Positions 1-64,000 of a stretch of DNA of 64,000 nucleotides are shown one piece after another. Under the pieces are notes generated by a model. That model saw only the letters and a list, made by a program, of their open reading frames with translations. It did no database searches and was not told the DNA's origin. The DNA is from Blasia pusilla (lineage: Eukaryota): assembly GCA_050084515.1 (NCBI GenBank), contig CM114271.1:40362001-40426000 (forward strand), given 5' to 3'. The stretch's first letter is position 1. Every line of letters begins with the position of its first letter. A program made the position numbers and the translations under genes.

Positions 1-1760
1 ATTCAACCGAGTCAAGGAGCTCACAGGAACCAGTTTTAAAGTTGCCGGAGTTCGTCCAACCGTTCGAGGTGCACATTGATCGATGCTAGTAATTCCGCGA
101 TTGCAGGAATGTTGGTGCAAAAAGGGAGACCTGTAGCATACAAGACCAAGAAGCTTAGCTACACCAAAAGGAGATGGCCCACTCATGAGAAAGAGTTGTT
201 TGTGGTGGTTCATTGTTTGAGGAAGTGGCGTCACTATTTGTAATTGGGACTTCACAAGACTCGAGTATTCACCGATAACATTTCGCTCAAGTATTTTGAG
301 ACCCAAGATCGCTTAGCACTGAAGCAACTTTGATGGCATGATACCTTGGCACTGAGGATTGTGGAGCTAATCCACAAGCCGAGGAAATACAATGTCATTC
401 AAGATGCATTAAGTCCCAGGGATGAGCATATGCCATCGACGACACTAGTCTTGAGAGCAATGTTCCCTAAAGAAACAGACCTTGAAAGAAGGATCTGTGA
501 AAAATACATGAAGGATGCGCAAGCGAGTGAGTACCTGAGGAAGTTGAAGCGGGGCGAGAAGGTGGCTAATCTAAGTTTGAGGCATGGTGTGCTAAGGTTT
601 AAGTAGAGCAGGATCTCTGTAGGCCAAGGCAAGCTACAAACCAAAGTGTTTGCAGAATGTCATGACGGACCTTTGGCAAGACACAAAGGGGAGAAATCTA
701 CTCTTGTTGTTTTGGCCAAGAGGTTCTTCTAGCCCAAAATGAAGGAAGATGTTGCTCAATATGTGAAGACCTACGTGACCTGTCAGGCGAATAAAGTTTC
801 TTATGCGAAGAAGCAAGGCTTACTTTGTCCTTTGCCGATCCCGGAGGGACCCTTACAAAGCATTAGCATGGATTTCATTACGAGTCCTCAAGAATCTGAG
901 GGATACAATGCTATACTTTTGATAGTTGATCGGTTTAGCAAGTTAGGGAGGTTTGTGCCGACGAGAGATTCTGCGACGGCCTATACAACTTCCCGACTAT
1001 TCCTGGATAGTTGGTGGCGAGCTCATGGATTGCCTAGGAGCATTGTATCGGATTGAGATCCGAAGTTTACTAGTGCCTTTTGGAAACATCTATTCATGAG
1101 GTTCAAAACCAAACTTAGCTTTAGTATGGCCTTCCATCCTCAAACGGATGGGCAAACGGAAAAATTAAACTTGGTCGTGAACCAATCCTTAAGGAATTAC
1201 GTGAGTTTGAACCAACGAGATTGGGCAAAGTGGCTAAGTATGGGTGAGTATTGTTACAACTCCACCAAGCATCCTGAAGAGAACCGCGCCAAGTGGCCCT
1301 TACGAGGGGCGCTACATTGGTACACACTCGTCAAGCAACAACGGAATTTTTGTTAGTGGAAATACTAGAATGACAAGAGCAAGCGAGAAGAAGTCTTGCC
1401 AAGGCTCAACTAAGGTACATGAAGCATGCTAACAAGAGTCCGCGCCAAGTGAGTTTCCAAGTTGGGGAACAAGTGTGATTGAGTGTAAAGAATCTCACTC
1501 TTTCGAAGGAATTGTCTGCGAAATTATCAGCCAAGTATGTTGGACCGTATGTGATCAAGGAAAAGCCGTTTGAGGATGTGTATACATTGGAGCTCCCAAA
1601 CAAGTTCAAGATTCACCCGACTTTCCATATGTCATTATTGAAGAAGTGTCTTCAAGACAATGTGCGTCTGAAATGAAGGATTGTGTTGAGAACACAACCG
1701 GTCATAAAAAATGAGGAACAAGAGTTTGAGGTGGAGACCATTCTCCGATCTAGAAGCAGA
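1..1760 (+). mobile_element. Degenerate Ty3/gypsy (chromovirus-type) pol fragment: RNase H, integrase and start of chromodomain
   Basis: RNase H motifs (GRPVAY...THEKELFVVVHCLRKWRHYL, ~120-240). Integrase pieces in ORFs 739-1056 (SISMDFIT, IVDRFSK, GLPRSIVSD), 1096-1356 (FHPQTDGQTE) and 1479-1676 (KYVGPY, IHPTFHMSLLK). EQEFEVETILRSR at ~1715-1755 resembles a chromodomain start. Multiple stops and frameshifts. Confidence 0.9.
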
Positions 1761-2453
1761 ACATCAAAACTCTAGTGGACTCAAGCTACGATGATTGCGC
1801 TTTGGAGAGGCTTTTGGAAAGGTTTCTTGGAAAAGTCCAAGAGACGAAACCCGGAACATATATAGTTATGCGTTTCATACGTTGGTCACAACCAAGAAAC
1901 CTAGACCAAACGCGAACCAAGACTTGAGATGAGTCGAGTCTTGGATGGTTGGTTGCCAAAGAGGTGAGAACCAATTTTGGAACACGACTAGCGTTTGGGG
2001 AATTTGACTGTGTTTTGGACCATAATGTTTAGCTCCAAGATGCGTTTGAGACAAGAAAGGGCGCGTTGGAAATTTTATCTTGAGACCCTTCCAATGAATT
2101 ACAAATCTCAGCAAATGCAGAAGTATAAGCTGAGATATGGGCCGAGAACAACTATGAGAGCAATCGGGTTGAGGGCCAATCTGACGGGCCCGACTGTCTT
2201 TCCCTAAATTCAAGGGGAGGGCGGAGATCCCCAAAGGTACTAGTAAGGGGGAGTCTCTCCTAGGAGTCTTGGAACACGAACCCCACTTTGAGCACCAAAT
2301 GGCGTCTCAAGGGCACGAGATGGAACGGGAGTTTGGCGTTGAAACTCGAACTCCAAACGTGATCTAAGGGAGAGGACTTCGTAAGCCATAGTTGGATTCC
2401 AGCCCGCAATTCATGTTTGTGACTCACGGGTAGGGACTCATTGGATGTCCATA
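1756..2453 (+). mobile_element. Partial LTR (3' two-thirds), probably the 3' LTR of the upstream gypsy element with its 5' part deleted
   Basis: Clear reverse-complement similarity to ~2729-3425. Directly abuts the truncated chromodomain codons. Confidence 0.7.
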
Positions 2454-2455
2454 GG

Positions 2456-2723
2456 TGTCGTGCGCCTACTCTCCTTGAACGTTAATCTTGTTGTTGCGGA
2501 AGCGTGTGTTCAGTAGGTCACGCTCTCAACGCTGATATGCATCCAAACAAGTACTCTGGTTAGTCGGGTCTTGGATCAATCAACGGGCTAACTTTATGAG
2601 TTCTCGTCTCGGTCTCTCATCAAGCTCAACCTTCCTTGTTTCGCCGTTTATAACATGGGAAAGTCTCAAAAGACTTGGGACAAACTTTCTGGTTGGTTCA
2701 AGAACCTCAAACGGCGTTCCAAC
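2456..2723 (+). mobile_element. Partial LTR (5' part) of the same family
   Basis: Starts TGTCGTGCGCCTACTCTCC and is the reverse complement of ~3495-3759. Confidence 0.7.
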
Positions 2724-3759
2724 TGTCCGATGGATATCCAATGAGTCCCTAACCGAGACTCGAATGAAGTGAATCTCGGTTGGAATCCAAGTGTGGCGTA
2801 CAAAGTCCACTCCCTTGGATCAGGTTTGGATTTCGAGTTCCAACGCCAAACTCCCCTTCCATCTTGTGCCTCTGAGACGCCGTTTGGTGCTCAAAGTGGG
2901 GATTCGTGTTCCAAGACGTCTTGGAGAAAATCCTCCCTTACTAGTACTTCTGGGGATCTCCGGGGTTCCCTACATTTAGGGAAAGACACTTGGGCTTCTC
3001 CAATTGGCCCTCAATCCGATTGCTCTCACAATCATTTTTGGCCAATATCTCAGTCTGTACTTATGCATTTTCTGAGATCTTTGGTGCGTTGGAAGCGTCT
3101 CAAGATAAGCTTTCTAACACGTCCTTATTTGCCCGAAATGCATCTTGGAGATAAACGTTATGGTCCAAAACACAGTCAAATTCCTCAAACGCTAGTCGTG
3201 TTCCAAAATTGGTTCTCACCTCTTTGGCAACCAACCTTCCAAGACTCAACTCATCTCAAGTCTTGGCTTGCATTTGGTCTAGGTTTCTTGCTCACGACCA
3301 CTAACGCATGAAACGCACAACTCTATTCCGCATTTCGTCTCTTGGAATTTTCCAAAAGGCCTTTCCAAACCCCTCTCCAAAGCGCGAGCATCGCAGCGTG
3401 AGTCCACTTGAGTTTTGATGTTCCGCTTGGCGCCTATTTGGTGTTTTTTGGTTATGAGGGTCACGACAATAGGAACGTTGGAACCGCTAGGCACGAAACG
3501 CCGTTTGAAGTTCCTAACTGACCAGAAAGTATGTCCCAAGTCTTTCGAGACTTGCCTGTGTTATAAACCACGAAACTAGGAAGGTTGAGCTTGATGAGAG
3601 GCCGAGTCGAGAACTCGGCAAGTAAGAACCGCTCATTGATCCACACCCGACTGACGTGAGTGCGTGTTTGGATGCAGACCAATGTTGAGAGCGCGACCTA
3701 CTCAACGCACGCTTCCGCAACAACAAAGATTAACGTTCAAGGAGAGTAGGTGCATGACA
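2724..3759 (-). mobile_element. Full-length solo LTR (~1.04 kb) of the same family, inverted
   Basis: On the minus strand it begins TGTCATGCAC (3759) and ends CATCGGACA (2724), giving TG...CA termini. It contains both partial LTR segments in colinear order. No clean target-site duplication seen. Confidence 0.75.
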
Positions 3760-5458
3760 CTCAAGTTAATGGGAGAAAGTGCCGTAATCTCAACACCTAC
3801 AAACCATGGAAAACACAAAAAGAGAGTACAAGGTTAGCCTTCATTTCCATAGCACATGTTCATTCAAGAGTTACTCATAAAACATATTCGTAGATGCATC
3901 ATTCCGTTCCCTTTTTTCTTACCCTCATCGTATAATGCAATATCATTGTCCTTGCATGTCTTCACCTCTCTTGCCCTTCTTTTTCGCTACAATTGTGTTT
4001 CAAGAAAAGATTGGCAACAAGTGGTGGCTTTGAAGTGAAGATTGGATACCTCCACAGTATGAGCAAACTCTTTGCAATAGGGGCTCAAATATACAAAGTG
4101 ATCATGTTCTACATTGTAATAGAAATATTTCCATTCCACAAAAGAGGAGTATGAAACATGGCTACATGGTGGGACATCAAAAGGAGATGGATGGCCCTTC
4201 ACTAAGGCGGCAAACATGTGGCCAGAGTAGAACAAATTACAATTGCAATGTATGAACATGAACTAAGCTAAGTAAACCACAACCTTACTCCTAGCACCCA
4301 AACTTGTTGGGGGAGAACTAAGTCTTCCCAAAATTGTCACATGCACAACAAACACTCGAATTCATTTTCCCTTCCCATTAAATATGATTTAAGGGAAAAA
4401 GTTGGGAAATTTTTGCTATTCTTAAAAATTAAATTTCTATTTTGTGAAATTCCTATTTGGTCTTATTGTACCCACAAGATCACCTACTATGCAAAAAAAT
4501 AATTTAGTCATAAATTAATGAAAATAATTTTCTCTTCCAATCATTCATTTTTTACATCCATCTAATCTGAATCAAGGGACAAAATTTCAAATATATCATT
4601 CGTTTTCTCTATCATCAAATATGAATGAGGATAAAATTCAAACAAGTTACTATCTATATAATAATTGGCAATCACATATGCACAATACTACAAGATAGTG
4701 GGGGCAAAAAGACAAAATAGGCAACATTCTTGAATTTTTGTTTGAGCCCTATTAGATTAGTAGAAATAGAAAAAAGGAAATGAATAAGGATTTCAATGGA
4801 ATATAGATTAATAAATTAATAATAAATTAATTATTATAATGGGTGATTTTAAGTATGAATAAAATATGATAAATAACCAAAATTTTGGAATTTTTACCTC
4901 AATTCATATTTGATGAAAAAAGGAAATAAAAATTTAATGGAGGAGTAGATTTTGTTTACATTGTATGGAAAAATAAAATTACTTAGTGTATTGGGATATC
5001 ATTCGAATTTGAATGGAGAATTTTAATTACTAAGAAAAGTGAAATGTTATTACTCTTCTAAAATTAAATCATATTTAAAATTTGAAGTAAATAACATGAC
5101 CATTTAAAAAAATAATCGTTTTAATTCACAAGTGATATTTTGGGAAAGGAAAATGAATTTAAATGGAAAAGGAAAATCATTTTGTTAACTAAAACTAGCT
5201 AAAATTTTGGTTAGGGAATGCTATTTTGGTGGGAAGGGGAAGAATAGTTATTGTTTGAGCTTTCAAGGAGGAGTGAAATTATTTAGGGGAGATGGGTGTT
5301 ATTTAAAGGTAAAATTTTCTTACTAAATTAAAAAAATTGAATTTATACTTAAATTTAAAAATTAAACAGAAATTGAAAATTCTTAAGGTTTTATTGACAT
5401 ATTTAATTGTATTTTTTTTTGAAATTATGTGTGGGGCATCATTATCGCCTTCCCTCTC

Positions 5459-5979
5459 AATAGGACCACTCATTTTCTCCCGACGGGGAACAAACACGGG
5501 GACGGAGGAAATTCCTGTGTAGTCCACACGAATGGACTTTATTGAATAATAATAATAGCTTTTTTATAAACAATAATTTAAAAATTGGTATCGTCTAAAA
5601 GAGGACAAAAATTTCTTTCGGACGTCCCTAAAAATTGCCATTCCCAAAAACGGGAGCCGAACGGCCACGACTCCCGGGCGCCTCCCAACTCCGACAGTGA
5701 GTGGCCCTAATAGGGCCACTCTTTTCCTCCCGACGGCGAACAAATATGAGGACGGAGGAAATTTGTGTGTAGTCCACACAAATGGACTTTATTGAATAAT
5801 AATAATAACTTTTTGTTAAACAATAATTAAAAAATTGGTATTGTCCGAAAGAGGACAAAAATTTCTTTCGGCCGTTCCTAGAAACGGGAGCCGTGTGTAG
5901 GAACCCGTTTCTTCAAACGGGCATTGGCCGTTGCCACGACTCCCGAGGGCCTCCCAACTCCAGTGAGTGGCCCTAATAG
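5459..5979. repeat. Two-copy imperfect tandem duplication, unit ~250-270 bp
   Basis: Blocks such as GTGTAGTCCACAC-AATGGACTTTATTGAATAATAATAATA, GAGGACAAAAATTTCTTTCGG and GCCACGACTCCCG...GAGTGGCCCTAATAG each occur twice at that spacing. Confidence 0.85.
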
Positions 5980-7374
5980 TCCCTTCCCTAGGACGGGTTT
6001 TTTTACTATCACACTATTTTATCCATATAGGGTGTCCCATTAATAGTGGTTGCGGGTACTTAACCCGATCGGATTCGTGGGCGATGCCAATTCCATTACC
6101 ATGAGCTCCCTTGCCACCCTTTTCATCGTACCGAACGCAGATGACAATTCTCGAACTTTTAAGTGGTACCTCCGATGTTTCAACAAATTGGGATCATTAA
6201 ATCTGCATATGTAAGTCCACCGCTTTGATGGGTCGTCACACGGTCACAAACATGAAGTCTGTTAAGTCTAGCAATGGGTTGAAAGCTGACAATCTGCTCA
6301 TACACGAATGCTTGCCGCTACAGAAATGGACGGCACTCTCTGCTAGAGAGCGGACGTCTCTCTTCCGCTCTCCGTGGCCTTGAGATTAGGGTCATACTCA
6401 TGCGGGATGAACATCTCTCACATCGTGAACTGGACTCTCTGCCTAACCCCTGACCCGATTCCGAACTCTTAGACATTTCCAGGAGAAACCTGTGAAGATC
6501 CAGACATCAAATGGAGATTCTTACAAAGATGCAGCTACGGCGGTACCGGGAGACATGGCCGACGGTGAGTCCTTCATTGCATTAGACAGCCTCAGTGGCA
6601 GACCATTCGAGCTGGCGATGGTTTACCGAACGAGAGAGAGCGTCGAAGACCTACAAAGATGTACGTGAACCTCTGGAGAACATCCAAACTAGTCCAGAGC
6701 GATACCTCAAGGTTAGATTGAGCTGCGATCACCGATTTCACTCAGATCACCGATTTCACTCAATTCAGAGATTTCCATGGCCGGGCCATGGAAATCTCTA
6801 GATGATGGCTACTCTCTGTCCGACTGAGAAGGTGGAAAGGATGACTGGTGTCAGTACCTACAGCTATTCGTACCATTTCATTCAATTGAGAACGCCAAAT
6901 TGCTGTCACTGCTGTTCATGATCGTCGCACCACTCCAGTAAATTGGACGGCTCACTTGGCTGTCACTCGCGTGGCTGAGCTGCTGTGGATGTGCCGTCAC
7001 TCCTGTCAGAGAATTGTAGTGAATGGCGAGTCCAATATTCCATCATATGAGGATCTCAAATGGATGACCCTCCCGCGACCGAGCTTTTCAGATGGGCTAT
7101 TCCATAATTCCATTCAATTGCGGAGCTCGAATGGCAGTCACTGCTTTCAAGGGCAATTCCACTACCATTTCATATTACTGAGGATCTGAAGAAGCTGTCA
7201 CTTGTTGAAAGACAGCGGCATACAAACAAATCTCTCTCTCTCTCGCTCTCTCTCCGTGACCACTAACTATAGAGAATCTGAAGTGTAAGCGAATGCCAAG
7301 GCACGCTGTACTGTATATGGAAACGCAGTATACAAAGTCGGCTTACAGTATGCGACCAAAGAATGCAGAGCGTG

Positions 7375-8166
7375 CTAAATGAATGGCTTCAAGTAAGTCC
7401 TCGCAAAGTCCTTAATTGAGGGATCAGTGAAGACGTAGTCGGAGACTTGCGCAAGAATCGCGTTGACGGTGAGGAGAACCACAGATGAGCCCAGAATCAT
7501 GGCAACCACTACTCCCGTCGTCCCCAATACCTTAGGCAACGCGGGCCACTCTATCAGCCTCGTCTCCTCCACCACACCTTTCCAAAAATCGCCCGTCGTT
7601 GCAGGGTCTTGGACGCCTGCAGCCACTCTCTCCTTCCTCAGCTCACTTAAAGCCTTTCCTATATCCTCCGCTGACTGGGAATTGGCGCTTGCCGCCTCGT
7701 CCGACTCGGATGGAATTCCAGCAATCTCCGCTGACTCCTGTTCTACACTCACCCCTCTGCTGCTCTCTCCTGAGACACCGTCGCCTCCGCCGCTTTCCCC
7801 CGAACCATTCAAATCTTCCTGTTGTCGCACCGATCGGCTCCCCTCCACCGCCCTCCGCTCCACTGAGCGCACCAAATTCTGCAACATCCGGATGAGACCT
7901 CAGAAAAGGACAGATTCACCCAGCCACGGCACGAGCTAAACCCCCAACCCACCCGAGCACAAATCACAACCGAAGCCATAATGGCCGCTCTCTCTCTCAC
8001 CTCGTAGGACCTCTTTGGTAGTGCTATCTCCTGTTCAAATTTTTGCACAAACTGTAAGCTCAGCCACAATTACATCTCTCTCTCCTGTTCAAATTGTTGC
8101 ACAGAGCAAATCGAAGTCTCATGGCCTTTTTGGGTCCCAGTTGACAATGGATCACTTCATTCGTAT

Positions 8167-8240
<74 letters not shown>

Positions 8241-8518
8241 TCACTCACTCACTACACGTTCTCTCTCTCTCTCTCTCTCTCCCACCCACACAAACTCAAA
8301 CACACCTTGGTCCCGGGCGATCGTCGAACATTGGAGGGTCTACAGATTTTGGCAACGGTGATTTCAATTGTGGGCGGCAGCCTGGGCGCGCAGCAGCCGA
8401 GAGGCACGGAATTCCCCAATCGCAAGCTCTGTCTTCCAGCATGCGAAGGCAGCGCGAGGCGGTTTCCACCGCCTCCCACAGCCGCGAACGTTCCTGCTCC
8501 TCTCGATGCCATAGCCAT
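7375..8518 (-). CDS. SECE1: Chloroplast preprotein translocase subunit SecE1; join(8518..8306, 7878..7375), ~238 aa
   Basis: C-terminal FWKGVVEETRLIEWPALPKVLGTTGVVVAMILGSSVVLLTVNAILAQVSDYVF is the plant SecE1 signature. Exon 1 (MAMASRGAGTFAAV...RRSPGTK) is transit-peptide-like and ends at donor AAG|GTGTGT. Acceptor TGCAG|AAT at 7879/7878 is in phase 0 with the SecE frame. Confidence 0.9.
8167..8281. repeat. Compound microsatellite (CT)n(CA)n(CACT)n(CT)n in the SECE1 intron
   Basis: Directly visible dinucleotide and tetranucleotide runs. Confidence 0.95.
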
Positions 8519-9267
8519 CGCTCCTCCTCCTCTCCCATCGCCCCTCCCTTCCCGTTCCTTACCCGTGTGTGACGGACGGAGGATCACGGAAAAGACGGAC
8601 GGATGTCGCATCCGCATGTCATTCGTCGTCCCGTTCCGTCCACTTCTGTGTATCCCTACGGGATGACGTTGCCTTGTCAAAAGACGTGCTTTAGGGCACG
8701 AAGGAGCAGGACGACAGAAAAGAGAGGGTTTAGGTTAGGGTTCACTCTCGTGAGAGGGTTTTAGTGATGAAAGAAGGGAAGAAGGAAATAACGAATGAGT
8801 CTCGGAATGGATTCTCGAGTCGATGCAAGGGGAGGGCAGGGCTGGAGCTAGGATGCTGCTAGGCGAGTAAGCGGTTCTCGATTCCTGCGAGCTGCGCAAG
8901 AAGCGCGCGAAATTTTGATGGTGTTTCGAGCATGGAGCGCAGTATTTCCTCAGGCGGTTGAACACTCGTGAAACGTAGATGTCGGAAAAGTCGGGTTGGG
9001 TGTAATCGAATTTGATATGGATAAAGACAATTTACAACTTGACAGATGTGTTTTGCACGCGAAGGAGGTGGAATTGATGGTGTCGGATTATTCATAATGC
9101 CCGACCACCAGTTGATAAGGAAAGAATGAAGTCATAGAATTGGCGTAGGAGAAGAGAAGTTAGATGGAAAGTTTAAGAGCCGAAACCCTGGAGCGGAGGA
9201 GGAGAGAGTGAGGAGAAATCACATTCAGTGGGGCAAAGCACCTTTCGCGGAATTGGACTGCAGCGCC
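8519..9267. promoter_or_regulatory. Probable bidirectional promoter and 5' UTRs shared by SECE1 and UTP20
   Basis: Start codons diverge 750 bp apart (8518 minus, 9268 plus). Telo-box-like TTAGGGTT at 8735-8742 is an imperfect match. Confidence 0.5.
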
Positions 9268-12200
9268 ATGGCGCCTCAGCGTGCCCTCAAAGTTTTGAAC
9301 AAGGGGCCTGGCGCTAAACGATTTGTGGTGCGTTGAATAAAATTGTGACTAAATAGCTGGAATGAAGGCCACGGGGTTTAATGTGTGTGGAATAAGTACG
9401 TCATGAGACGATAATTAGAGGTCACGTGCGGTAGTGGAAACTTGGAGCAATGTCGTTCTGCTTATCTTCTGCATCCGTCTCGGGGATTGGTAGTGACCTC
9501 CAAAGACAACGAAATGGAATTGGGGGTCCAGGTGGCCAAAGACTTTAGATCTTCCTCTGATGGCATTTTTATTTGATCTCCGCGCAGTTCAAGACTTTCG
9601 CTCAGCGAGTGGAGGATGTTGACGTCGATGTTTTCCGAAGTCTAACGCCAGTAAAATTTGAACCAACGAGCGGATCATCATTTTTTCACGAGAATCTCGT
9701 TCGATGGAGGGTAAATGCGCAATTTCTCACTACAGTGCGGTCGCAATTTCTGTATGTGGACGTGGGAGTTCCCCGTGGAATGGAAATCGAATTAATGTGT
9801 TGAAATCTGGAGGCTGTCTGGTGCATACACCAGTTCAGCTTTGGGATCATTGTAGTATGATAATGACAGCGGCTAGAGGGTCGTGGAGCTGTGTATTCTT
9901 GTGACTGACCTTGCTGTCCGGTTGCAGGAGCTGAATTGTGCAGCAGATTTCAACCATGTTTACCAAGAAGTACTACCCTTGGTGCAAACGCTGCCTCAGC
10001 TATTACTTCACAAAGATGCGATAATAACATCATTGCTCTCACGCGTACGCATGAGTGCCATGCTTTCACTTGAACCTATACTGAGGTGCGCATCAGACCC
10101 TCGCGTCTCCTTCCCCTCAAACACTTCATCCCCGAAGTTGAGTGACGGCAGTCGATTGCACATAAAGTGGTGCAATCGACTGTAGCCCGAGAATAAAATT
10201 GTAATCGGACTAGCACGGGCGGAGAATTCTTTTGATCTTTGAAGGGGTTAACGATACGTGTAGAGTTTAGGAAAGAAAGAGAAATTATGCACTTTCATGT
10301 GGGAAAGGTCTCACATCTGCAACTGAAAATAAAATACAGTCGCGAAAAAGTGCTCCTTGGAGGGTGGGCGAGGGAACTGCAAGATAACCTCACAATTATG
10401 GTCAGGGGAAGCAATAAGAGGTCACCCTGCAGATCAGTTTTTTTGTAGTTATTCCGTAAATCAAACTTGTGAAGGAATCATTTCGAGTCCAAATTTACTT
10501 CCCTTACTTCTGAAAGTGTGCTCAGCAGTTCATTACTGAGATTTGTGAAAAGCTCCCACAGTCTTTACTGCGCCTAGGGATACTCATAGAGAATCCCATA
10601 GGGTCTGGCTCCTTATGTACTACGATAGCTGGATCTCTAGATGAAGGGAGCCTCAGTTCAAATTCACTGCCTTCAGGATTCATGAGAGGAGTGGAGTAAC
10701 TGCACAGCTAGTCAGTAGTTAATAGAAAAATGTATTAATACCATCCATGTAAAGTAGTCAAGACACGCACAGTAGTTGGATGGTCTACTGGAATGAAGTG
10801 GTTTTTGTTACAACATTGTCCTTGCCCAAAAAGCAAGCAGATGATAAAACAATTTGGCAACTAATGTAGGGGTTACTATATGTGTTTTCCTCCGCAGTTT
10901 ACTAGCCTTGCTCTCCCGGGATCTGCAAGAAGAATTTATTCCGTAAGTTTTCCTTTCCGAGATGCAGTCGCGGAGTAATGTCCATTTGCCTGAGGTTGAA
11001 AATGGCTGAGTAGAAGAAATCCAGGGCTCAGAAGTGCTATTTGATGCCAAATTATCATCTCTTGTGGCTCTGTTGCACAGTAGTGTGTAAATGTGGAAAT
11101 GAAGCTTTCTTGGTAAGTCCTTACTGACATGAATTCTAAGCAATGAATGGGGCTATTGGTGTGGACGGGGGAGCTACTCAGTGTGGATGACAGTACACAT
11201 GTTTCACTAGGGCTGTGTGTTTAAGTTTTGTCAGTCCAAGATTCAACCCCCCCTTTTTGTCTTCTCTCCTCTGTTCACCTTAGAATTCTGAAACTATGGC
11301 CCATACTTCAGGTATTTGTTCAAGTTCTTTGATACATGTGTCAGTCTCCTCAAGACGGGTGGAGACCAAGAACCAGAGTTACTGGAGCAGGTGTGGAAGA
11401 GACTCTCCGTATGCTTTGTCATGATTAGCTTGTTTTGCAGACAGACTAAATTGTAGCAATAGAAGTTTTAGAATTCTTCATGTTAAGAGGTAAACTTCGA
11501 ATCGATGTTTCTAATGGAGCCATTTCCTCCCTCACATGTTAGTTCACAAGAAGTGGATTTTAAAATGTGTAAATTGCAGGTATTTGTATCCATCTCATAT
11601 GTAATCAAGTATCTGATAAAACACTTGACAAGGGATATCCTGCTAGTTCTTAGGTGAGTGACCTTTTTCAAAGACAAAGATGTTTTCTTTTATTTCTGCT
11701 TTTTATGTCACTGTTATTTCAAGCATAGCTGGAGGTTTACAATGAATCGAGGCACAGTATTGAGGTGAGTTATCTTTGTGACTAGGGCCTAACAGTGTAC
11801 TATTTCTCATCTATCATGTGGGTTATGAAGGGTGACAAAGGGTTTGAGGTTCTACCATCGATCATATGTACAAGACTTTGTTGCTGAGTCAGTGTCATTT
11901 TTAGTGCGCAAAGCTCTTCCAAAGCAACTGATTAAAGGTAGTTCTCTGGCTTCATTTTCTTTCAGGGTTCTGTTTGTGCTTCAAAATTTTATTGAAAAAG
12001 CCTTTGAAGAAAGCCCAAAGCTTTTGGATCTATGTTGATTCTTGATTAGAATCACTCTGATAACTTCAATAAGGTTGTCATTAGCTGTGTGCTTGAAACT
12101 TGGAAGCTCTACAGTAGCAGTGGAACCTGTTCAACTTCATGGGCGTCTCCAAGCGATATGCATGGTGATTGAGAGGACCTGCCACGTTTTGGATTTATCT

Positions 12201-15200
12201 GACTTCCTAGCAAAGTCCTAGGGTTCAATGTTTGTGAAGCCAAAGCTGATCTACAATTCCACGTTTCCTACTTAAGTTGTAAATTTTGTTCTTGCTGATT
12301 GAGCTTCTATGTCATCAAACCAGGTATACGCCGATTGTTTGGAGAGGTTGAAGCTGATCAGACGGAGGAGAAGATTTCAAGTTGTTGTACTTTGCTATAT
12401 CATATTATTAAAGGGCCTTCTTCTGGCCTCCATTCTCAGACAGAGTCCTTCCTACAATTGCTGCTTGATCGAGCCATTCTCTCTGGTGTGCACAAAAAGA
12501 AAGGTGGGCAATAAGTCAACTTGGAAAACATATGATGTATGTGTATTAAAATAGTGGTGACATTATGAATGGAGTTGTTCCATCCGATGCTATTTTTGTA
12601 GTCTCCCTGGAAATGATGTAATCAGTATCCCATGGAAAGTCCAGGTAGAACAAGCAAATCTTCTACAGCCTTGCAGGCCCTGAACTTATGGGCACCTTGA
12701 TGAGTATTTACCATAGCAAGTCCAGTCTTTTGCTCTATCTTAGGAAAGACTCTGGTTAGTGCCCCTGTAGTGAATGTGAGCAAGTAATTCAGTGTGCAGC
12801 ATCCTGACATGCTTTTTTCTCGAATGCAGGAAATGAGGGGGTGGCAGTGCAAGTGGTTTCAAAAATGTTTCTCATGTTGTGCGATGATGTTAAGCGGGAC
12901 AAATTGGAGGTCCTCTTTATGTGTCTTGTTGATCACATCTCTCAGGAGTTGGCAGATGATGGGAGACTAAACCTACGTTCAACTGGCAGACAACAAGAGA
13001 GACAGGATTCTTTGCAAGCTTTATCCAATAATGAGCCATCATCCAACAGCGTCTCAGACCCTCAGTGGACATCTGATGCTATGGAACAAGAAACTTTACA
13101 CGTAGTGCAGGAGGAGTTGCCATATGCTGGTTGTGGTCCAGGCCTTCCACTTCCAGCTTCAAAGATAAACATCAAAGAAACAGTCACTGATCCTTCAAAA
13201 TTTGATCCCTCCTCACTGATACATGAAATGCATCTCCTTCACCTTCTCACTCTCCTAAATGATGTTCTTGGGTATCGAAAAGGAAGTCGTGTAAATGGTT
13301 AGTGTCCTTTCCACATTATCTATAGTGTTTTCTGCTCTTGGAACATTCCAAATACTAATCCCTAGCTGATTTTAGCGCTAATTTTTTATGGGCTGTAATC
13401 TACTTGCCTTTCTCCCTAACTTGTCAATTAAGAATTATCTAGTGTCTTGTTGATTGGAATACTTAGTTGTTATGGTTTCCAGTACGTTGTGGTCCTTCAA
13501 CTGCCTGCCTCTGGATGCTTTAGTTGGTCTGTTGGCCACAATGAAGTATGATGGTCATAATGGAGTCATATATTGCACTATTTTTCCCACTAATGATATG
13601 GGTGATGTGTTGTAAATGCAGATTACAAACCTTTATTTGCTCTTGTCCCAAAACTCCTCATGTTGGATGTTCTTTCTCGAGAACAGTTGGTACCACTGTG
13701 TCCCTTTGCAGGTCCGGTAGCACCTTCTAGATTATTCGAAGATTTATCTTCAAGGTTATGCTCAGAGGTTCTGAGATTTCTGCTTGCACTTGTGAAAAGC
13801 CATTCACAAGTGGCAGGTGCAAGCACTGGTCCTGGTTTGATAGCGAAAGTTGCCCCTTCATGGGCTGCAGCTTTTGAATGTAAAAACATCAACTGGTATG
13901 TCATCAACCAACCATGTCCAATGTATATATACTTGGCTTAATTTACTCTGAAAAAGAGATACTAAAAAGGCTTTTGAAGGTCAGGAAGCTTGAGTAAATA
14001 TCGTGTTTCTCGTTCTTGCAAATGTCTCCCAGATAAGGTCTAAAGCAAATTTAGGAGATTTACGTTTAAAAAACTCTATGTTTCATTGATGCAGCTTGAT
14101 AACCTTTTTAAGAGGTCTCATTGAGCAGGATGCTGTGCTGGTTCAGACTTTTGCCCCTATTATTCTAAGGTTAGTTACTTCAAAGTGCTTGGTTGCATGT
14201 GATTGTGGTACATTTAGATTGATCTTATTTTGCACAATTTAGTCCCCCTTATCTCAGTCATGGAGCTATCATATTTCGACTCGTTACTTTCAAGAACAGC
14301 TTTTTCCACTAAGCAGTTATCATGCTCATAAAGTTCTGTGTTTGAAATGGTGAGCTCCACTGACTTGCACTAACTTTATGAAAGCTCCTTAGTGCTGTCA
14401 GTGTGTCGTCCGTATAATAACTGCTCAAGACTTGGAATCTTCAGGAGTTTGGATCGGCTCATTGAGGAGTACCCAGCAGATGTACTTCCTTCACTGCTGG
14501 ACTTAAGTCACAAGCTGGATTTAACATCACTCTGTCAGGATACTCAAAAACTTAAGAGATATGTTGTTTGTCTCGTTCAAGAGGCAATAAAAAGACTGAA
14601 GTCTACTTCCTCAGAGCAAAAAATTCCTGAGGTTGGTGATTACATTCAAACGGTAGCAGTGGAACCAGCAATGGTATGGGTGGCACTACAATGCCTTCCT
14701 CGAATTCTTGGAATGGGTGAAGACCTTGGGTCACTCTCCTGGGAGTATGTGGTTGCAGTTGAAGATTTGCTTTCATCAGAAGAAGGTATGTCCAGTTCTA
14801 GGAAACCTACTGCAGGTTGTGTACCAGCTTAAGCTTTAGCAACGAAATGATACACTTTCCTTTCGTCACAAAAAGTAACCTGAGACAACCTAATGTAAGT
14901 GTTCGTCCTAAGCAGTTTCATAGATTATTGTCCTCAATAACCCCTGAATCTCGTTCCAGGAGTTGTGGAAGCTTTGTCTTCCATATCTGCTTGCATTTGC
15001 CTGTCTGCTTCAAGTGGCTACTTAGTTTATGTTTTAGTCTAGAAGAAAGGATATATTTTGGACCCAATACAAAATACAAAATATACCATAAGTTCTTGTT
15101 TTGTCTCCTCTTTCATCTCTTGTTGTATCCCATACCTTCCTGCTCAATTTTTTCTCCTGTTTATCTGTCGGTCTGCAACTCTCCATGGGTAATTACATTC

Positions 15201-18200
15201 ATCTATCTTCCCAGTTCTTTTTTAAATAGCATTCAAGACAGCTGTCGGGAGCATGGGCTACCTAAAGGAGAACTCATGACACTATCTTGCAATTGTTCAG
15301 ATCTTGAATCCAGTGAAGAATCTGGAAGTGGTGCCAAAGTCTGGGAGGTTCTACTGGCAACCGCTCTCTCTTCTCATGTGCAACTACTTGTTCAAGGCAA
15401 TTCCCAGATAGTGGAGGAATACACTGAAAAGTATCTGGATCTGGCTACAAAGCATAAGGATTCCTCACATGTATTGAAGGTTGTTGGGGACCTGTTGGAA
15501 AACAGGTATATCTGTAAAAACATTTCGTTTTGATTGCTTGTGAATATTTTCTCAGTAGCTGACCCGCTTACTATCTATTTGGGTATGTTTGTTACAAGAC
15601 CCTGTGTTCATTGTGTAGCTACCAAGCTGTTGAACCAGGAGAGGATTATGATCTGCATTTCACAGTATCTGTGATAGGATGGTCATGTTAAGTTTTGTAA
15701 TAAGTGATGAGCTCAATGCAGGAAGGTAGCAGCAGAGGACAATAGAACCAACTTTCTGCAGCTTCTCCAAGTGTTCGGTTCAAATTTGTGCTCACCAGAG
15801 AAAAAATTGAGAGTTGAAACTTTGCGAATTCTAGCAAATCAAGAGCCCGTGGGTATATCAGGGCAGGATGAAGATCAGGCCCCACGTAAACGACGAAAGG
15901 GCCCTGACGGACTTTGGAATGAGGGAGGGCAAGCAGATTGCCAAGTATGTAATATTCATAATTTAACACCTGGGAGCTCACTTGACTATTTACGAAAATG
16001 AACACAGCTAGCTTAGTCAAAAATAATTCTGGTCGTGGAACGTTTGAAAACTCTCCAATAAATCAATATTTGGCAAGCCTTCACATTGCATTGTAGTTTG
16101 ATGTGGTCTGTCTGTGTGGAGGCATGAGGAACTTCCTGTCTCCTGAAACTTGCCTCATATCACAGCAACAAGTTCTGGATTTAGATCCACAAGTGAAACT
16201 CTCATTGTTATGCATGACAAGCACTTGGAATAATGTGTCTTTATGTACGGTGTTTCCAGGTCTTCCGACGACTCCTAGCGGTAGAATCTGTTCCTCTTTC
16301 AGTTGAAAACTGCCGAAAAAGTACCATTTTAATCACTGCAATCAAAGCCGAGGCATGCACAGGGAAGATTCGGGATGCCTATGTTGTCCCACTTGTGAAT
16401 GGCCTCATTGGTATTCTTCATAATCGGTTTTCCCTCTTATGGGATTCAGTCATAGAAAGCTTAGCTGGGATACTGGAAAGTTACGGTAATGTTGTCTGGG
16501 AAATTCTCTTCCCTCACTTGGAGGCAACCCAAAACATATTCTTGAATGATATCGGCTGTAACGAAAGAGGAGATGTGACTGACGATCCAGAAGTGGCTCC
16601 TATGGGTAAGTTCTTGGCTCTATTTATAGGTCACTTGTTTTCTGGAGCTTGATATAGCTTGTAAGACCTGGAAGAGTAAGGAAGGAGGAAAATTCTCTAT
16701 GGTCTTGCAGGTAGTTTCTGACTGTTCACCAACTATTGCAGTTTTTTGTTCCTCACTGAGTGCCAAAGAAAATTTTATCTAGGTAAAGTTGGGGCACTTC
16801 TGATCGCGGGGATTGGCTGTTATGGTGTAGATTTGTGGAATCGATTTGATTCCTGTATGGCTGGTGATATCAAAGGCACACAAACGGGAACTTTGCTTAC
16901 ATTGCATCTTAAAACTATTCAAAAAGTCCCCAAGTTTGCAGAAGCACGGTCTCGCCAGTTGATTCCAATTTTTCTCAGTTTTGTGGGGCATTCCCATTCA
17001 GAGGAAGAAAGGTGAACAACTATTTCATGCTAGTCAGTGTCAATCTGTGTGATAAGTGATTTGCACTCTGATATGTCATATGGTCTATCTATTTGTGCAT
17101 AACCTTTGATTAAGCTATGGTATGATTTTGTCTGCACTCATGCTTTTAGTAGACCAACTTCTGTGGAAGTGTACTCGAGTTGTGTAATCTCTCTGGGTTT
17201 GGCCAGATTAGTGTGATTGATCGATACTGATTTTAAAAAAAAACTTACCAGACAACAACCAAAGGTTGGCGGTGGGAAGGATTGGAAAGCAGTACTGAGG
17301 GAGTGGTTGAACCTATTGAAGGAAATGAAAAATGCCAGGGCACTTTTCTGTGGACCAGTTGTCAAAGGAATTCTGCTAAATAGGTGTGTTCCTATGGTCT
17401 CACCTCTGGCTGTGAAAGTAATTCTTTGGAGTCTTGGCTTCCTTACCTTATGTAGGCTCCTTCAATGTCACGAAGTATTAACAGGACCAAGAGGGAATAA
17501 TATCATCACTTGGTGGCCCCAACATTTTCCTGTCAGGCGCTTTCATGAAGATTCTCACGCGGTTGCACATGAAGATCTGTTTTAGTTTAGTCTAGTGTCT
17601 TGCTTCTAATTGTTGCAAATTAGCCCAAACTTGTTGGTTCAGTTGGATGTATAGCTGAATGGTAATGGAAAGGTGTTTAATATGTTGGTTTCTGATATTG
17701 GTTCTGAGAACTAGACTTTTATGCTTTGAAATTCTCAGAAAAGAAGTGATGGATGTGGTTTGGGTTTGCAGATTTTTAGGGGATAGTGAGCCATCGATTC
17801 AAGAAGCTACTCTTGATTGCTTACTCAATTGGAAAGATAAGTACCTCACAACATATGAGGAACATCTGAAAAATCTTGTGTCTAGCAAGATGTTGCGAGA
17901 AGAGCTGACAACATGGAATGTGAATAGAGAAAGTCAAGAGATCCAGCCTGACGATAGGCAGCAGCTGCTAACCGTTGTTCTTACGATTCTATATCCAAAG
18001 ATCATGAAGCGAACAGTGAAGTCTTTGGGAAAGGTACCTCACACCTTTACTAGTCGGACTATCACTGTCCTTCTCAGCAACTATGTCAAGACAGTGGTTT
18101 TTTTAAAATTTGTCGATCACAATCAATAGATTAGTTGCATCATATTAATCGAGGAATGGTATGATTGTAATGGGGATGTTAGGCTCAGCAACTTCCGAAC

Positions 18201-21200
18201 CTAAATCTTTGTTTGGCAAAGATTTTCTGCGACCTAGCTTGATATGAATTCTGGTAGTTCCTGATTTTTTCTGATGTGTACCAAATTGCAGTCAGGCACG
18301 GGAATTCAGAGGAATGCAGTGCTCTCATTTTTGGCTCGTCTTGAACCTACAGAGCTTGCCCCTTTGTTCTGTCAGCTTTTGAAGCCTCTCCAAATTGCCT
18401 TTACTGAGAACAACCTGACTTCAAAAGCTTCAAATGCTGCTTGGATATCCATGATCGAGGAAGGAGCAAGTTCTCAATTCATTGAACTGGTGAATCCTGT
18501 TGCAGTAACTTCTTTGCCATATAAAAGGAAGATGGGATTTGTACACATGGTATTGGCTTCCCTCGATATATTCAACAACAGCCAATTGAGCCCATACATA
18601 CACCCTCTCCTTGCAATTGTATTGCGCCTCTTAGAAACTTCTGCTGTTGATTTAAATGCTGAGAGTGTTGCTTCACTTCATACTACAGATTGGGATTCAA
18701 AGGGACGACAGCTTCCTGAAAATGTAGGAGAGACAATCTCTTCGGTGATCAGTGAAGTCTCAGAACCTCTAAATTCTAGACTTGTTGGACCTGATAGACC
18801 ATTAGTCAACCATTACCAAAACGGTGGCTCCAATTTGGAATCTATGGCAGAAGTAGGTGGTGAGGAGGAACTCTCAAAAGGAGATGAAAATGTACCACAT
18901 GAGATCCAGACAGAGAACTGTGTTGGTGGGCAAGATGATGAAGTAGCGGTTCATCAAGAAGCTTCTGGGGATGCTGAGTTTGAAGCTAATGGAAATGGCA
19001 CAATCAGGGAAGCAAACAACAAGCAAGAGGACAAACTTTCAGATGATGTTGAGGGAACTGCCTCAAAGCACAGGAATGGTGCTAGAGAAATAAAAACTTT
19101 GTGTTTGCGGGTCATTGCAACAGTTATCAGAAAGTTTGACAACGTGGTCTTCAGTCCTACTTATTGGGATATCTTTTTCAGGTCCATTAGGCAATCCGTG
19201 ACTCGATTTGTTGACGAAAACAGGTCTAGTAGCAGCCCAGGTGCTCTCATGCAATGTTTTGTAGTTATGAGCCAGAGAGTCGAGCTTGCTCCTCTACTTA
19301 CTAGAAATCCAGAGCTGGTTCCTAACATTCTGTCAATACTATCTGTGAAAGGCGCATCTCCAGCAGTAGTCTCAGCTGTTCTTACCTTTGTGGAGAACAT
19401 TCTAGATCTTGTAAGTGAAACTGAGAGTGATGAAGATGGAAGAGTGGGAGCTGTTAGGGACGTCCTCACTTCCCAACTATCTGTTCTTCTTTCAAGCTTT
19501 CGAGACTGTCTTTCGTTCCATCGAGAAACTGCAAGGTAAGGTGGAAGGCTGAACTTTTTGGTCTATTGTTGTTTGGTCCGTGTTCTTTCATTTTTAAGTG
19601 GAAAAAGGTGGATTACAGCATAATGCCTTTTCCATTCAGAGATAATAGGGGGTCTCAATATAGGGTTATGGTCTTAGGCCTACATAGTCCTCTTTCCAAT
19701 TGAAAAATCTTCGTTTTAAATGACATACTTTTGGAAAAACAAAAAATAATCTGTGCCATGTTGCAGCCTTTTACGAGAGCATGATGTCCTGACATAGGAG
19801 GGACTTATTAAGATGCCCTAATGTTATCTGAAAAGCACTGCATCAGGCTGGCAGAATTCAATTGTGTCATGCTTGTGTATGGCAATTGTGAGAACCAGGT
19901 TTGTTGCTTTTAGCAGCCACTGGGGTTCTGTAACACTCTTAACAGAGAACATTAGACTTGTTCTAAGAAACGAGTCTATTTGAATGTAGATATTAATAAA
20001 AGAGATGATCAAGTCAGATTTCTGCTTGAATCTTGTAGCCTTCTTGGCAAAGAAGGGATGTTCCTGGTTCTGTAAGGCAGATTTTGGAGGATCCTTTCCT
20101 TGGGTTATTAATACTCTCACAATAATACAGTGTACAGGTGCAAGGTCTGGTCTGACATCATTAATCTTGTGTTTCATGTCAGTGAAAAGCGATCTCTGAA
20201 GCGTGAGCTAAAGATACTTACTCGACTCAGCAGATATGTTGTGGATTCCACAGTGGCAGCAAAGCTGCTTGATGTGCTACTTCCAATGCTGAAAGTGAAA
20301 AAAAGAACAGAGCAAGGTGAGTTATGTTATTCAGAGTTGCAGTTGGATCTTGAATTTAAATTATATAGATGCTAACTGTGAATACACTGAAGTTCAACCC
20401 ACGTACAAAGTGGCACTTACATTCTCCATTTTAAGCATGATGATTTCAATCTTGATTACCTGAAGCGAAAATGGTGATTAGCTCATGATAAACCCCGTCG
20501 GAGGTAGGTATAGCTAGCTCAAAAATGTCATCAATGGATCAGAGAAACACATGCTAGCCGGCTATCTACAGTCAGGGTCATCTCCTTTTATGTAAATCGA
20601 ATTCAATTTTCAAACTTGTACTAGAGGTTGTGAATGTTGAGAAGGTAGACCAGCAGAAGTATCTTCTTGTACAAATCAGAACTATCATTAGCTAATCCAT
20701 CCATGATTTCATCAGCATGTACACAAGTCAGATCCTCAGATGTCTCCAGCTCAAAGGTCACACATGGCTCTCATCACTAAGCACAAACAACCTTCATCAG
20801 CTATCTGGACAAAACTGCCTGCCTTCCTGTGAGGCTCTAGCAAACAAAGACTCAGTGTCAGTCTCCTCTTCCTTTCTCTCAGATCACTATGCTGCAGGGC
20901 CAGTGCTGCATGGCACACGAAGAGCCTGAGGAGTCATCACCCAACGCTGTGCATACTGTAGAATTAGCTTCTTACTCTAATCGGGCATTTCTGATGCTTA
21001 GATCTTCTTGAACAGATCCAGACCCTAAGTACATGATGGTGGCTAACCCTAATTCAAGATTTCCCTAAAAAGATATCAGAGCTCTACTTTGTGTCCAGTT
21101 AACTAAGTTAGTATCCAACTAACTAGTGTGAGGGCATGACTAAACTAGATACTAACCGTTTTCAACAGTGAATTTCTGAGACTTGAAGAGTAATGTGATG

Positions 21201-24200
21201 ATGCTATGCAGAGCTATGTTTGGAGGTGCTCCGCCTTATTCAAGGAATTGGACCAATTTTGGAAATCAGCAGTGCGATGAAGTGCTTGCCAGTCTTGGCT
21301 CCTCTACTGGTTTCTGTGTCCCTTCAAGATGTACGAATAGCTGTGTCTCAGACATTCCTTGCACTGGCAAAAGTTGATAATTCCTTACTCTCTGTGGTAA
21401 GATAACAGCAATCAACTAGCAGCTACATTTTGAGGCAAATGCTATTGTGGAATGGGAATGGTCTTACACACTTTGGGTGTTGAAATGGACGTCATTCAAA
21501 GAACCAGCTTTGTGATGTCTGCCCATCTAGTATCGAGATCCAGTACCTACTTCATTGCCAAGTGTTCAAGATCCACTACTATGACAATCATACATCACAA
21601 TTGTTTGTGACAGGAGTGGGAGTTCAGTGAATAAGATGCTGTTAAAAGCTGACTAAAAGAGTGTTGTACAATACTTTTGTAGTTGAAAATGGTTTTGTGA
21701 TTTGCTGTTTCCCAATTCATTTGTGTTAAAGGAAGTTAATTCTGACATGTTAATTTCAACTTTGGCAGGCAGAACTTTTGACTGACCTGAACTCAATGTC
21801 AGCATCTGCTATTGATGAGTATGACTATGGAAGGAGGCTTCTTGCATATGATTGCATGACAGTATCATTCTTTGCACATCTTACTCGCATCCAAGCCCTA
21901 CTTGTCCTCTCACAAGTGATACATGACATGGGTTCGGAAGATATGTCGATCAGACATAGAGCCTCAGATGCCCTGCAGGGGTTCGTCAAGTTTGCTGCCA
22001 CTCTCACACAAGATTTAAAGGGGAGTTCAACTGAAATACATGAAGCAAATATAATTGGAGGACCTTCTCAAGCAGAGGATATCATGATTGCAGACACTCC
22101 TCTAGATGATCAACTATGTTCAAAATTGGTGGTGAAGTCATTGCGCTCTTTGGTGCCGACCTTCATACTGACTCATGTCAGAAATGGGATGAGCTCCGAT
22201 GTCCTTGTTGTGCGGAGGGTATGACTCATGCGTGACCTGCAACAGGCTGAACGCAAACATCCTGCATGTGTTTTAATCTATTCTCATTCAAAAGCATTTT
22301 CTCAACTCATGTGACAGTACTGCGAAAGCATCTAGGAATTCTGGAATAGTGAAGTATTTAGATGTATTTAACACCATGAGGACTTCCAGTCTCTTTGTAG
22401 TTTTCTCTGACTTTTTCTATGTCTCAGGAATGGAGTACTCTTCTTCGAGAGATGGTTCTGAACTTCCCTGAGTCTCCTGCATTAAAGGAGTTCAAGGAAC
22501 TTGTTAACAGTGACCCAGAAGCAGATTTCTTCCACAATATTGTTCATCTCCAGGTAATAACTTTGGTGCTTGGTTGGCGATCTCTAGTACAATTTCTGCT
22601 CTCGCATTTGAACTTGGAGATAGAGATACCTTTCTACTTGATCATAGTATGGTTTGTATAGGTCATCAAGGATAACATGACAACTTCTCACCTGCAATAT
22701 TTTGTATTTTTTACCTCACTCCCATCATCCACCCGACCCCCTAGAGCAGGTGTTTTTCCATCCCTTTCTAAGAGCGGGTAATGCATTGTAATGTATACAA
22801 GGTTGAAATTTTCAAAATCTTCTGTTGTGTCAAGAATCTAACTTCAGGAATGCAAAACGTCAGGTTCATCGAAGAATAAAAGCAATGGCAAAGTTTAAGG
22901 TCCTTTGCAGTGGTTCGCATTTCTCACAGGTATGAAAGGAACTCCCAAAAGCAAGGAATCATTCTTAATCTGATCTGGATGTAGGATGTAAAACGTTCAA
23001 AGGTTTGGAAAGGCTTCACAAATTGCAGAGATGGGTTAGTTCTGATTCTAACTGACGTGTTAATGCCATCGAAATTGAATCATTGTATCCCTTTCAAGTT
23101 TGAAGCAGAAAATGGTGGTTATCAAGAGAGTTTAGCAATGATTATCATGAGCTGACAGCGGGTGCTTTTACATTGTTTTGGCAGGGTGCACTTTCTAGAA
23201 TATTTGTACCCCTGTTCATGAACTCATTACTAGAGGGACGGGGAGATAAGGAGGGTAATCTGATTTCAGTGGCAGTTGAGACTTTAGCAGGCATTGCAGC
23301 GCAATTACCTTGGGAACCATATTTTGCACTGCTAATGCGTTTTTTCCGCTTGATTGGGACAAAGCCTGAACATCAGAAGGTGTTTGTGAGGGTAGTATGT
23401 GGCATCCTGGATGCTTTTCACTTTTTTCTTCCAACAGTGGGAGAAAATGATACCAAGAGCGACACATTGAATGTGCAATCCTCAGAGCAAATTCCAAGTA
23501 CTGAAAGTATTTCAGTTTCTGCCAATGGTATCAAGGAGCAACCTAGTGGTCAAAGTTTGATCACTCAATTACCAGCTGGCATATTGAGACCCTTGCGAGA
23601 ACGGGTTCTCCCAGAAGTGAGGCGCTTGATGGTTCTCAAGGGGGATATTGTGAGCACCCCAGTTGCCCTTACTCAAGTCAAGATTCTAAAGTTGATGCCT
23701 GAGGACATCATAGAGATTGAACTCCCACAAGTGATTCGAACTATAATAAATCTACTGAAAATTCGCAGTCAAGCTATAAGAGATGAAGCACGAGCTGCAC
23801 TGGTAGCCATTGCCGAAACATTAGGGCCCCACTACATGCGGTTTATTGTAGAGATCCTACGGTCATCTCTTAGCAGGGGTTTTGAGATGCATGTTCTCGG
23901 CTACACTTTGAATTCCATTTTGGTAAAGGTGGTACCAAAGTTGAATGCAGGGGAGATTGATTACTGTCTAAATGACCTTTTGGAGGTTCTGGAGAATGAT
24001 ATAATGGGTGAAGTGGCCGAAGAGAAGAATGTGGAAGCTATTGCTGTGAAGATGAAGGAGACCAAACATATGCGTTCCTTCGAGAGTCTGAAGCTCCTGG
24101 CAGAAGTTGTGAACTTTCGAACTCATGCAACAGCTTTACTTGGTCCAGTGCATCGAAATCTTCATAAGTCACTGGCTCCTAAAGTGAAGCCGAAGCTGGA

Positions 24201-27200
24201 GAGTATGCTTAACCACATAGCTCTTGGTTTACAACACAATAAGTCAGTTACTCAAAGTGACCTTCTTGTCATAGTCCATGCAATCATAGAGGACGGTTTG
24301 AAGGAGGAGCAGGCAGTTGCAGTTGCAGCTGCAGCGAAGAAACAAGCTAAAATGGATGGACATCCTAGCTCCAGGTTTTCCTCATTTGAGTCAACTCAAC
24401 CTGCCAAGGCTCCCACGCCTAATTTCTATATGATTACAGAATTTGCATTGCAACTACTGAACAATCACTTTAAGCGGGTGAAAGTCAATTATCGTGATGG
24501 ACACACATTAGCAATGCTCAATCCTCTGGTCATCTTGTTGCAAGAGTGCTTGAACTCAAAATATGATGGGGTTCTGGCTTCAGCTTTGAAGAGTTTGAGC
24601 TTTCTCCTATTACTCCCTTTGCCAGCAATTGATGAGCATGGCACAGAAATTACGACACTTGTATTTTCTATCTGCAACAGATTCTCAAAAGCAGAGAGTC
24701 CCTTGCTGCAGGCATGTCTGAATGTCCTCATCATACTGATTCGACATTGTAAAACTCTCCGGTTGTCGGAGGAGCAGTTGCGAGCATTACTCCAGCTTCC
24801 TATCTTTGTAGACATGGAAGGTGGTTCTCGCATGGCCCTCGGCTTGCTCAAGGCTATTGTTAGTCGGAAGCTTTTGGTTCCAGAACTTTATGACATGATG
24901 ACCAGGGTGTCAGAATTGATGGTGACTAGCAATCTTGGGCCTGTGCGACAGCTTTGCAGTCAAATACTATTACAGTTTCTTTTAGACTATCCTTTAGGAC
25001 AAAAGCGACTACAACAACATCTTGACTTCTTCATCACAAATGTTGGGTATGTTCCCTTTTCACAGGGCCTTTTAGAACTCCTGGGGGCAGTGATTTGCAG
25101 AATGGTCAGTGTGATTGGGTAGTTCCTTGTGAGGAGGCACAAAGTTTTGGATCTTTCCCAAGAAGTTCCAAAACAAAGAAGCAGCGGGTGAAGAATTTTT
25201 CTATGCAGTGATTTGCTTAGTATCTACAACCTAGGTTCTGCACAAATGACGACTAAATTGTGTTTTTCAATGCCATTTGCAGCTATGCCCAGACAAGTGG
25301 AAGGGAAGCAGCCCTTGAGATGCTTCACGCCATTATTTTGAAATTCCCGGATGTAGTAGTTGAAGAGCAAGCGGATACTTTGTTTTTCCCTCTGGTGACA
25401 AGGCTGGTGAACGAGGAATCTAATCAAGTTCGATCTATGATTGGAACAATTCTCAAAGTCTTGATGGGCCGTGTTGGACCCCAGCCATTAGAGCGAATCC
25501 TGGACTTCGCACTTTCTTGGTATAAAGGTGCTGATCAGCGTCTCTGGCGTCCTGCTGCTCAGGTGAATATATTCTTGTCGAGATTTACTGCCCTGAGGTC
25601 CCGGACAGAGTTTGAACACCAGATAAATTTTAAAGTTTGAGTAGGCCATAGTTTTTGCCGTTGAGTGCATGTCTTACTTGAAGGTATGAGGTATTCTACT
25701 TGCCAGGATCTTGAAACACCAGGGGACTTCTTATTCAGGATTTCGATCTTTAATTCATTTTTCTGACTTCCGGTGGAACATCTGAAATCAGGTTATTGGA
25801 TTCTCCATCGAGGTGATGGGCGGTAGGTTTGACAGATATTTAGAGGAGGTGTTGCCCCAATGTGTAAAGATCTTGCATCTGGCAATGTCTTCTCTGGACA
25901 TGAATGAGACCGAAGTGGATGAGACTGGAAAGGCAGTGTACTGGAAGGAAGCTTACTTCTCCTTAACAACGATGGAAAAGCTCTTACACCAACTACCAAA
26001 TATGACCTTGCGATCAGAATTTAAGGTTTCCTTCCCTCTTTTAACCATGCACTTTGCGGGGAAGGTCTGCCCTCCAATGTACTGGGACTGATAATCTCTG
26101 CATCTTAGAAATGGTTCTCATAATGGTAGAAGCCGCAAATAGCTTTCCTTCACAGAAGCGGAGTCCCACCCAGCAGTTAAGGTTGTATGGAGATGAGGCT
26201 GGAGATTGGTGCAGAATTTCATTGTGATTCAATTCTTCCAAATGTCTTCTGTATTGTTCGTCATTTCTTCCATTTTGCTGTTGTACTCTGGTGTGTCTGA
26301 ATAATCTACTTCAGGATTAGAACCAATATGAGAGGGTATGCGTTTTAGTGTGGGTCATCTGCATGACGGATAGATAATTGGTTTGCTGAAGCGTCGACCT
26401 AATGGACTTGGTTTTTTTTGTATCAACAGGAGTTCTGGAAGCTGGTGTGTTTACTTCTTTTGCATCAACACCTCTGGATCCGAAAGGTCTGTGGCCGTTT
26501 GTTGGAAATCTATTTCGCAAACTGTGAGGTCAACAGCCAAAATCTGAAAGCTGCTGCGCTATATCAGGGTGATGTGTTACTGTTCCATCCAAGTTGGGTA
26601 CTCCTGCTGGTTGGATCATTCTGCCAGCAGCTCGACTCTGGTGCCATCGATGATGCGATGGGAGACCAGTTAGTGAGGGTTCTCTTGACCATGAGTACTC
26701 TACTGCCTTCGTTACCACGAGGTCGTACAACTGGAGCTGATAGGAGCCTATCCTTTCTGGGATGTGATGGTGAAGATGATCGAGAAAGAATTTCAAGGGC
26801 ATTGACTTTGCTAGGATGGGATGCGAGAGATGTGAGAACTGCCACCGGGGAGAATGAGGATTTATTTGAGGGATCGGACGACAAAGGCTATGCCGAGGAG
26901 TCGGAGAGCCTCGAGGATGAATCAGTACACTGCAAAGCACTCTCTCTTGTTTTCCGAAAACTCCAAAAAATTGCAGTTCGCGTGCATCCTATGCAGGTCA
27001 GTCCTTTCTTGAGACTACTCATCACCTCATCTGCAGATACAAATGTCGAAGCAGCCCGAGTTCTCCCTAGAAACTGCCTCAACAGTTCATCTTGCACCCT
27101 TTGACAATGTGCTCATTCATGTCCGTAACTCTATGCCGTTGTTCTAAGGTCCAGAAAAAAGAGGAAGGATCGCTTCTGAAATGCAGACCGCATCTGCAGA

Positions 27201-27768
27201 AAGAACGGAGTCCCTAAATGACAGCCTTGTCTTGGTCATTGATGTTGCAGACGAAGGTGATATTTCGCTGGTTTATAGCCATGGCATCTACACTGAGTGC
27301 GAAGGACGTGGAGCACTACCTACCGTCTATGCTGACACCTCTTTTCAAAATAACGGAGGGATCTGCCTCAAAAGTGGTTCCTGGTAAGGTCCTCTGCTCT
27401 CTTATTTCCCAAGCTTTAGTGAAGGTGCGCAGCATGTGTCAAGCACGCGGAGTGTGAGTCTCATGTTGGTGTTGCGGCGGTTGAATTAACCATCAGTGGG
27501 CCCAATTCTCGCAGAGGATCTGAAGAGCGTGGGAGACGAAGCTTTGAATCGCTTGAGAGAAGCGGTAGGAGCGGTGAAGTTCGTCAACACGTACAATTCC
27601 GTAAGAGAGAGGTTGAAAGAGAAGAGAGACAAGCGGAAATCTGCACAGAAAATAAGTGTCCTGGTAGATCCCGAGCGCAACGCCAAGAGGAAGATCAAAT
27701 TGACGGTGAAACGACAAGCTCAGAAGAAACGGAAAATCATTCAAGGGAAGAGGCTGATGGGACTGTAA
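9268..27768 (+). CDS. UTP20: SSU processome component UTP20 (DRIM), large HEAT/ARM protein, roughly 30 exons
   Basis: Exon 1 MAPQRALKVLNKGPGAKRFV (9268-9327) splices to FKTFAQRVEDVDVDVFRSL...EPTSGSSFFHENLVRWR, then ELNCAADF, the UTP20 N-terminal signature. Later exons encode LDCLLNWKD, DEYDYGRRL, DPEADFFHNIVHLQ, GFEMHVLGYTL, LQFLLDYPLG and the basic tail DPERNAKRKIK. Stop TAA ends at 27768. GT-AG boundaries were in phase where checked. Confidence 0.93.
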
Positions 27769-27990
27769 TTCTCCTACCCGTCCCATCGCTGTAAAATAGA
27801 CATGCCTCAGGTTTTCAAAATTGTCAATAAAGATCGACGGGGAGTGCGGTGACTGCCTCTATGGCAGCCACGGGGTGACAGTTCATCTGGAGACGCCAAA
27901 TTTTCCTCCCCGCCTAATGGTACACAGAACGCATCGTGGAATCCATCTCATGTTTGTGCGGGAATTTCCATCTTGAGCGCGAGGGTTTTC

Positions 27991-28587
27991 TTAAATGCAT
28001 GATTTCACAACCACGGAGACTTCTCTCCTAGCCGCTGGAGGTGAGAGTTCGCCGTGAGAATCAAGCGCTCCACGCGCTTGGACTTGCGTTTCACGCGCAC
28101 GAGAACCTGTCGCGGAGAAGACAGCAGAGATCGTGCATCTCGCGGTCAGTTCAACGGATTTTCGTGAAAGTTTTCTTTTCCCGATTCGCGTCGCCGACCG
28201 AAAGCCGTTCGGGAGAAGCTTGCAACTGTCTCGCGTCAGTTCCATTGACTTCAAGAAATCTCGATTCCCGAGAGCTGTGGCCGAAAGTCCAGTTGTGGAA
28301 TTCGTGACGGAGAACTGTGGAGCCGAGGCGCCATTATCACTGCCACGGATTTCCACGGAGCTCCCAAATCCGGAGCGCGGGGCGGTCGTGTCAGAAATTT
28401 CGAGGGATGCCGCAGTTGCGTAAGATGACAACCGTCTGCCCCCATCGCCAAGGACATCGAACGTGGACGACAACCGTCTCCCCATCGCCAAGGGAGTCGA
28501 ACGGAGCCCTGAGTGCGACGACCGCAACCGTCCTGCCGTAGGGTAGGAAATGAGAGGGAGCTTTCCTGTGTGAAAGCTCCCTCTCAT
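27991..28587 (-). CDS. Possible single-exon 198-aa ORF of unknown function, convergent with UTP20
   Basis: ATG-started ORF in GC-rich sequence with an Arg/Ser-rich N-terminus. No recognisable domain; may be spurious. Confidence 0.2.
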   Translation of the reverse strand: MRGSFHTGKLPLISYPTAGRLRSSHSGLRSTPLAMGRRLSSTFDVLGDGGRRLSSYATAASLEISDTTAPRSGFGSSVEIRGSDNGASAPQFSVTNSTTGLSATALGNRDFLKSMELTRDSCKLLPNGFRSATRIGKRKLSRKSVELTARCTISAVFSATGSRARETQVQARGALDSHGELSPPAARREVSVVVKSCI

Positions 28588-29436
28588 CAGACATTGAAAA
28601 GAGGGGGGGAGTAGAGAGAAGAAATATGAGGGACTTTTCCTCTAAGAAAATTTTGGTCTAAACCCTAAACACCTAGAGAATTATGATTACTACTAACCGG
28701 GCTTCTGACATTCCAACCCAAGCCCCTGCCCATCACTTCCTCCTTTAAAGTCAAACACAACTTGTATGACTTCATTGCAGAGGAGGGAATGCTAGGAAAT
28801 CCCTATCAAGTTAATGGTACGTTTTGGTTCCGTCATGTAATGGTACAATTTCATGTGCTTATGGGATCTTGCCCCTTAGATAGTCCAATTTGGTATGATT
28901 AAGAGCTCAGGCATGGGCTTGGCTTGTGGCTCGTTTCCAGTGTTCATAGCGGTTCCATATGGAAGGCAAATAGAGGTTGTGACTCATTCATGATGGAACA
29001 TGGATGATGAGATTGTAATTGGCCGAAACTTGGACTGCTCTTACTAGGCCCATTCCGTGAAAATTGAAGTGTTACCAACCCAAAAGGATGCTTACAAGCA
29101 ATTATCAAACCTCCCTATGTGAAAACCATATTTTCGAAAATCATAGGTGAGAGCAAGGTCATCGCAAAGCAAGATAGGCCCATTTTCTACAAAAAAAAAG
29201 ATCCTTAGGAAATCAAGTGGAGAATCCTAGTGATAGCGTCGTGCTTAGAGCCCCAACCCCAATCCTAGTGATAACCTTGTACTTAGAACACCAAAGCCAC
29301 ATCAACCACTCCAAGCAATACTAAAAATTTTTGAGGTACTAATTCATCTATCTTAAATTCCATTGACGATTGGAATAAAGGCAATGCAATGGTCTTTGGG
29401 AGACAACGTCGAATGGAAGAGGCAATCCGTATGTTC

Positions 29437-29617
29437 TGAAACCAATAGCTTCCTTATCGGAAGGCATATCAACTAGCTCCCAAGTATGTTGATGTTTTAA
29501 TGCAGCAAGCTCTTCCTCCATAGCTTCAATCCATTCGAACTTACATGCAATTTCTTCAAAACAACTGGATTCTTGTTCTTGAAGGGTAATCATCATATAT
29601 GCATGATTTTTTTTCAA
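29437..29617 (-). mobile_element. Ty1/copia reverse-transcriptase N-terminal remnant
   Basis: WIEAMEEELAALKHQHTWELVDMPSDKEAIG matches the copia RT start motif W..AM.EE..AL....TW.LV..P. Confidence 0.8.
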
Positions 29618-30104
29618 TGAATCTATGAATAGGATGTGTGACTCTACTTGATCTATAAAGTTATTGTTTATAAATAGATGCCTCTAGCATGTGACTTGAG
29701 CTCTAACTAGTGTCAATAGACTAAATACAAACAATTACGGCCAAAAATCCTCCCAATTTGACATTGAATGGCATATTTGAACCCTCTAGTCCCAACCATA
29801 AAAAATTGCTCAAAGATAAAGTCATGAGTGCTTGATCTTACACAAAATTTATCTTGAGTGAACGTACAAGGTTCAATGTGTTTAATTGGATCCAATGACA
29901 AACAAATAAAGAAGAATTCCATGAAAAATTTAGGTCATGGTTGAAAGTGTGGGCCAACTATGTTGTAGGAAGACGATCAACTTCCCTCCCGAATGAGAAA
30001 CGCCACTTCATTTCCTAATGTGTGAAGAGATCATCATCATATTCCCTTGCGATATTATAAGCATCTAGAGTTCCCACTTGGATATTATAAGCATCTAGAG
30101 TTTC

Positions 30105-31250
30105 CATCGGCCTATATAGACTAAAAAAAGCTCTAGACGAGCTCAAGCAAACTCCAAGAGTTTGGTATGGCAAGATAACATATGTTCTAAAAGAACTTGG
30201 CTCTAGGGTTTGTGATTCTAATTCCTGGATAATTTTTCTAAGAGGACAAGGTCATACGATTATCATTGTGTTGTATGTTGATGACCTTTTGATTACTGGG
30301 AGTATTGAGGATATGGTACGACAAGTCAAGTTAGAGTTGTAGGTAGAATTTGATATGAAGGACTTGATATGGGAACTCAAGTATTTCCTTGGTGTTGAGT
30401 TTATTAGGGTTGGAAAGAGCATGTGGTTATTACAACAATAATATGCTCTTCAAATGCTTTGAAAATATGGTATGATAGTGTGTAAGCCAATATCTATATT
30501 GTTGGAGCAAATTATCAAACTCCTAGTAGACCAATGAGACTTTCTTGCAAATTCTAATATGAACAAGTGCATGATTGGAAGTTTCATCTATTTGACTATA
30601 ATTAGGCCAAACTTGAGCTATGAAGTTGGCCTAGTGAGCCAGTTTATGCAAGCACCTTGGAAACCTTATCTTAATATTATGAAGAGGATTATGCAGTATC
30701 TGAAATTCTTTTCTCAATTTGGGCTTCAGTTTAAGCTTTCTTTGAGTTTACAATTAGAAGGATTCATAGATGCTCATTAGGAAAGAAATGTATCTGATAG
30801 ATAATGTATATGATGTTATTCCCTCACATTGGGAAGCGTAGTTATATGTTGGGAGTCAAAGAAGAAACCTATAATTGCTTTATCTTTAATAAAGACTAAG
30901 TAGAAAGGAGCAACCAATACAACATGTGAGGAGGTGTGGCTTCATCGATTTTTGTTAAGATTGATGTTTGTAATTTAGGACCTCGTATTACACATATAGA
31001 CAATATTAGTAGCATCAAACTTACTAATAACCTTGTGTTTTATGCTTGAATAAAGCATGTTGAGGTGCACTATCACTTTATCAGAGAGAAAGTGATAGCA
31101 GGAGAAATTGATCTTGTGTGTAAAGGTACAGATCGACAAATTTTTGATATCTTTTCAAAGGTATTCTCTAGAGATAAGTTTGAGATATTTAGAAATAATT
31201 TAGGTGTTAGAGATATTGATATGAGCTTGAAGAGAAGTATTAAAGAGTGA
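30105..31250 (+). mobile_element. Degenerate Ty1/copia RT and RNase H remnant
   Basis: LKKAL..LKQTPRVWY, VLYVDDLLITG, EFDMKDL, IGSFIYLTIIRPNLSYEVGLVSQFMQAP and KHVEVHYHFIREKVIAGEIDL. Many stops. Confidence 0.9.
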
Positions 31251-31636
31251 GTTATAGTCAAGCTCATCAGACATACAAAATGCTACATTTAATACTCACA
31301 CAAAGTAGAAAAGCTTAATTTTGGTTAGTTAATTAAACATGGTTATCCCAACTAAGATTAGTGAATCAAAATTAGTGTAACGCGAGACTATGGTTATGAT
31401 TTGGGTTATTGTTGTTTTTTAGTGTATTTTTATGTAACCATGGTATTTTGACGTTTGATGCGGTATTGGACGACTCAACCTAAAGTTAACACATGATGGG
31501 CCTACGGACATACATGAGGCCCTAAAGTATGCGAGTAGGTTCAACACCTAATAATTTAAGGCACATCTATACATCCATCCAACTAGCAAATTATAAATTT
31601 ATAAGTCCTCAGTTTTTCGGTGGCCCTAAAGATGTC

Positions 31637-32150
31637 TATCACGACTCTTAAGATAGATCGATGGGATTTAGCACAGCGTCTACAAGATTAGTGGAGGACA
31701 AGCCCAGGAGGTTGAGGATGACCTGTTGAGGCCCCGAAAAACCTGAGAGAGTAGGTTTCCCCTTCGTTTCGGCTCATTCGGAGCCATATAGAGAAACTTA
31801 CTATTTCGGGTAAGTTTCCATATTGGGGATAGTTGAATTTCCACTCTGGGAAGTGGCCCTTGACCGGCTACAGCAGATCAAGAGCCAAGGAGATGACCTG
31901 CGAGCATAGGTTACCGTTGAGAGAGCTTGGGAGAGGGAAGGGAGTATACCTCCAAGAGAGAGAGAGCTTGAGAGCTCATTCTCTCTTTGTTGAACCTCTT
32001 GGCATAAGAGGGCGGAGCTATGGTTTCTTGCCTTGTGAGTGGAATCCAAGCCTCTCATTTGGAGAGTGGGTTTGGTTTGACATGAGAGAGAGTGTACACC
32101 TTTGAGAGCTATGGTGTGAGATGGTGTAGAGAGAGATTGGATCTACTTTA
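31637..32150 (+). mobile_element. Solo-LTR-like repeat 'LTR-X', copy a
   Basis: Colinear similarity to 32258-32770 and to 50562-50980 (minus). Termini are degenerate. Confidence 0.65.
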
Positions 32151-32257
32151 TTGGAGATATTTTGGTACTTCTCGCCTCGGTGTATGGATGCCATGAGTTA
32201 GCATGGGATCGTGTGTGTGTTCGATGACAACGATGTATGTTGTATAGCGATGTGTAT

Positions 32258-32770
32258 TGTCATGTCTTTTAGGATAGATCGGTGAGATCTAGTAGAGCGC
32301 CTTCGTGAGTAGTGGAGAACAGGCCCAGTAGGTCGAGGGTGACCTACTGAGGCCTCGGGAAACCTCAGAGAGCAGGTTTCCCCTTCGTTTCGGCTCATTT
32401 AGAGCCATATTGAGAACCTTACTATTTTAGGTAAGTACCATTTTGAGTATATGATGGACTTTCTATTTTTGGTAAGTGGCCCTTGACCCCTTACATCAGA
32501 TCAAGAGCCAAGGAGGTGACTTGGGAGAATAGGTTACCATGGAGAGAGCTTGGGAGAGGGGAGGGTATACCTCAAGGAGAAAGAGCTTGAGAGCATTCTC
32601 TCTTTGTTGAACCTCTTGGCATGAAGCGGCGGAGCTATGGTTCCTTGCCTTGTAAGTGTAACCCAAGCCTCTTATTAGGAGAGTAGGTTTGGTTTGACAT
32701 GAGAGAGAGTGCACACCTTTGAGAGCTATGGTGTGAGATGATGTAGAGAGAGATTGGATCTTACTTTACA
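32258..32770 (+). mobile_element. Solo-LTR-like repeat 'LTR-X', copy b (513 bp), inside the presumed 5' LTR of copy 1
   Basis: Begins TGTCATG and ends TTTACA. Similar to copy a over its whole length. Confidence 0.7.
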
Positions 32771-35700
32771 AAGGGACAACTTCAACGTCAACCGTAAGGA
32801 TGGACAATGGACGGTAGTCACCGTTAACGGTCCTCCGTCGACGGTCAACCATCACCGTCACCGGTCAAATGTCACTGTCATCGGTCGGCCGTCACCATCA
32901 GCGGTCAACCGTCACCATCAACGGTCCACGGTCCGTTGTCCACCCTTTGGTTGCCATTGCCACCATTACGGAGTGGAGGGTCTTCCACGACGTTCGTTGA
33001 TTCTCTTACTTGCATCGCCACCACGTACTTTGTTTTGGCCGCCACCCTCATCGCAATTTCGTCATCAACTAGTGATGGCAGATGACCTCTGGTTATGGTG
33101 TTTGAGTTTTGATTTTATGCTACTATGTTGTGATTGGTAGCCGCTCGACGACGATCGAGTATCGTGTCCTGACGCCCGTAGCCGCAACGCGCCGCCGATT
33201 GCCGCTCGTGGCCGCACCACACCGTCTCGATCGCAGAGCCGCACCGTCATTGTGGAGCAGAGTGTGGATTTATTGTTGATTGAGGAGGGTATGCCGTCGA
33301 GTGCCGCATCCCACTATCCAGGACCGTGCTGTTCGTAGCCGTTCTGTGCCGCCTGCAACGCCACACCGTTCCGCTGGAACCGCACTGTCTATCGAGGAGT
33401 TTTGAGCAGCGTCAATACGGGAGGAGTATGACTTGCTGATTGGCGGAGTTATCTCCACGACCGAGTTGGGGTCGAGATTTGCAGTTGCTGAGGAGCGACA
33501 TCGACATGTGTTCAAGTTACCTATTTTGGTCCTTTACCCTGCACGTGTGAGGGATTGTGGGATTTGGGTAGTTTATTTGGGGATATTGGGTGTGTGGATG
33601 CTAAGAACATCATTTATGTATATGGTTTAGGGGACATAGACCTGTGTGGAATGTCCGGAGTTGATGGTAGGTTGTCTATGAGATGATATCCTGGTCAATT
33701 TTCCTCACCACGCCGCGTGTTGCCGCACGTTACACGTCTCGGGGAGGGAGAGTGTAGATCGAGTGCCGCATATTTGGGATGAGTGATTACTCATGAGGTT
33801 CAGAGTGATCGGGTGAGAGGGGCACGAGGGTCATCACGGAGTCCGTTCCGGACTTTGAGAGGCGAGGTGGTGAACCCGAGAGTAGCTCTAGAGGTTTTAC
33901 GCGGAGTGGCGTGAGGTTCCGAGGATCTCCACGTGAGGGACCACCTCGACCTCCTTCTGTGTCAACGTCACACGAGGGGGAGGGTGTAGAGGAGTTTGTG
34001 AGCACATCACCATACATTGTGAGCGGTCCTACCAGTTGGGCGTACGAGATGAACTGGTAGGACCGCTCACAGTTCATCTCGTACGTTGTGAGCGTACGAG
34101 ATGAACTGTCCTCTACCCCGGTAGAGGACAGTAGAGGACCGCGAAGGTTTTCAGGTGAGTAGGCACGATTGAGCACGATTTCATAGCAGAGTTTAGGAGT
34201 TGATGCGACTCCCAACGGGCCAGGAACTCTAGAGAGTTCAACCGATTTACAGCATGGAATGGTATGTTCCAGCATTTAGAGGGGGCGCCCATGGACGATT
34301 ACCATGAGTTCTCTCAGAGATATGCACTTGAGATTAAGGCGTGGAGGCTCTACTATGACCCACATTATGTGTCATGGATGGAGCCGTTCCCAGATGAGGA
34401 GGAGGAGTCAAGAGAGGCTACTTCCTCTTCCACTGGTGACATTTTAGGAGGGGTCACTTGCACGGGAGTAGTTGCGCCGTCTAGTCGGGTTCGTCCCAGG
34501 TTCAACCCTGTGGTTGAGTTCTTTGTTGAGTTGAGGGCGAGCTACCAAGGGGTACGGACGGAGAAGTTGCGGAGCATCCACGACTTCCAGAGGCCCTCAA
34601 GTGAGAGTTTGCGTGAGGCTTACACTCGCTTGCGCTGGTTTATCAACGTCACTTAGGGGGTGACAGAGGCTCAGGCTATCCAGTCATGGTACGCAATGCT
34701 GGACCGAACCTTGCGGACACGGGTGCGGGAGGGGATGCTTCTTATGAACACCTCCCCTACGTTGAGAGATGTTTTTAGGACCGCCAAGAACATTGAGCGC
34801 AACATGGTTGAGGAGAGCGTAGCCACCATGGGTTCTAGGCGAGAGCAGTCACGATTGTCTGCACCACTTGTGCAACAACGTGGACTTCGAGATAGATCGA
34901 CTTTGGCACCACGAGCTCAAGGAGGATACCTGGAGGCCGTGCCACAGAGACCTGCGCCTTCATATGCGGCTCTGCAGCGGCCGCCTACTATTACTTGTTG
35001 GTCATGTGGTGGACCCCATCATGAGCGCAATTGCACTCGTCAAGGTCATGGACGTGTGCCTCAGCATGGAGGAGGAGATGGTGCTGCACCAGGAGGTTAT
35101 CAATGTGACGATTGTCAGAGGTATGGTCATACATGCGCAAGGTGTTTCAGTTTACATCATGAGTTACTTCCGGACCGAGGGCCAGAGAGGGCACCAAAGC
35201 GAGTAGCCGGTCCGGATGGGCCTAGAGATTGTGCACCAGGTGGTCCCCTTGGGGGACGAGGAGCTGGAGTTGCCCGACAGGGTGGTGGAGCTGCCCGTGG
35301 AGGAGGTAGAGTACCACCACTTGGACGCGCCGAGGGAAACGCGGGACGTGAGGCTGGGATGGCTGCTCAAATAGAGCAGCTACAGGAGCAGATTGCCGCT
35401 ATGGCATCGAGGTTACCCGATGCCGGATCCGTGGCATCGAGATCATATGGAGTAGCTAGAGATCTGGAGGATCCTGGTTGGATGTGCGAGGTTGCCTAGA
35501 TGGAGGCCGCCGTAGTTGTGGTGCGTGGAGCAGCCGTAGAGTTGGATCCACAATGAGGGGAGGCCTTAAAAAAGACTAGGCTTCCTCAGTCTTTCACATT
35601 GTCGGAAGCGATGAGGACCCCATCGATGGGTCCTCATCAAAGTTCTTGGAGAGTTGGTGATGTTCTTGGTGAGCAGGCACGGAGGGCGATGGGAGAAGCG

Positions 35701-36834
35701 AGTGCGACGACTCCTATTGTTGATGCTCAAGAGGGGCATGTGTCAAGCACGTTGTTGGGGCGGCCACCGTTTTGTACCACACTCCTTTATTTTCTGCTTT
35801 CGATGTTATGATGTTTGGGGGTACGCCCGCCAAGGCTTTTTGGCTGGCCGCTTCACTATGTGAGCGCGGAGTTGGAGTTCTTGCATCACGTTCAGAGGTG
35901 ATCGCAGAGGAGGTGATGGACCTGCCCTTGGAGTGGATGCTCGGGCCGTCCACGTCATATTCATGGTAGGCTGGGGCTGCTAGGACGGCGGAGATGCCCG
36001 CTAGACCCGCGATAGAGCGTGCCATGGCTTCTCCTCGTGTTGTGTTGCTTGATAACCAAGGAGAGGTCTTCCAGTTGGTGAGTCCTGGAGGTAGAGCTTT
36101 TAGTCCCCAGCGCGTCTTGTTGGATTCAGGAGCGCAACCCCTGATGCTGGGGAAAGCGTCATTTAGAGGATTGGGCTTGACGAGAGTCGATGTGGAGCGT
36201 TGTCCATTCCGGATACAAACATCCTTGGATGGAGCGAGTACCACACAGTATATCACCCGATAGGAGGTTATGGTGAGGATTCGCCTGGGACATCCTACAG
36301 ATGAGTCCGTGGTGCGTGCCAAGGCGATAGTGACTGATGCAGAGTCCTACGACGTCTTGGTTGGTGGAGGAGTGTTATACCCGATGGGGTTTTCCCTGGA
36401 TTACTGGGAGGAGTCAGCGTCCTACAGACCAGGATGGCAGTCAAGTGATGGGCGCCTTAGCTCATTACCCGTTCGATTCACATGTATAGTGATCGAGCAA
36501 CCGCCAGGAGAGATGGCAACCTTAGCAGCATTTAGCAGTGCCATCACTTGGCCTAGTGATTTGATTGAGGGACATGTCCATGCAGAGGATACTCCCGTTC
36601 CTGAAATTTCAATGGAGAGGAGTGTTATGGTATCTGCATCATTCCGTGGAGGAGAGGTGCCGCTGTGGGGCTCGACTGAGGATCTTCGACGATTGGTAGA
36701 TGAGCACGTGCAGACCGCGTGGAGCGAAGCGTTTGCACCGGAGCGTGACGGGTCTGAGGAACCCGAGGTTGCAGGTAGTGCTACGATGACACCCTTGGAT
36801 ACCACACCCATTGTGTGGTGTACTTGGGAGAAGG

Positions 36835-37430
36835 GTATTCGAGTGTTAGATCTCTTTGGAGGGATTAGCACCGGGTTAGCTGTTGTTTTGCAGGCATGAG
36901 TGCGAGTACAACAATACCTGTATGTGGAGAGTGAAGATGTTGCGAGGTGCGTCTCACTACGACATGTGACGCAGTTACGCCTACGTCTTCCCCACTTATT
37001 GTCTGCGTCCGCAGTACAGGAGTTCCAGAGTTCCCTACCGAGGGATATTTCGTTGTTGGGGGCGCAGGACTTAGAGCCAGTAGGGACCATTGATTTGGTC
37101 ATTTCCGGTTGGCCATGTCAAGGCCAATCGAGTGCTGGACGAGGCAGCGGGTTGAATGACACTCGGTCCAGGTTGTTTTGGGAGATGTTGAGGATCTTAC
37201 AACAGTTGCAGGAGCACCAGTCTTGTTCTCCAGCCTACATTGTGGAGAATGTGCCGATCTTAGGAGACTCCAGGTCACGGGTGGTGACGAGTGCTCATCA
37301 GGTGCATGCCTGGATGTCCTACAGGAGTGACGGCAGTACTGCGAGTGTCAGAGGCATCACGACGCCATGTCTTGGGTCAGGCGATGGACTTAAACTGCTT
37401 GACATGGATCCTCAACTTGGGAGTGGCTGA
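36835..37430 (+). pseudogene. C5 cytosine methyltransferase domain in copy 1, internally deleted
   Basis: IRVLDLFGGISTGL (motif I), IDLVISGWPCQGQS (IV), YIVENV (VI). At ~37316 it jumps straight to the motif IX/X region, lacking about 370 bp present in copies 2 and 3. Confidence 0.9.
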
Positions 37431-40400
37431 GTAGCATCGTATGAGATCGCAACAGATCACAGCGGTTGTGTTGGTGAGCCCCATGCCTACCGAGACGGTG
37501 GAGGCAGTGGCTGGGGGCGAGACCCGAGGAGATCTACGCACCAGGGGAGATTGGGAGAGACACCCTTGGACTTATTGGGATGTTTTGCAGGTAGGCCAGG
37601 AGATGATAGCCCCAACATCGAGCGTGGTTTCGAGCACTACACGTGGAGGAGATTAGAGTTTGCAGTCGGCTGTAGGAGAGCGACTGAGTGTTGTTGTTCA
37701 AGACGGGGTTGCACCATAGCAACCACCGATACCCACGCCGGAGAGTCCTACCGTAGTCACGATGGAGACTTGGGAGCCAGATATGGGCCCTAAGTTGACA
37801 GGAGGAGAGCGGCGCGAATACATCAGGTTCTCAGGAGTTATAGGAGCTGCTACATTAGGTCCTCAGGAGAACGCTGAAGAGACCGGGGATCCGCATTGAG
37901 TTGTCGAGTGATACGCCGATCTTGCGACGACCTTACAGGTATAGTGATATGGAGAGGGCTCTGATTTAGAGTAGGATCCAGGACTTGGTCAGAGCAGTAC
38001 TAGTGGAGATGTCGTATGGGGAGTATGCATCTGCCACTATCATGCCCACCAAGAAGGATGTGCATGGCAACTGGACGGATAGGCGGATGTGTGGGGATTA
38101 CCGACCTATCAATCGGCAGACAAAATCCAATAGGTGTGCCATGCCCACCCCTGAGGAGATCTTTGATGCGATTGGTCACGAAAAGGTCTTCAGTTCATTG
38201 GATTTGTGAGCCGGATACCATCAGCTGCCTATCTGATTGGAGGACAGGCAAAAGACGGCATTTTGGGGCATCGATCCTCACGGGAAGGATTGTTTGTACC
38301 AGTGGCGGTTCTTACCATTTGGGTTAAAGAACGCCACAGTTGAGTTTCAGAGGGTCATGGATAGGATCTTGGCTGGTCTGGATTTTGCTAGGTGTTATAT
38401 TGATGACATCGTAGACTTTAGCGCCACGGTTGAGGAGCATGAGCAACATCTACAAGAGGAGTTTCGACCATTGCAATTACATGGGCTGAAGCTACATCCA
38501 TGAAAGTGCAAGTTTTTCTACGACCAGATTAAGTACTTGGGTCATAAGATATACCCAGGGGGCCTTGGTGTTCAGTAGACGAAGGTAGAGGCTATCTCAT
38601 GCATTCCACGCCCTACAAATGTGAGCCGTGTTCGCGCATTCATGGGATTGGCGAACTTCTATCGGCGATACGTCAAGGGATTCACTTCGATTGCGAAGCC
38701 GCTCACCTTGCTGACCAAGGTGGATCACGAGTGGTAGTGGGGGGATGAGCAGGAGCGAGCATTTTAGTTGCTCAAGGACAGGTTGACGTCTGTGCCCACC
38801 TTGAGGAGACCGATCAGGGGGCGTCCTTTCCAGTTGCACACAGATTGGAGCATGTTGGGGCTTGGAGCGGTGCTCACCCAGCATGATGATAAGGGTAGAG
38901 AGTTCGTGGTGGCTTACGCTAGCCGCTCAAACAACGCTGCACAGGCAAAGTACAGCTCGTATGAGGGTGAGTGCTTGGCTGCGTGTGGGTTGTCGCGCAT
39001 TTCAGGTGTTACTTATTCGACAACCCCTTTACCATCATCACTGATCATCAACCACTGAAGTGGTTGATGTAGTCCGACAAGCTTACAAGGAAGCTTGCGA
39101 GATGGGCTGTGTTGTTGCAGGAGTATGATTTTCAAGTGGTACATAGACCTAGGATTGCTCAACCAAGATTGAGATGGGTTGAGTCGTAACCCATGCTTGA
39201 GTCAGCGAGATGCGACTGGAGCTCGATGGCATGGAGAGAGTGATGAGGAGTTGGTGCTAGGATGGCATGCGTGAGCCTATTTAGGCATGTTGGCTATGGA
39301 GAGCCAGAGTGTGGAGACTTCGATGGCAAGGTCTAGTGGAGAGTCCTTAGATCCCGAGGCCAGTGAGGAGACGACAATTGGCCGAGATATTCATGATGAT
39401 GGAGTAGTCTTGGAGTACCTTCGTACTGGCAACGTTGCGAGCACCGTGGATGCTAGAGAGCAGGATCAGATCCTACACCGGGCCAGACGGTTCCGTTGGG
39501 AGGGGACACATGTTTTGAGGGTTTGGGAGGATGGTAGAGTATGCGTAGTGCCTCATCCTTCGCAGAGAGCACGACTAGTGCAGCATGCCCACGAGGAGTT
39601 GGGTCACTTTGGGGTGAAGCGGACGTACAACTTGCTCCAGATTCAGTATTGGTGGCGAGGCATGCAAACTGACGTTCAGCAGTTTGTTGCGAGATGCATG
39701 ATGTGTGATCGGGTCCGAGCATCGTTCAATGCTTTGACTCCACAGTTGCATCCATTACCGATCATGGGCTTAGGGTATAGGTGGAGTTTGGATTTTGCAG
39801 GACCTTTTCCTTTCATGGAGCGTCACAGTCGTTATGTGTTGGTGATGGTCGAGCACTTCTCGAAGTGGATCGAGTTGGTTGCATTGCCTGACAAAGCAAG
39901 TGAGGGAGTAGCTTATGCCTTCCTTGACAAAGTGCTGAGTCATTATGGCGCAAAGAAATTGAGGTGTTGACAGACGGTACCGAGTTTCGGTGAGTTCTAG
40001 GCCTTGTGTGATGGCCGATCGACCACCGCGACGACCGCGAGATCATCCCAAGGCGGATGGATTAGCGGAGAGAGTTGTGCAGACGGTGAAGAGGGGTTTA
40101 CGCAAGTATGGCTTGCAAAGTGGTCACCTAGGAGATTGGGACCTTCAATTGCCCAGGTTGGCGATGGGATACAGATTCAGCAGGCAGGCATCCTTAGCAT
40201 CTTTTTCACCGTACTTGCTACTTTATGGCCGAGAGCCAGATTTACCTGCGGCCATTCGTCGAGATGATGGTGAGGTGCTGGACTTTGATGACCCATATGT
40301 ATGGATGCGAGCATGTTCTCAGAGGGCTGAGTTGTTTTGGAGAGTGATGCCCATAGCGTTCGAGAACTTGGCGATTGCGCAACATCAGGATACGTTGAGG

Positions 40401-43400
40401 TATGCGACTGTTCGGGCTGGTGGTTATCGACCAACTATCAGGATGTTTCATCAGGGAGATTATGTCTACTTGCAGCAGACGGCACCGACGACGTCGGATG
40501 TGACTGCAGGGCGCACTATCCTGAGAGTGCGTGACGTTTTGCCATCGTGACCCTCCATTGGTGGAGGGACGCGATGGTATGGTATGGAAGGACCATGTGC
40601 GTAATTGTGCGCCATGTCATCTTCCTAACATTGATGGTATAGTAGATCCGAGCTTAGCAGTAGTTCCTGCAGGCTTGCGTTGTATGTTGTGTGGTTCTAC
40701 CCGTGATGCGGCCACGATGCTAGTCTGTTAGACGAAAAATTACAAAGTTTATTTAGGGGATGGCAAATTGTAAAAATAGTCATCCAAAAATACTCACAAT
40801 CTCGCATCTTCCTGTTCCTTGATTTGGAATTTATTTTTGGATGGAATCATTAAGGAAAAATGGAACCATAAATGGAATTCATATTGTGAGTAGTCGTACA
40901 TCACCTGCAACACACTCACAAAATTGCGGGCAAATGAAAATGTAACTATGACTAACTTAATTGATAACTAAGATGCAGGTTTTCAAGTAGCTCATATTAT
41001 GCAATTAATTTCAATGAAAAATTTTTAAATTTGCCACAAATAAATTTGACCATGCTTGTAGTTTTTGGGTGGGAGTGGACTAGTTTATTTCATGCTTTTA
41101 AGACTCACTCGAACCAAAAATACACAAAAAAAAGTGTGGAAAAGTTTAAAATAAAAAAGTACTTTTTGTTGTATCATGGGGCATGGTTCTCGTCATGAGA
41201 ACATATTAAGACACTTGTTTCCCTTAGCATTAACAGTACCCAATCTAACATCAACAATAGAATCAATAATTAGAGATGTCAGTGAATTATAATTGTAGCA
41301 TACACCTATAATTTCAATAAATGAAGCGTATATTCATACGAGGAAAAATCACTTTATCAAATGATATTTAGATGATTAAAGATACCAAAAGCACATATTA
41401 GACTTTAGAAATCATGGTATGTGAATCAAATGTGTGTGAAAGTAAGTGGATGAATAAAGATGATAAATTCTAGTTTATCAATATTAATTTTGTAAATCGG
41501 GCTAGCAAAAGTATTTAAAACTCATTTTTGCCACAAACACATAAGGAACAAGTTTTGAAAAAAACCTATAATTAAGAAGTTCAAACAAGATCCCCTACTA
41601 GCACATGTCTACACCAAATTATTATCTTCTTCTGCTTGGATCTCATATCTTGTATGCCTCGTAAAAAATACATGTCAACTATTGCATGTCCTAAAATACG
41701 TTAGGACTTAAGAGGCGCTCCTCTTTCAATAGTTTGGATATTATTATTATTAATAAAATAAGATTACTAGAAATATTGGTCCTTTGTATTATTTTGTGCA
41801 TGAAATTCATTATTTTGGTTTATGGTTATGATCAAAAGCATAAGTTTGTACATAATTCTCCACGTAGTTGAATGCAAGTGTATGATGCTTCCCTATGAAT
41901 CTAGTCTTTTACGAGATTACCGAATTAGTATCTTATTCCTTCTCATTTATATCCTACTATCGGATTGAATTTGAAATAACCAAACTAGAGACAATTTACA
42001 AGAAACCTCAAATTCTCAACTTTGAAAGAGAACACAACATTGAATTAAAATAGGACGGGAGAATTGAGAAAAAGGGGCAATAAAAGAGCAGAGGAACTTC
42101 AAGGGTACTCTTGACAAGGGAACTTAGAAGGCAGGGAACCCCAAAAACATAACTTCACCCTAAACGGAAATACTACAAAGCATAGCTAAAGATCATGATT
42201 ACTAGCACGAATACTATCAAGCATAGCTAAAGAACATGATTAGTAGGGAGCCTCTAGGAATGTCATTCATTGCCCTAGGCTCTTTGCAAAGCAAGAGCTA
42301 CAATTTTGATACACTATGAAATGGATATAATTTACATAGACCATCTTAGTTTCCATTCACTCATATATTTTCCATTAAAAGATATTTTGGTCTCATGGAC
42401 CGAAATAGTAAAACACGACAATAATCATGTGTGGAAATTCATCGACTTCTTTAAAGGTAGGAATTACAGCATGTATGACTTATCCTTTATTATTAAATCC
42501 TCCCCTCCTTTATTTGATATTCTTTCTTTCTTAAAAGCACACGTTTTTTTTTTCTTTTCCGCCGAAATAAATATTTAAATAAAAGCCAACTTGACCAGGC
42601 AAGTCGTCGTTGAAAAAAGCCAACTTGACCAGACACGTGTCGCATGCGGAGTGGAGCTGAGCTCCGTCCGACAAAGTCTACCCCGCCCATAAAAACCAAT
42701 AAAAAATGGGGTGTTTTGGTGCCGCAGCTCCACTCCGCTCCGCAGCGAGTCACTCAGAAGTCCCGTTTGTGCTCTGGTAGATTCCCGATCAGACAGGGAG
42801 ACAGCCGTGACGCAAGGCCCGGGGAGAACCGGGGCTACGTGTTGACCTGGCCGGTTAAAATCGAGACTGGCCGTTTCTTTTCCCGACTCGCCGGTAAGGC
42901 CCGGGCCGAGAAGAAGTTCGTCTCGCAGTACTTCGCGGGTAATATTCGGCCGGAGCTTAGCGGAGTAAAGTCGGGAAATTAGCGGGGGTAGCGGAGTAAA
43001 GGCGGGGAAGTGTCCACGGAGGAGCGCCGTGAGACAGAGAATGAGGGGAATGAATGTACATTAAGGACAAAGTACGCACATTTGGACTTGAAGGCGGAGA
43101 AGAATACGGATGGCATTAACAACGGCGAGCGCTTGAATGCGGTGGGGGGCGCCGGCGACGACATTTGGATCGGGGACGAGGAATTCAAAGTCCATACAGT
43201 GAGTGGGGAAGGAGAGCGAAGTGCGTGCGTTTCGCCGTCCGTTTGACTGTTTCATCGCTCTCCGGATGACTGTGTGTACGTACGTACAGGAGCGGCGATG
43301 TCCGGGACAATCGCGGCCCTAAATCCCGATCATCTCCCGCAGTAACTCATCCGCTTCCGGATACCTCGTTCGTTCGAGCGCTCGCGGTGCTCCATATAGT

Positions 43401-44665
43401 TGGCGTGTCGCCTGTTTCTGGCAGTGGGAAACGGCGAAGAAGGGGGAGGGAGGGAGGGAGAGATCGGCCTCGCCATCATTCGGAGGGATCCCGAATCCCG
43501 ATTCCGCCCCTGCGTGCATCCGGAGCAACGAATATCGGCCTCGCCTGCCTCCGGAAGGACCCCGATTCCACCCCTCCGTGCATCCGAAGCAACAACGCCT
43601 TTCGCAAATAATCGAACGGCGAACGAGAAAGAAAGAAAGAGGATGGCGAAAAGGAGAGGATCTACGTGCGAGAGCCAGCGCTGTCCTGTTCTTGTCCCGG
43701 TGCCGGCTGAAAGAAGAAACGGGACATGAATAGATAACAGGAGTGAATTGGGAAAATCGAGTGAGCCACTCTGGAGCCTAGCGTACGCGAGAAAGCGAGA
43801 CAGAAACGAGAGGGGGAGGGAGCGAGGACGCGTGGGGCCCAGAGGAGAAAGAAGCGCGAGCTTGACCAGACCTGCGACGATCGCGGGAAGGTGAGTGGAA
43901 GCGTAGAACGAAACAGAGGAAGAGGCGGAGGACGAGGAGCAAGAAAAGGAATGTGGAGAGTGGGCCTGCGAACGGGCGCAGAGATGGCGGGGTCAAACTC
44001 AGAAGCACTCGCGGCACAGGGGATGGAGAGGAAGGGTTCTTGAGCGTGAGCGTGCGCGAGAGAGTGAGAGAGGAGAGGAGGGGGGAGAGGGTGAGAAAAT
44101 TCGCACTGACAGTGTTTTTGGTCGGGGGCAGAGAAATTTCGATTCTCACTCGTGCTGTGGGTGTCGGCGAATATGATTTCGTAGCGCAAGCAGCGTCCGG
44201 GGCACTCCTGCCGTGTGGTGAATGGGCTGAGCCTTAACCCGTGGACCCTGCCGCATTGACGACGTGCCGCTGTAATCGCTCCATGCGCCGATCCGTTCCT
44301 TCCTTCCTTCCATCATGGCGGAACGAGAAAGTAGACCCTACTCTCAGAGAGGTCGGGACCCTGGCCTTCAGGACGCTTCCACTGGTCGTCGTTGTTGCAA
44401 TCTATGGTAGAGGGTTCCCAGCGCTAATTTTATTTTGTGTCGCGTGCTGTCGCTCTTGTGATTGTTGGTTGGTTTGCGAAGTATCGAATCGGCGGACGCG
44501 AGTCCTGTAATCTCTAGCAGAATCTGCAGCTGCACGCATACGCCGTGGACATGGTGCCAGCCGGCTGGTTCCTCTTAGCTGTTGGGCTGAACGGGCAATT
44601 ATGGGCGGCCATGGGTTTAGATTGAAGGAACCAGGAACCTTTGGAGAAGGATAGATAGAGGCAGG

Positions 44666-47600
44666 ATGATGTTTCGTGGCGGTGTGGGCAATGTGGTGCT
44701 AGCACCCATCTCTGAGGTGCTAGCCAGGTTGCTGGTGCAGATAGCGAGGACTGTGCTGGCCGCCAAGGATGTGCTCATCGAGAGAGAGAGTTTCAATGAC
44801 CTCTCCAGTTATTTGGAGAGATTGAGGCCCATATTAGGTGAGCTCTCGGAGCGGAGCGTGGGCGATACTCCGTCCATGCGGCAAGCGCTGGACTCCATCG
44901 AGCAACACATGAAGGTGGCGGAAGAACTTATGACTAAATGTAGCAATAGAAGCCGATTCTATCTGCTGATGCAGTGCCGCTCCATCGTAAAACAGATTCA
45001 AGACGTGACGCGAGAATTGGGGCGGAGCATCAGTCTTCTGCCCATCGCCACCCTGGATGTATCAGTGCAAACTCGCTCCGATACAGAGGAGCTGATGAAA
45101 GCCATGGAACAGGCCCAGTTCCACGCCGCGGTCGCTGAGGAGGAGATCATCGACAAGATAGAAAGCGGGATTCGGGAGCGTCAAACTGACAGCGATTTCG
45201 CCAACGACCTACTCATGCGGATTGCCCTCGCAGTGGGAGTTTCGATCGAGCCCCAGGCCTTGAAGGAGGAGCTGGAGGAGTTCAGGAAGGAAAAGGAAGA
45301 AGCCCTCCTCCGCAAGAGCCAAGCCGAAGCGGTGCAGCTGGAGCAAATTATCGCCCTGCTCAGCCGTGCAGATGCTGCGACCACCACATCCGAGAAGAGC
45401 GATGTATATAAGAAGAAGAGGGGCCTGGGGGGTGGTGCAATGCTCCCGCCTCTGCACTCCTTCTACTGTCCGATAACGATGGATGTCATGGATGAACCCG
45501 TCGAGATAGAATCTGGGCAAACCTTCGAGCGTAGCGCAATTTTGACATGGTTTAAAGCGGGTAATCATAATTGTCCAATTACCAAGGCGGAGCTGGAAAG
45601 CCTGGATGTCAAGCTCAATCAAGCCCTGCGCCAGTCTATCCTGGAATGGAGGGAGAGGAATACCGCCATAAGCATCTCGGCCTTAGGACCCAAACTGCGC
45701 TACGGAGAGGACCAGGAAGTGACCGAGGCCCTGCAGGAGCTTTTCAGGTTGAGCGAAGAGAAGTCGCAGCACCGCTACTGGATAGCCACTGAAGGTCTCA
45801 TACCTGTTCTGTGTGATCTACTCAATACCGGTAAACGCAACATCCGCTCGAGCACTCTCGCAACGCTCCGCAGTCTATGCGTGCAGAACGACGATAACAA
45901 GGTACAATTTCTGGTGTGTTTGATAGATTTGGACTTGCCGAAGGATCTTCGAATTGCGCTTGTAATGTTTTGGTACCAAGTGGCGTTGGGTGACTGAACA
46001 GCAACCCCTGGTATTTGGGTGAGATCAGGAGGCGGTTTCCGACGCAGGCGCAATAACCATGGCTGTTAGATCACTCGCACGAGATGTGGGAGAGGGCAGA
46101 CAAGCAGTCGCCTTTCTGTTAGAGCTGTCCAAGAATCCCAAAATATGTGAGAAAATCGGGAAGGTGCAGGGCTGCATTCTGCTGTTGGTCACAATGCTCA
46201 ATAGTGGGAACCCGCACGCAGTAGAAGATGCCACTCAGCTGCTCGAAAACCTGTCAAATAACGACCAGAACGTGGTGCAAATGGCCGAAGCGAATCACTT
46301 CAAGCCATTAACCCAGCGATTGCAAGAAGGTAAATGCCTGAACTTCCACCTTCCATAAATCATTACAAGAAATGTCTCGTGAGGACGCAAAATCCACCCG
46401 GTCTGTTAACATGGAAGGACCCTGGGTTGCCAAATGTCACGAGAGAATCTGCAGAGTAAGCTGGAAATACGTCGTTATCCTCGCAATAGTTTGCATGTCT
46501 TCCTCCCGAACTGTTTAGGTCCATAACACACGCATGCCGCATCTGCACTCTACTGTCTTCAGATTTGTTTGGTTACTCCAGAGAGTTCTTTCAGTGGTAG
46601 ACCTAGTGTACACATCTCAAAGCTCAATATTATTCACCATCTCGTTACTTGCTTCAGTCCTGGACTGGATCAGAAGCGTCTCTTTCCATGCAAGCTTCAC
46701 GAGTTGAACCTTTTTCAGCTCGTCAAAATGCAAAAACTCAAAGAATACTTGACCGTCGAGATTGAACGTGACCAGAGAGTCCTCGAAGGTGTGGATATCA
46801 GCCGTTTGCCAGAGCTTCCCTGTGTCTTTAAGATGGTTTGTGTCCGGGTGTTTAGACTGTCAATACCAGCTCATGTTTGTAGTGTGCCTCCGTCTGGGGC
46901 CCCTGCATCGAACGCGTACGATTCTCATCCCAAGTACGAGTATTATAGACTCTGCACTTGGGGAACGAGGCGTTGGTCGGTTTGGTCCACGATTGTCATG
47001 TAGATCATGGTCCAGGCAGGAAGGCAGGGTCATGGAATCATTCCTGTTCACATGTTCCTCTGTTCCAATGCTTGATTTCTCTCGTAACCATCCATCCTTT
47101 TGCTAATCTCACTCTCAGCATTCCAGCCTTTAGTCGCATGTGACTGAGACCACCACAGCACCGAGAGAGCAAAAGATGGTCCTAAAGGTTCTCCATCAAA
47201 TGTGCGATGTTCCAACATCTTCAAATTGACGGGTATTGGGCTATGATTTAACAGGTGGTTCGCAGGTTTTCCTTCATCTTGCGGTCCCTGCTACTCAAGG
47301 ATTGTGTCGAGGCGTTATTTCCTTTCCTTGTCGTCAAAAAATCCATCTGTCTTGAGGTCGTCCACGAGTTGCCGGACACATGTTTCTAACACTTCTGCCG
47401 TAACGCCTGTGTGCCAGGATCCGACATGACCAAGATTTTGATGGCGAGTGCTTTGTCTAGAATGGGGCTTACAGATCAAGGGAAGGCTACACTCGCACGA
47501 GAAGGGGCGATCGATCCTCTCGTGAAGATGGTCACATCGGGAAAGCTGGAGGCCAAGAGGGCCGCACTGGGTGCTTTGGAGAACCTGTCGACTCTGGCCG

Positions 47601-48928
47601 ACAATAGGGAAACTATGATAAGCGCCGGAGTGATACCGCCTTTGTTACAACTTCTGTTCTCGGTCACATCCGTCATGATCATCTTGAAAGAGCACGCCGC
47701 AGCGACTCTAGCAAACCTCGCCAAGTCGAGCACGACAGCGGAGACGAAGATAGACTCGCACGGGAATATCTTGGAGTCGGAAGAGACCATCTATCAGCTA
47801 CTGTCGCTCTTGAATCTGGCAGGGCCGGTCATCCAGAGCCACTTACTCCGGGCGCTCCTGTGCATGTCACAACTGCCCTCCGCCGTATCAGTAAGAAATA
47901 AGCTGAGGGAAGGAGGAGCCATACAGCTGCTGCTGCCTTTCTGCGAGGCAGGGGACCCGGAAGTAAGGGTCAATGCTGTGAATCTGCTCTGGCGTCTGTC
48001 TGAAGACGGCCATGGGAAAGAGATGTCACAACATTTGGGGCATAATTACATACAGACGCTGGTAAAGCTCCTGAATGGCTCTGCTCGGGACGATGAGAAA
48101 GCGGCAGCTATGGGCATTATTGGGAACCTCCCTCACGCGGATTCCCACCTCACGGAGGTACTGCTCGAAGCGGAGGCGTTATCTGCCATTTGCAACCTTC
48201 TGACAGTAAAAATCACCCGCAGTTCCACGCACCCGGTGCGCAACCAATTGTTGGAAAACACCGTCCTAGCGCTGCTGCGATTCACGGGTTCACATGACGT
48301 GCAGCTGCTCAAGCTAGCGGCGGAGCTGGATGTGATTCCGAAGCTCGTGCAGGTGCTTCTGCAGGGAACTCCGCTGGGCAAACAGCGAGCAGCTCTTGCC
48401 CTGAGCCAGTTCTCGGAGAGGTCTAGAACTCTGAGCACGCCCATCCCTCGTCGCGGCTCGTGCCTCTTGTTTGATTGCGGTCGCTCCCTTCCCAGCCCGG
48501 GCTGCGTTGTTCACGGCGGGTTGTGTTCGGTGACAACATCCTTCTGTTTGGTCGAGGCCGACGCCGTCGTCCCGCTTGTGCAGACGCTCGAAGAAAGGGA
48601 GGATGGCGCAGCAGAAGCTGCTCTTGGGGCGCTGATCACTATTTTGCACGGCGAAAAGTGGGAGCGAGGTGCGCACGTTATCGCAGACGCCCAAGGGATA
48701 AGTCCCATCATTAGAGTCCTCACAGTGGGCAGTCCTGGGGCGAAGGAGAAAGCCGTTAGGATACTAGAGAGACTTTTCCGGATGGAGAAGTACCGATCGA
48801 TTTACGGCAGTGCCGCACAGATGCCTCTCATCGATCTCACTCAGAAAGGCTCCATCACAATGAAACCCGTAGCCGCACAAATCCTAGCGCACCTTAATGT
48901 CCTGCACCACCAATCTACATACTTCTAA
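44666..48928 (+). CDS. Plant U-box/ARM-repeat E3 ubiquitin ligase, SAUL1 (PUB43/44)-type; join(44666..45901, 46029..46329, 47418..48928), ~1015 aa
   Basis: U-box LPPLHSFYCPITMDVMDEPVEIESGQTFERSAI...CPIT, multiple ARM repeats, and the SAUL1-type C-terminal CVVHGGLCSVTTSFCLVEADAV. Both GT-AG introns keep the frame. Confidence 0.9.
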
Positions 48929-49844
48929 GATTTGTGATCCCATTGTAAAACTACCTTATTCACCGTGTGTACAATACCTATGTATGATAACGCCCGACCG
49001 TCCCTTTGTTCTCCTTGCTTCCTGTCTCTTCACCCGTACATCTGAGTCTGTCTGTACATCGGAGTTTTGTTCCGAGAAAAAGAAGTGCCGAATCCTATCA
49101 AGCGCAGCGGAGAAGATTTCGATTCCTTGTATGTACTCATCTCCGAACGGGGAGAGTCTATTCCTATTCTGCGCGATGTACGACAGGAATTATGCCACGA
49201 ACAGGACGAACTTGTGACATCATCCACGACACAGCCGTCCGCCACAGATCTTCTCTAAACGAGGGAAGAGTGGAACCAGATGAAGCGGCGAAATCTTTAG
49301 AATCGAGAGGCGAAAGCGATGCGAGAGAGCGCGAGGGAAAAGAAAGTATGTTGACGATCCCAAAACTTGCAGTCGTCGGTACCGACCAGACACGCATATG
49401 CATCCGTGTTAACTCTAGCGAACGAGTCAAACTTCAAACTTGTCCACTCTCACATCACGCAGTCTTCGAACCTGCAGAGGCAGGAGGACGAGCATCGGTA
49501 TCGACGGGAAGAAACGGCCTAACACGGAGGCTCTGTCGGACGGATGATCCGTGCTTCTTGATATGACATGATGTGGCAACTGGGCAGAAAAATATATCTG
49601 AATATGTGCGTACACACATGGTTAGTCCTTCGCTCTCGTGCACACTAAAGCATTCGTCCCCCGAGATCGCGCAGCCGACGGGAAAGTCTCCCCACCGCGC
49701 GGACGAACGTCCAACCCTTCCAAATCACACGAAACACCGATTCAGCCATGTGCGGCTGCACCGAAGCCCTCGCACTCCCTGCCAGCGATCATTACAACCG
49801 CGCCTCAATCAGCTCGCGAGGATTAGTGAGTCCAAATCCTCGCG

Positions 49845-50139
49845 AATCTGCAGCGGCTGTTTAGTTCAGCGCTGCCATTCCCAACCTCTTCCTGAAATCT
49901 GGAGCGACTCTGCGGTTTAGCGCTGCCATTGCTCCACCTCTTCCATGAAATCCGGAGCGACTCTGTGATTTAGCGCTGCCATCGCCCCACCTGTTCCATG
50001 AAATCTGGAGCGGCTCTGCGGTTTCGCGCTGCCATTCCTCCATCTCCTCCTGAATTCTGGAGCGGCTCTCTGGTTTTCCGCCGCCATTCCCTACCCATTC
50101 CTGAAATCTGGAGCGGCTTAGCGATTTAAAGCTCCCATT
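49845..50139. repeat. Minisatellite, about 5.5 imperfect copies of a ~52-bp unit
   Basis: GCGCTGCCAT...TGAAATCTGGAGCG(A/G)CTCTG recurs at ~51-53 bp spacing. Confidence 0.9.
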
Positions 50140-50561
50140 ACCGAATCCCTACTATTCCCGATTCGGTCACATCGGCACATGTAGGTACCACTTTCGGTCG
50201 ACGGCGTCGCAGTCTTTCCGTAAATAGTTCCGGTAGTTTAGTGATTGACGACTTGGTGCATCCAAATAGTTCGCACGGTCCTCGGCACTCGATCCGGAGG
50301 GTAGAGAAAGCACAATTTTCCTTATAGGGGTTATCGGAGTTCTATTCTTAGGTATCACATGATTAAAGCGAGCATCCCAACACGTGGCATGATCGAAAGG
50401 TTACTAAGTGCTATGAAATTCCAACGTTTAGTCCTCCCTTAACTAGTTTTGGATATAAATAATATTTCTAGTGTTTTGGACATGATCAAAAAGTTGTTAC
50501 ATGAGCTAAGTCTCCAAAATTGAGTCATGTTTTGAATTGTTTTCTTAACACGAATAAAAAT

Positions 50562-50980
50562 AAAGGTGTGCACATTCTCTCATGTCAAACTAAATCCACT
50601 CTCTTAATGAGAAGTTTGGGTTACACTCACAAGACAAGGGATCATAGTTCCGCCGCCTTATGCCAAGAGGTTAAACAAAAAAAGAATGAGCTCTCAAGTT
50701 CTCTTTGGGAGGTATATCCCTTTCCTTCTCCCAAGTCCTCTTAATGGTAACCTATACTCGCAGGTCACCTCCCAGGCTCTTGACCTGCCGTAACTTGTCA
50801 AGGGCCATTTCCAAAAGTGGAAAGTCAACTGTCCCCAACATGGAAACTTACTTGAAATAGTAAGTTTCTCTATATGGTTCCAAATGAGCCAAAACGAAGG
50901 GGAAACCTGCTCTCTCAAGTTTTTCGGGGCCTCAACAGGTCATCCTCGACCTGTTGGGGCCCCGAAAAACAGTTGTGACA
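50562..50980 (-). mobile_element. 'LTR-X' copy c (truncated), abutting the 3' LTR remnant of copy 2
   Basis: Begins TGTCAC at 50980 (minus). Reverse-complement similarity to ~31710-32103. Confidence 0.7.
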
Positions 50981-51297
50981 GTTGTCGTGCGCATACACAT
51001 TACTACACAATATACATCGCTGTCATCGAACACACACACAAACACACACGATCCCATGCTAACTCATGGCATCCATACACAGAGGCAAGAAGAACCAAAA
51101 TATCTCCAATCGCCCCCCTAGCTGGTGGTTAGGTCCCTCTAACTCCAGATAGCCATCTATCCCTACCTACCATGACATACATCTCTAGGACGCTAAGAGA
51201 AGAAAGGTCGGATGCTCATGTGGCCCCATCGTTAGTCGCCTTCCTGTCATCCATGTCACAGAAAAAAGTCAGAATCGAAACCTACCTAGTATCTCCT

Positions 51298-51441
51298 CTA
51301 TGTACACCTGGGACACATCCATCGTCCCCGAGGAACCCTAGTGAGAGGTGACGTCAGACATGCCATATGCCAACCTCTCAAACATCCATCACAAGCTAGC
51401 ATCATGGCCGCACCACGAGCAGAACCACACAACATACAACG
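51298..51441 (-). other. PHD zinc finger at the integrase C-terminus of copy 2
   Basis: CMLCGSARGAAMMLACDGCLRGWHMACLTSPLTRVPRGRWMCPRC has canonical Cys4-His-Cys3 spacing with W before the last CxxC. Confidence 0.92.
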
Positions 51442-54400
51442 CAAGCCTGTAGGAACTACTGCTGAGCTCGGATCTACTGTACCATCAATGTTAGGAAGGT
51501 GACATGGCGCACAATTACGCACATGGTCCTTCCATACCATACCATCGTGTCCCTCCAGCAAGAGAACACCCACTGGATGGCAAAACGTTACGCACTCTCA
51601 GGATAGTGCGCGCTGCAGTCATATCCAACGTCGTCCGTGCCGTTTGTTGCAAGTAGACATAATCTCCCTGATGAAACCTCCGGATAGTTGGTCGATAACC
51701 ACCACTCTGAATACTTGCATACCTCAACGTATCCCGATGTTGCGCAATCTTCCAGTTCTCGAACGCCATGGGAATCACTCTCCGAGACAACTTAGCCCTC
51801 TGAGAACATGCTCGCATCCATACATCTAGGTCATCAAGGTCCTGCACCTCGCCAGCATCTCGAAAAATAGCCGTAGGTAAATCTAGCTTTCGGCCATAAA
51901 GTAGCAAGTACGGTGAAAAAGACGCTAAGGATGTCTGCCTGCTGAATCTATATCCCATCGCCAACCACAGAAATTGGAGGTCCTAATCTCCTAGGTGACC
52001 TCTCTACAAGCCATACTTGCGTAAACCCCTCTTCACCGTCTGCACAACTCTCTCCGCTAATCCATCCGCCTCAGGATGATCTGGCGAAGTCGTGCGGTGG
52101 TCGATCAGCGCCTGATCACACAAGGCCTGAAACTCACCACGAAACTCGGTACCCTATTCTGTCAACACCTCAGCCGCTGCGCCATAATGACTCAGCACTC
52201 TGTCAAGGAAGGCATAAGCTACTCCCTCACTTGCTTTGTCAGGCAATGCAACCAACTCGATCCACTTCAAGAAGTGCTCGACCATCACCAACACATAACG
52301 AATGTGAAACTCCGTCAAAGGCAAAGGTCCTGCAAAATCCAAACTCCATCTATACCCTAAGCCCATGATCGGTAATGGATGCAACTATGGAGTCAGAGCA
52401 TTGAACGATGCTCGAACCCGATCACACACCATGCACCTGGCAACAAATTGCTGAACGTCAATGTGCATGCCTCGCCACCAATACTGAATCTGGAGCAAGA
52501 TGGACGTCCGCTTCACCCCAAAGTGACCCAACTCCTCGTGGGCATGCTGCACTAGTCATGCTCTCTGCAAAGGATGCGGCACTACGCGTACTCTACCATC
52601 CTCCCAAACCCTCAAAACATGTGTACCCTCCCAACGAAACCGTTTGGCCCGCTCTAGGATCCGAACCCGCTCTCTAGCACCCACGGTGCTCGCAACGCTG
52701 CCAATACGAAGGTACTCCAAGACTACTCCATCATCATGAATATCTCGGCCACCTATCGTCTCTTCACTCGCCTCGGGATCCAAGGACTCTCCACTAGACC
52801 TCGCCATCAAAATCTCCACACTGGCTCTCCATTGCCAACATGCCTAAGTAGGCTGACGCGTGCCATCTTGGCACCGACTCCTCATGACTCTCTCCATGCC
52901 ATCGAGCTCCAGTCGCATCTCGCTGACTCGGGCATGGATTACGACTCAACCCATCTGCATCTTGGTTGAGCGTCCCAGGTCTATGTACCACTTGAAAATC
53001 ATACTCCTGCAACAATAGAGCCCATCTCGCAAGCTTTCTTGTAAGCTTGTCGGATCCCATCAACCACTTCAATGGTTGATGATCAATGATGATGGTAAAG
53101 GGGTTGCCGAATAAGTAATACCTGAAATGCGCGACAACCCACACTACAACCTAGCACTCACTCTCATACGAGCTGTACTTTGCCTTTGCAGCGTTGTTCA
53201 AGCGGCTAGCGTAAGCCACCATGAACTCTCTATCCTCATCATCATGTTGGGTGAGCACCACTCCAAGCCCCAACATGCTCCAATCTGTGTGCAAATGGAA
53301 AGGACGCCCCCTGATCGGTCTCCTCAAGATGGACATCAATCTGTCCTTGAGCAGGTTAAATGCTCACTCCTGCTCATTCCCTCAGTGCCACTCATGATCC
53401 ACCTTGGTCAGCAAGGTCAGTGGCTTCGCAATCGAATGAATACCTTGACATATCGCCGATAGAAGTTCGTCAATCCAATGAATGCACGAACGCGGCTCAC
53501 ATCTGTAGGGCGTGGAATGCGTGAAATAGCCTCCACCTTTGTCTGTTGAACACCAAGGCCACCTAGGTATATCGTATGACCCAAGTACTCAATCAGGTTG
53601 TAGAAGAACTTACACTTGCCTGGATGTAGTTTTAGCCCATGTAACTGCAATCGTCGAAACACCTCCTCTAGATGTCGCTCATGCTCTTCAATCGTGGCAC
53701 TAAAGACTATGATTTCATCAATATAACATCTAGCAAAATCCAGACCTTCCAAGATCCTATCCATGACCCTCTGAAACTCAGTTGGGGCATTCTTTAACCC
53801 AAATGGTAAGAACCGCCACTGGTATAAACAATCCTTCCCGTGAGGATCGATGCCCCAAAATGCCGTCTTTTACCTATCCTCCAATCTGATAGGCAGCTGA
53901 TGGTATCCGGCTCGCAAATCCAATGAACTGAAGACCTTTGCATGACCAATTGTATCAAAGATCTCCTCAAGGATAGGCATGGCATATCTATCAGACTTCG
54001 TCTGCCGATTGATATGTTGGTAATCCCCAAACATCCGCCAATCCGTCCAGTTGCCATGCACATCCTTCTTGGCGGGCATGATAGTGGCAGATGCATACTC
54101 CCCATGCAACATCTCCACTAGTCCTACTCCGACCAAGTCTTGGCTCCTACTTTGAATCAGAGCCCTCTCCATATCACTGTACCTGTAAGGTCATCAGAAG
54201 ATCGGCGTATCACTCGACAACTCAATGCGGATCCCCGGTCGCATCAGCTTACCCAAATCCTCCATGCTAAACGCAAAGCAGCTCCTATAACTCCTAAGGA
54301 ACTGATGTATCCGGCGCCACTCTCCTCTTGTCAACTTAGGGCCCATATCTGGCTCCCAAGTCTCCATCGTGACTACGGTAGGACTCTCCGGGGCGAGTAT

Positions 54401-54699
54401 CGGTGGTTGCTATGGTGCAACCCCGTCTCAAACAAAAACACTCGGTCACTCTCTTGCAGCCAACTGCAAACTTGATCTCCTCCACGTGCAGTGCCCAGAA
54501 CCACGCTCGATGTTGTGGCTATCATCTCTTGGCGTACCTGGAAAACATCCAAAGAAGTCCAAGGGTATCTTTCCCGATCTCCCCTGGTGAGTAGATCTCC
54601 TCGTATCTCGCCCCCAGCCACTGCCTCCACCGTCTCGGTAGGTATGGGGCTCACCAACACAACCATTGTGATCTGTCGTAATCTCATACGGCAATGCTC

Positions 54700-55640
54700 A
54701 GCCACTCCCAAGCTGAGGATCCATGTCAAGCAATCCAGGTCCATCGCCTGACCCAAGACATGGCATCGTGATGCCTCTGACACTGACGGTACTGCCATCA
54801 CTCCTATGGGAAATCCCATCGCTCGCTCTCTCTTGTCGGCGTTGGGCTCCACCAACCGCTCAACCTGGTCATCCCAAACCAAGCCACGACCGGCCTCCTT
54901 GTTTGCATAGGAAGCGGGAAAACTCACAAACGTGGGCAAGGCTGCTCGCGGCGTGTCTACCCTGTTGACCATAGTCAACAGTGGTCGATCATTGTGCCTC
55001 ATTGCCTGTGATCGACGATCTAGATTCAGAATGGAATCCACTAACAAATGGGAGGGGCGCTCCACTCTCGCATACGCCCTCCGTAACACCGTATGGGGCA
55101 CCAAGTTGGTCCACCATAGACGCGGGCCATTGGCTCTAGAACCTACACTCGCCGCATCTAAGAACACTACTGGGCTGATCTAGGCATGCACATGATGAGC
55201 ACTAGTCACCACCCGTGACCTGGAGTCTCCTAAGATCGGCACATTCTCCAGAATGTAGGCTGGAGAATGAGACTGGTGCTCCTTCAACTGCCGTAAGACC
55301 CTCGACATCTCCCAAAACAACTTGGACCAAGTGTCAGCAATACTCGATTGGCCATGACATGGCCAACCGGAAATGACCAAATCAATGGTACCTATCTGCT
55401 CTAAGTCATGTGCCCCCAGCAACAAAATATCCCATGGTAGGGAACTCTGGTACCCCTATACCGCGGATGCAAACAATAAGTCGAGAAAACGTAGGCGTAA
55501 TTGCGCTCAATTTTGTAGTGAGACGCGAAACTTTCCACATACAGGTATTTTTGTACTCACACTCCTCCTTGCAAAAGAGCAGTTAACCTGGTGCTAATCC
55601 CTCCTTGAATCCCTCCAAAGAGATCTAACACTCGAATACC
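54700..55640 (-). pseudogene. C5 cytosine methyltransferase domain in copy 2
   Basis: IRVLDLFGG, IDLVISGWPCHG, YILENV, FLDAASVGSRANGPRLWWTNL, ERAMGFP and RCHVLGQAM across ORFs 55557-55766, 55180-55425 and 54373-55167. Confidence 0.9.
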
Positions 55641-58327
55641 CTCCTCCGCGATACACCACACAATGGGTGTGGTATCCAAGGGTGTCATCCTAGCACTCCT
55701 TGCTACCTCAGGTTCCTCAGAGCCATCACGCTCCGGTGCAAACGCCTCGCTCCACGCGGTCTGCACGTGCTCATTGCCAATCGTCGAAGCTCCTCAATCA
55801 AGCCCTACAACGGCACCTCTCCTCCACGGAATGATGCGGCTACCATAACACTCCTCTCCATAGAAATGTCAGGAATGGGAGTATCCTCTGCATGGACATG
55901 TCCCTCAATCAAATCACTAGGCCAAGTGATGGCACTGCTAAATGCTGCTAAGGTCGCCACCTCTCTTGGCCGTCGCTCGATCACTGCACATGTGAATCGA
56001 ATGGGTAATGAACTAAGGCGCCCATCACCTGACTGCCATCTTGGTCTGTAGGACGCTAACTCCTCCTAGTAATCCAAGGAAAACCCCATCGGTTATAACA
56101 CTGCTCCACCAACCAAGATGTCGTAGGACTCTGCATCAGTCACTATCGCCGTGGCTTGCACCACGGACTCATCTGTAGGATGTCCGAGGCGAATCCTCAC
56201 CACGACCTCCTATCGGGTGATCCAGGATGTTTGTATCCAGAATGGACAACGCTCCACATCGGCTCTCGTCAAGCCCAATCCTCTGAATGACGCTTTCCCC
56301 AACATGAGGCGTTACGCTCCTGGATCCAACAAGACGCGGTGCGGACTAAAAGCTCTACCTCCAGGACTCATCATCTGGAAGACCTCTCCTTGGTTATCCA
56401 GCAACACAACACAAGGAGAAGCCATGGCACCCTCTATCGCAGGTCTAGCGGGCATCTCCGCCATCCTAGCAGCTCCAGCCTGCCATGAATCTAACGTGGA
56501 CGGCCCGAGCATCCGCTCCAAAGGCAGCTCCATCACCTCCTCTGTAATCACCTCTAAACGTGATGCAGAAACTCCAACTCCGAGCTCACATAGTGAAGCG
56601 GCCAGCCGAAAAGCCTCGGCGGGCGTTAGGATTTAGGGTAAAGCCCCGGTGTGCGTACCCCCAACGTCATAACATCGGAAGCACAAAATAAAGGAGTGCG
56701 GTACGGAACGATGGCTGCCCCCAACAACATGCTCGACACATGCCCCTCCTGAGCATCAACAATAGGAGTCGTCACACTTGCTTCTCCCATCGCCCTCCGT
56801 GCCTGCACACCAACAACATCACCAACTCTCTAAGAACTTTGATGAGGACCCATCGATGGGGTCCTCATCGCTTCGGACAACGTGAAAGACTGAGGAAGCC
56901 TAGTCTATTTTCTGGCTTCCCCTCGGTGTGGATCCAACTTTGCGGCTACTCCACGCATCACAATTGCCGCGGCCTCCATCTAGGAAACCCCGCACATTCA
57001 ACCAGGATCCTCCATATCTCTGGCTGCTCCATATGATGTTAATGCCACAGATTTGGCATCGGGTAACCTCAATGCCATAGCGGCAATCTTCTCCTGTAGT
57101 TTTTGTATGTGAGCAACCATCCCAGCCTCACGTCCGGCATCTCCCTTGGCGCGTCTAGGTGGTGGTACTCTACTTCCTCCACGGGCAGCTCCACCACCCT
57201 GTCGGGCAACTCCAGCTCCTCGTCCCCCAACGGGACCACCTGATCCACGATCTCTAGGCCCACCCGGACCGGCTACTCGCTCTGGTGCCTTCTCTGGCCC
57301 TTGGTCCGGACGTAACTCAAGATGTAAACTGAAACACCTTGGCGTGTGTATGACCATACCTCTGACATTAGTCACACTGATAATCTCTTGGTGCAGCACC
57401 ATCTCCTCTTCCATGTTGAGGCACACGTCCATGATGCTCACGAGTGCAATCGCGGTGATGATGGGCTCCACCACATGACCAACAAGTAATAGTAGGCGGC
57501 TGCTGCTGAGCCGCATATGAAGGCGCGGGTCTTTGTGGCACGGCCTCTCGGTATCCTCCTTGAGCTCGTGGTGCCACAATCGACCTATCTCGGAGTCCAC
57601 GTTGTTGCATATGTGGTGCTGCCAATCATGACTGCTCTCCCCCAGAACCCATGGTGGCTACGCTCTCCTCCGCCATGTTGCGCTCAATGTTCTCGGCGGT
57701 CCTAAAAACATCTCTAAACGTAGGGGAGGTGTTCATAAGAAGCACCCCCTCCCGCACCCATGTGCGCAGGGTCCGGTCCAGCATCACGTACCATGACTGG
57801 ATAGCCTGAGCCTCTGTCATCCCTTGAGTGACGTTGATCAACCGGCGCAAGCGAGTGTAAGCCTCCCGCAAACTCTCACATGGGCGCCTATGGAAGTCGT
57901 GGATGCTCCGCAACTTCTCCGTATGTACCCCTTGGTAACTCGCCTCAACTCAGCAAAGAACTCAATCACAGGGTTGAACCTAGGGACGAACCCGACTAGA
58001 TGGTGCAACTGCTCCAGTGCGAGTGACCCCTCCTAAAACGTCACTAGTGGAAGAGGAAGTAGCCTCTCCTCACATCTCCTCCTCATCTGGGAACGGCTCC
58101 GTCCATGACACATAATGTGGGTCATATTAGAGCCTCCACGCCTCAATCTCACGTGCATATCTCTGAGAGAACTCATGGTAATCGTCCATGGGCGCCCCCT
58201 CCAAATGCTGGAACATACCGTTCCATGTTGTAAACGGGTTGAACTCTCTAGAGTTCCTGGCCCGCCGGGAGTCGCATCAAGTCCTAAACTTGCTATGAAA
58301 TCGTGCAACTCAATCATGCCTACTGCC

Positions 58328-61300
58328 TAATTGCAATTGTCAAAACACCTCCTCTAGATGTTGCTCGTGCTCCTCAACCGTGGCGCTAAAGACTACGATG
58401 TCATCAATATAACACCTAGCAAAATCTAGACCAGCCAAGATCCTATCCATGACCCTCTGAAACTCAGCCGGGGCGTTCTTTAACAAATGGTAAGAACCGC
58501 CCTTTGGTACAAACAATCCTTCCGTGAGGATCGATGCCCCAAAATGCCGTTTTTCTGCTGTCCTCCAATCGATAGGCGGTGATGGTATCCAGCTCGCAAA
58601 TCCAATGAACTGAAGACCTTTGCGTGACCAATCGCATCAAAGATCTCCTTAGGGGTGGGCATGGCATACCTATCGGACTTCGTCTGCCGATTGATAGGTC
58701 GGTAATCCCAACACATCCGCCTATCCGTCCGGTTGCCATGCACATCCTTCTTGGCGGGCATGACAGTGGCAGATGCATACTCCCCATGCGACATCTCCAC
58801 TAGTCCTGCTCCGACCAAGTCTTGGCTCCTACTCTGAATCAGAGCCCTCTCCATATCATTGTACCTGTAGGGTCGTCGGAAGATCGGCATATCACTCGAC
58901 AACTCAATGCGGATCCCGGTCCCTTCAAAGATACCCAAATCCTCCATGCTAAACGCAGCGGCTCCTATAACTCTTGAAGGCGATGTATTGGCGCCGCTCT
59001 CCTCCTGTCAACTTAGGGCCCATATCGGCTCCCAAGTCTCCATCGTGACTACGGTAGGACTCTCGCGGCGGGTATCGGTGGTTGCTATGGTGCAACCCCG
59101 TCTCGAACAACAACACTCGGCCGCTCTCTTGCAGCCAACTACAAACTCGATCTCCTCCACGTGCGAGTGCCGAAACCACGCTCGATCTTTGTGGCTATCA
59201 TCTCCTTGCGTACCTTCAAAACATCCCAAGAAGTCAAGGGTGTCTCTCCCGATCTCCCGTGGTGCGTAGATCTCCTCGGGTCTCGCCCCGACCCACGCTT
59301 TGCCTCCACCGTCTCGGTAGGCATGGGGCTCCAACGCTTATAACGGCCATTTGTGATGTCGCGATCTCATACGCGTTATTTGCTCGTAAGCAAGCATGTC
59401 ATCCATGTCAAGCGATTCAGGTCCATCGCTGACCCAAGACATGGCGTCGTGATGCCTCGACAGCGATGGTCTGCCGTCACTCTCTGGGAAATCCCATCGC
59501 CGCTCTCTCTCGTTGGCGTTGGGCTCCACCAACCGCTGAACCTGGTCATCCCAAACCAAGCCAGGACCGGCCTCCTTGTATGCATAGGAAGCGGAAAACT
59601 CACAAGCGTGGGCAAGGCGCGCGCGGCTGCCTACCCCTGTTGACCACGTCGGCGGTGGTCGATCATCGTGCCTCACTGCCTGTGATCGACGACCTGGATC
59701 CAGAATGGAATCCACTAACAAAGGGGAGGGGCGATCCACTCTCGCATACGCCCTCCATAACACCGCATGGGGCACCAAGTCGGTCCACCATAGACGCGGG
59801 CGATGGGCTCTAGAACATACACTCGCCGCGTCCAAGAACACTGCTAGGCCGCTCCAGGCACGCACCTCATGAGCACTCGTCACGACTTGTGACCTGGAGT
59901 CTCCTAAGATCGGCACATTCTCCAGAATGTAGGCTGGAGAACGAGACTGGTGCTCCTGCAACTGCCGTAAGACCCTCAACATCTCCCAAAACAACCTGGA
60001 CCGAGTGTCAGCCAACCCGCTGCCTCGTCCAGCACTCGATTGGCCCTGACATGGCCAACCGGCAATGACCAAATCAATGGTCCCTACCCGCTCTAAGTCT
60101 TGCGCCCCCAACAACAAAATATCCCTCGGTAGGGAACTCTGGTACCCCTGTACTGCGGACGCAGACAATAAGTCGGGAAAACGTAGGCGTAATTGCGCCA
60201 CATGTCGTAGTGAGACGCGCCTCGCAACATCATCACTCTCCACATACAAGTACTGCTGTACTCGCACTCCTGCCTGCAAAACAGCAGCTAACCCGGTGCT
60301 AATCCCTCCAAAGAGATCTAACACTCGAATACCCTCCTCCGGGGTACACCACACAATGGGTGTAGTATCCAAGGGTGTCATCATAGCACTCCCCGCTACC
60401 TCGGGTTCCTCAGACCCGTCACGCTCTGGTGCAAACGCCTCGCTTCCACGCGATGCGCACGTGCGATCGCCAATCGTTGAAGCTCCTCAGTCGAGCCCCA
60501 CAGCGGCACCTCTCCTCCACGGAATGATGCAGCTACCATAACACTCCTCTCCATAGAAATGTCAGGAACGGGAGTATCCTCTGCATGGACATGTCCCTCA
60601 ATCAAATCACTAGGCCAAGTGATGGCACTGCTAAATGCTACTAAGGTCGCCATCTCTCATGGCCGCGTTGCTCGATCCTTTCGCACTGTGAATCGAAGCG
60701 GGTAATGAGCTAAGGCGCCCATCACGACTTCCATCTGGTGCAGGGGGCGACTCCTCCCAATAATCCAGGGAAAACCCCATCGGGTATAACACTGCTCCAC
60801 CAACCAAGACATCGTAGGACTCAACATCAGTCACTATCGCCTTGGCGCGTACCACGGACTCATCTGTAGGATGTCCCGGGCGAATCCTCACCACGACCGC
60901 CTGTCGGGTGATATACTGTGTGGTACTCACTCCACCCAAGGATGTCTGTATCCAAAATGGACAACACTCCACATCGGCTCTCGTCAAGCCCAATCCTCTG
61001 AATGACGCTTTCCCCAACATCAAGGGTTGCGCTCCTGAATCCAACAAGACGCGCTGCGGACTAAAAGCTCTACCTCCATGACTCACCAACTGGAAGACCT
61101 CTCCTCGGTTATCCAGCAACACAACACCAGGAGAAGCCATGGCACGCTCTATCGCGGGTCTAGCAGGCATCTCCGCCATCCTAGCAGCCGCAGCCTGCCA
61201 TGAATATGACGTGGACGGCCCGAGCATCCGCTCCAAGGGCAGGTCCATCACCTCCTCTGCAATCACCTCTGAACGTGATGCGGGAACTCCCAACTCGGCG

Positions 61301-64000
61301 CTCACATAGTGAGGCGGCCAGCCGAAAAGCCTCGGCGGGCGTACCTCCCAACGTCACAACATCGGAAGCAGAAAATAAAGGAGTGCGGTACACAACGGTG
61401 GCCGCCCCCAACAACGTGCTCGACACATGCCCCTCCTAAGCATCAACAATAGGAGTCGTTGCACTCGCTTCTCCCATCGCCCTCCGTGCTTGCACACCAA
61501 CAACATTACCAACTCTCCGGGAACTTTGATGAGGACCCATCGATGGGGTCCTCATCGCTCGGCTAACGTGAAAGATTGAGGAAGCCTAGTCTCTCTCTTG
61601 GCTTCCCCTCTTTGTGTGGATCCAACTCACGGCTGCTCCACAGCGTCACAAGCTGCGGCGGCCTCCATCTGGGCAACCCCGCACATCCATCCGGGATCCT
61701 CCGGATCTCTGCTGCTCCATATGATGTCGATGCCACGGATCCGGCATCGGGTAACCTCAATGCCATAGCGGCAATGCGCTCTCTGTAGTTGTTGTATCGG
61801 CGACCATCCGACCTCACGTCCGGCATCTCCTCGGCGCGTCTAGGTGGTGGTACTCTACCTCCTCCACGGGCGGCTCCACCACCCTGTCGGGCAACTCCAA
61901 CTCCTCGTCCCCCCAACGGGACCACGGAGCACGATCTCTAGGCCCACCGGACCGGCTACTCGCTCTGGTGCCCTCTCGGCCCTCGGTCGGACATAACTCA
62001 GGATGTAAACTAAAACACCTGGCGTGTGTATGACCATACCCTCGAAAATAGTCACACTGATAATCTCTTGGTGCAAAGCACCATCTCCTCCTCCATCTTT
62101 GAGGCACACGTCCATGACCCGGACCCGGTGCAATCGCGGCGATGATGGGCTCCACCACATGACCAACAAGTAATAGTAGGCGGTCTGCTTTGAGCCGCAT
62201 ATGAAAGCGCAGGTCTTTGTGGCACGGCCTCTCGGTATCCTCCCCGAGCTCGTGGTGCCTGATCGACCTATCTCGAGTCACGTTCTTTGCCGCAGGTGGT
62301 GCGAGACAATCGTGATTGCTCTCGCCAGAACCCATGGTGGCTACGCTCTCCTCCGCCATGTTGCGCTCAATGTTCTCGGCGGTCCTAAAAACATCTCTCA
62401 ACGTAGGGCGGTGTTCATAAGCGGCACCCCCTCCCCACCCGTGTCCCGCGGGGTTCGGTCGGCATCGCATACCATGTTGGATAGCTTTGAGCCTCTGTCA
62501 CCCCCGAGTGGCGTTGATCAACCGGGCGCAGCGAGTGTAAGCCTCACGCAAACTCTCACCCGGCGCCTCTGGAAGTCGTGGATGCTCCGCAACTTCTCCG
62601 TCCGTACCCCCTGGTAGCTCGCCCTCAACTCGACAAAGAACTCAACCCACGAGGGGTTGAACCTAGGACGAACCGGCTAGAGCGGTGCAAGCTGCTCCCG
62701 TCTGAGTGACCCTTCCTAAAGCGTCACTAGTGGAAGAGGCCGTAGCCTCTCGACTCCTCCTCCTCATCTAGAACGGCTCCGTCCATGACACATAATGTGG
62801 GTCATAGTAGAGCCTCCACGCCTCGATCTCACATGCATATCTCTGAGAGAACTCATGGTAATCGTCCATGGGCGCCCCCTCTAAATCTTTGGAACATACC
62901 GTTCCATCTTTGTAAACGGGTTAAACTCTCTAGAGTTCTGGCCCCCCATTGGGAGTCGCACCAACTCCTAAACTCTGCTATAAAATCGTGCAACTCAATC
63001 GTGCCCCTCGCACTGAAAACTACGCGGTCCTCTACCCCGTGCCGTCCATCTCAAATGCATGGCCCAACTGGTAGGACCACTCACAATGTGTGGCGATGTG
63101 CTCACAAACTCCTCTACACCCTCCCCTCGTCGACAATGACACGAGGAAGGAGGTCGAGGTGGTCCCTCACGTGGAGACCCTCGAAACCTCGCGCCACTCC
63201 GCGTAAAACCTCTAGAGCTACTCTCGGGTTCACCACCTCGCCTCTCAAAGTCCCGAGCAGACTCGTGATGACCCTCGTGCCCCTCTCACCCGATCACTCT
63301 GAACCTCGTGAGGAATCCCTCAATCACTCATCCCAAACATGCGGCACTCGATCTACACTCTCTCCCGAGGCGTGTAACGTCGCGGCAACACGCGCGGCGT
63401 GGTGCGGCAAATAGACCAGGCTATCATCTCATCGACAACCTACCCTCAACTCCGGACATCCCACACAGGTCTATGTCCCCTAAACCACATACATAAATGA
63501 TGCTCTCAGCATCCACACACCCAATATCCCCAAATAAATCCCACAATCCCTCACACGTGTAGGGTAAGGACCGAGAATGGGTAACTGAACACATGTCGAT
63601 GTCGCTCCTCAAAGAATCGCAAATCTCGACCCCAACTCGATCGTGGAGACAACTCCTCCAATCAGCAAGTCATACTCCTCCCGCATCGATCTTTGCTCAA
63701 AACTCCTCGATAGACACGATGCGGTCCCAATGCGGGCAGTGAACGGCGTTGGCGTTGCGGCGGCGCACGGGCGGCTCTGAACGGCACGGCCCTCGATGGT
63801 GGGATCGGCACTCGGCGGCATACCCTCCTCAATCAATAATAATCCCACACTCGCTCCACAATGACGGTGCGGCTCGCGTCGAGATGGTGCGGTGCGCTCA
63901 CGAGCGGCACGGCCCGGCAATCGGCGGCGTTGCAGGCCGCGCGGGCGTCCACGCACGATACTCGATCGTCGTCGGCGGCTACCAATCACAACATAGCGAG
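58328..64000 (-). mobile_element. Methyltransferase-carrying Ty3/gypsy retrotransposon, copy 3 (runs off the window end; truncated in RT just after YIDD)
   Basis: 64000 downward aligns with copy 1 from ~33120. Gag, protease (ORF 60631-61305, VLLDSGAQ), MTase (ORF 59338-60384) and RT N-terminus (ORF 58480-58947). Many 1-2 nt indels. Confidence 0.92.
59338..60384 (-). CDS. Best-preserved retrotransposon-encoded C5 cytosine methyltransferase frame (348-aa ORF, frameshifted near its C-terminus)
   Basis: Motifs I (VLDLFGGISTG), II (YVESDD), IV (IAGWPCQG), V (DTRSRLF), VI (ILENV), VII-VIII (FLDAASVCSRAHRPRLWW) and IX-like (EPNANERER) all lie in this ORF. Confidence 0.88.
   Translation of the reverse strand: MMTPLDTTPIVWCTPEEGIRVLDLFGGISTGLAAVLQAGVRVQQYLYVESDDVARRVSLRHVAQLRLRFPDLLSASAVQGYQSSLPRDILLLGAQDLERVGTIDLVIAGWPCQGQSSAGRGSGLADTRSRLFWEMLRVLRQLQEHQSRSPAYILENVPILGDSRSQVVTSAHEVRAWSGLAVFLDAASVCSRAHRPRLWWTDLVPHAVLWRAYARVDRPSPLLVDSILDPGRRSQAVRHDDRPPPTWSTGVGSRARLAHACEFSASYAYKEAGPGLVWDDQVQRLVEPNANERERRWDFPESDGRPSLSRHHDAMSWVSDGPESLDMDDMLAYEQITRMRSRHHKWPL

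Follow-up and report, generated by a model that had tools for sequence, protein, structure and literature searches.

The DNA considered here is a window of 64,000 nt from Blasia pusilla (GenBank assembly GCA_050084515.1, contig CM114271.1, positions 40,362,001 to 40,426,000), i.e. the whole stretch that was analysed. It contains three copies of one Ty3/gypsy family, which self-BLAST places at 31.6-40.7 kb on the plus strand and 50.6-64.0 kb on the minus strand. The domain order common to the family is Gag-protease-linker-C5 methyltransferase-RT-RNase H-integrase-PHD. An earlier reading made from the letters of the DNA (the sequence-only reading) had proposed both the three copies and their common order, and self-BLAST and Pfam confirm them. 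The copies diverge pairwise by ~10%, and all are dead, with many stop codons and frameshifts (0-11 stops per tblastn segment). As none of the three is intact, no functional enzyme is encoded by any copy in the window.

Host genes flank the elements. On one side is a spliced U-box gene (PUB-ARM), for which RNA reads confirm the GT-AG introns and whose closest relatives are those of Marchantia paleacea (77%) and then Riccia fluitans (71%); on the other side is a UTP20 gene. By the affinity of these genes the host is an embryophyte, a liverwort, and the contig is non-algal. The embryophyte host assumed by the sequence-only reading is thereby upheld, and an algal contig is ruled out.

The full long terminal repeat (LTR) of copy 1 is at positions 32151-32768 (plus strand) and matches the LTR of copy 2 at 51110-50562. 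It is directly adjoined by a 5′-truncated LTR at 31639-32150 (plus strand), which lacks the first ~110 nt and is 84.7% identical to 32260-32768, and copy 1 therefore begins with a tandem of a partial and a full LTR. The family had been thought to start at 32152; copy 1 does start there, but the truncated LTR lies before it. The 3′ LTR of copy 2 (50562-51110, minus strand) lacks its last ~65 nt and has a G-rich polypurine tract in front of it. Within the window, the only LTR of copy 1, apart from the tandem partial one, is at its 5′ end, and that of copy 2 is at its 3′ end. Related metagenome loci have two ordinary LTRs of ~340 bp with 86-94% identity, and LTR-LTR junction reads are present in the raw reads of the species. 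A search of the window LTR for a tRNA-type primer-binding site and TG...CA ends gave no clear TGG primer site.

Copy 1 spans ~32150-40723 on the plus strand by self-BLAST. An untranslated leader (32769-34158), which at 33123-34041 matches the copy 3 leader with 86% identity, extends up to the gag match that begins at 34159. The gag region (34159-35634; tblastn with Marchantia P0005, residues 18-490) has four stops and a CCHC knuckle, CWSCGGPHHERNC, which is visible in the translation; the same frame gives no Pfam match, and zf-CCHC is matched in the relatives P0081 and P0245. Protease (LLDSGAQP ... YDVLVGG) and a conserved linker follow at 35751-36830. The DNMT3-like methyltransferase at 36831-37584 keeps motifs I, IV (PCQ) and VI (ENV) and the portion with motif IX/X; a stop codon follows motif I, and an internal deletion at 37312-37316 has removed ~121 residues that comprise motif VIII and the target-recognition part. 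Downstream are RT and RNase H (37883-39162), with 11 stops and one frameshift, and an integrase region (39275-40723) with an H2C2 finger at 39557-39721 and the core from 39776. This copy ends at 40723, where AT-rich DNA cuts it inside the PHD finger.

The other two copies are on the minus strand. Copy 2 (58324-51396 by self-BLAST, then the LTR) consists of gag from ~codon 18, protease and linker (55531-58324), a methyltransferase with three stops (54544-55530), an RT, RNase H and integrase part in which stops and frameshifts interrupt the coding frame (51439-54358), and the PHD finger with the polyprotein stop codon (51298-51438). Its methyltransferase has a G to R change in motif I, PCH with a 6-residue deletion in place of PCQ, the ENV motif, an altered motif VIII, and motif IX/X. 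Copy 3 (63996-58328 by self-BLAST) extends past the window edge and includes leader, gag, protease and linker (60487-64000), as well as an open frame of 382 residues at 59338-60486 in which methyltransferase motifs I, IV, VI and VIII are intact and which breaks off ahead of motif IX/X. Of its RT only the start is left (58328-59084), cut short at the boundary to copy 2, such that copy 3 RT is joined directly to ~codon 18 of copy 2 gag (58324-58328). An internal duplication was considered as the origin of this junction; the three copies are equidistant from one another (0.892-0.902), and the distances therefore neither support nor exclude it.

The HMM searches that the sequence-only reading had suggested find DNA_methylase (PF00145) in all three copies (E 2e-12 in copy 1, 3.3e-06 in copy 2 and 1.1e-11 in copy 3), RVT_1, RT_RNaseH, Integrase_H2C2 and rve in copies 1 and 2, and PHD (PF00628) at the end of copy 2 (E 2.2e-10). 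The order protease-RT-RNase H-integrase, with integrase after RT (copies 1 and 2; Pfam and tblastn), is that of Ty3/gypsy elements. In every copy the methyltransferase belongs to the polyprotein. In copy 1, protease and methyltransferase motif I had been said to occupy one open frame, and the stop-to-stop frame 36264-36899 indeed holds both SYDVLVGG and VLDLFGGISTGL; the survival of catalytic PCQ and ENV in copies 1 and 3 is likewise borne out by motif alignment. A third claim, that RNase H-integrase-PHD is found in two copies, holds for copy 2, but only the first 18 PHD residues remain in copy 1.

The methyltransferase is DNMT3-like, as judged from its sequence and predicted fold. The best PDB match by phmmer is DNMT3A (E 1.8e-10), ahead of DRM2 (1e-4) and M.HhaI (9e-4), and profile comparison gives DNMT3A at 7.8e-15, DRM at 2.2e-7 and M.HaeIII at 3.4e-6. 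An AlphaFold model of the Calypogeia relative P0001, built from an 83-row alignment (an earlier 6-row model with a mean pLDDT of 38.6 was not used), has pLDDT >90 over the methyltransferase. Its best Foldseek matches are DNMT3A/B/C (E 6e-17, TM by target 0.78-0.84), and ~325 columns align when the model is superposed on DNMT3 catalytic domains. Alignments show motifs I, IV (PC), VI (ENV), VIII, IX and X in unpermuted order; the set is complete only if the three copies are pooled with their relatives, since every window copy lacks one or more of the motifs in frame. Across families, motifs I, IV (PCQ), VI (ENV), VIII and IX/X are kept at 55-66% identity. Catalytic fold and motif order are thus like those of host DNMT3A/3B/3C, but identity to these is only ~23%, and the domain is not a host-type DNMT3 gene: it is fused in frame to the protease within a retroelement polyprotein, and Pfam finds no PWWP, ADD or plant-type accessory domain.

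Between methyltransferase and RT the three copies share an identical 25-nt stretch with an in-frame TAG CAA CCA. The TAG is at 37717-37719 (plus strand) at the methyltransferase/RT boundary of copy 1, at 54410-54412 (minus strand) in copy 2 and at 59085-59087 (minus strand) in copy 3. In each case UAG and the following CAR YYA are in frame with the downstream coding region, and the frame continues into RT. The same stop site is present in 35 metagenome loci, RT is in the methyltransferase frame at 29 of 37 loci, and five gene models end at the conserved TAG; most stop-bearing loci belong to one family, and these are therefore not independent observations. The largest related family has TAG CAA CCC, where the last base departs from YYA, and at one further locus (L051) UAG is followed by CAA CUA. 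The readthrough signal of tobacco mosaic virus is UAG followed by CAR YYA, according to excerpts of PMC2754532. From this context we infer that the conserved UAG is a leaky stop of the tobacco mosaic virus type. As in the virus, it would set a plentiful upstream product apart from the polymerase portion. Readthrough is also used for gag-pol expression in gammaretroviruses; there the stop comes after Gag, whereas in the window family it comes after protease and methyltransferase.

The C-terminus of the integrase was searched for a chromodomain; none was found, and the PHD finger (PF00628) is there instead. The best solved relatives of this finger are CHD4, PHF12, KDM5A/B, DPF3, PHF21A, ATXR5 and AIRE, and the finger itself is a putative reader of unmodified H3K4. 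Chromoviruses also carry a histone-tail reader at the very end of the integrase, theirs being a chromodomain and the one here a PHD finger. The chromodomain in this position is thought to steer integration (PMC6673714, in excerpt).

In raw DNA reads with the same species label, the family is at ~3,000-5,000 copy equivalents, an estimate in which the single-copy depth rests on ~27 reads and the run may be from another individual. Mean depth is 0.67 for host bins and 1,164 to 3,729 for element bins; reads were accepted from 80% identity, and related families therefore add to these depths. The bin of the methyltransferase core has a depth of 2,285 versus a gag/protease mean of 2,071, both at roughly 3,000 times the single-copy depth. 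This equality supports amplification of the family with the methyltransferase on board, as the sequence-only reading had proposed in calling the element mobile with its enzyme. The family is transcribed from the sense strand, with a sense RNA depth over the element of 21-240 and an antisense depth of ~1/10 of that.

Selection on the methyltransferase can be viewed at two levels. Between families, pN is 0.24-0.28 and pS 0.68-0.90, and dN/dS is ~0.15-0.17 where computable; the synonymous sites are mostly saturated, and the ratios are therefore bounds only. The substitution pattern at this level is that of a methyltransferase under purifying selection. Among the three window copies, dN/dS is 0.77-1.08 for the methyltransferase and 0.4-0.9 for gag, protease and RT; near-neutral values in these other domains as well fit decay after insertion. 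The dN/dS comparison had been suggested by the sequence-only reading; the values near 1 within the window carry no information on the active lineage, and the low ratios between families are in favour of that reading.

The search for relatives gave 22 matches to the window family at 29-72% identity, and all those with a named source are from a liverwort or moss. The elements nearest to the window family are those of Marchantia polymorpha, Calypogeia and Sphagnum, and Marchantia P0005 is an uninterrupted Gag-protease-methyltransferase frame of 1278 residues. Related polyproteins form 405 clusters at E<=1e-30. Beyond bryophytes, the charophyte Klebsormidium nitens has a polyprotein of the same order (P0249, KFL_009030040), with protease at residues 41-183 and methyltransferase at 311-565, then RT, RNase H and integrase. 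Comparison with charophyte elements was made with unrooted quick-search trees that carry SH-aLRT support only and have no canonical DNMT3 outgroup. In the methyltransferase tree (56 rows), 19 protease-methyltransferase-RT rows fall on one side of a branch with support of 98, with K. nitens on a long branch (1.67) joined at 86; in the RT-RNase H tree (48 rows), 11 such rows are likewise set apart by a branch at 98, with window copy 1 and Marchantia paired at 100. K. nitens groups with the window family in both trees, as the sequence-only reading had suggested should be looked for.

Because it shares its domain order with the K. nitens polyprotein and lies with it across the 98 branch from the other rows in both trees, the window family is placed by sequence as the land-plant (bryophyte) branch of the published KnitGypsy-Dnmt3 lineage. 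The element had been presented as a novelty of land plants; the land-plant host stands, but the kind of element was already known. In the main texts that our literature search covered, DNMT-bearing retroelements were not described from any liverwort or moss, and two later papers that cite the 2018 study (PMC5890265) speak, in excerpt, of ‘streptophytes’. A sister architecture, RT-RNase H-methyltransferase-integrase-PHD, is found in green algae (Scenedesmus) and on many metagenome contigs, which suggests that green lineages carry the methyltransferase module far more widely than the searched literature indicates.

KnitGypsy-Dnmt3, as described in excerpts of PMC5890265, shares with the window family a gypsy LTR class, an unrearranged DNMT3-type domain inside the polyprotein, and purifying selection on that domain. 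The hosts differ, a charophyte alga in one case and a land plant in the other, and so do the copy numbers, which are few in K. nitens (PMC5890265, in excerpt) and in the thousands in the window family. The bryophyte elements have the in-frame UAG and the C-terminal PHD, neither of which is seen in the partial K. nitens protein P0249. In addition, a figure legend gives DIRS-like repeats for KnitGypsy-Dnmt3 (PMC5890265); copy 1 has its tandem of LTRs and LTR-LTR junction reads occur, but loci related to the window family have two ordinary LTRs. SymbioDIRS-Dnmt3 and SymbioLINE-Dnmt of Symbiodinium also encode a cytosine methyltransferase, but they are of other retroelement classes (tyrosine-recombinase DIRS and LINE), are in another host kingdom and represent an independent acquisition (PMC5890265, in excerpt). 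According to the same excerpts, the SymbioDIRS-Dnmt3 enzyme resembles DNMT3 and has de novo CG methylation activity in yeast.

It is thus probable that the three copies in the window are dead members of a single high-copy Ty3/gypsy family hosted by a complex-thalloid liverwort, with the order Gag-protease-linker-DNMT3-like methyltransferase-UAG-RT-RNase H-integrase-PHD, and that this family belongs to the KnitGypsy-Dnmt3 lineage, with relatives in Closterium, Marchantia, Calypogeia and Sphagnum and with readthrough, self-methylation and PHD tethering as putative activities. From the stop context, ribosomes would mostly terminate at the UAG to give Gag-protease-methyltransferase, and a minority would read through to add RT-RNase H-integrase-PHD. 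Because most would stop downstream of the methyltransferase, the enzyme would be made at Gag-like abundance and would be inside the particle at the time of cDNA synthesis. By analogy with proposals for other DNMT-bearing retroelements, it would most likely methylate the element's own new DNA de novo, and the C-terminal PHD may tether the integrase to a histone H3 tail state, much as the chromovirus chromodomain is viewed. A bolder version can be offered only tentatively, and we consider it more doubtful than probable: a bryophyte element makes the enzyme ahead of a leaky UAG that limits RT-RNase H-integrase-PHD, packages this de novo methyltransferase in structural proportions and methylates its cDNA prior to integration, its integrase is brought to silent chromatin by a PHD of the unmodified-H3K4-reader type, and the element would thus install its own silent state.

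The domain might, on the other hand, be retained for something other than methylation of its own cDNA. It could act on host chromatin or RNA, or serve as a binding or oligomerizing module for assembly or integration targeting. KnitGypsy-Dnmt3 is the one gypsy-type DNMT3 with a published activity test, and in yeast no methylation by it was detected, a result its authors call inconclusive (PMC5890265, in excerpt); RNA methylation was raised by the same authors for LINE-type elements. The position upstream of the stop together with Gag and protease would also mean that the domain is made in structural amounts. Nevertheless, conservation of the catalytic motifs across families, superposition of the model on DNMT3 catalytic domains and purifying selection between families all speak against a role of this sort, which is unlikely.

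The origin of the domain is open to a similar argument, as a bryophyte gypsy element could have taken DNMT3 from a land-plant host gene, with the likeness to Klebsormidium being convergent. Capture of DNMTs by retroelements is recurrent (excerpts of PMC5890265 and 10.64898/2026.05.21.726589), and the long Klebsormidium branch with only 86 support, in trees that lack the canonical outgroup, leaves room for it. Independent capture is nonetheless distinctly improbable, as Klebsormidium, Closterium and bryophytes have the same protease/RT insertion point and the same N-terminal extension, and both trees keep all the protease-methyltransferase-RT elements together. A neutral passenger, or a local artefact such as a nested host gene fragment or a chimeric assembly, is a very improbable account of the methyltransferase. 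The broken state of all window copies and their near-neutral methyltransferase ratios would be expected from a passenger, yet gag, protease and RT have decayed in the same way, and the ratios between families are low. This explanation is already contradicted by the single frame across protease and motif I, the equal read depths, the hundreds of related polyproteins and the liverwort-affinity genes on both flanks. Descent within the KnitGypsy-Dnmt3 lineage, with a methyltransferase acting on the element's own DNA, is the reading that we prefer.

These findings bear on the question of what benefit a retrotransposon gains by carrying an enzyme that normally silences retrotransposons. The only gypsy-type case in print, as far as excerpts of PMC5890265 go, was that of a charophyte alga with few copies and a negative activity test. 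The lineage is now placed in land plants, with thousands of copies in one liverwort where it is still transcribed. New details are the conserved leaky-stop context, the PHD finger at the integrase end and the sister architecture in green algae; the first two represent concrete, testable parts of the mechanism. Marchantia polymorpha is a haploid model that can be transformed and for which methylome methods are established, and its uninterrupted Gag-protease-methyltransferase frames make the question experimentally approachable. If the element does install its own silent state, it has still multiplied to thousands of copies in a land plant.

Self-comparison of the window reveals three copies of one Ty3/gypsy element. 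Copy 1 lies at ~32150–40723 on the + strand. Copy 3 runs on the – strand from 63996, at the window end, down to 58328 (matching copy 1 33123–38479), and is directly followed by copy 2, from 58324 down to 51396 on the – strand (matching copy 1 34158–40723); an LTR lies beyond copy 2 at 51110–50562 (–), after a gap of ~290 nt. The copies are equidistant, with pairwise nucleotide identity of 0.892–0.902 over 3,904–4,293 aligned positions, and roughly half of the changes private to copy 1 or copy 2 are C>T or G>A. At 58324–58328, copy 3, broken off in the RT, meets copy 2 head-to-tail, with copy 2 itself cut near gag codon 18. As no remainder of copy 3 was found beyond copy 2, this junction is not a simple nested insertion.

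Pfam detects the DNA_methylase domain (PF00145) in all three copies, as the sequence-only reading had claimed; copies 1 and 2 also match RVT_1, RNase H, the integrase zinc finger and the integrase core. The proposal that the methyltransferase is fused to the protease also holds: the copy 1 frame 36264–36899 carries both the protease SYDVLVGG and methyltransferase motif I, VLDLFGGISTGL. A PHD finger had been read in both copies that extend far enough. It is complete in copy 2, where it takes up the 45 residues that precede the final stop (PF00628, E 2.2e-10); copy 1 is interrupted inside its PHD finger, at 40723, by an AT-rich block (40724–42500, ~38% G+C), after which no 3′ LTR of copy 1 was found in the window.

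All copies are decayed, with 0–11 stops per segment and repeated frame shifts in tblastn comparisons with Marchantia guides. Catalytic PCQ and ENV survive in copies 1 and 3, as first read, and copy 2 has PCH. The copy 1 methyltransferase retains motifs I, IV (PCQ) and VI (ENV); a stop follows motif I, and ~121 residues, motif VIII among them, are missing. In copy 2, motif I has a G>R change, PCH is accompanied by a 6-residue deletion, and there are three stops. Copy 3 holds motifs I, IV, VI and VIII in a single 382-residue frame, which is lost before motif IX/X.

The nearest solved proteins to the methyltransferase are DNMT3A, 3B and 3C (E 1.8e-10 with a single sequence, E 7.8e-15 with a profile); plant DRM and bacterial enzymes score much more poorly, and the motif order is unpermuted, in contrast to the permuted order of DRM. 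A structure model from six aligned rows was unusable (pLDDT 38.6). For the Calypogeia relative P0001, a model built on 83 rows exceeds pLDDT 90 over the methyltransferase, and its best Foldseek matches are the DNMT3A/B/C catalytic domains (E 6e-17, 22–24% identity, TM 0.78–0.84 by target length).

The contig is liverwort nuclear DNA, not algal, and no sign of chimerism was seen. An expressed U-box/ARM E3 ligase gene (44621–48928, +; Pfam) lies between the element copies, with GT-AG introns at 45899–46027 and 46327–47416 (+) confirmed by RNA reads. For its large exon, the closest proteins are from Marchantia paleacea (77% identity) and Riccia fluitans (71%), followed by lycophyte, conifer and fern (53–61%) and Sphagnum (48%) matches; the land-plant host assumed at the outset is thus borne out. 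A multi-exon gene for the small-subunit processome protein UTP20 lies at ~12800–25122 (+), where four frames match UTP20_N or UTP20. The stretch from the host gene to the copy 2 LTR holds a short tandem repeat of ~100-nt units (77–79% identity) at 49845–50139.

When the copy 3 frame was used in a word-indexed search, 22 proteins matched: 15 from Marchantia polymorpha, one each from Calypogeia fissa (66% identity) and Sphagnum fallax, and five others. One Marchantia protein, P0005, is an uninterrupted 1,278-residue frame with the order Gag-CCHC-protease-linker-methyltransferase, and in another protein, P0010, the methyltransferase is joined to RT and RNase H. Among 1.84 billion cluster representatives, 8,203 proteins matched a profile at E<=1e-3, of which 405 also passed E<=1e-30. 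Among the best 150 of these 8,203, typed with domain seeds, 24 have the window order, i.e. the methyltransferase after the protease or before the RT. Many Closterium proteins are among them, as is KFL_009030040 of Klebsormidium nitens (protease 41–183, methyltransferase 311–565, then RT, RNase H and integrase). A second order, RT-RNase H-methyltransferase-integrase, is found in 67, with a PHD finger in 37 of them; it (within P0087–P0243) includes ‘pol’ of Scenedesmus sp. and many proteins from metagenome contigs. The remainder show the methyltransferase only (52) or the protease only (7). Fifty-six related loci were taken from metagenome contigs, and the longer ones read Gag-protease-linker-methyltransferase-RT-RNase H-integrase-PHD.

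Trees were built from 58 proteins with long enough methyltransferase, RT and RNase H matches, less 11 near-duplicate cluster members. The methyltransferase tree (56 rows) additionally took in window copy 3 as well as eight rows that have only the methyltransferase; copy 1 entered the RT-RNase H tree (48 rows) with X at stops. In the former, a single branch with SH-aLRT 98% sets the 19 window-order rows apart from the rest; on their side of it, Klebsormidium, on a long branch, joins the group that contains the bryophyte clade and the window (86% SH-aLRT). In the latter, a 98% branch likewise sets the 11 window-order rows apart, and copy 1 is grouped with Marchantia as its partner (100%). In both trees, then, one 98-supported branch separates the two architectures, and the suggested comparison with charophyte elements places them together with the liverwort family. 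Both are unrooted quick searches and give no ancestral order of the two architectures. The two trees agree, and the liverwort family belongs to the same retroelement lineage as KnitGypsy-Dnmt3 of Klebsormidium (PMC5890265). In the methyltransferase tree, the moss protein P0020 (Sphagnum fallax) is nested among the liverwort sequences and has a short branch; contamination, transfer or slow evolution could be the cause.

For the three window copies compared with one another, dN/dS is 0.77–1.08 for the methyltransferase and 0.4–0.9 elsewhere; the near-neutral values fit decay after insertion. When the window family is compared with two related families from metagenome contigs, methyltransferase pN is 0.24–0.28 and pS 0.68–0.90, and dN/dS is 0.15–0.17 in the two between-family pairs with computable dS. 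This is similar to the protease (0.14–0.26), and constraint is weaker than on the RT (0.06–0.12). The dN/dS by which the sequence-only reading proposed to judge the methyltransferase is therefore low between families and not among the window copies.

Reads amounting to 1.97 billion letters of a raw genomic run, and reads from three raw RNA runs, all under the same species label, were placed on 44621–58324 and accepted from 80% identity. Host DNA depth averages 0.67 over 13 bins (range 0–1.47), and element depth is 1,164–3,729 over 17 bins. This corresponds to roughly 3,000–5,000 copy equivalents, a figure in which single-copy depth comes from few reads and to which related families may add. 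Mean depth is 2,071 for the gag, protease and linker bins and 3,096 for the RT-to-PHD bins. The three methyltransferase bins have depths of 2,203, 2,285 and 1,164, the lowest spanning copy 2's own lesions. Methyltransferase depth matches that of gag and protease; the domain is therefore not missing from most members, in keeping with the view that the family carried it on board.

First mates in the RNA runs fall on the – strand for host gene reads and on the + strand for element reads, and element RNA is therefore sense. Its depth is 21–240 per bin, with antisense about a tenth. Most element RNA reads are <95% identical to copy 2, so the transcribed copies are others. At 53180–54250, a joint seen in RNA alone leaves out 1,069 nt of RT and has 5 other letters in their place (14, 23 and 12 reads in the three RNA runs, 0 in DNA). 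Its ends are not GT-AG, and the probable source is therefore a single deletion derivative that is transcribed at another place in the genome.

The full 5′ LTR of copy 1 is immediately preceded by a 5′-truncated LTR (31639–32768 for the two). At a depth of ~3,000, 238 genomic reads run from the LTR end straight into an LTR start (50562/51110), and another 1,180 loose ends at the LTR start carry LTR-end sequence; tandem LTRs therefore seem common in the family. The longer related metagenome loci have two ordinary LTRs of ~340 bp with 86–94% identity. The K. nitens element has DIRS-like repeats according to a figure legend (PMC5890265).

In 29 of 37 junction-spanning metagenome loci, the RT is in the methyltransferase frame with one stop at a fixed place between them. 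Across 35 metagenome loci and two window copies, the context is TAG CAA CCC in 24 and TAA CAA CCC in seven (all metagenome loci), TAG CAA CCA in three (window copies 1 and 2, and the metagenome locus L016), TAG CAA CTA in two (L051, L052) and TAG CAA CTC in one (L018). The TAG lies at 37717–37719 (+) in copy 1, 54412–54410 (–) in copy 2 and 59087–59085 (–) in copy 3, and an identical 25-nt stretch around TAG CAA CCA is kept in all three. Gene models end at this site in Marchantia (two), Calypogeia (one) and two others. Tobacco mosaic virus readthrough is described in the text of PMC2754532 as needing CAR YYA directly after UAG. In the bryophyte elements, Gag-protease-methyltransferase may thus be the main product, and the RT-integrase part would come from readthrough; Closterium, Klebsormidium and P0081 proteins, unlike bryophyte elements, have no stop in this region. 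Loci L051, L052, L053 and L056 (~9990–12700) represent a 5′-truncated relative that begins at methyltransferase motif VIII, with stop-free frames of 256 and 646 residues and only TAG CAA CTA between them.

The nearest solved relatives of the PHD finger are those of CHD4, PHF12, KDM5B, KDM5A, DPF3, KAT6A, PHF21A, ATXR5 and AIRE. Most of these recognise histone H3 whose lysine 4 is unmodified. By analogy, reading of unmodified H3K4 by the element is a lead. PHD fingers and chromodomains of retroelements are discussed in PMC6673714 as possible integration guides.

De Mendoza et al. (2018; PMC5890265) describe, in the text consulted, DNMT3-bearing gypsy elements in K. nitens only, and Marchantia does not appear in the main text. 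Their yeast test of the K. nitens domain detected no methylation, which the authors judged inconclusive; two later papers citing this work say ‘streptophytes’ in the passages concerned. In the literature searched, supplements and figures excepted, no description of DNMT-bearing retroelements in liverworts or mosses was found. What is new is the land-plant host range and very high copy number for DNMT3-bearing gypsy elements, together with the putative leaky-stop arrangement, the PHD finger and the sister architecture in green algae.
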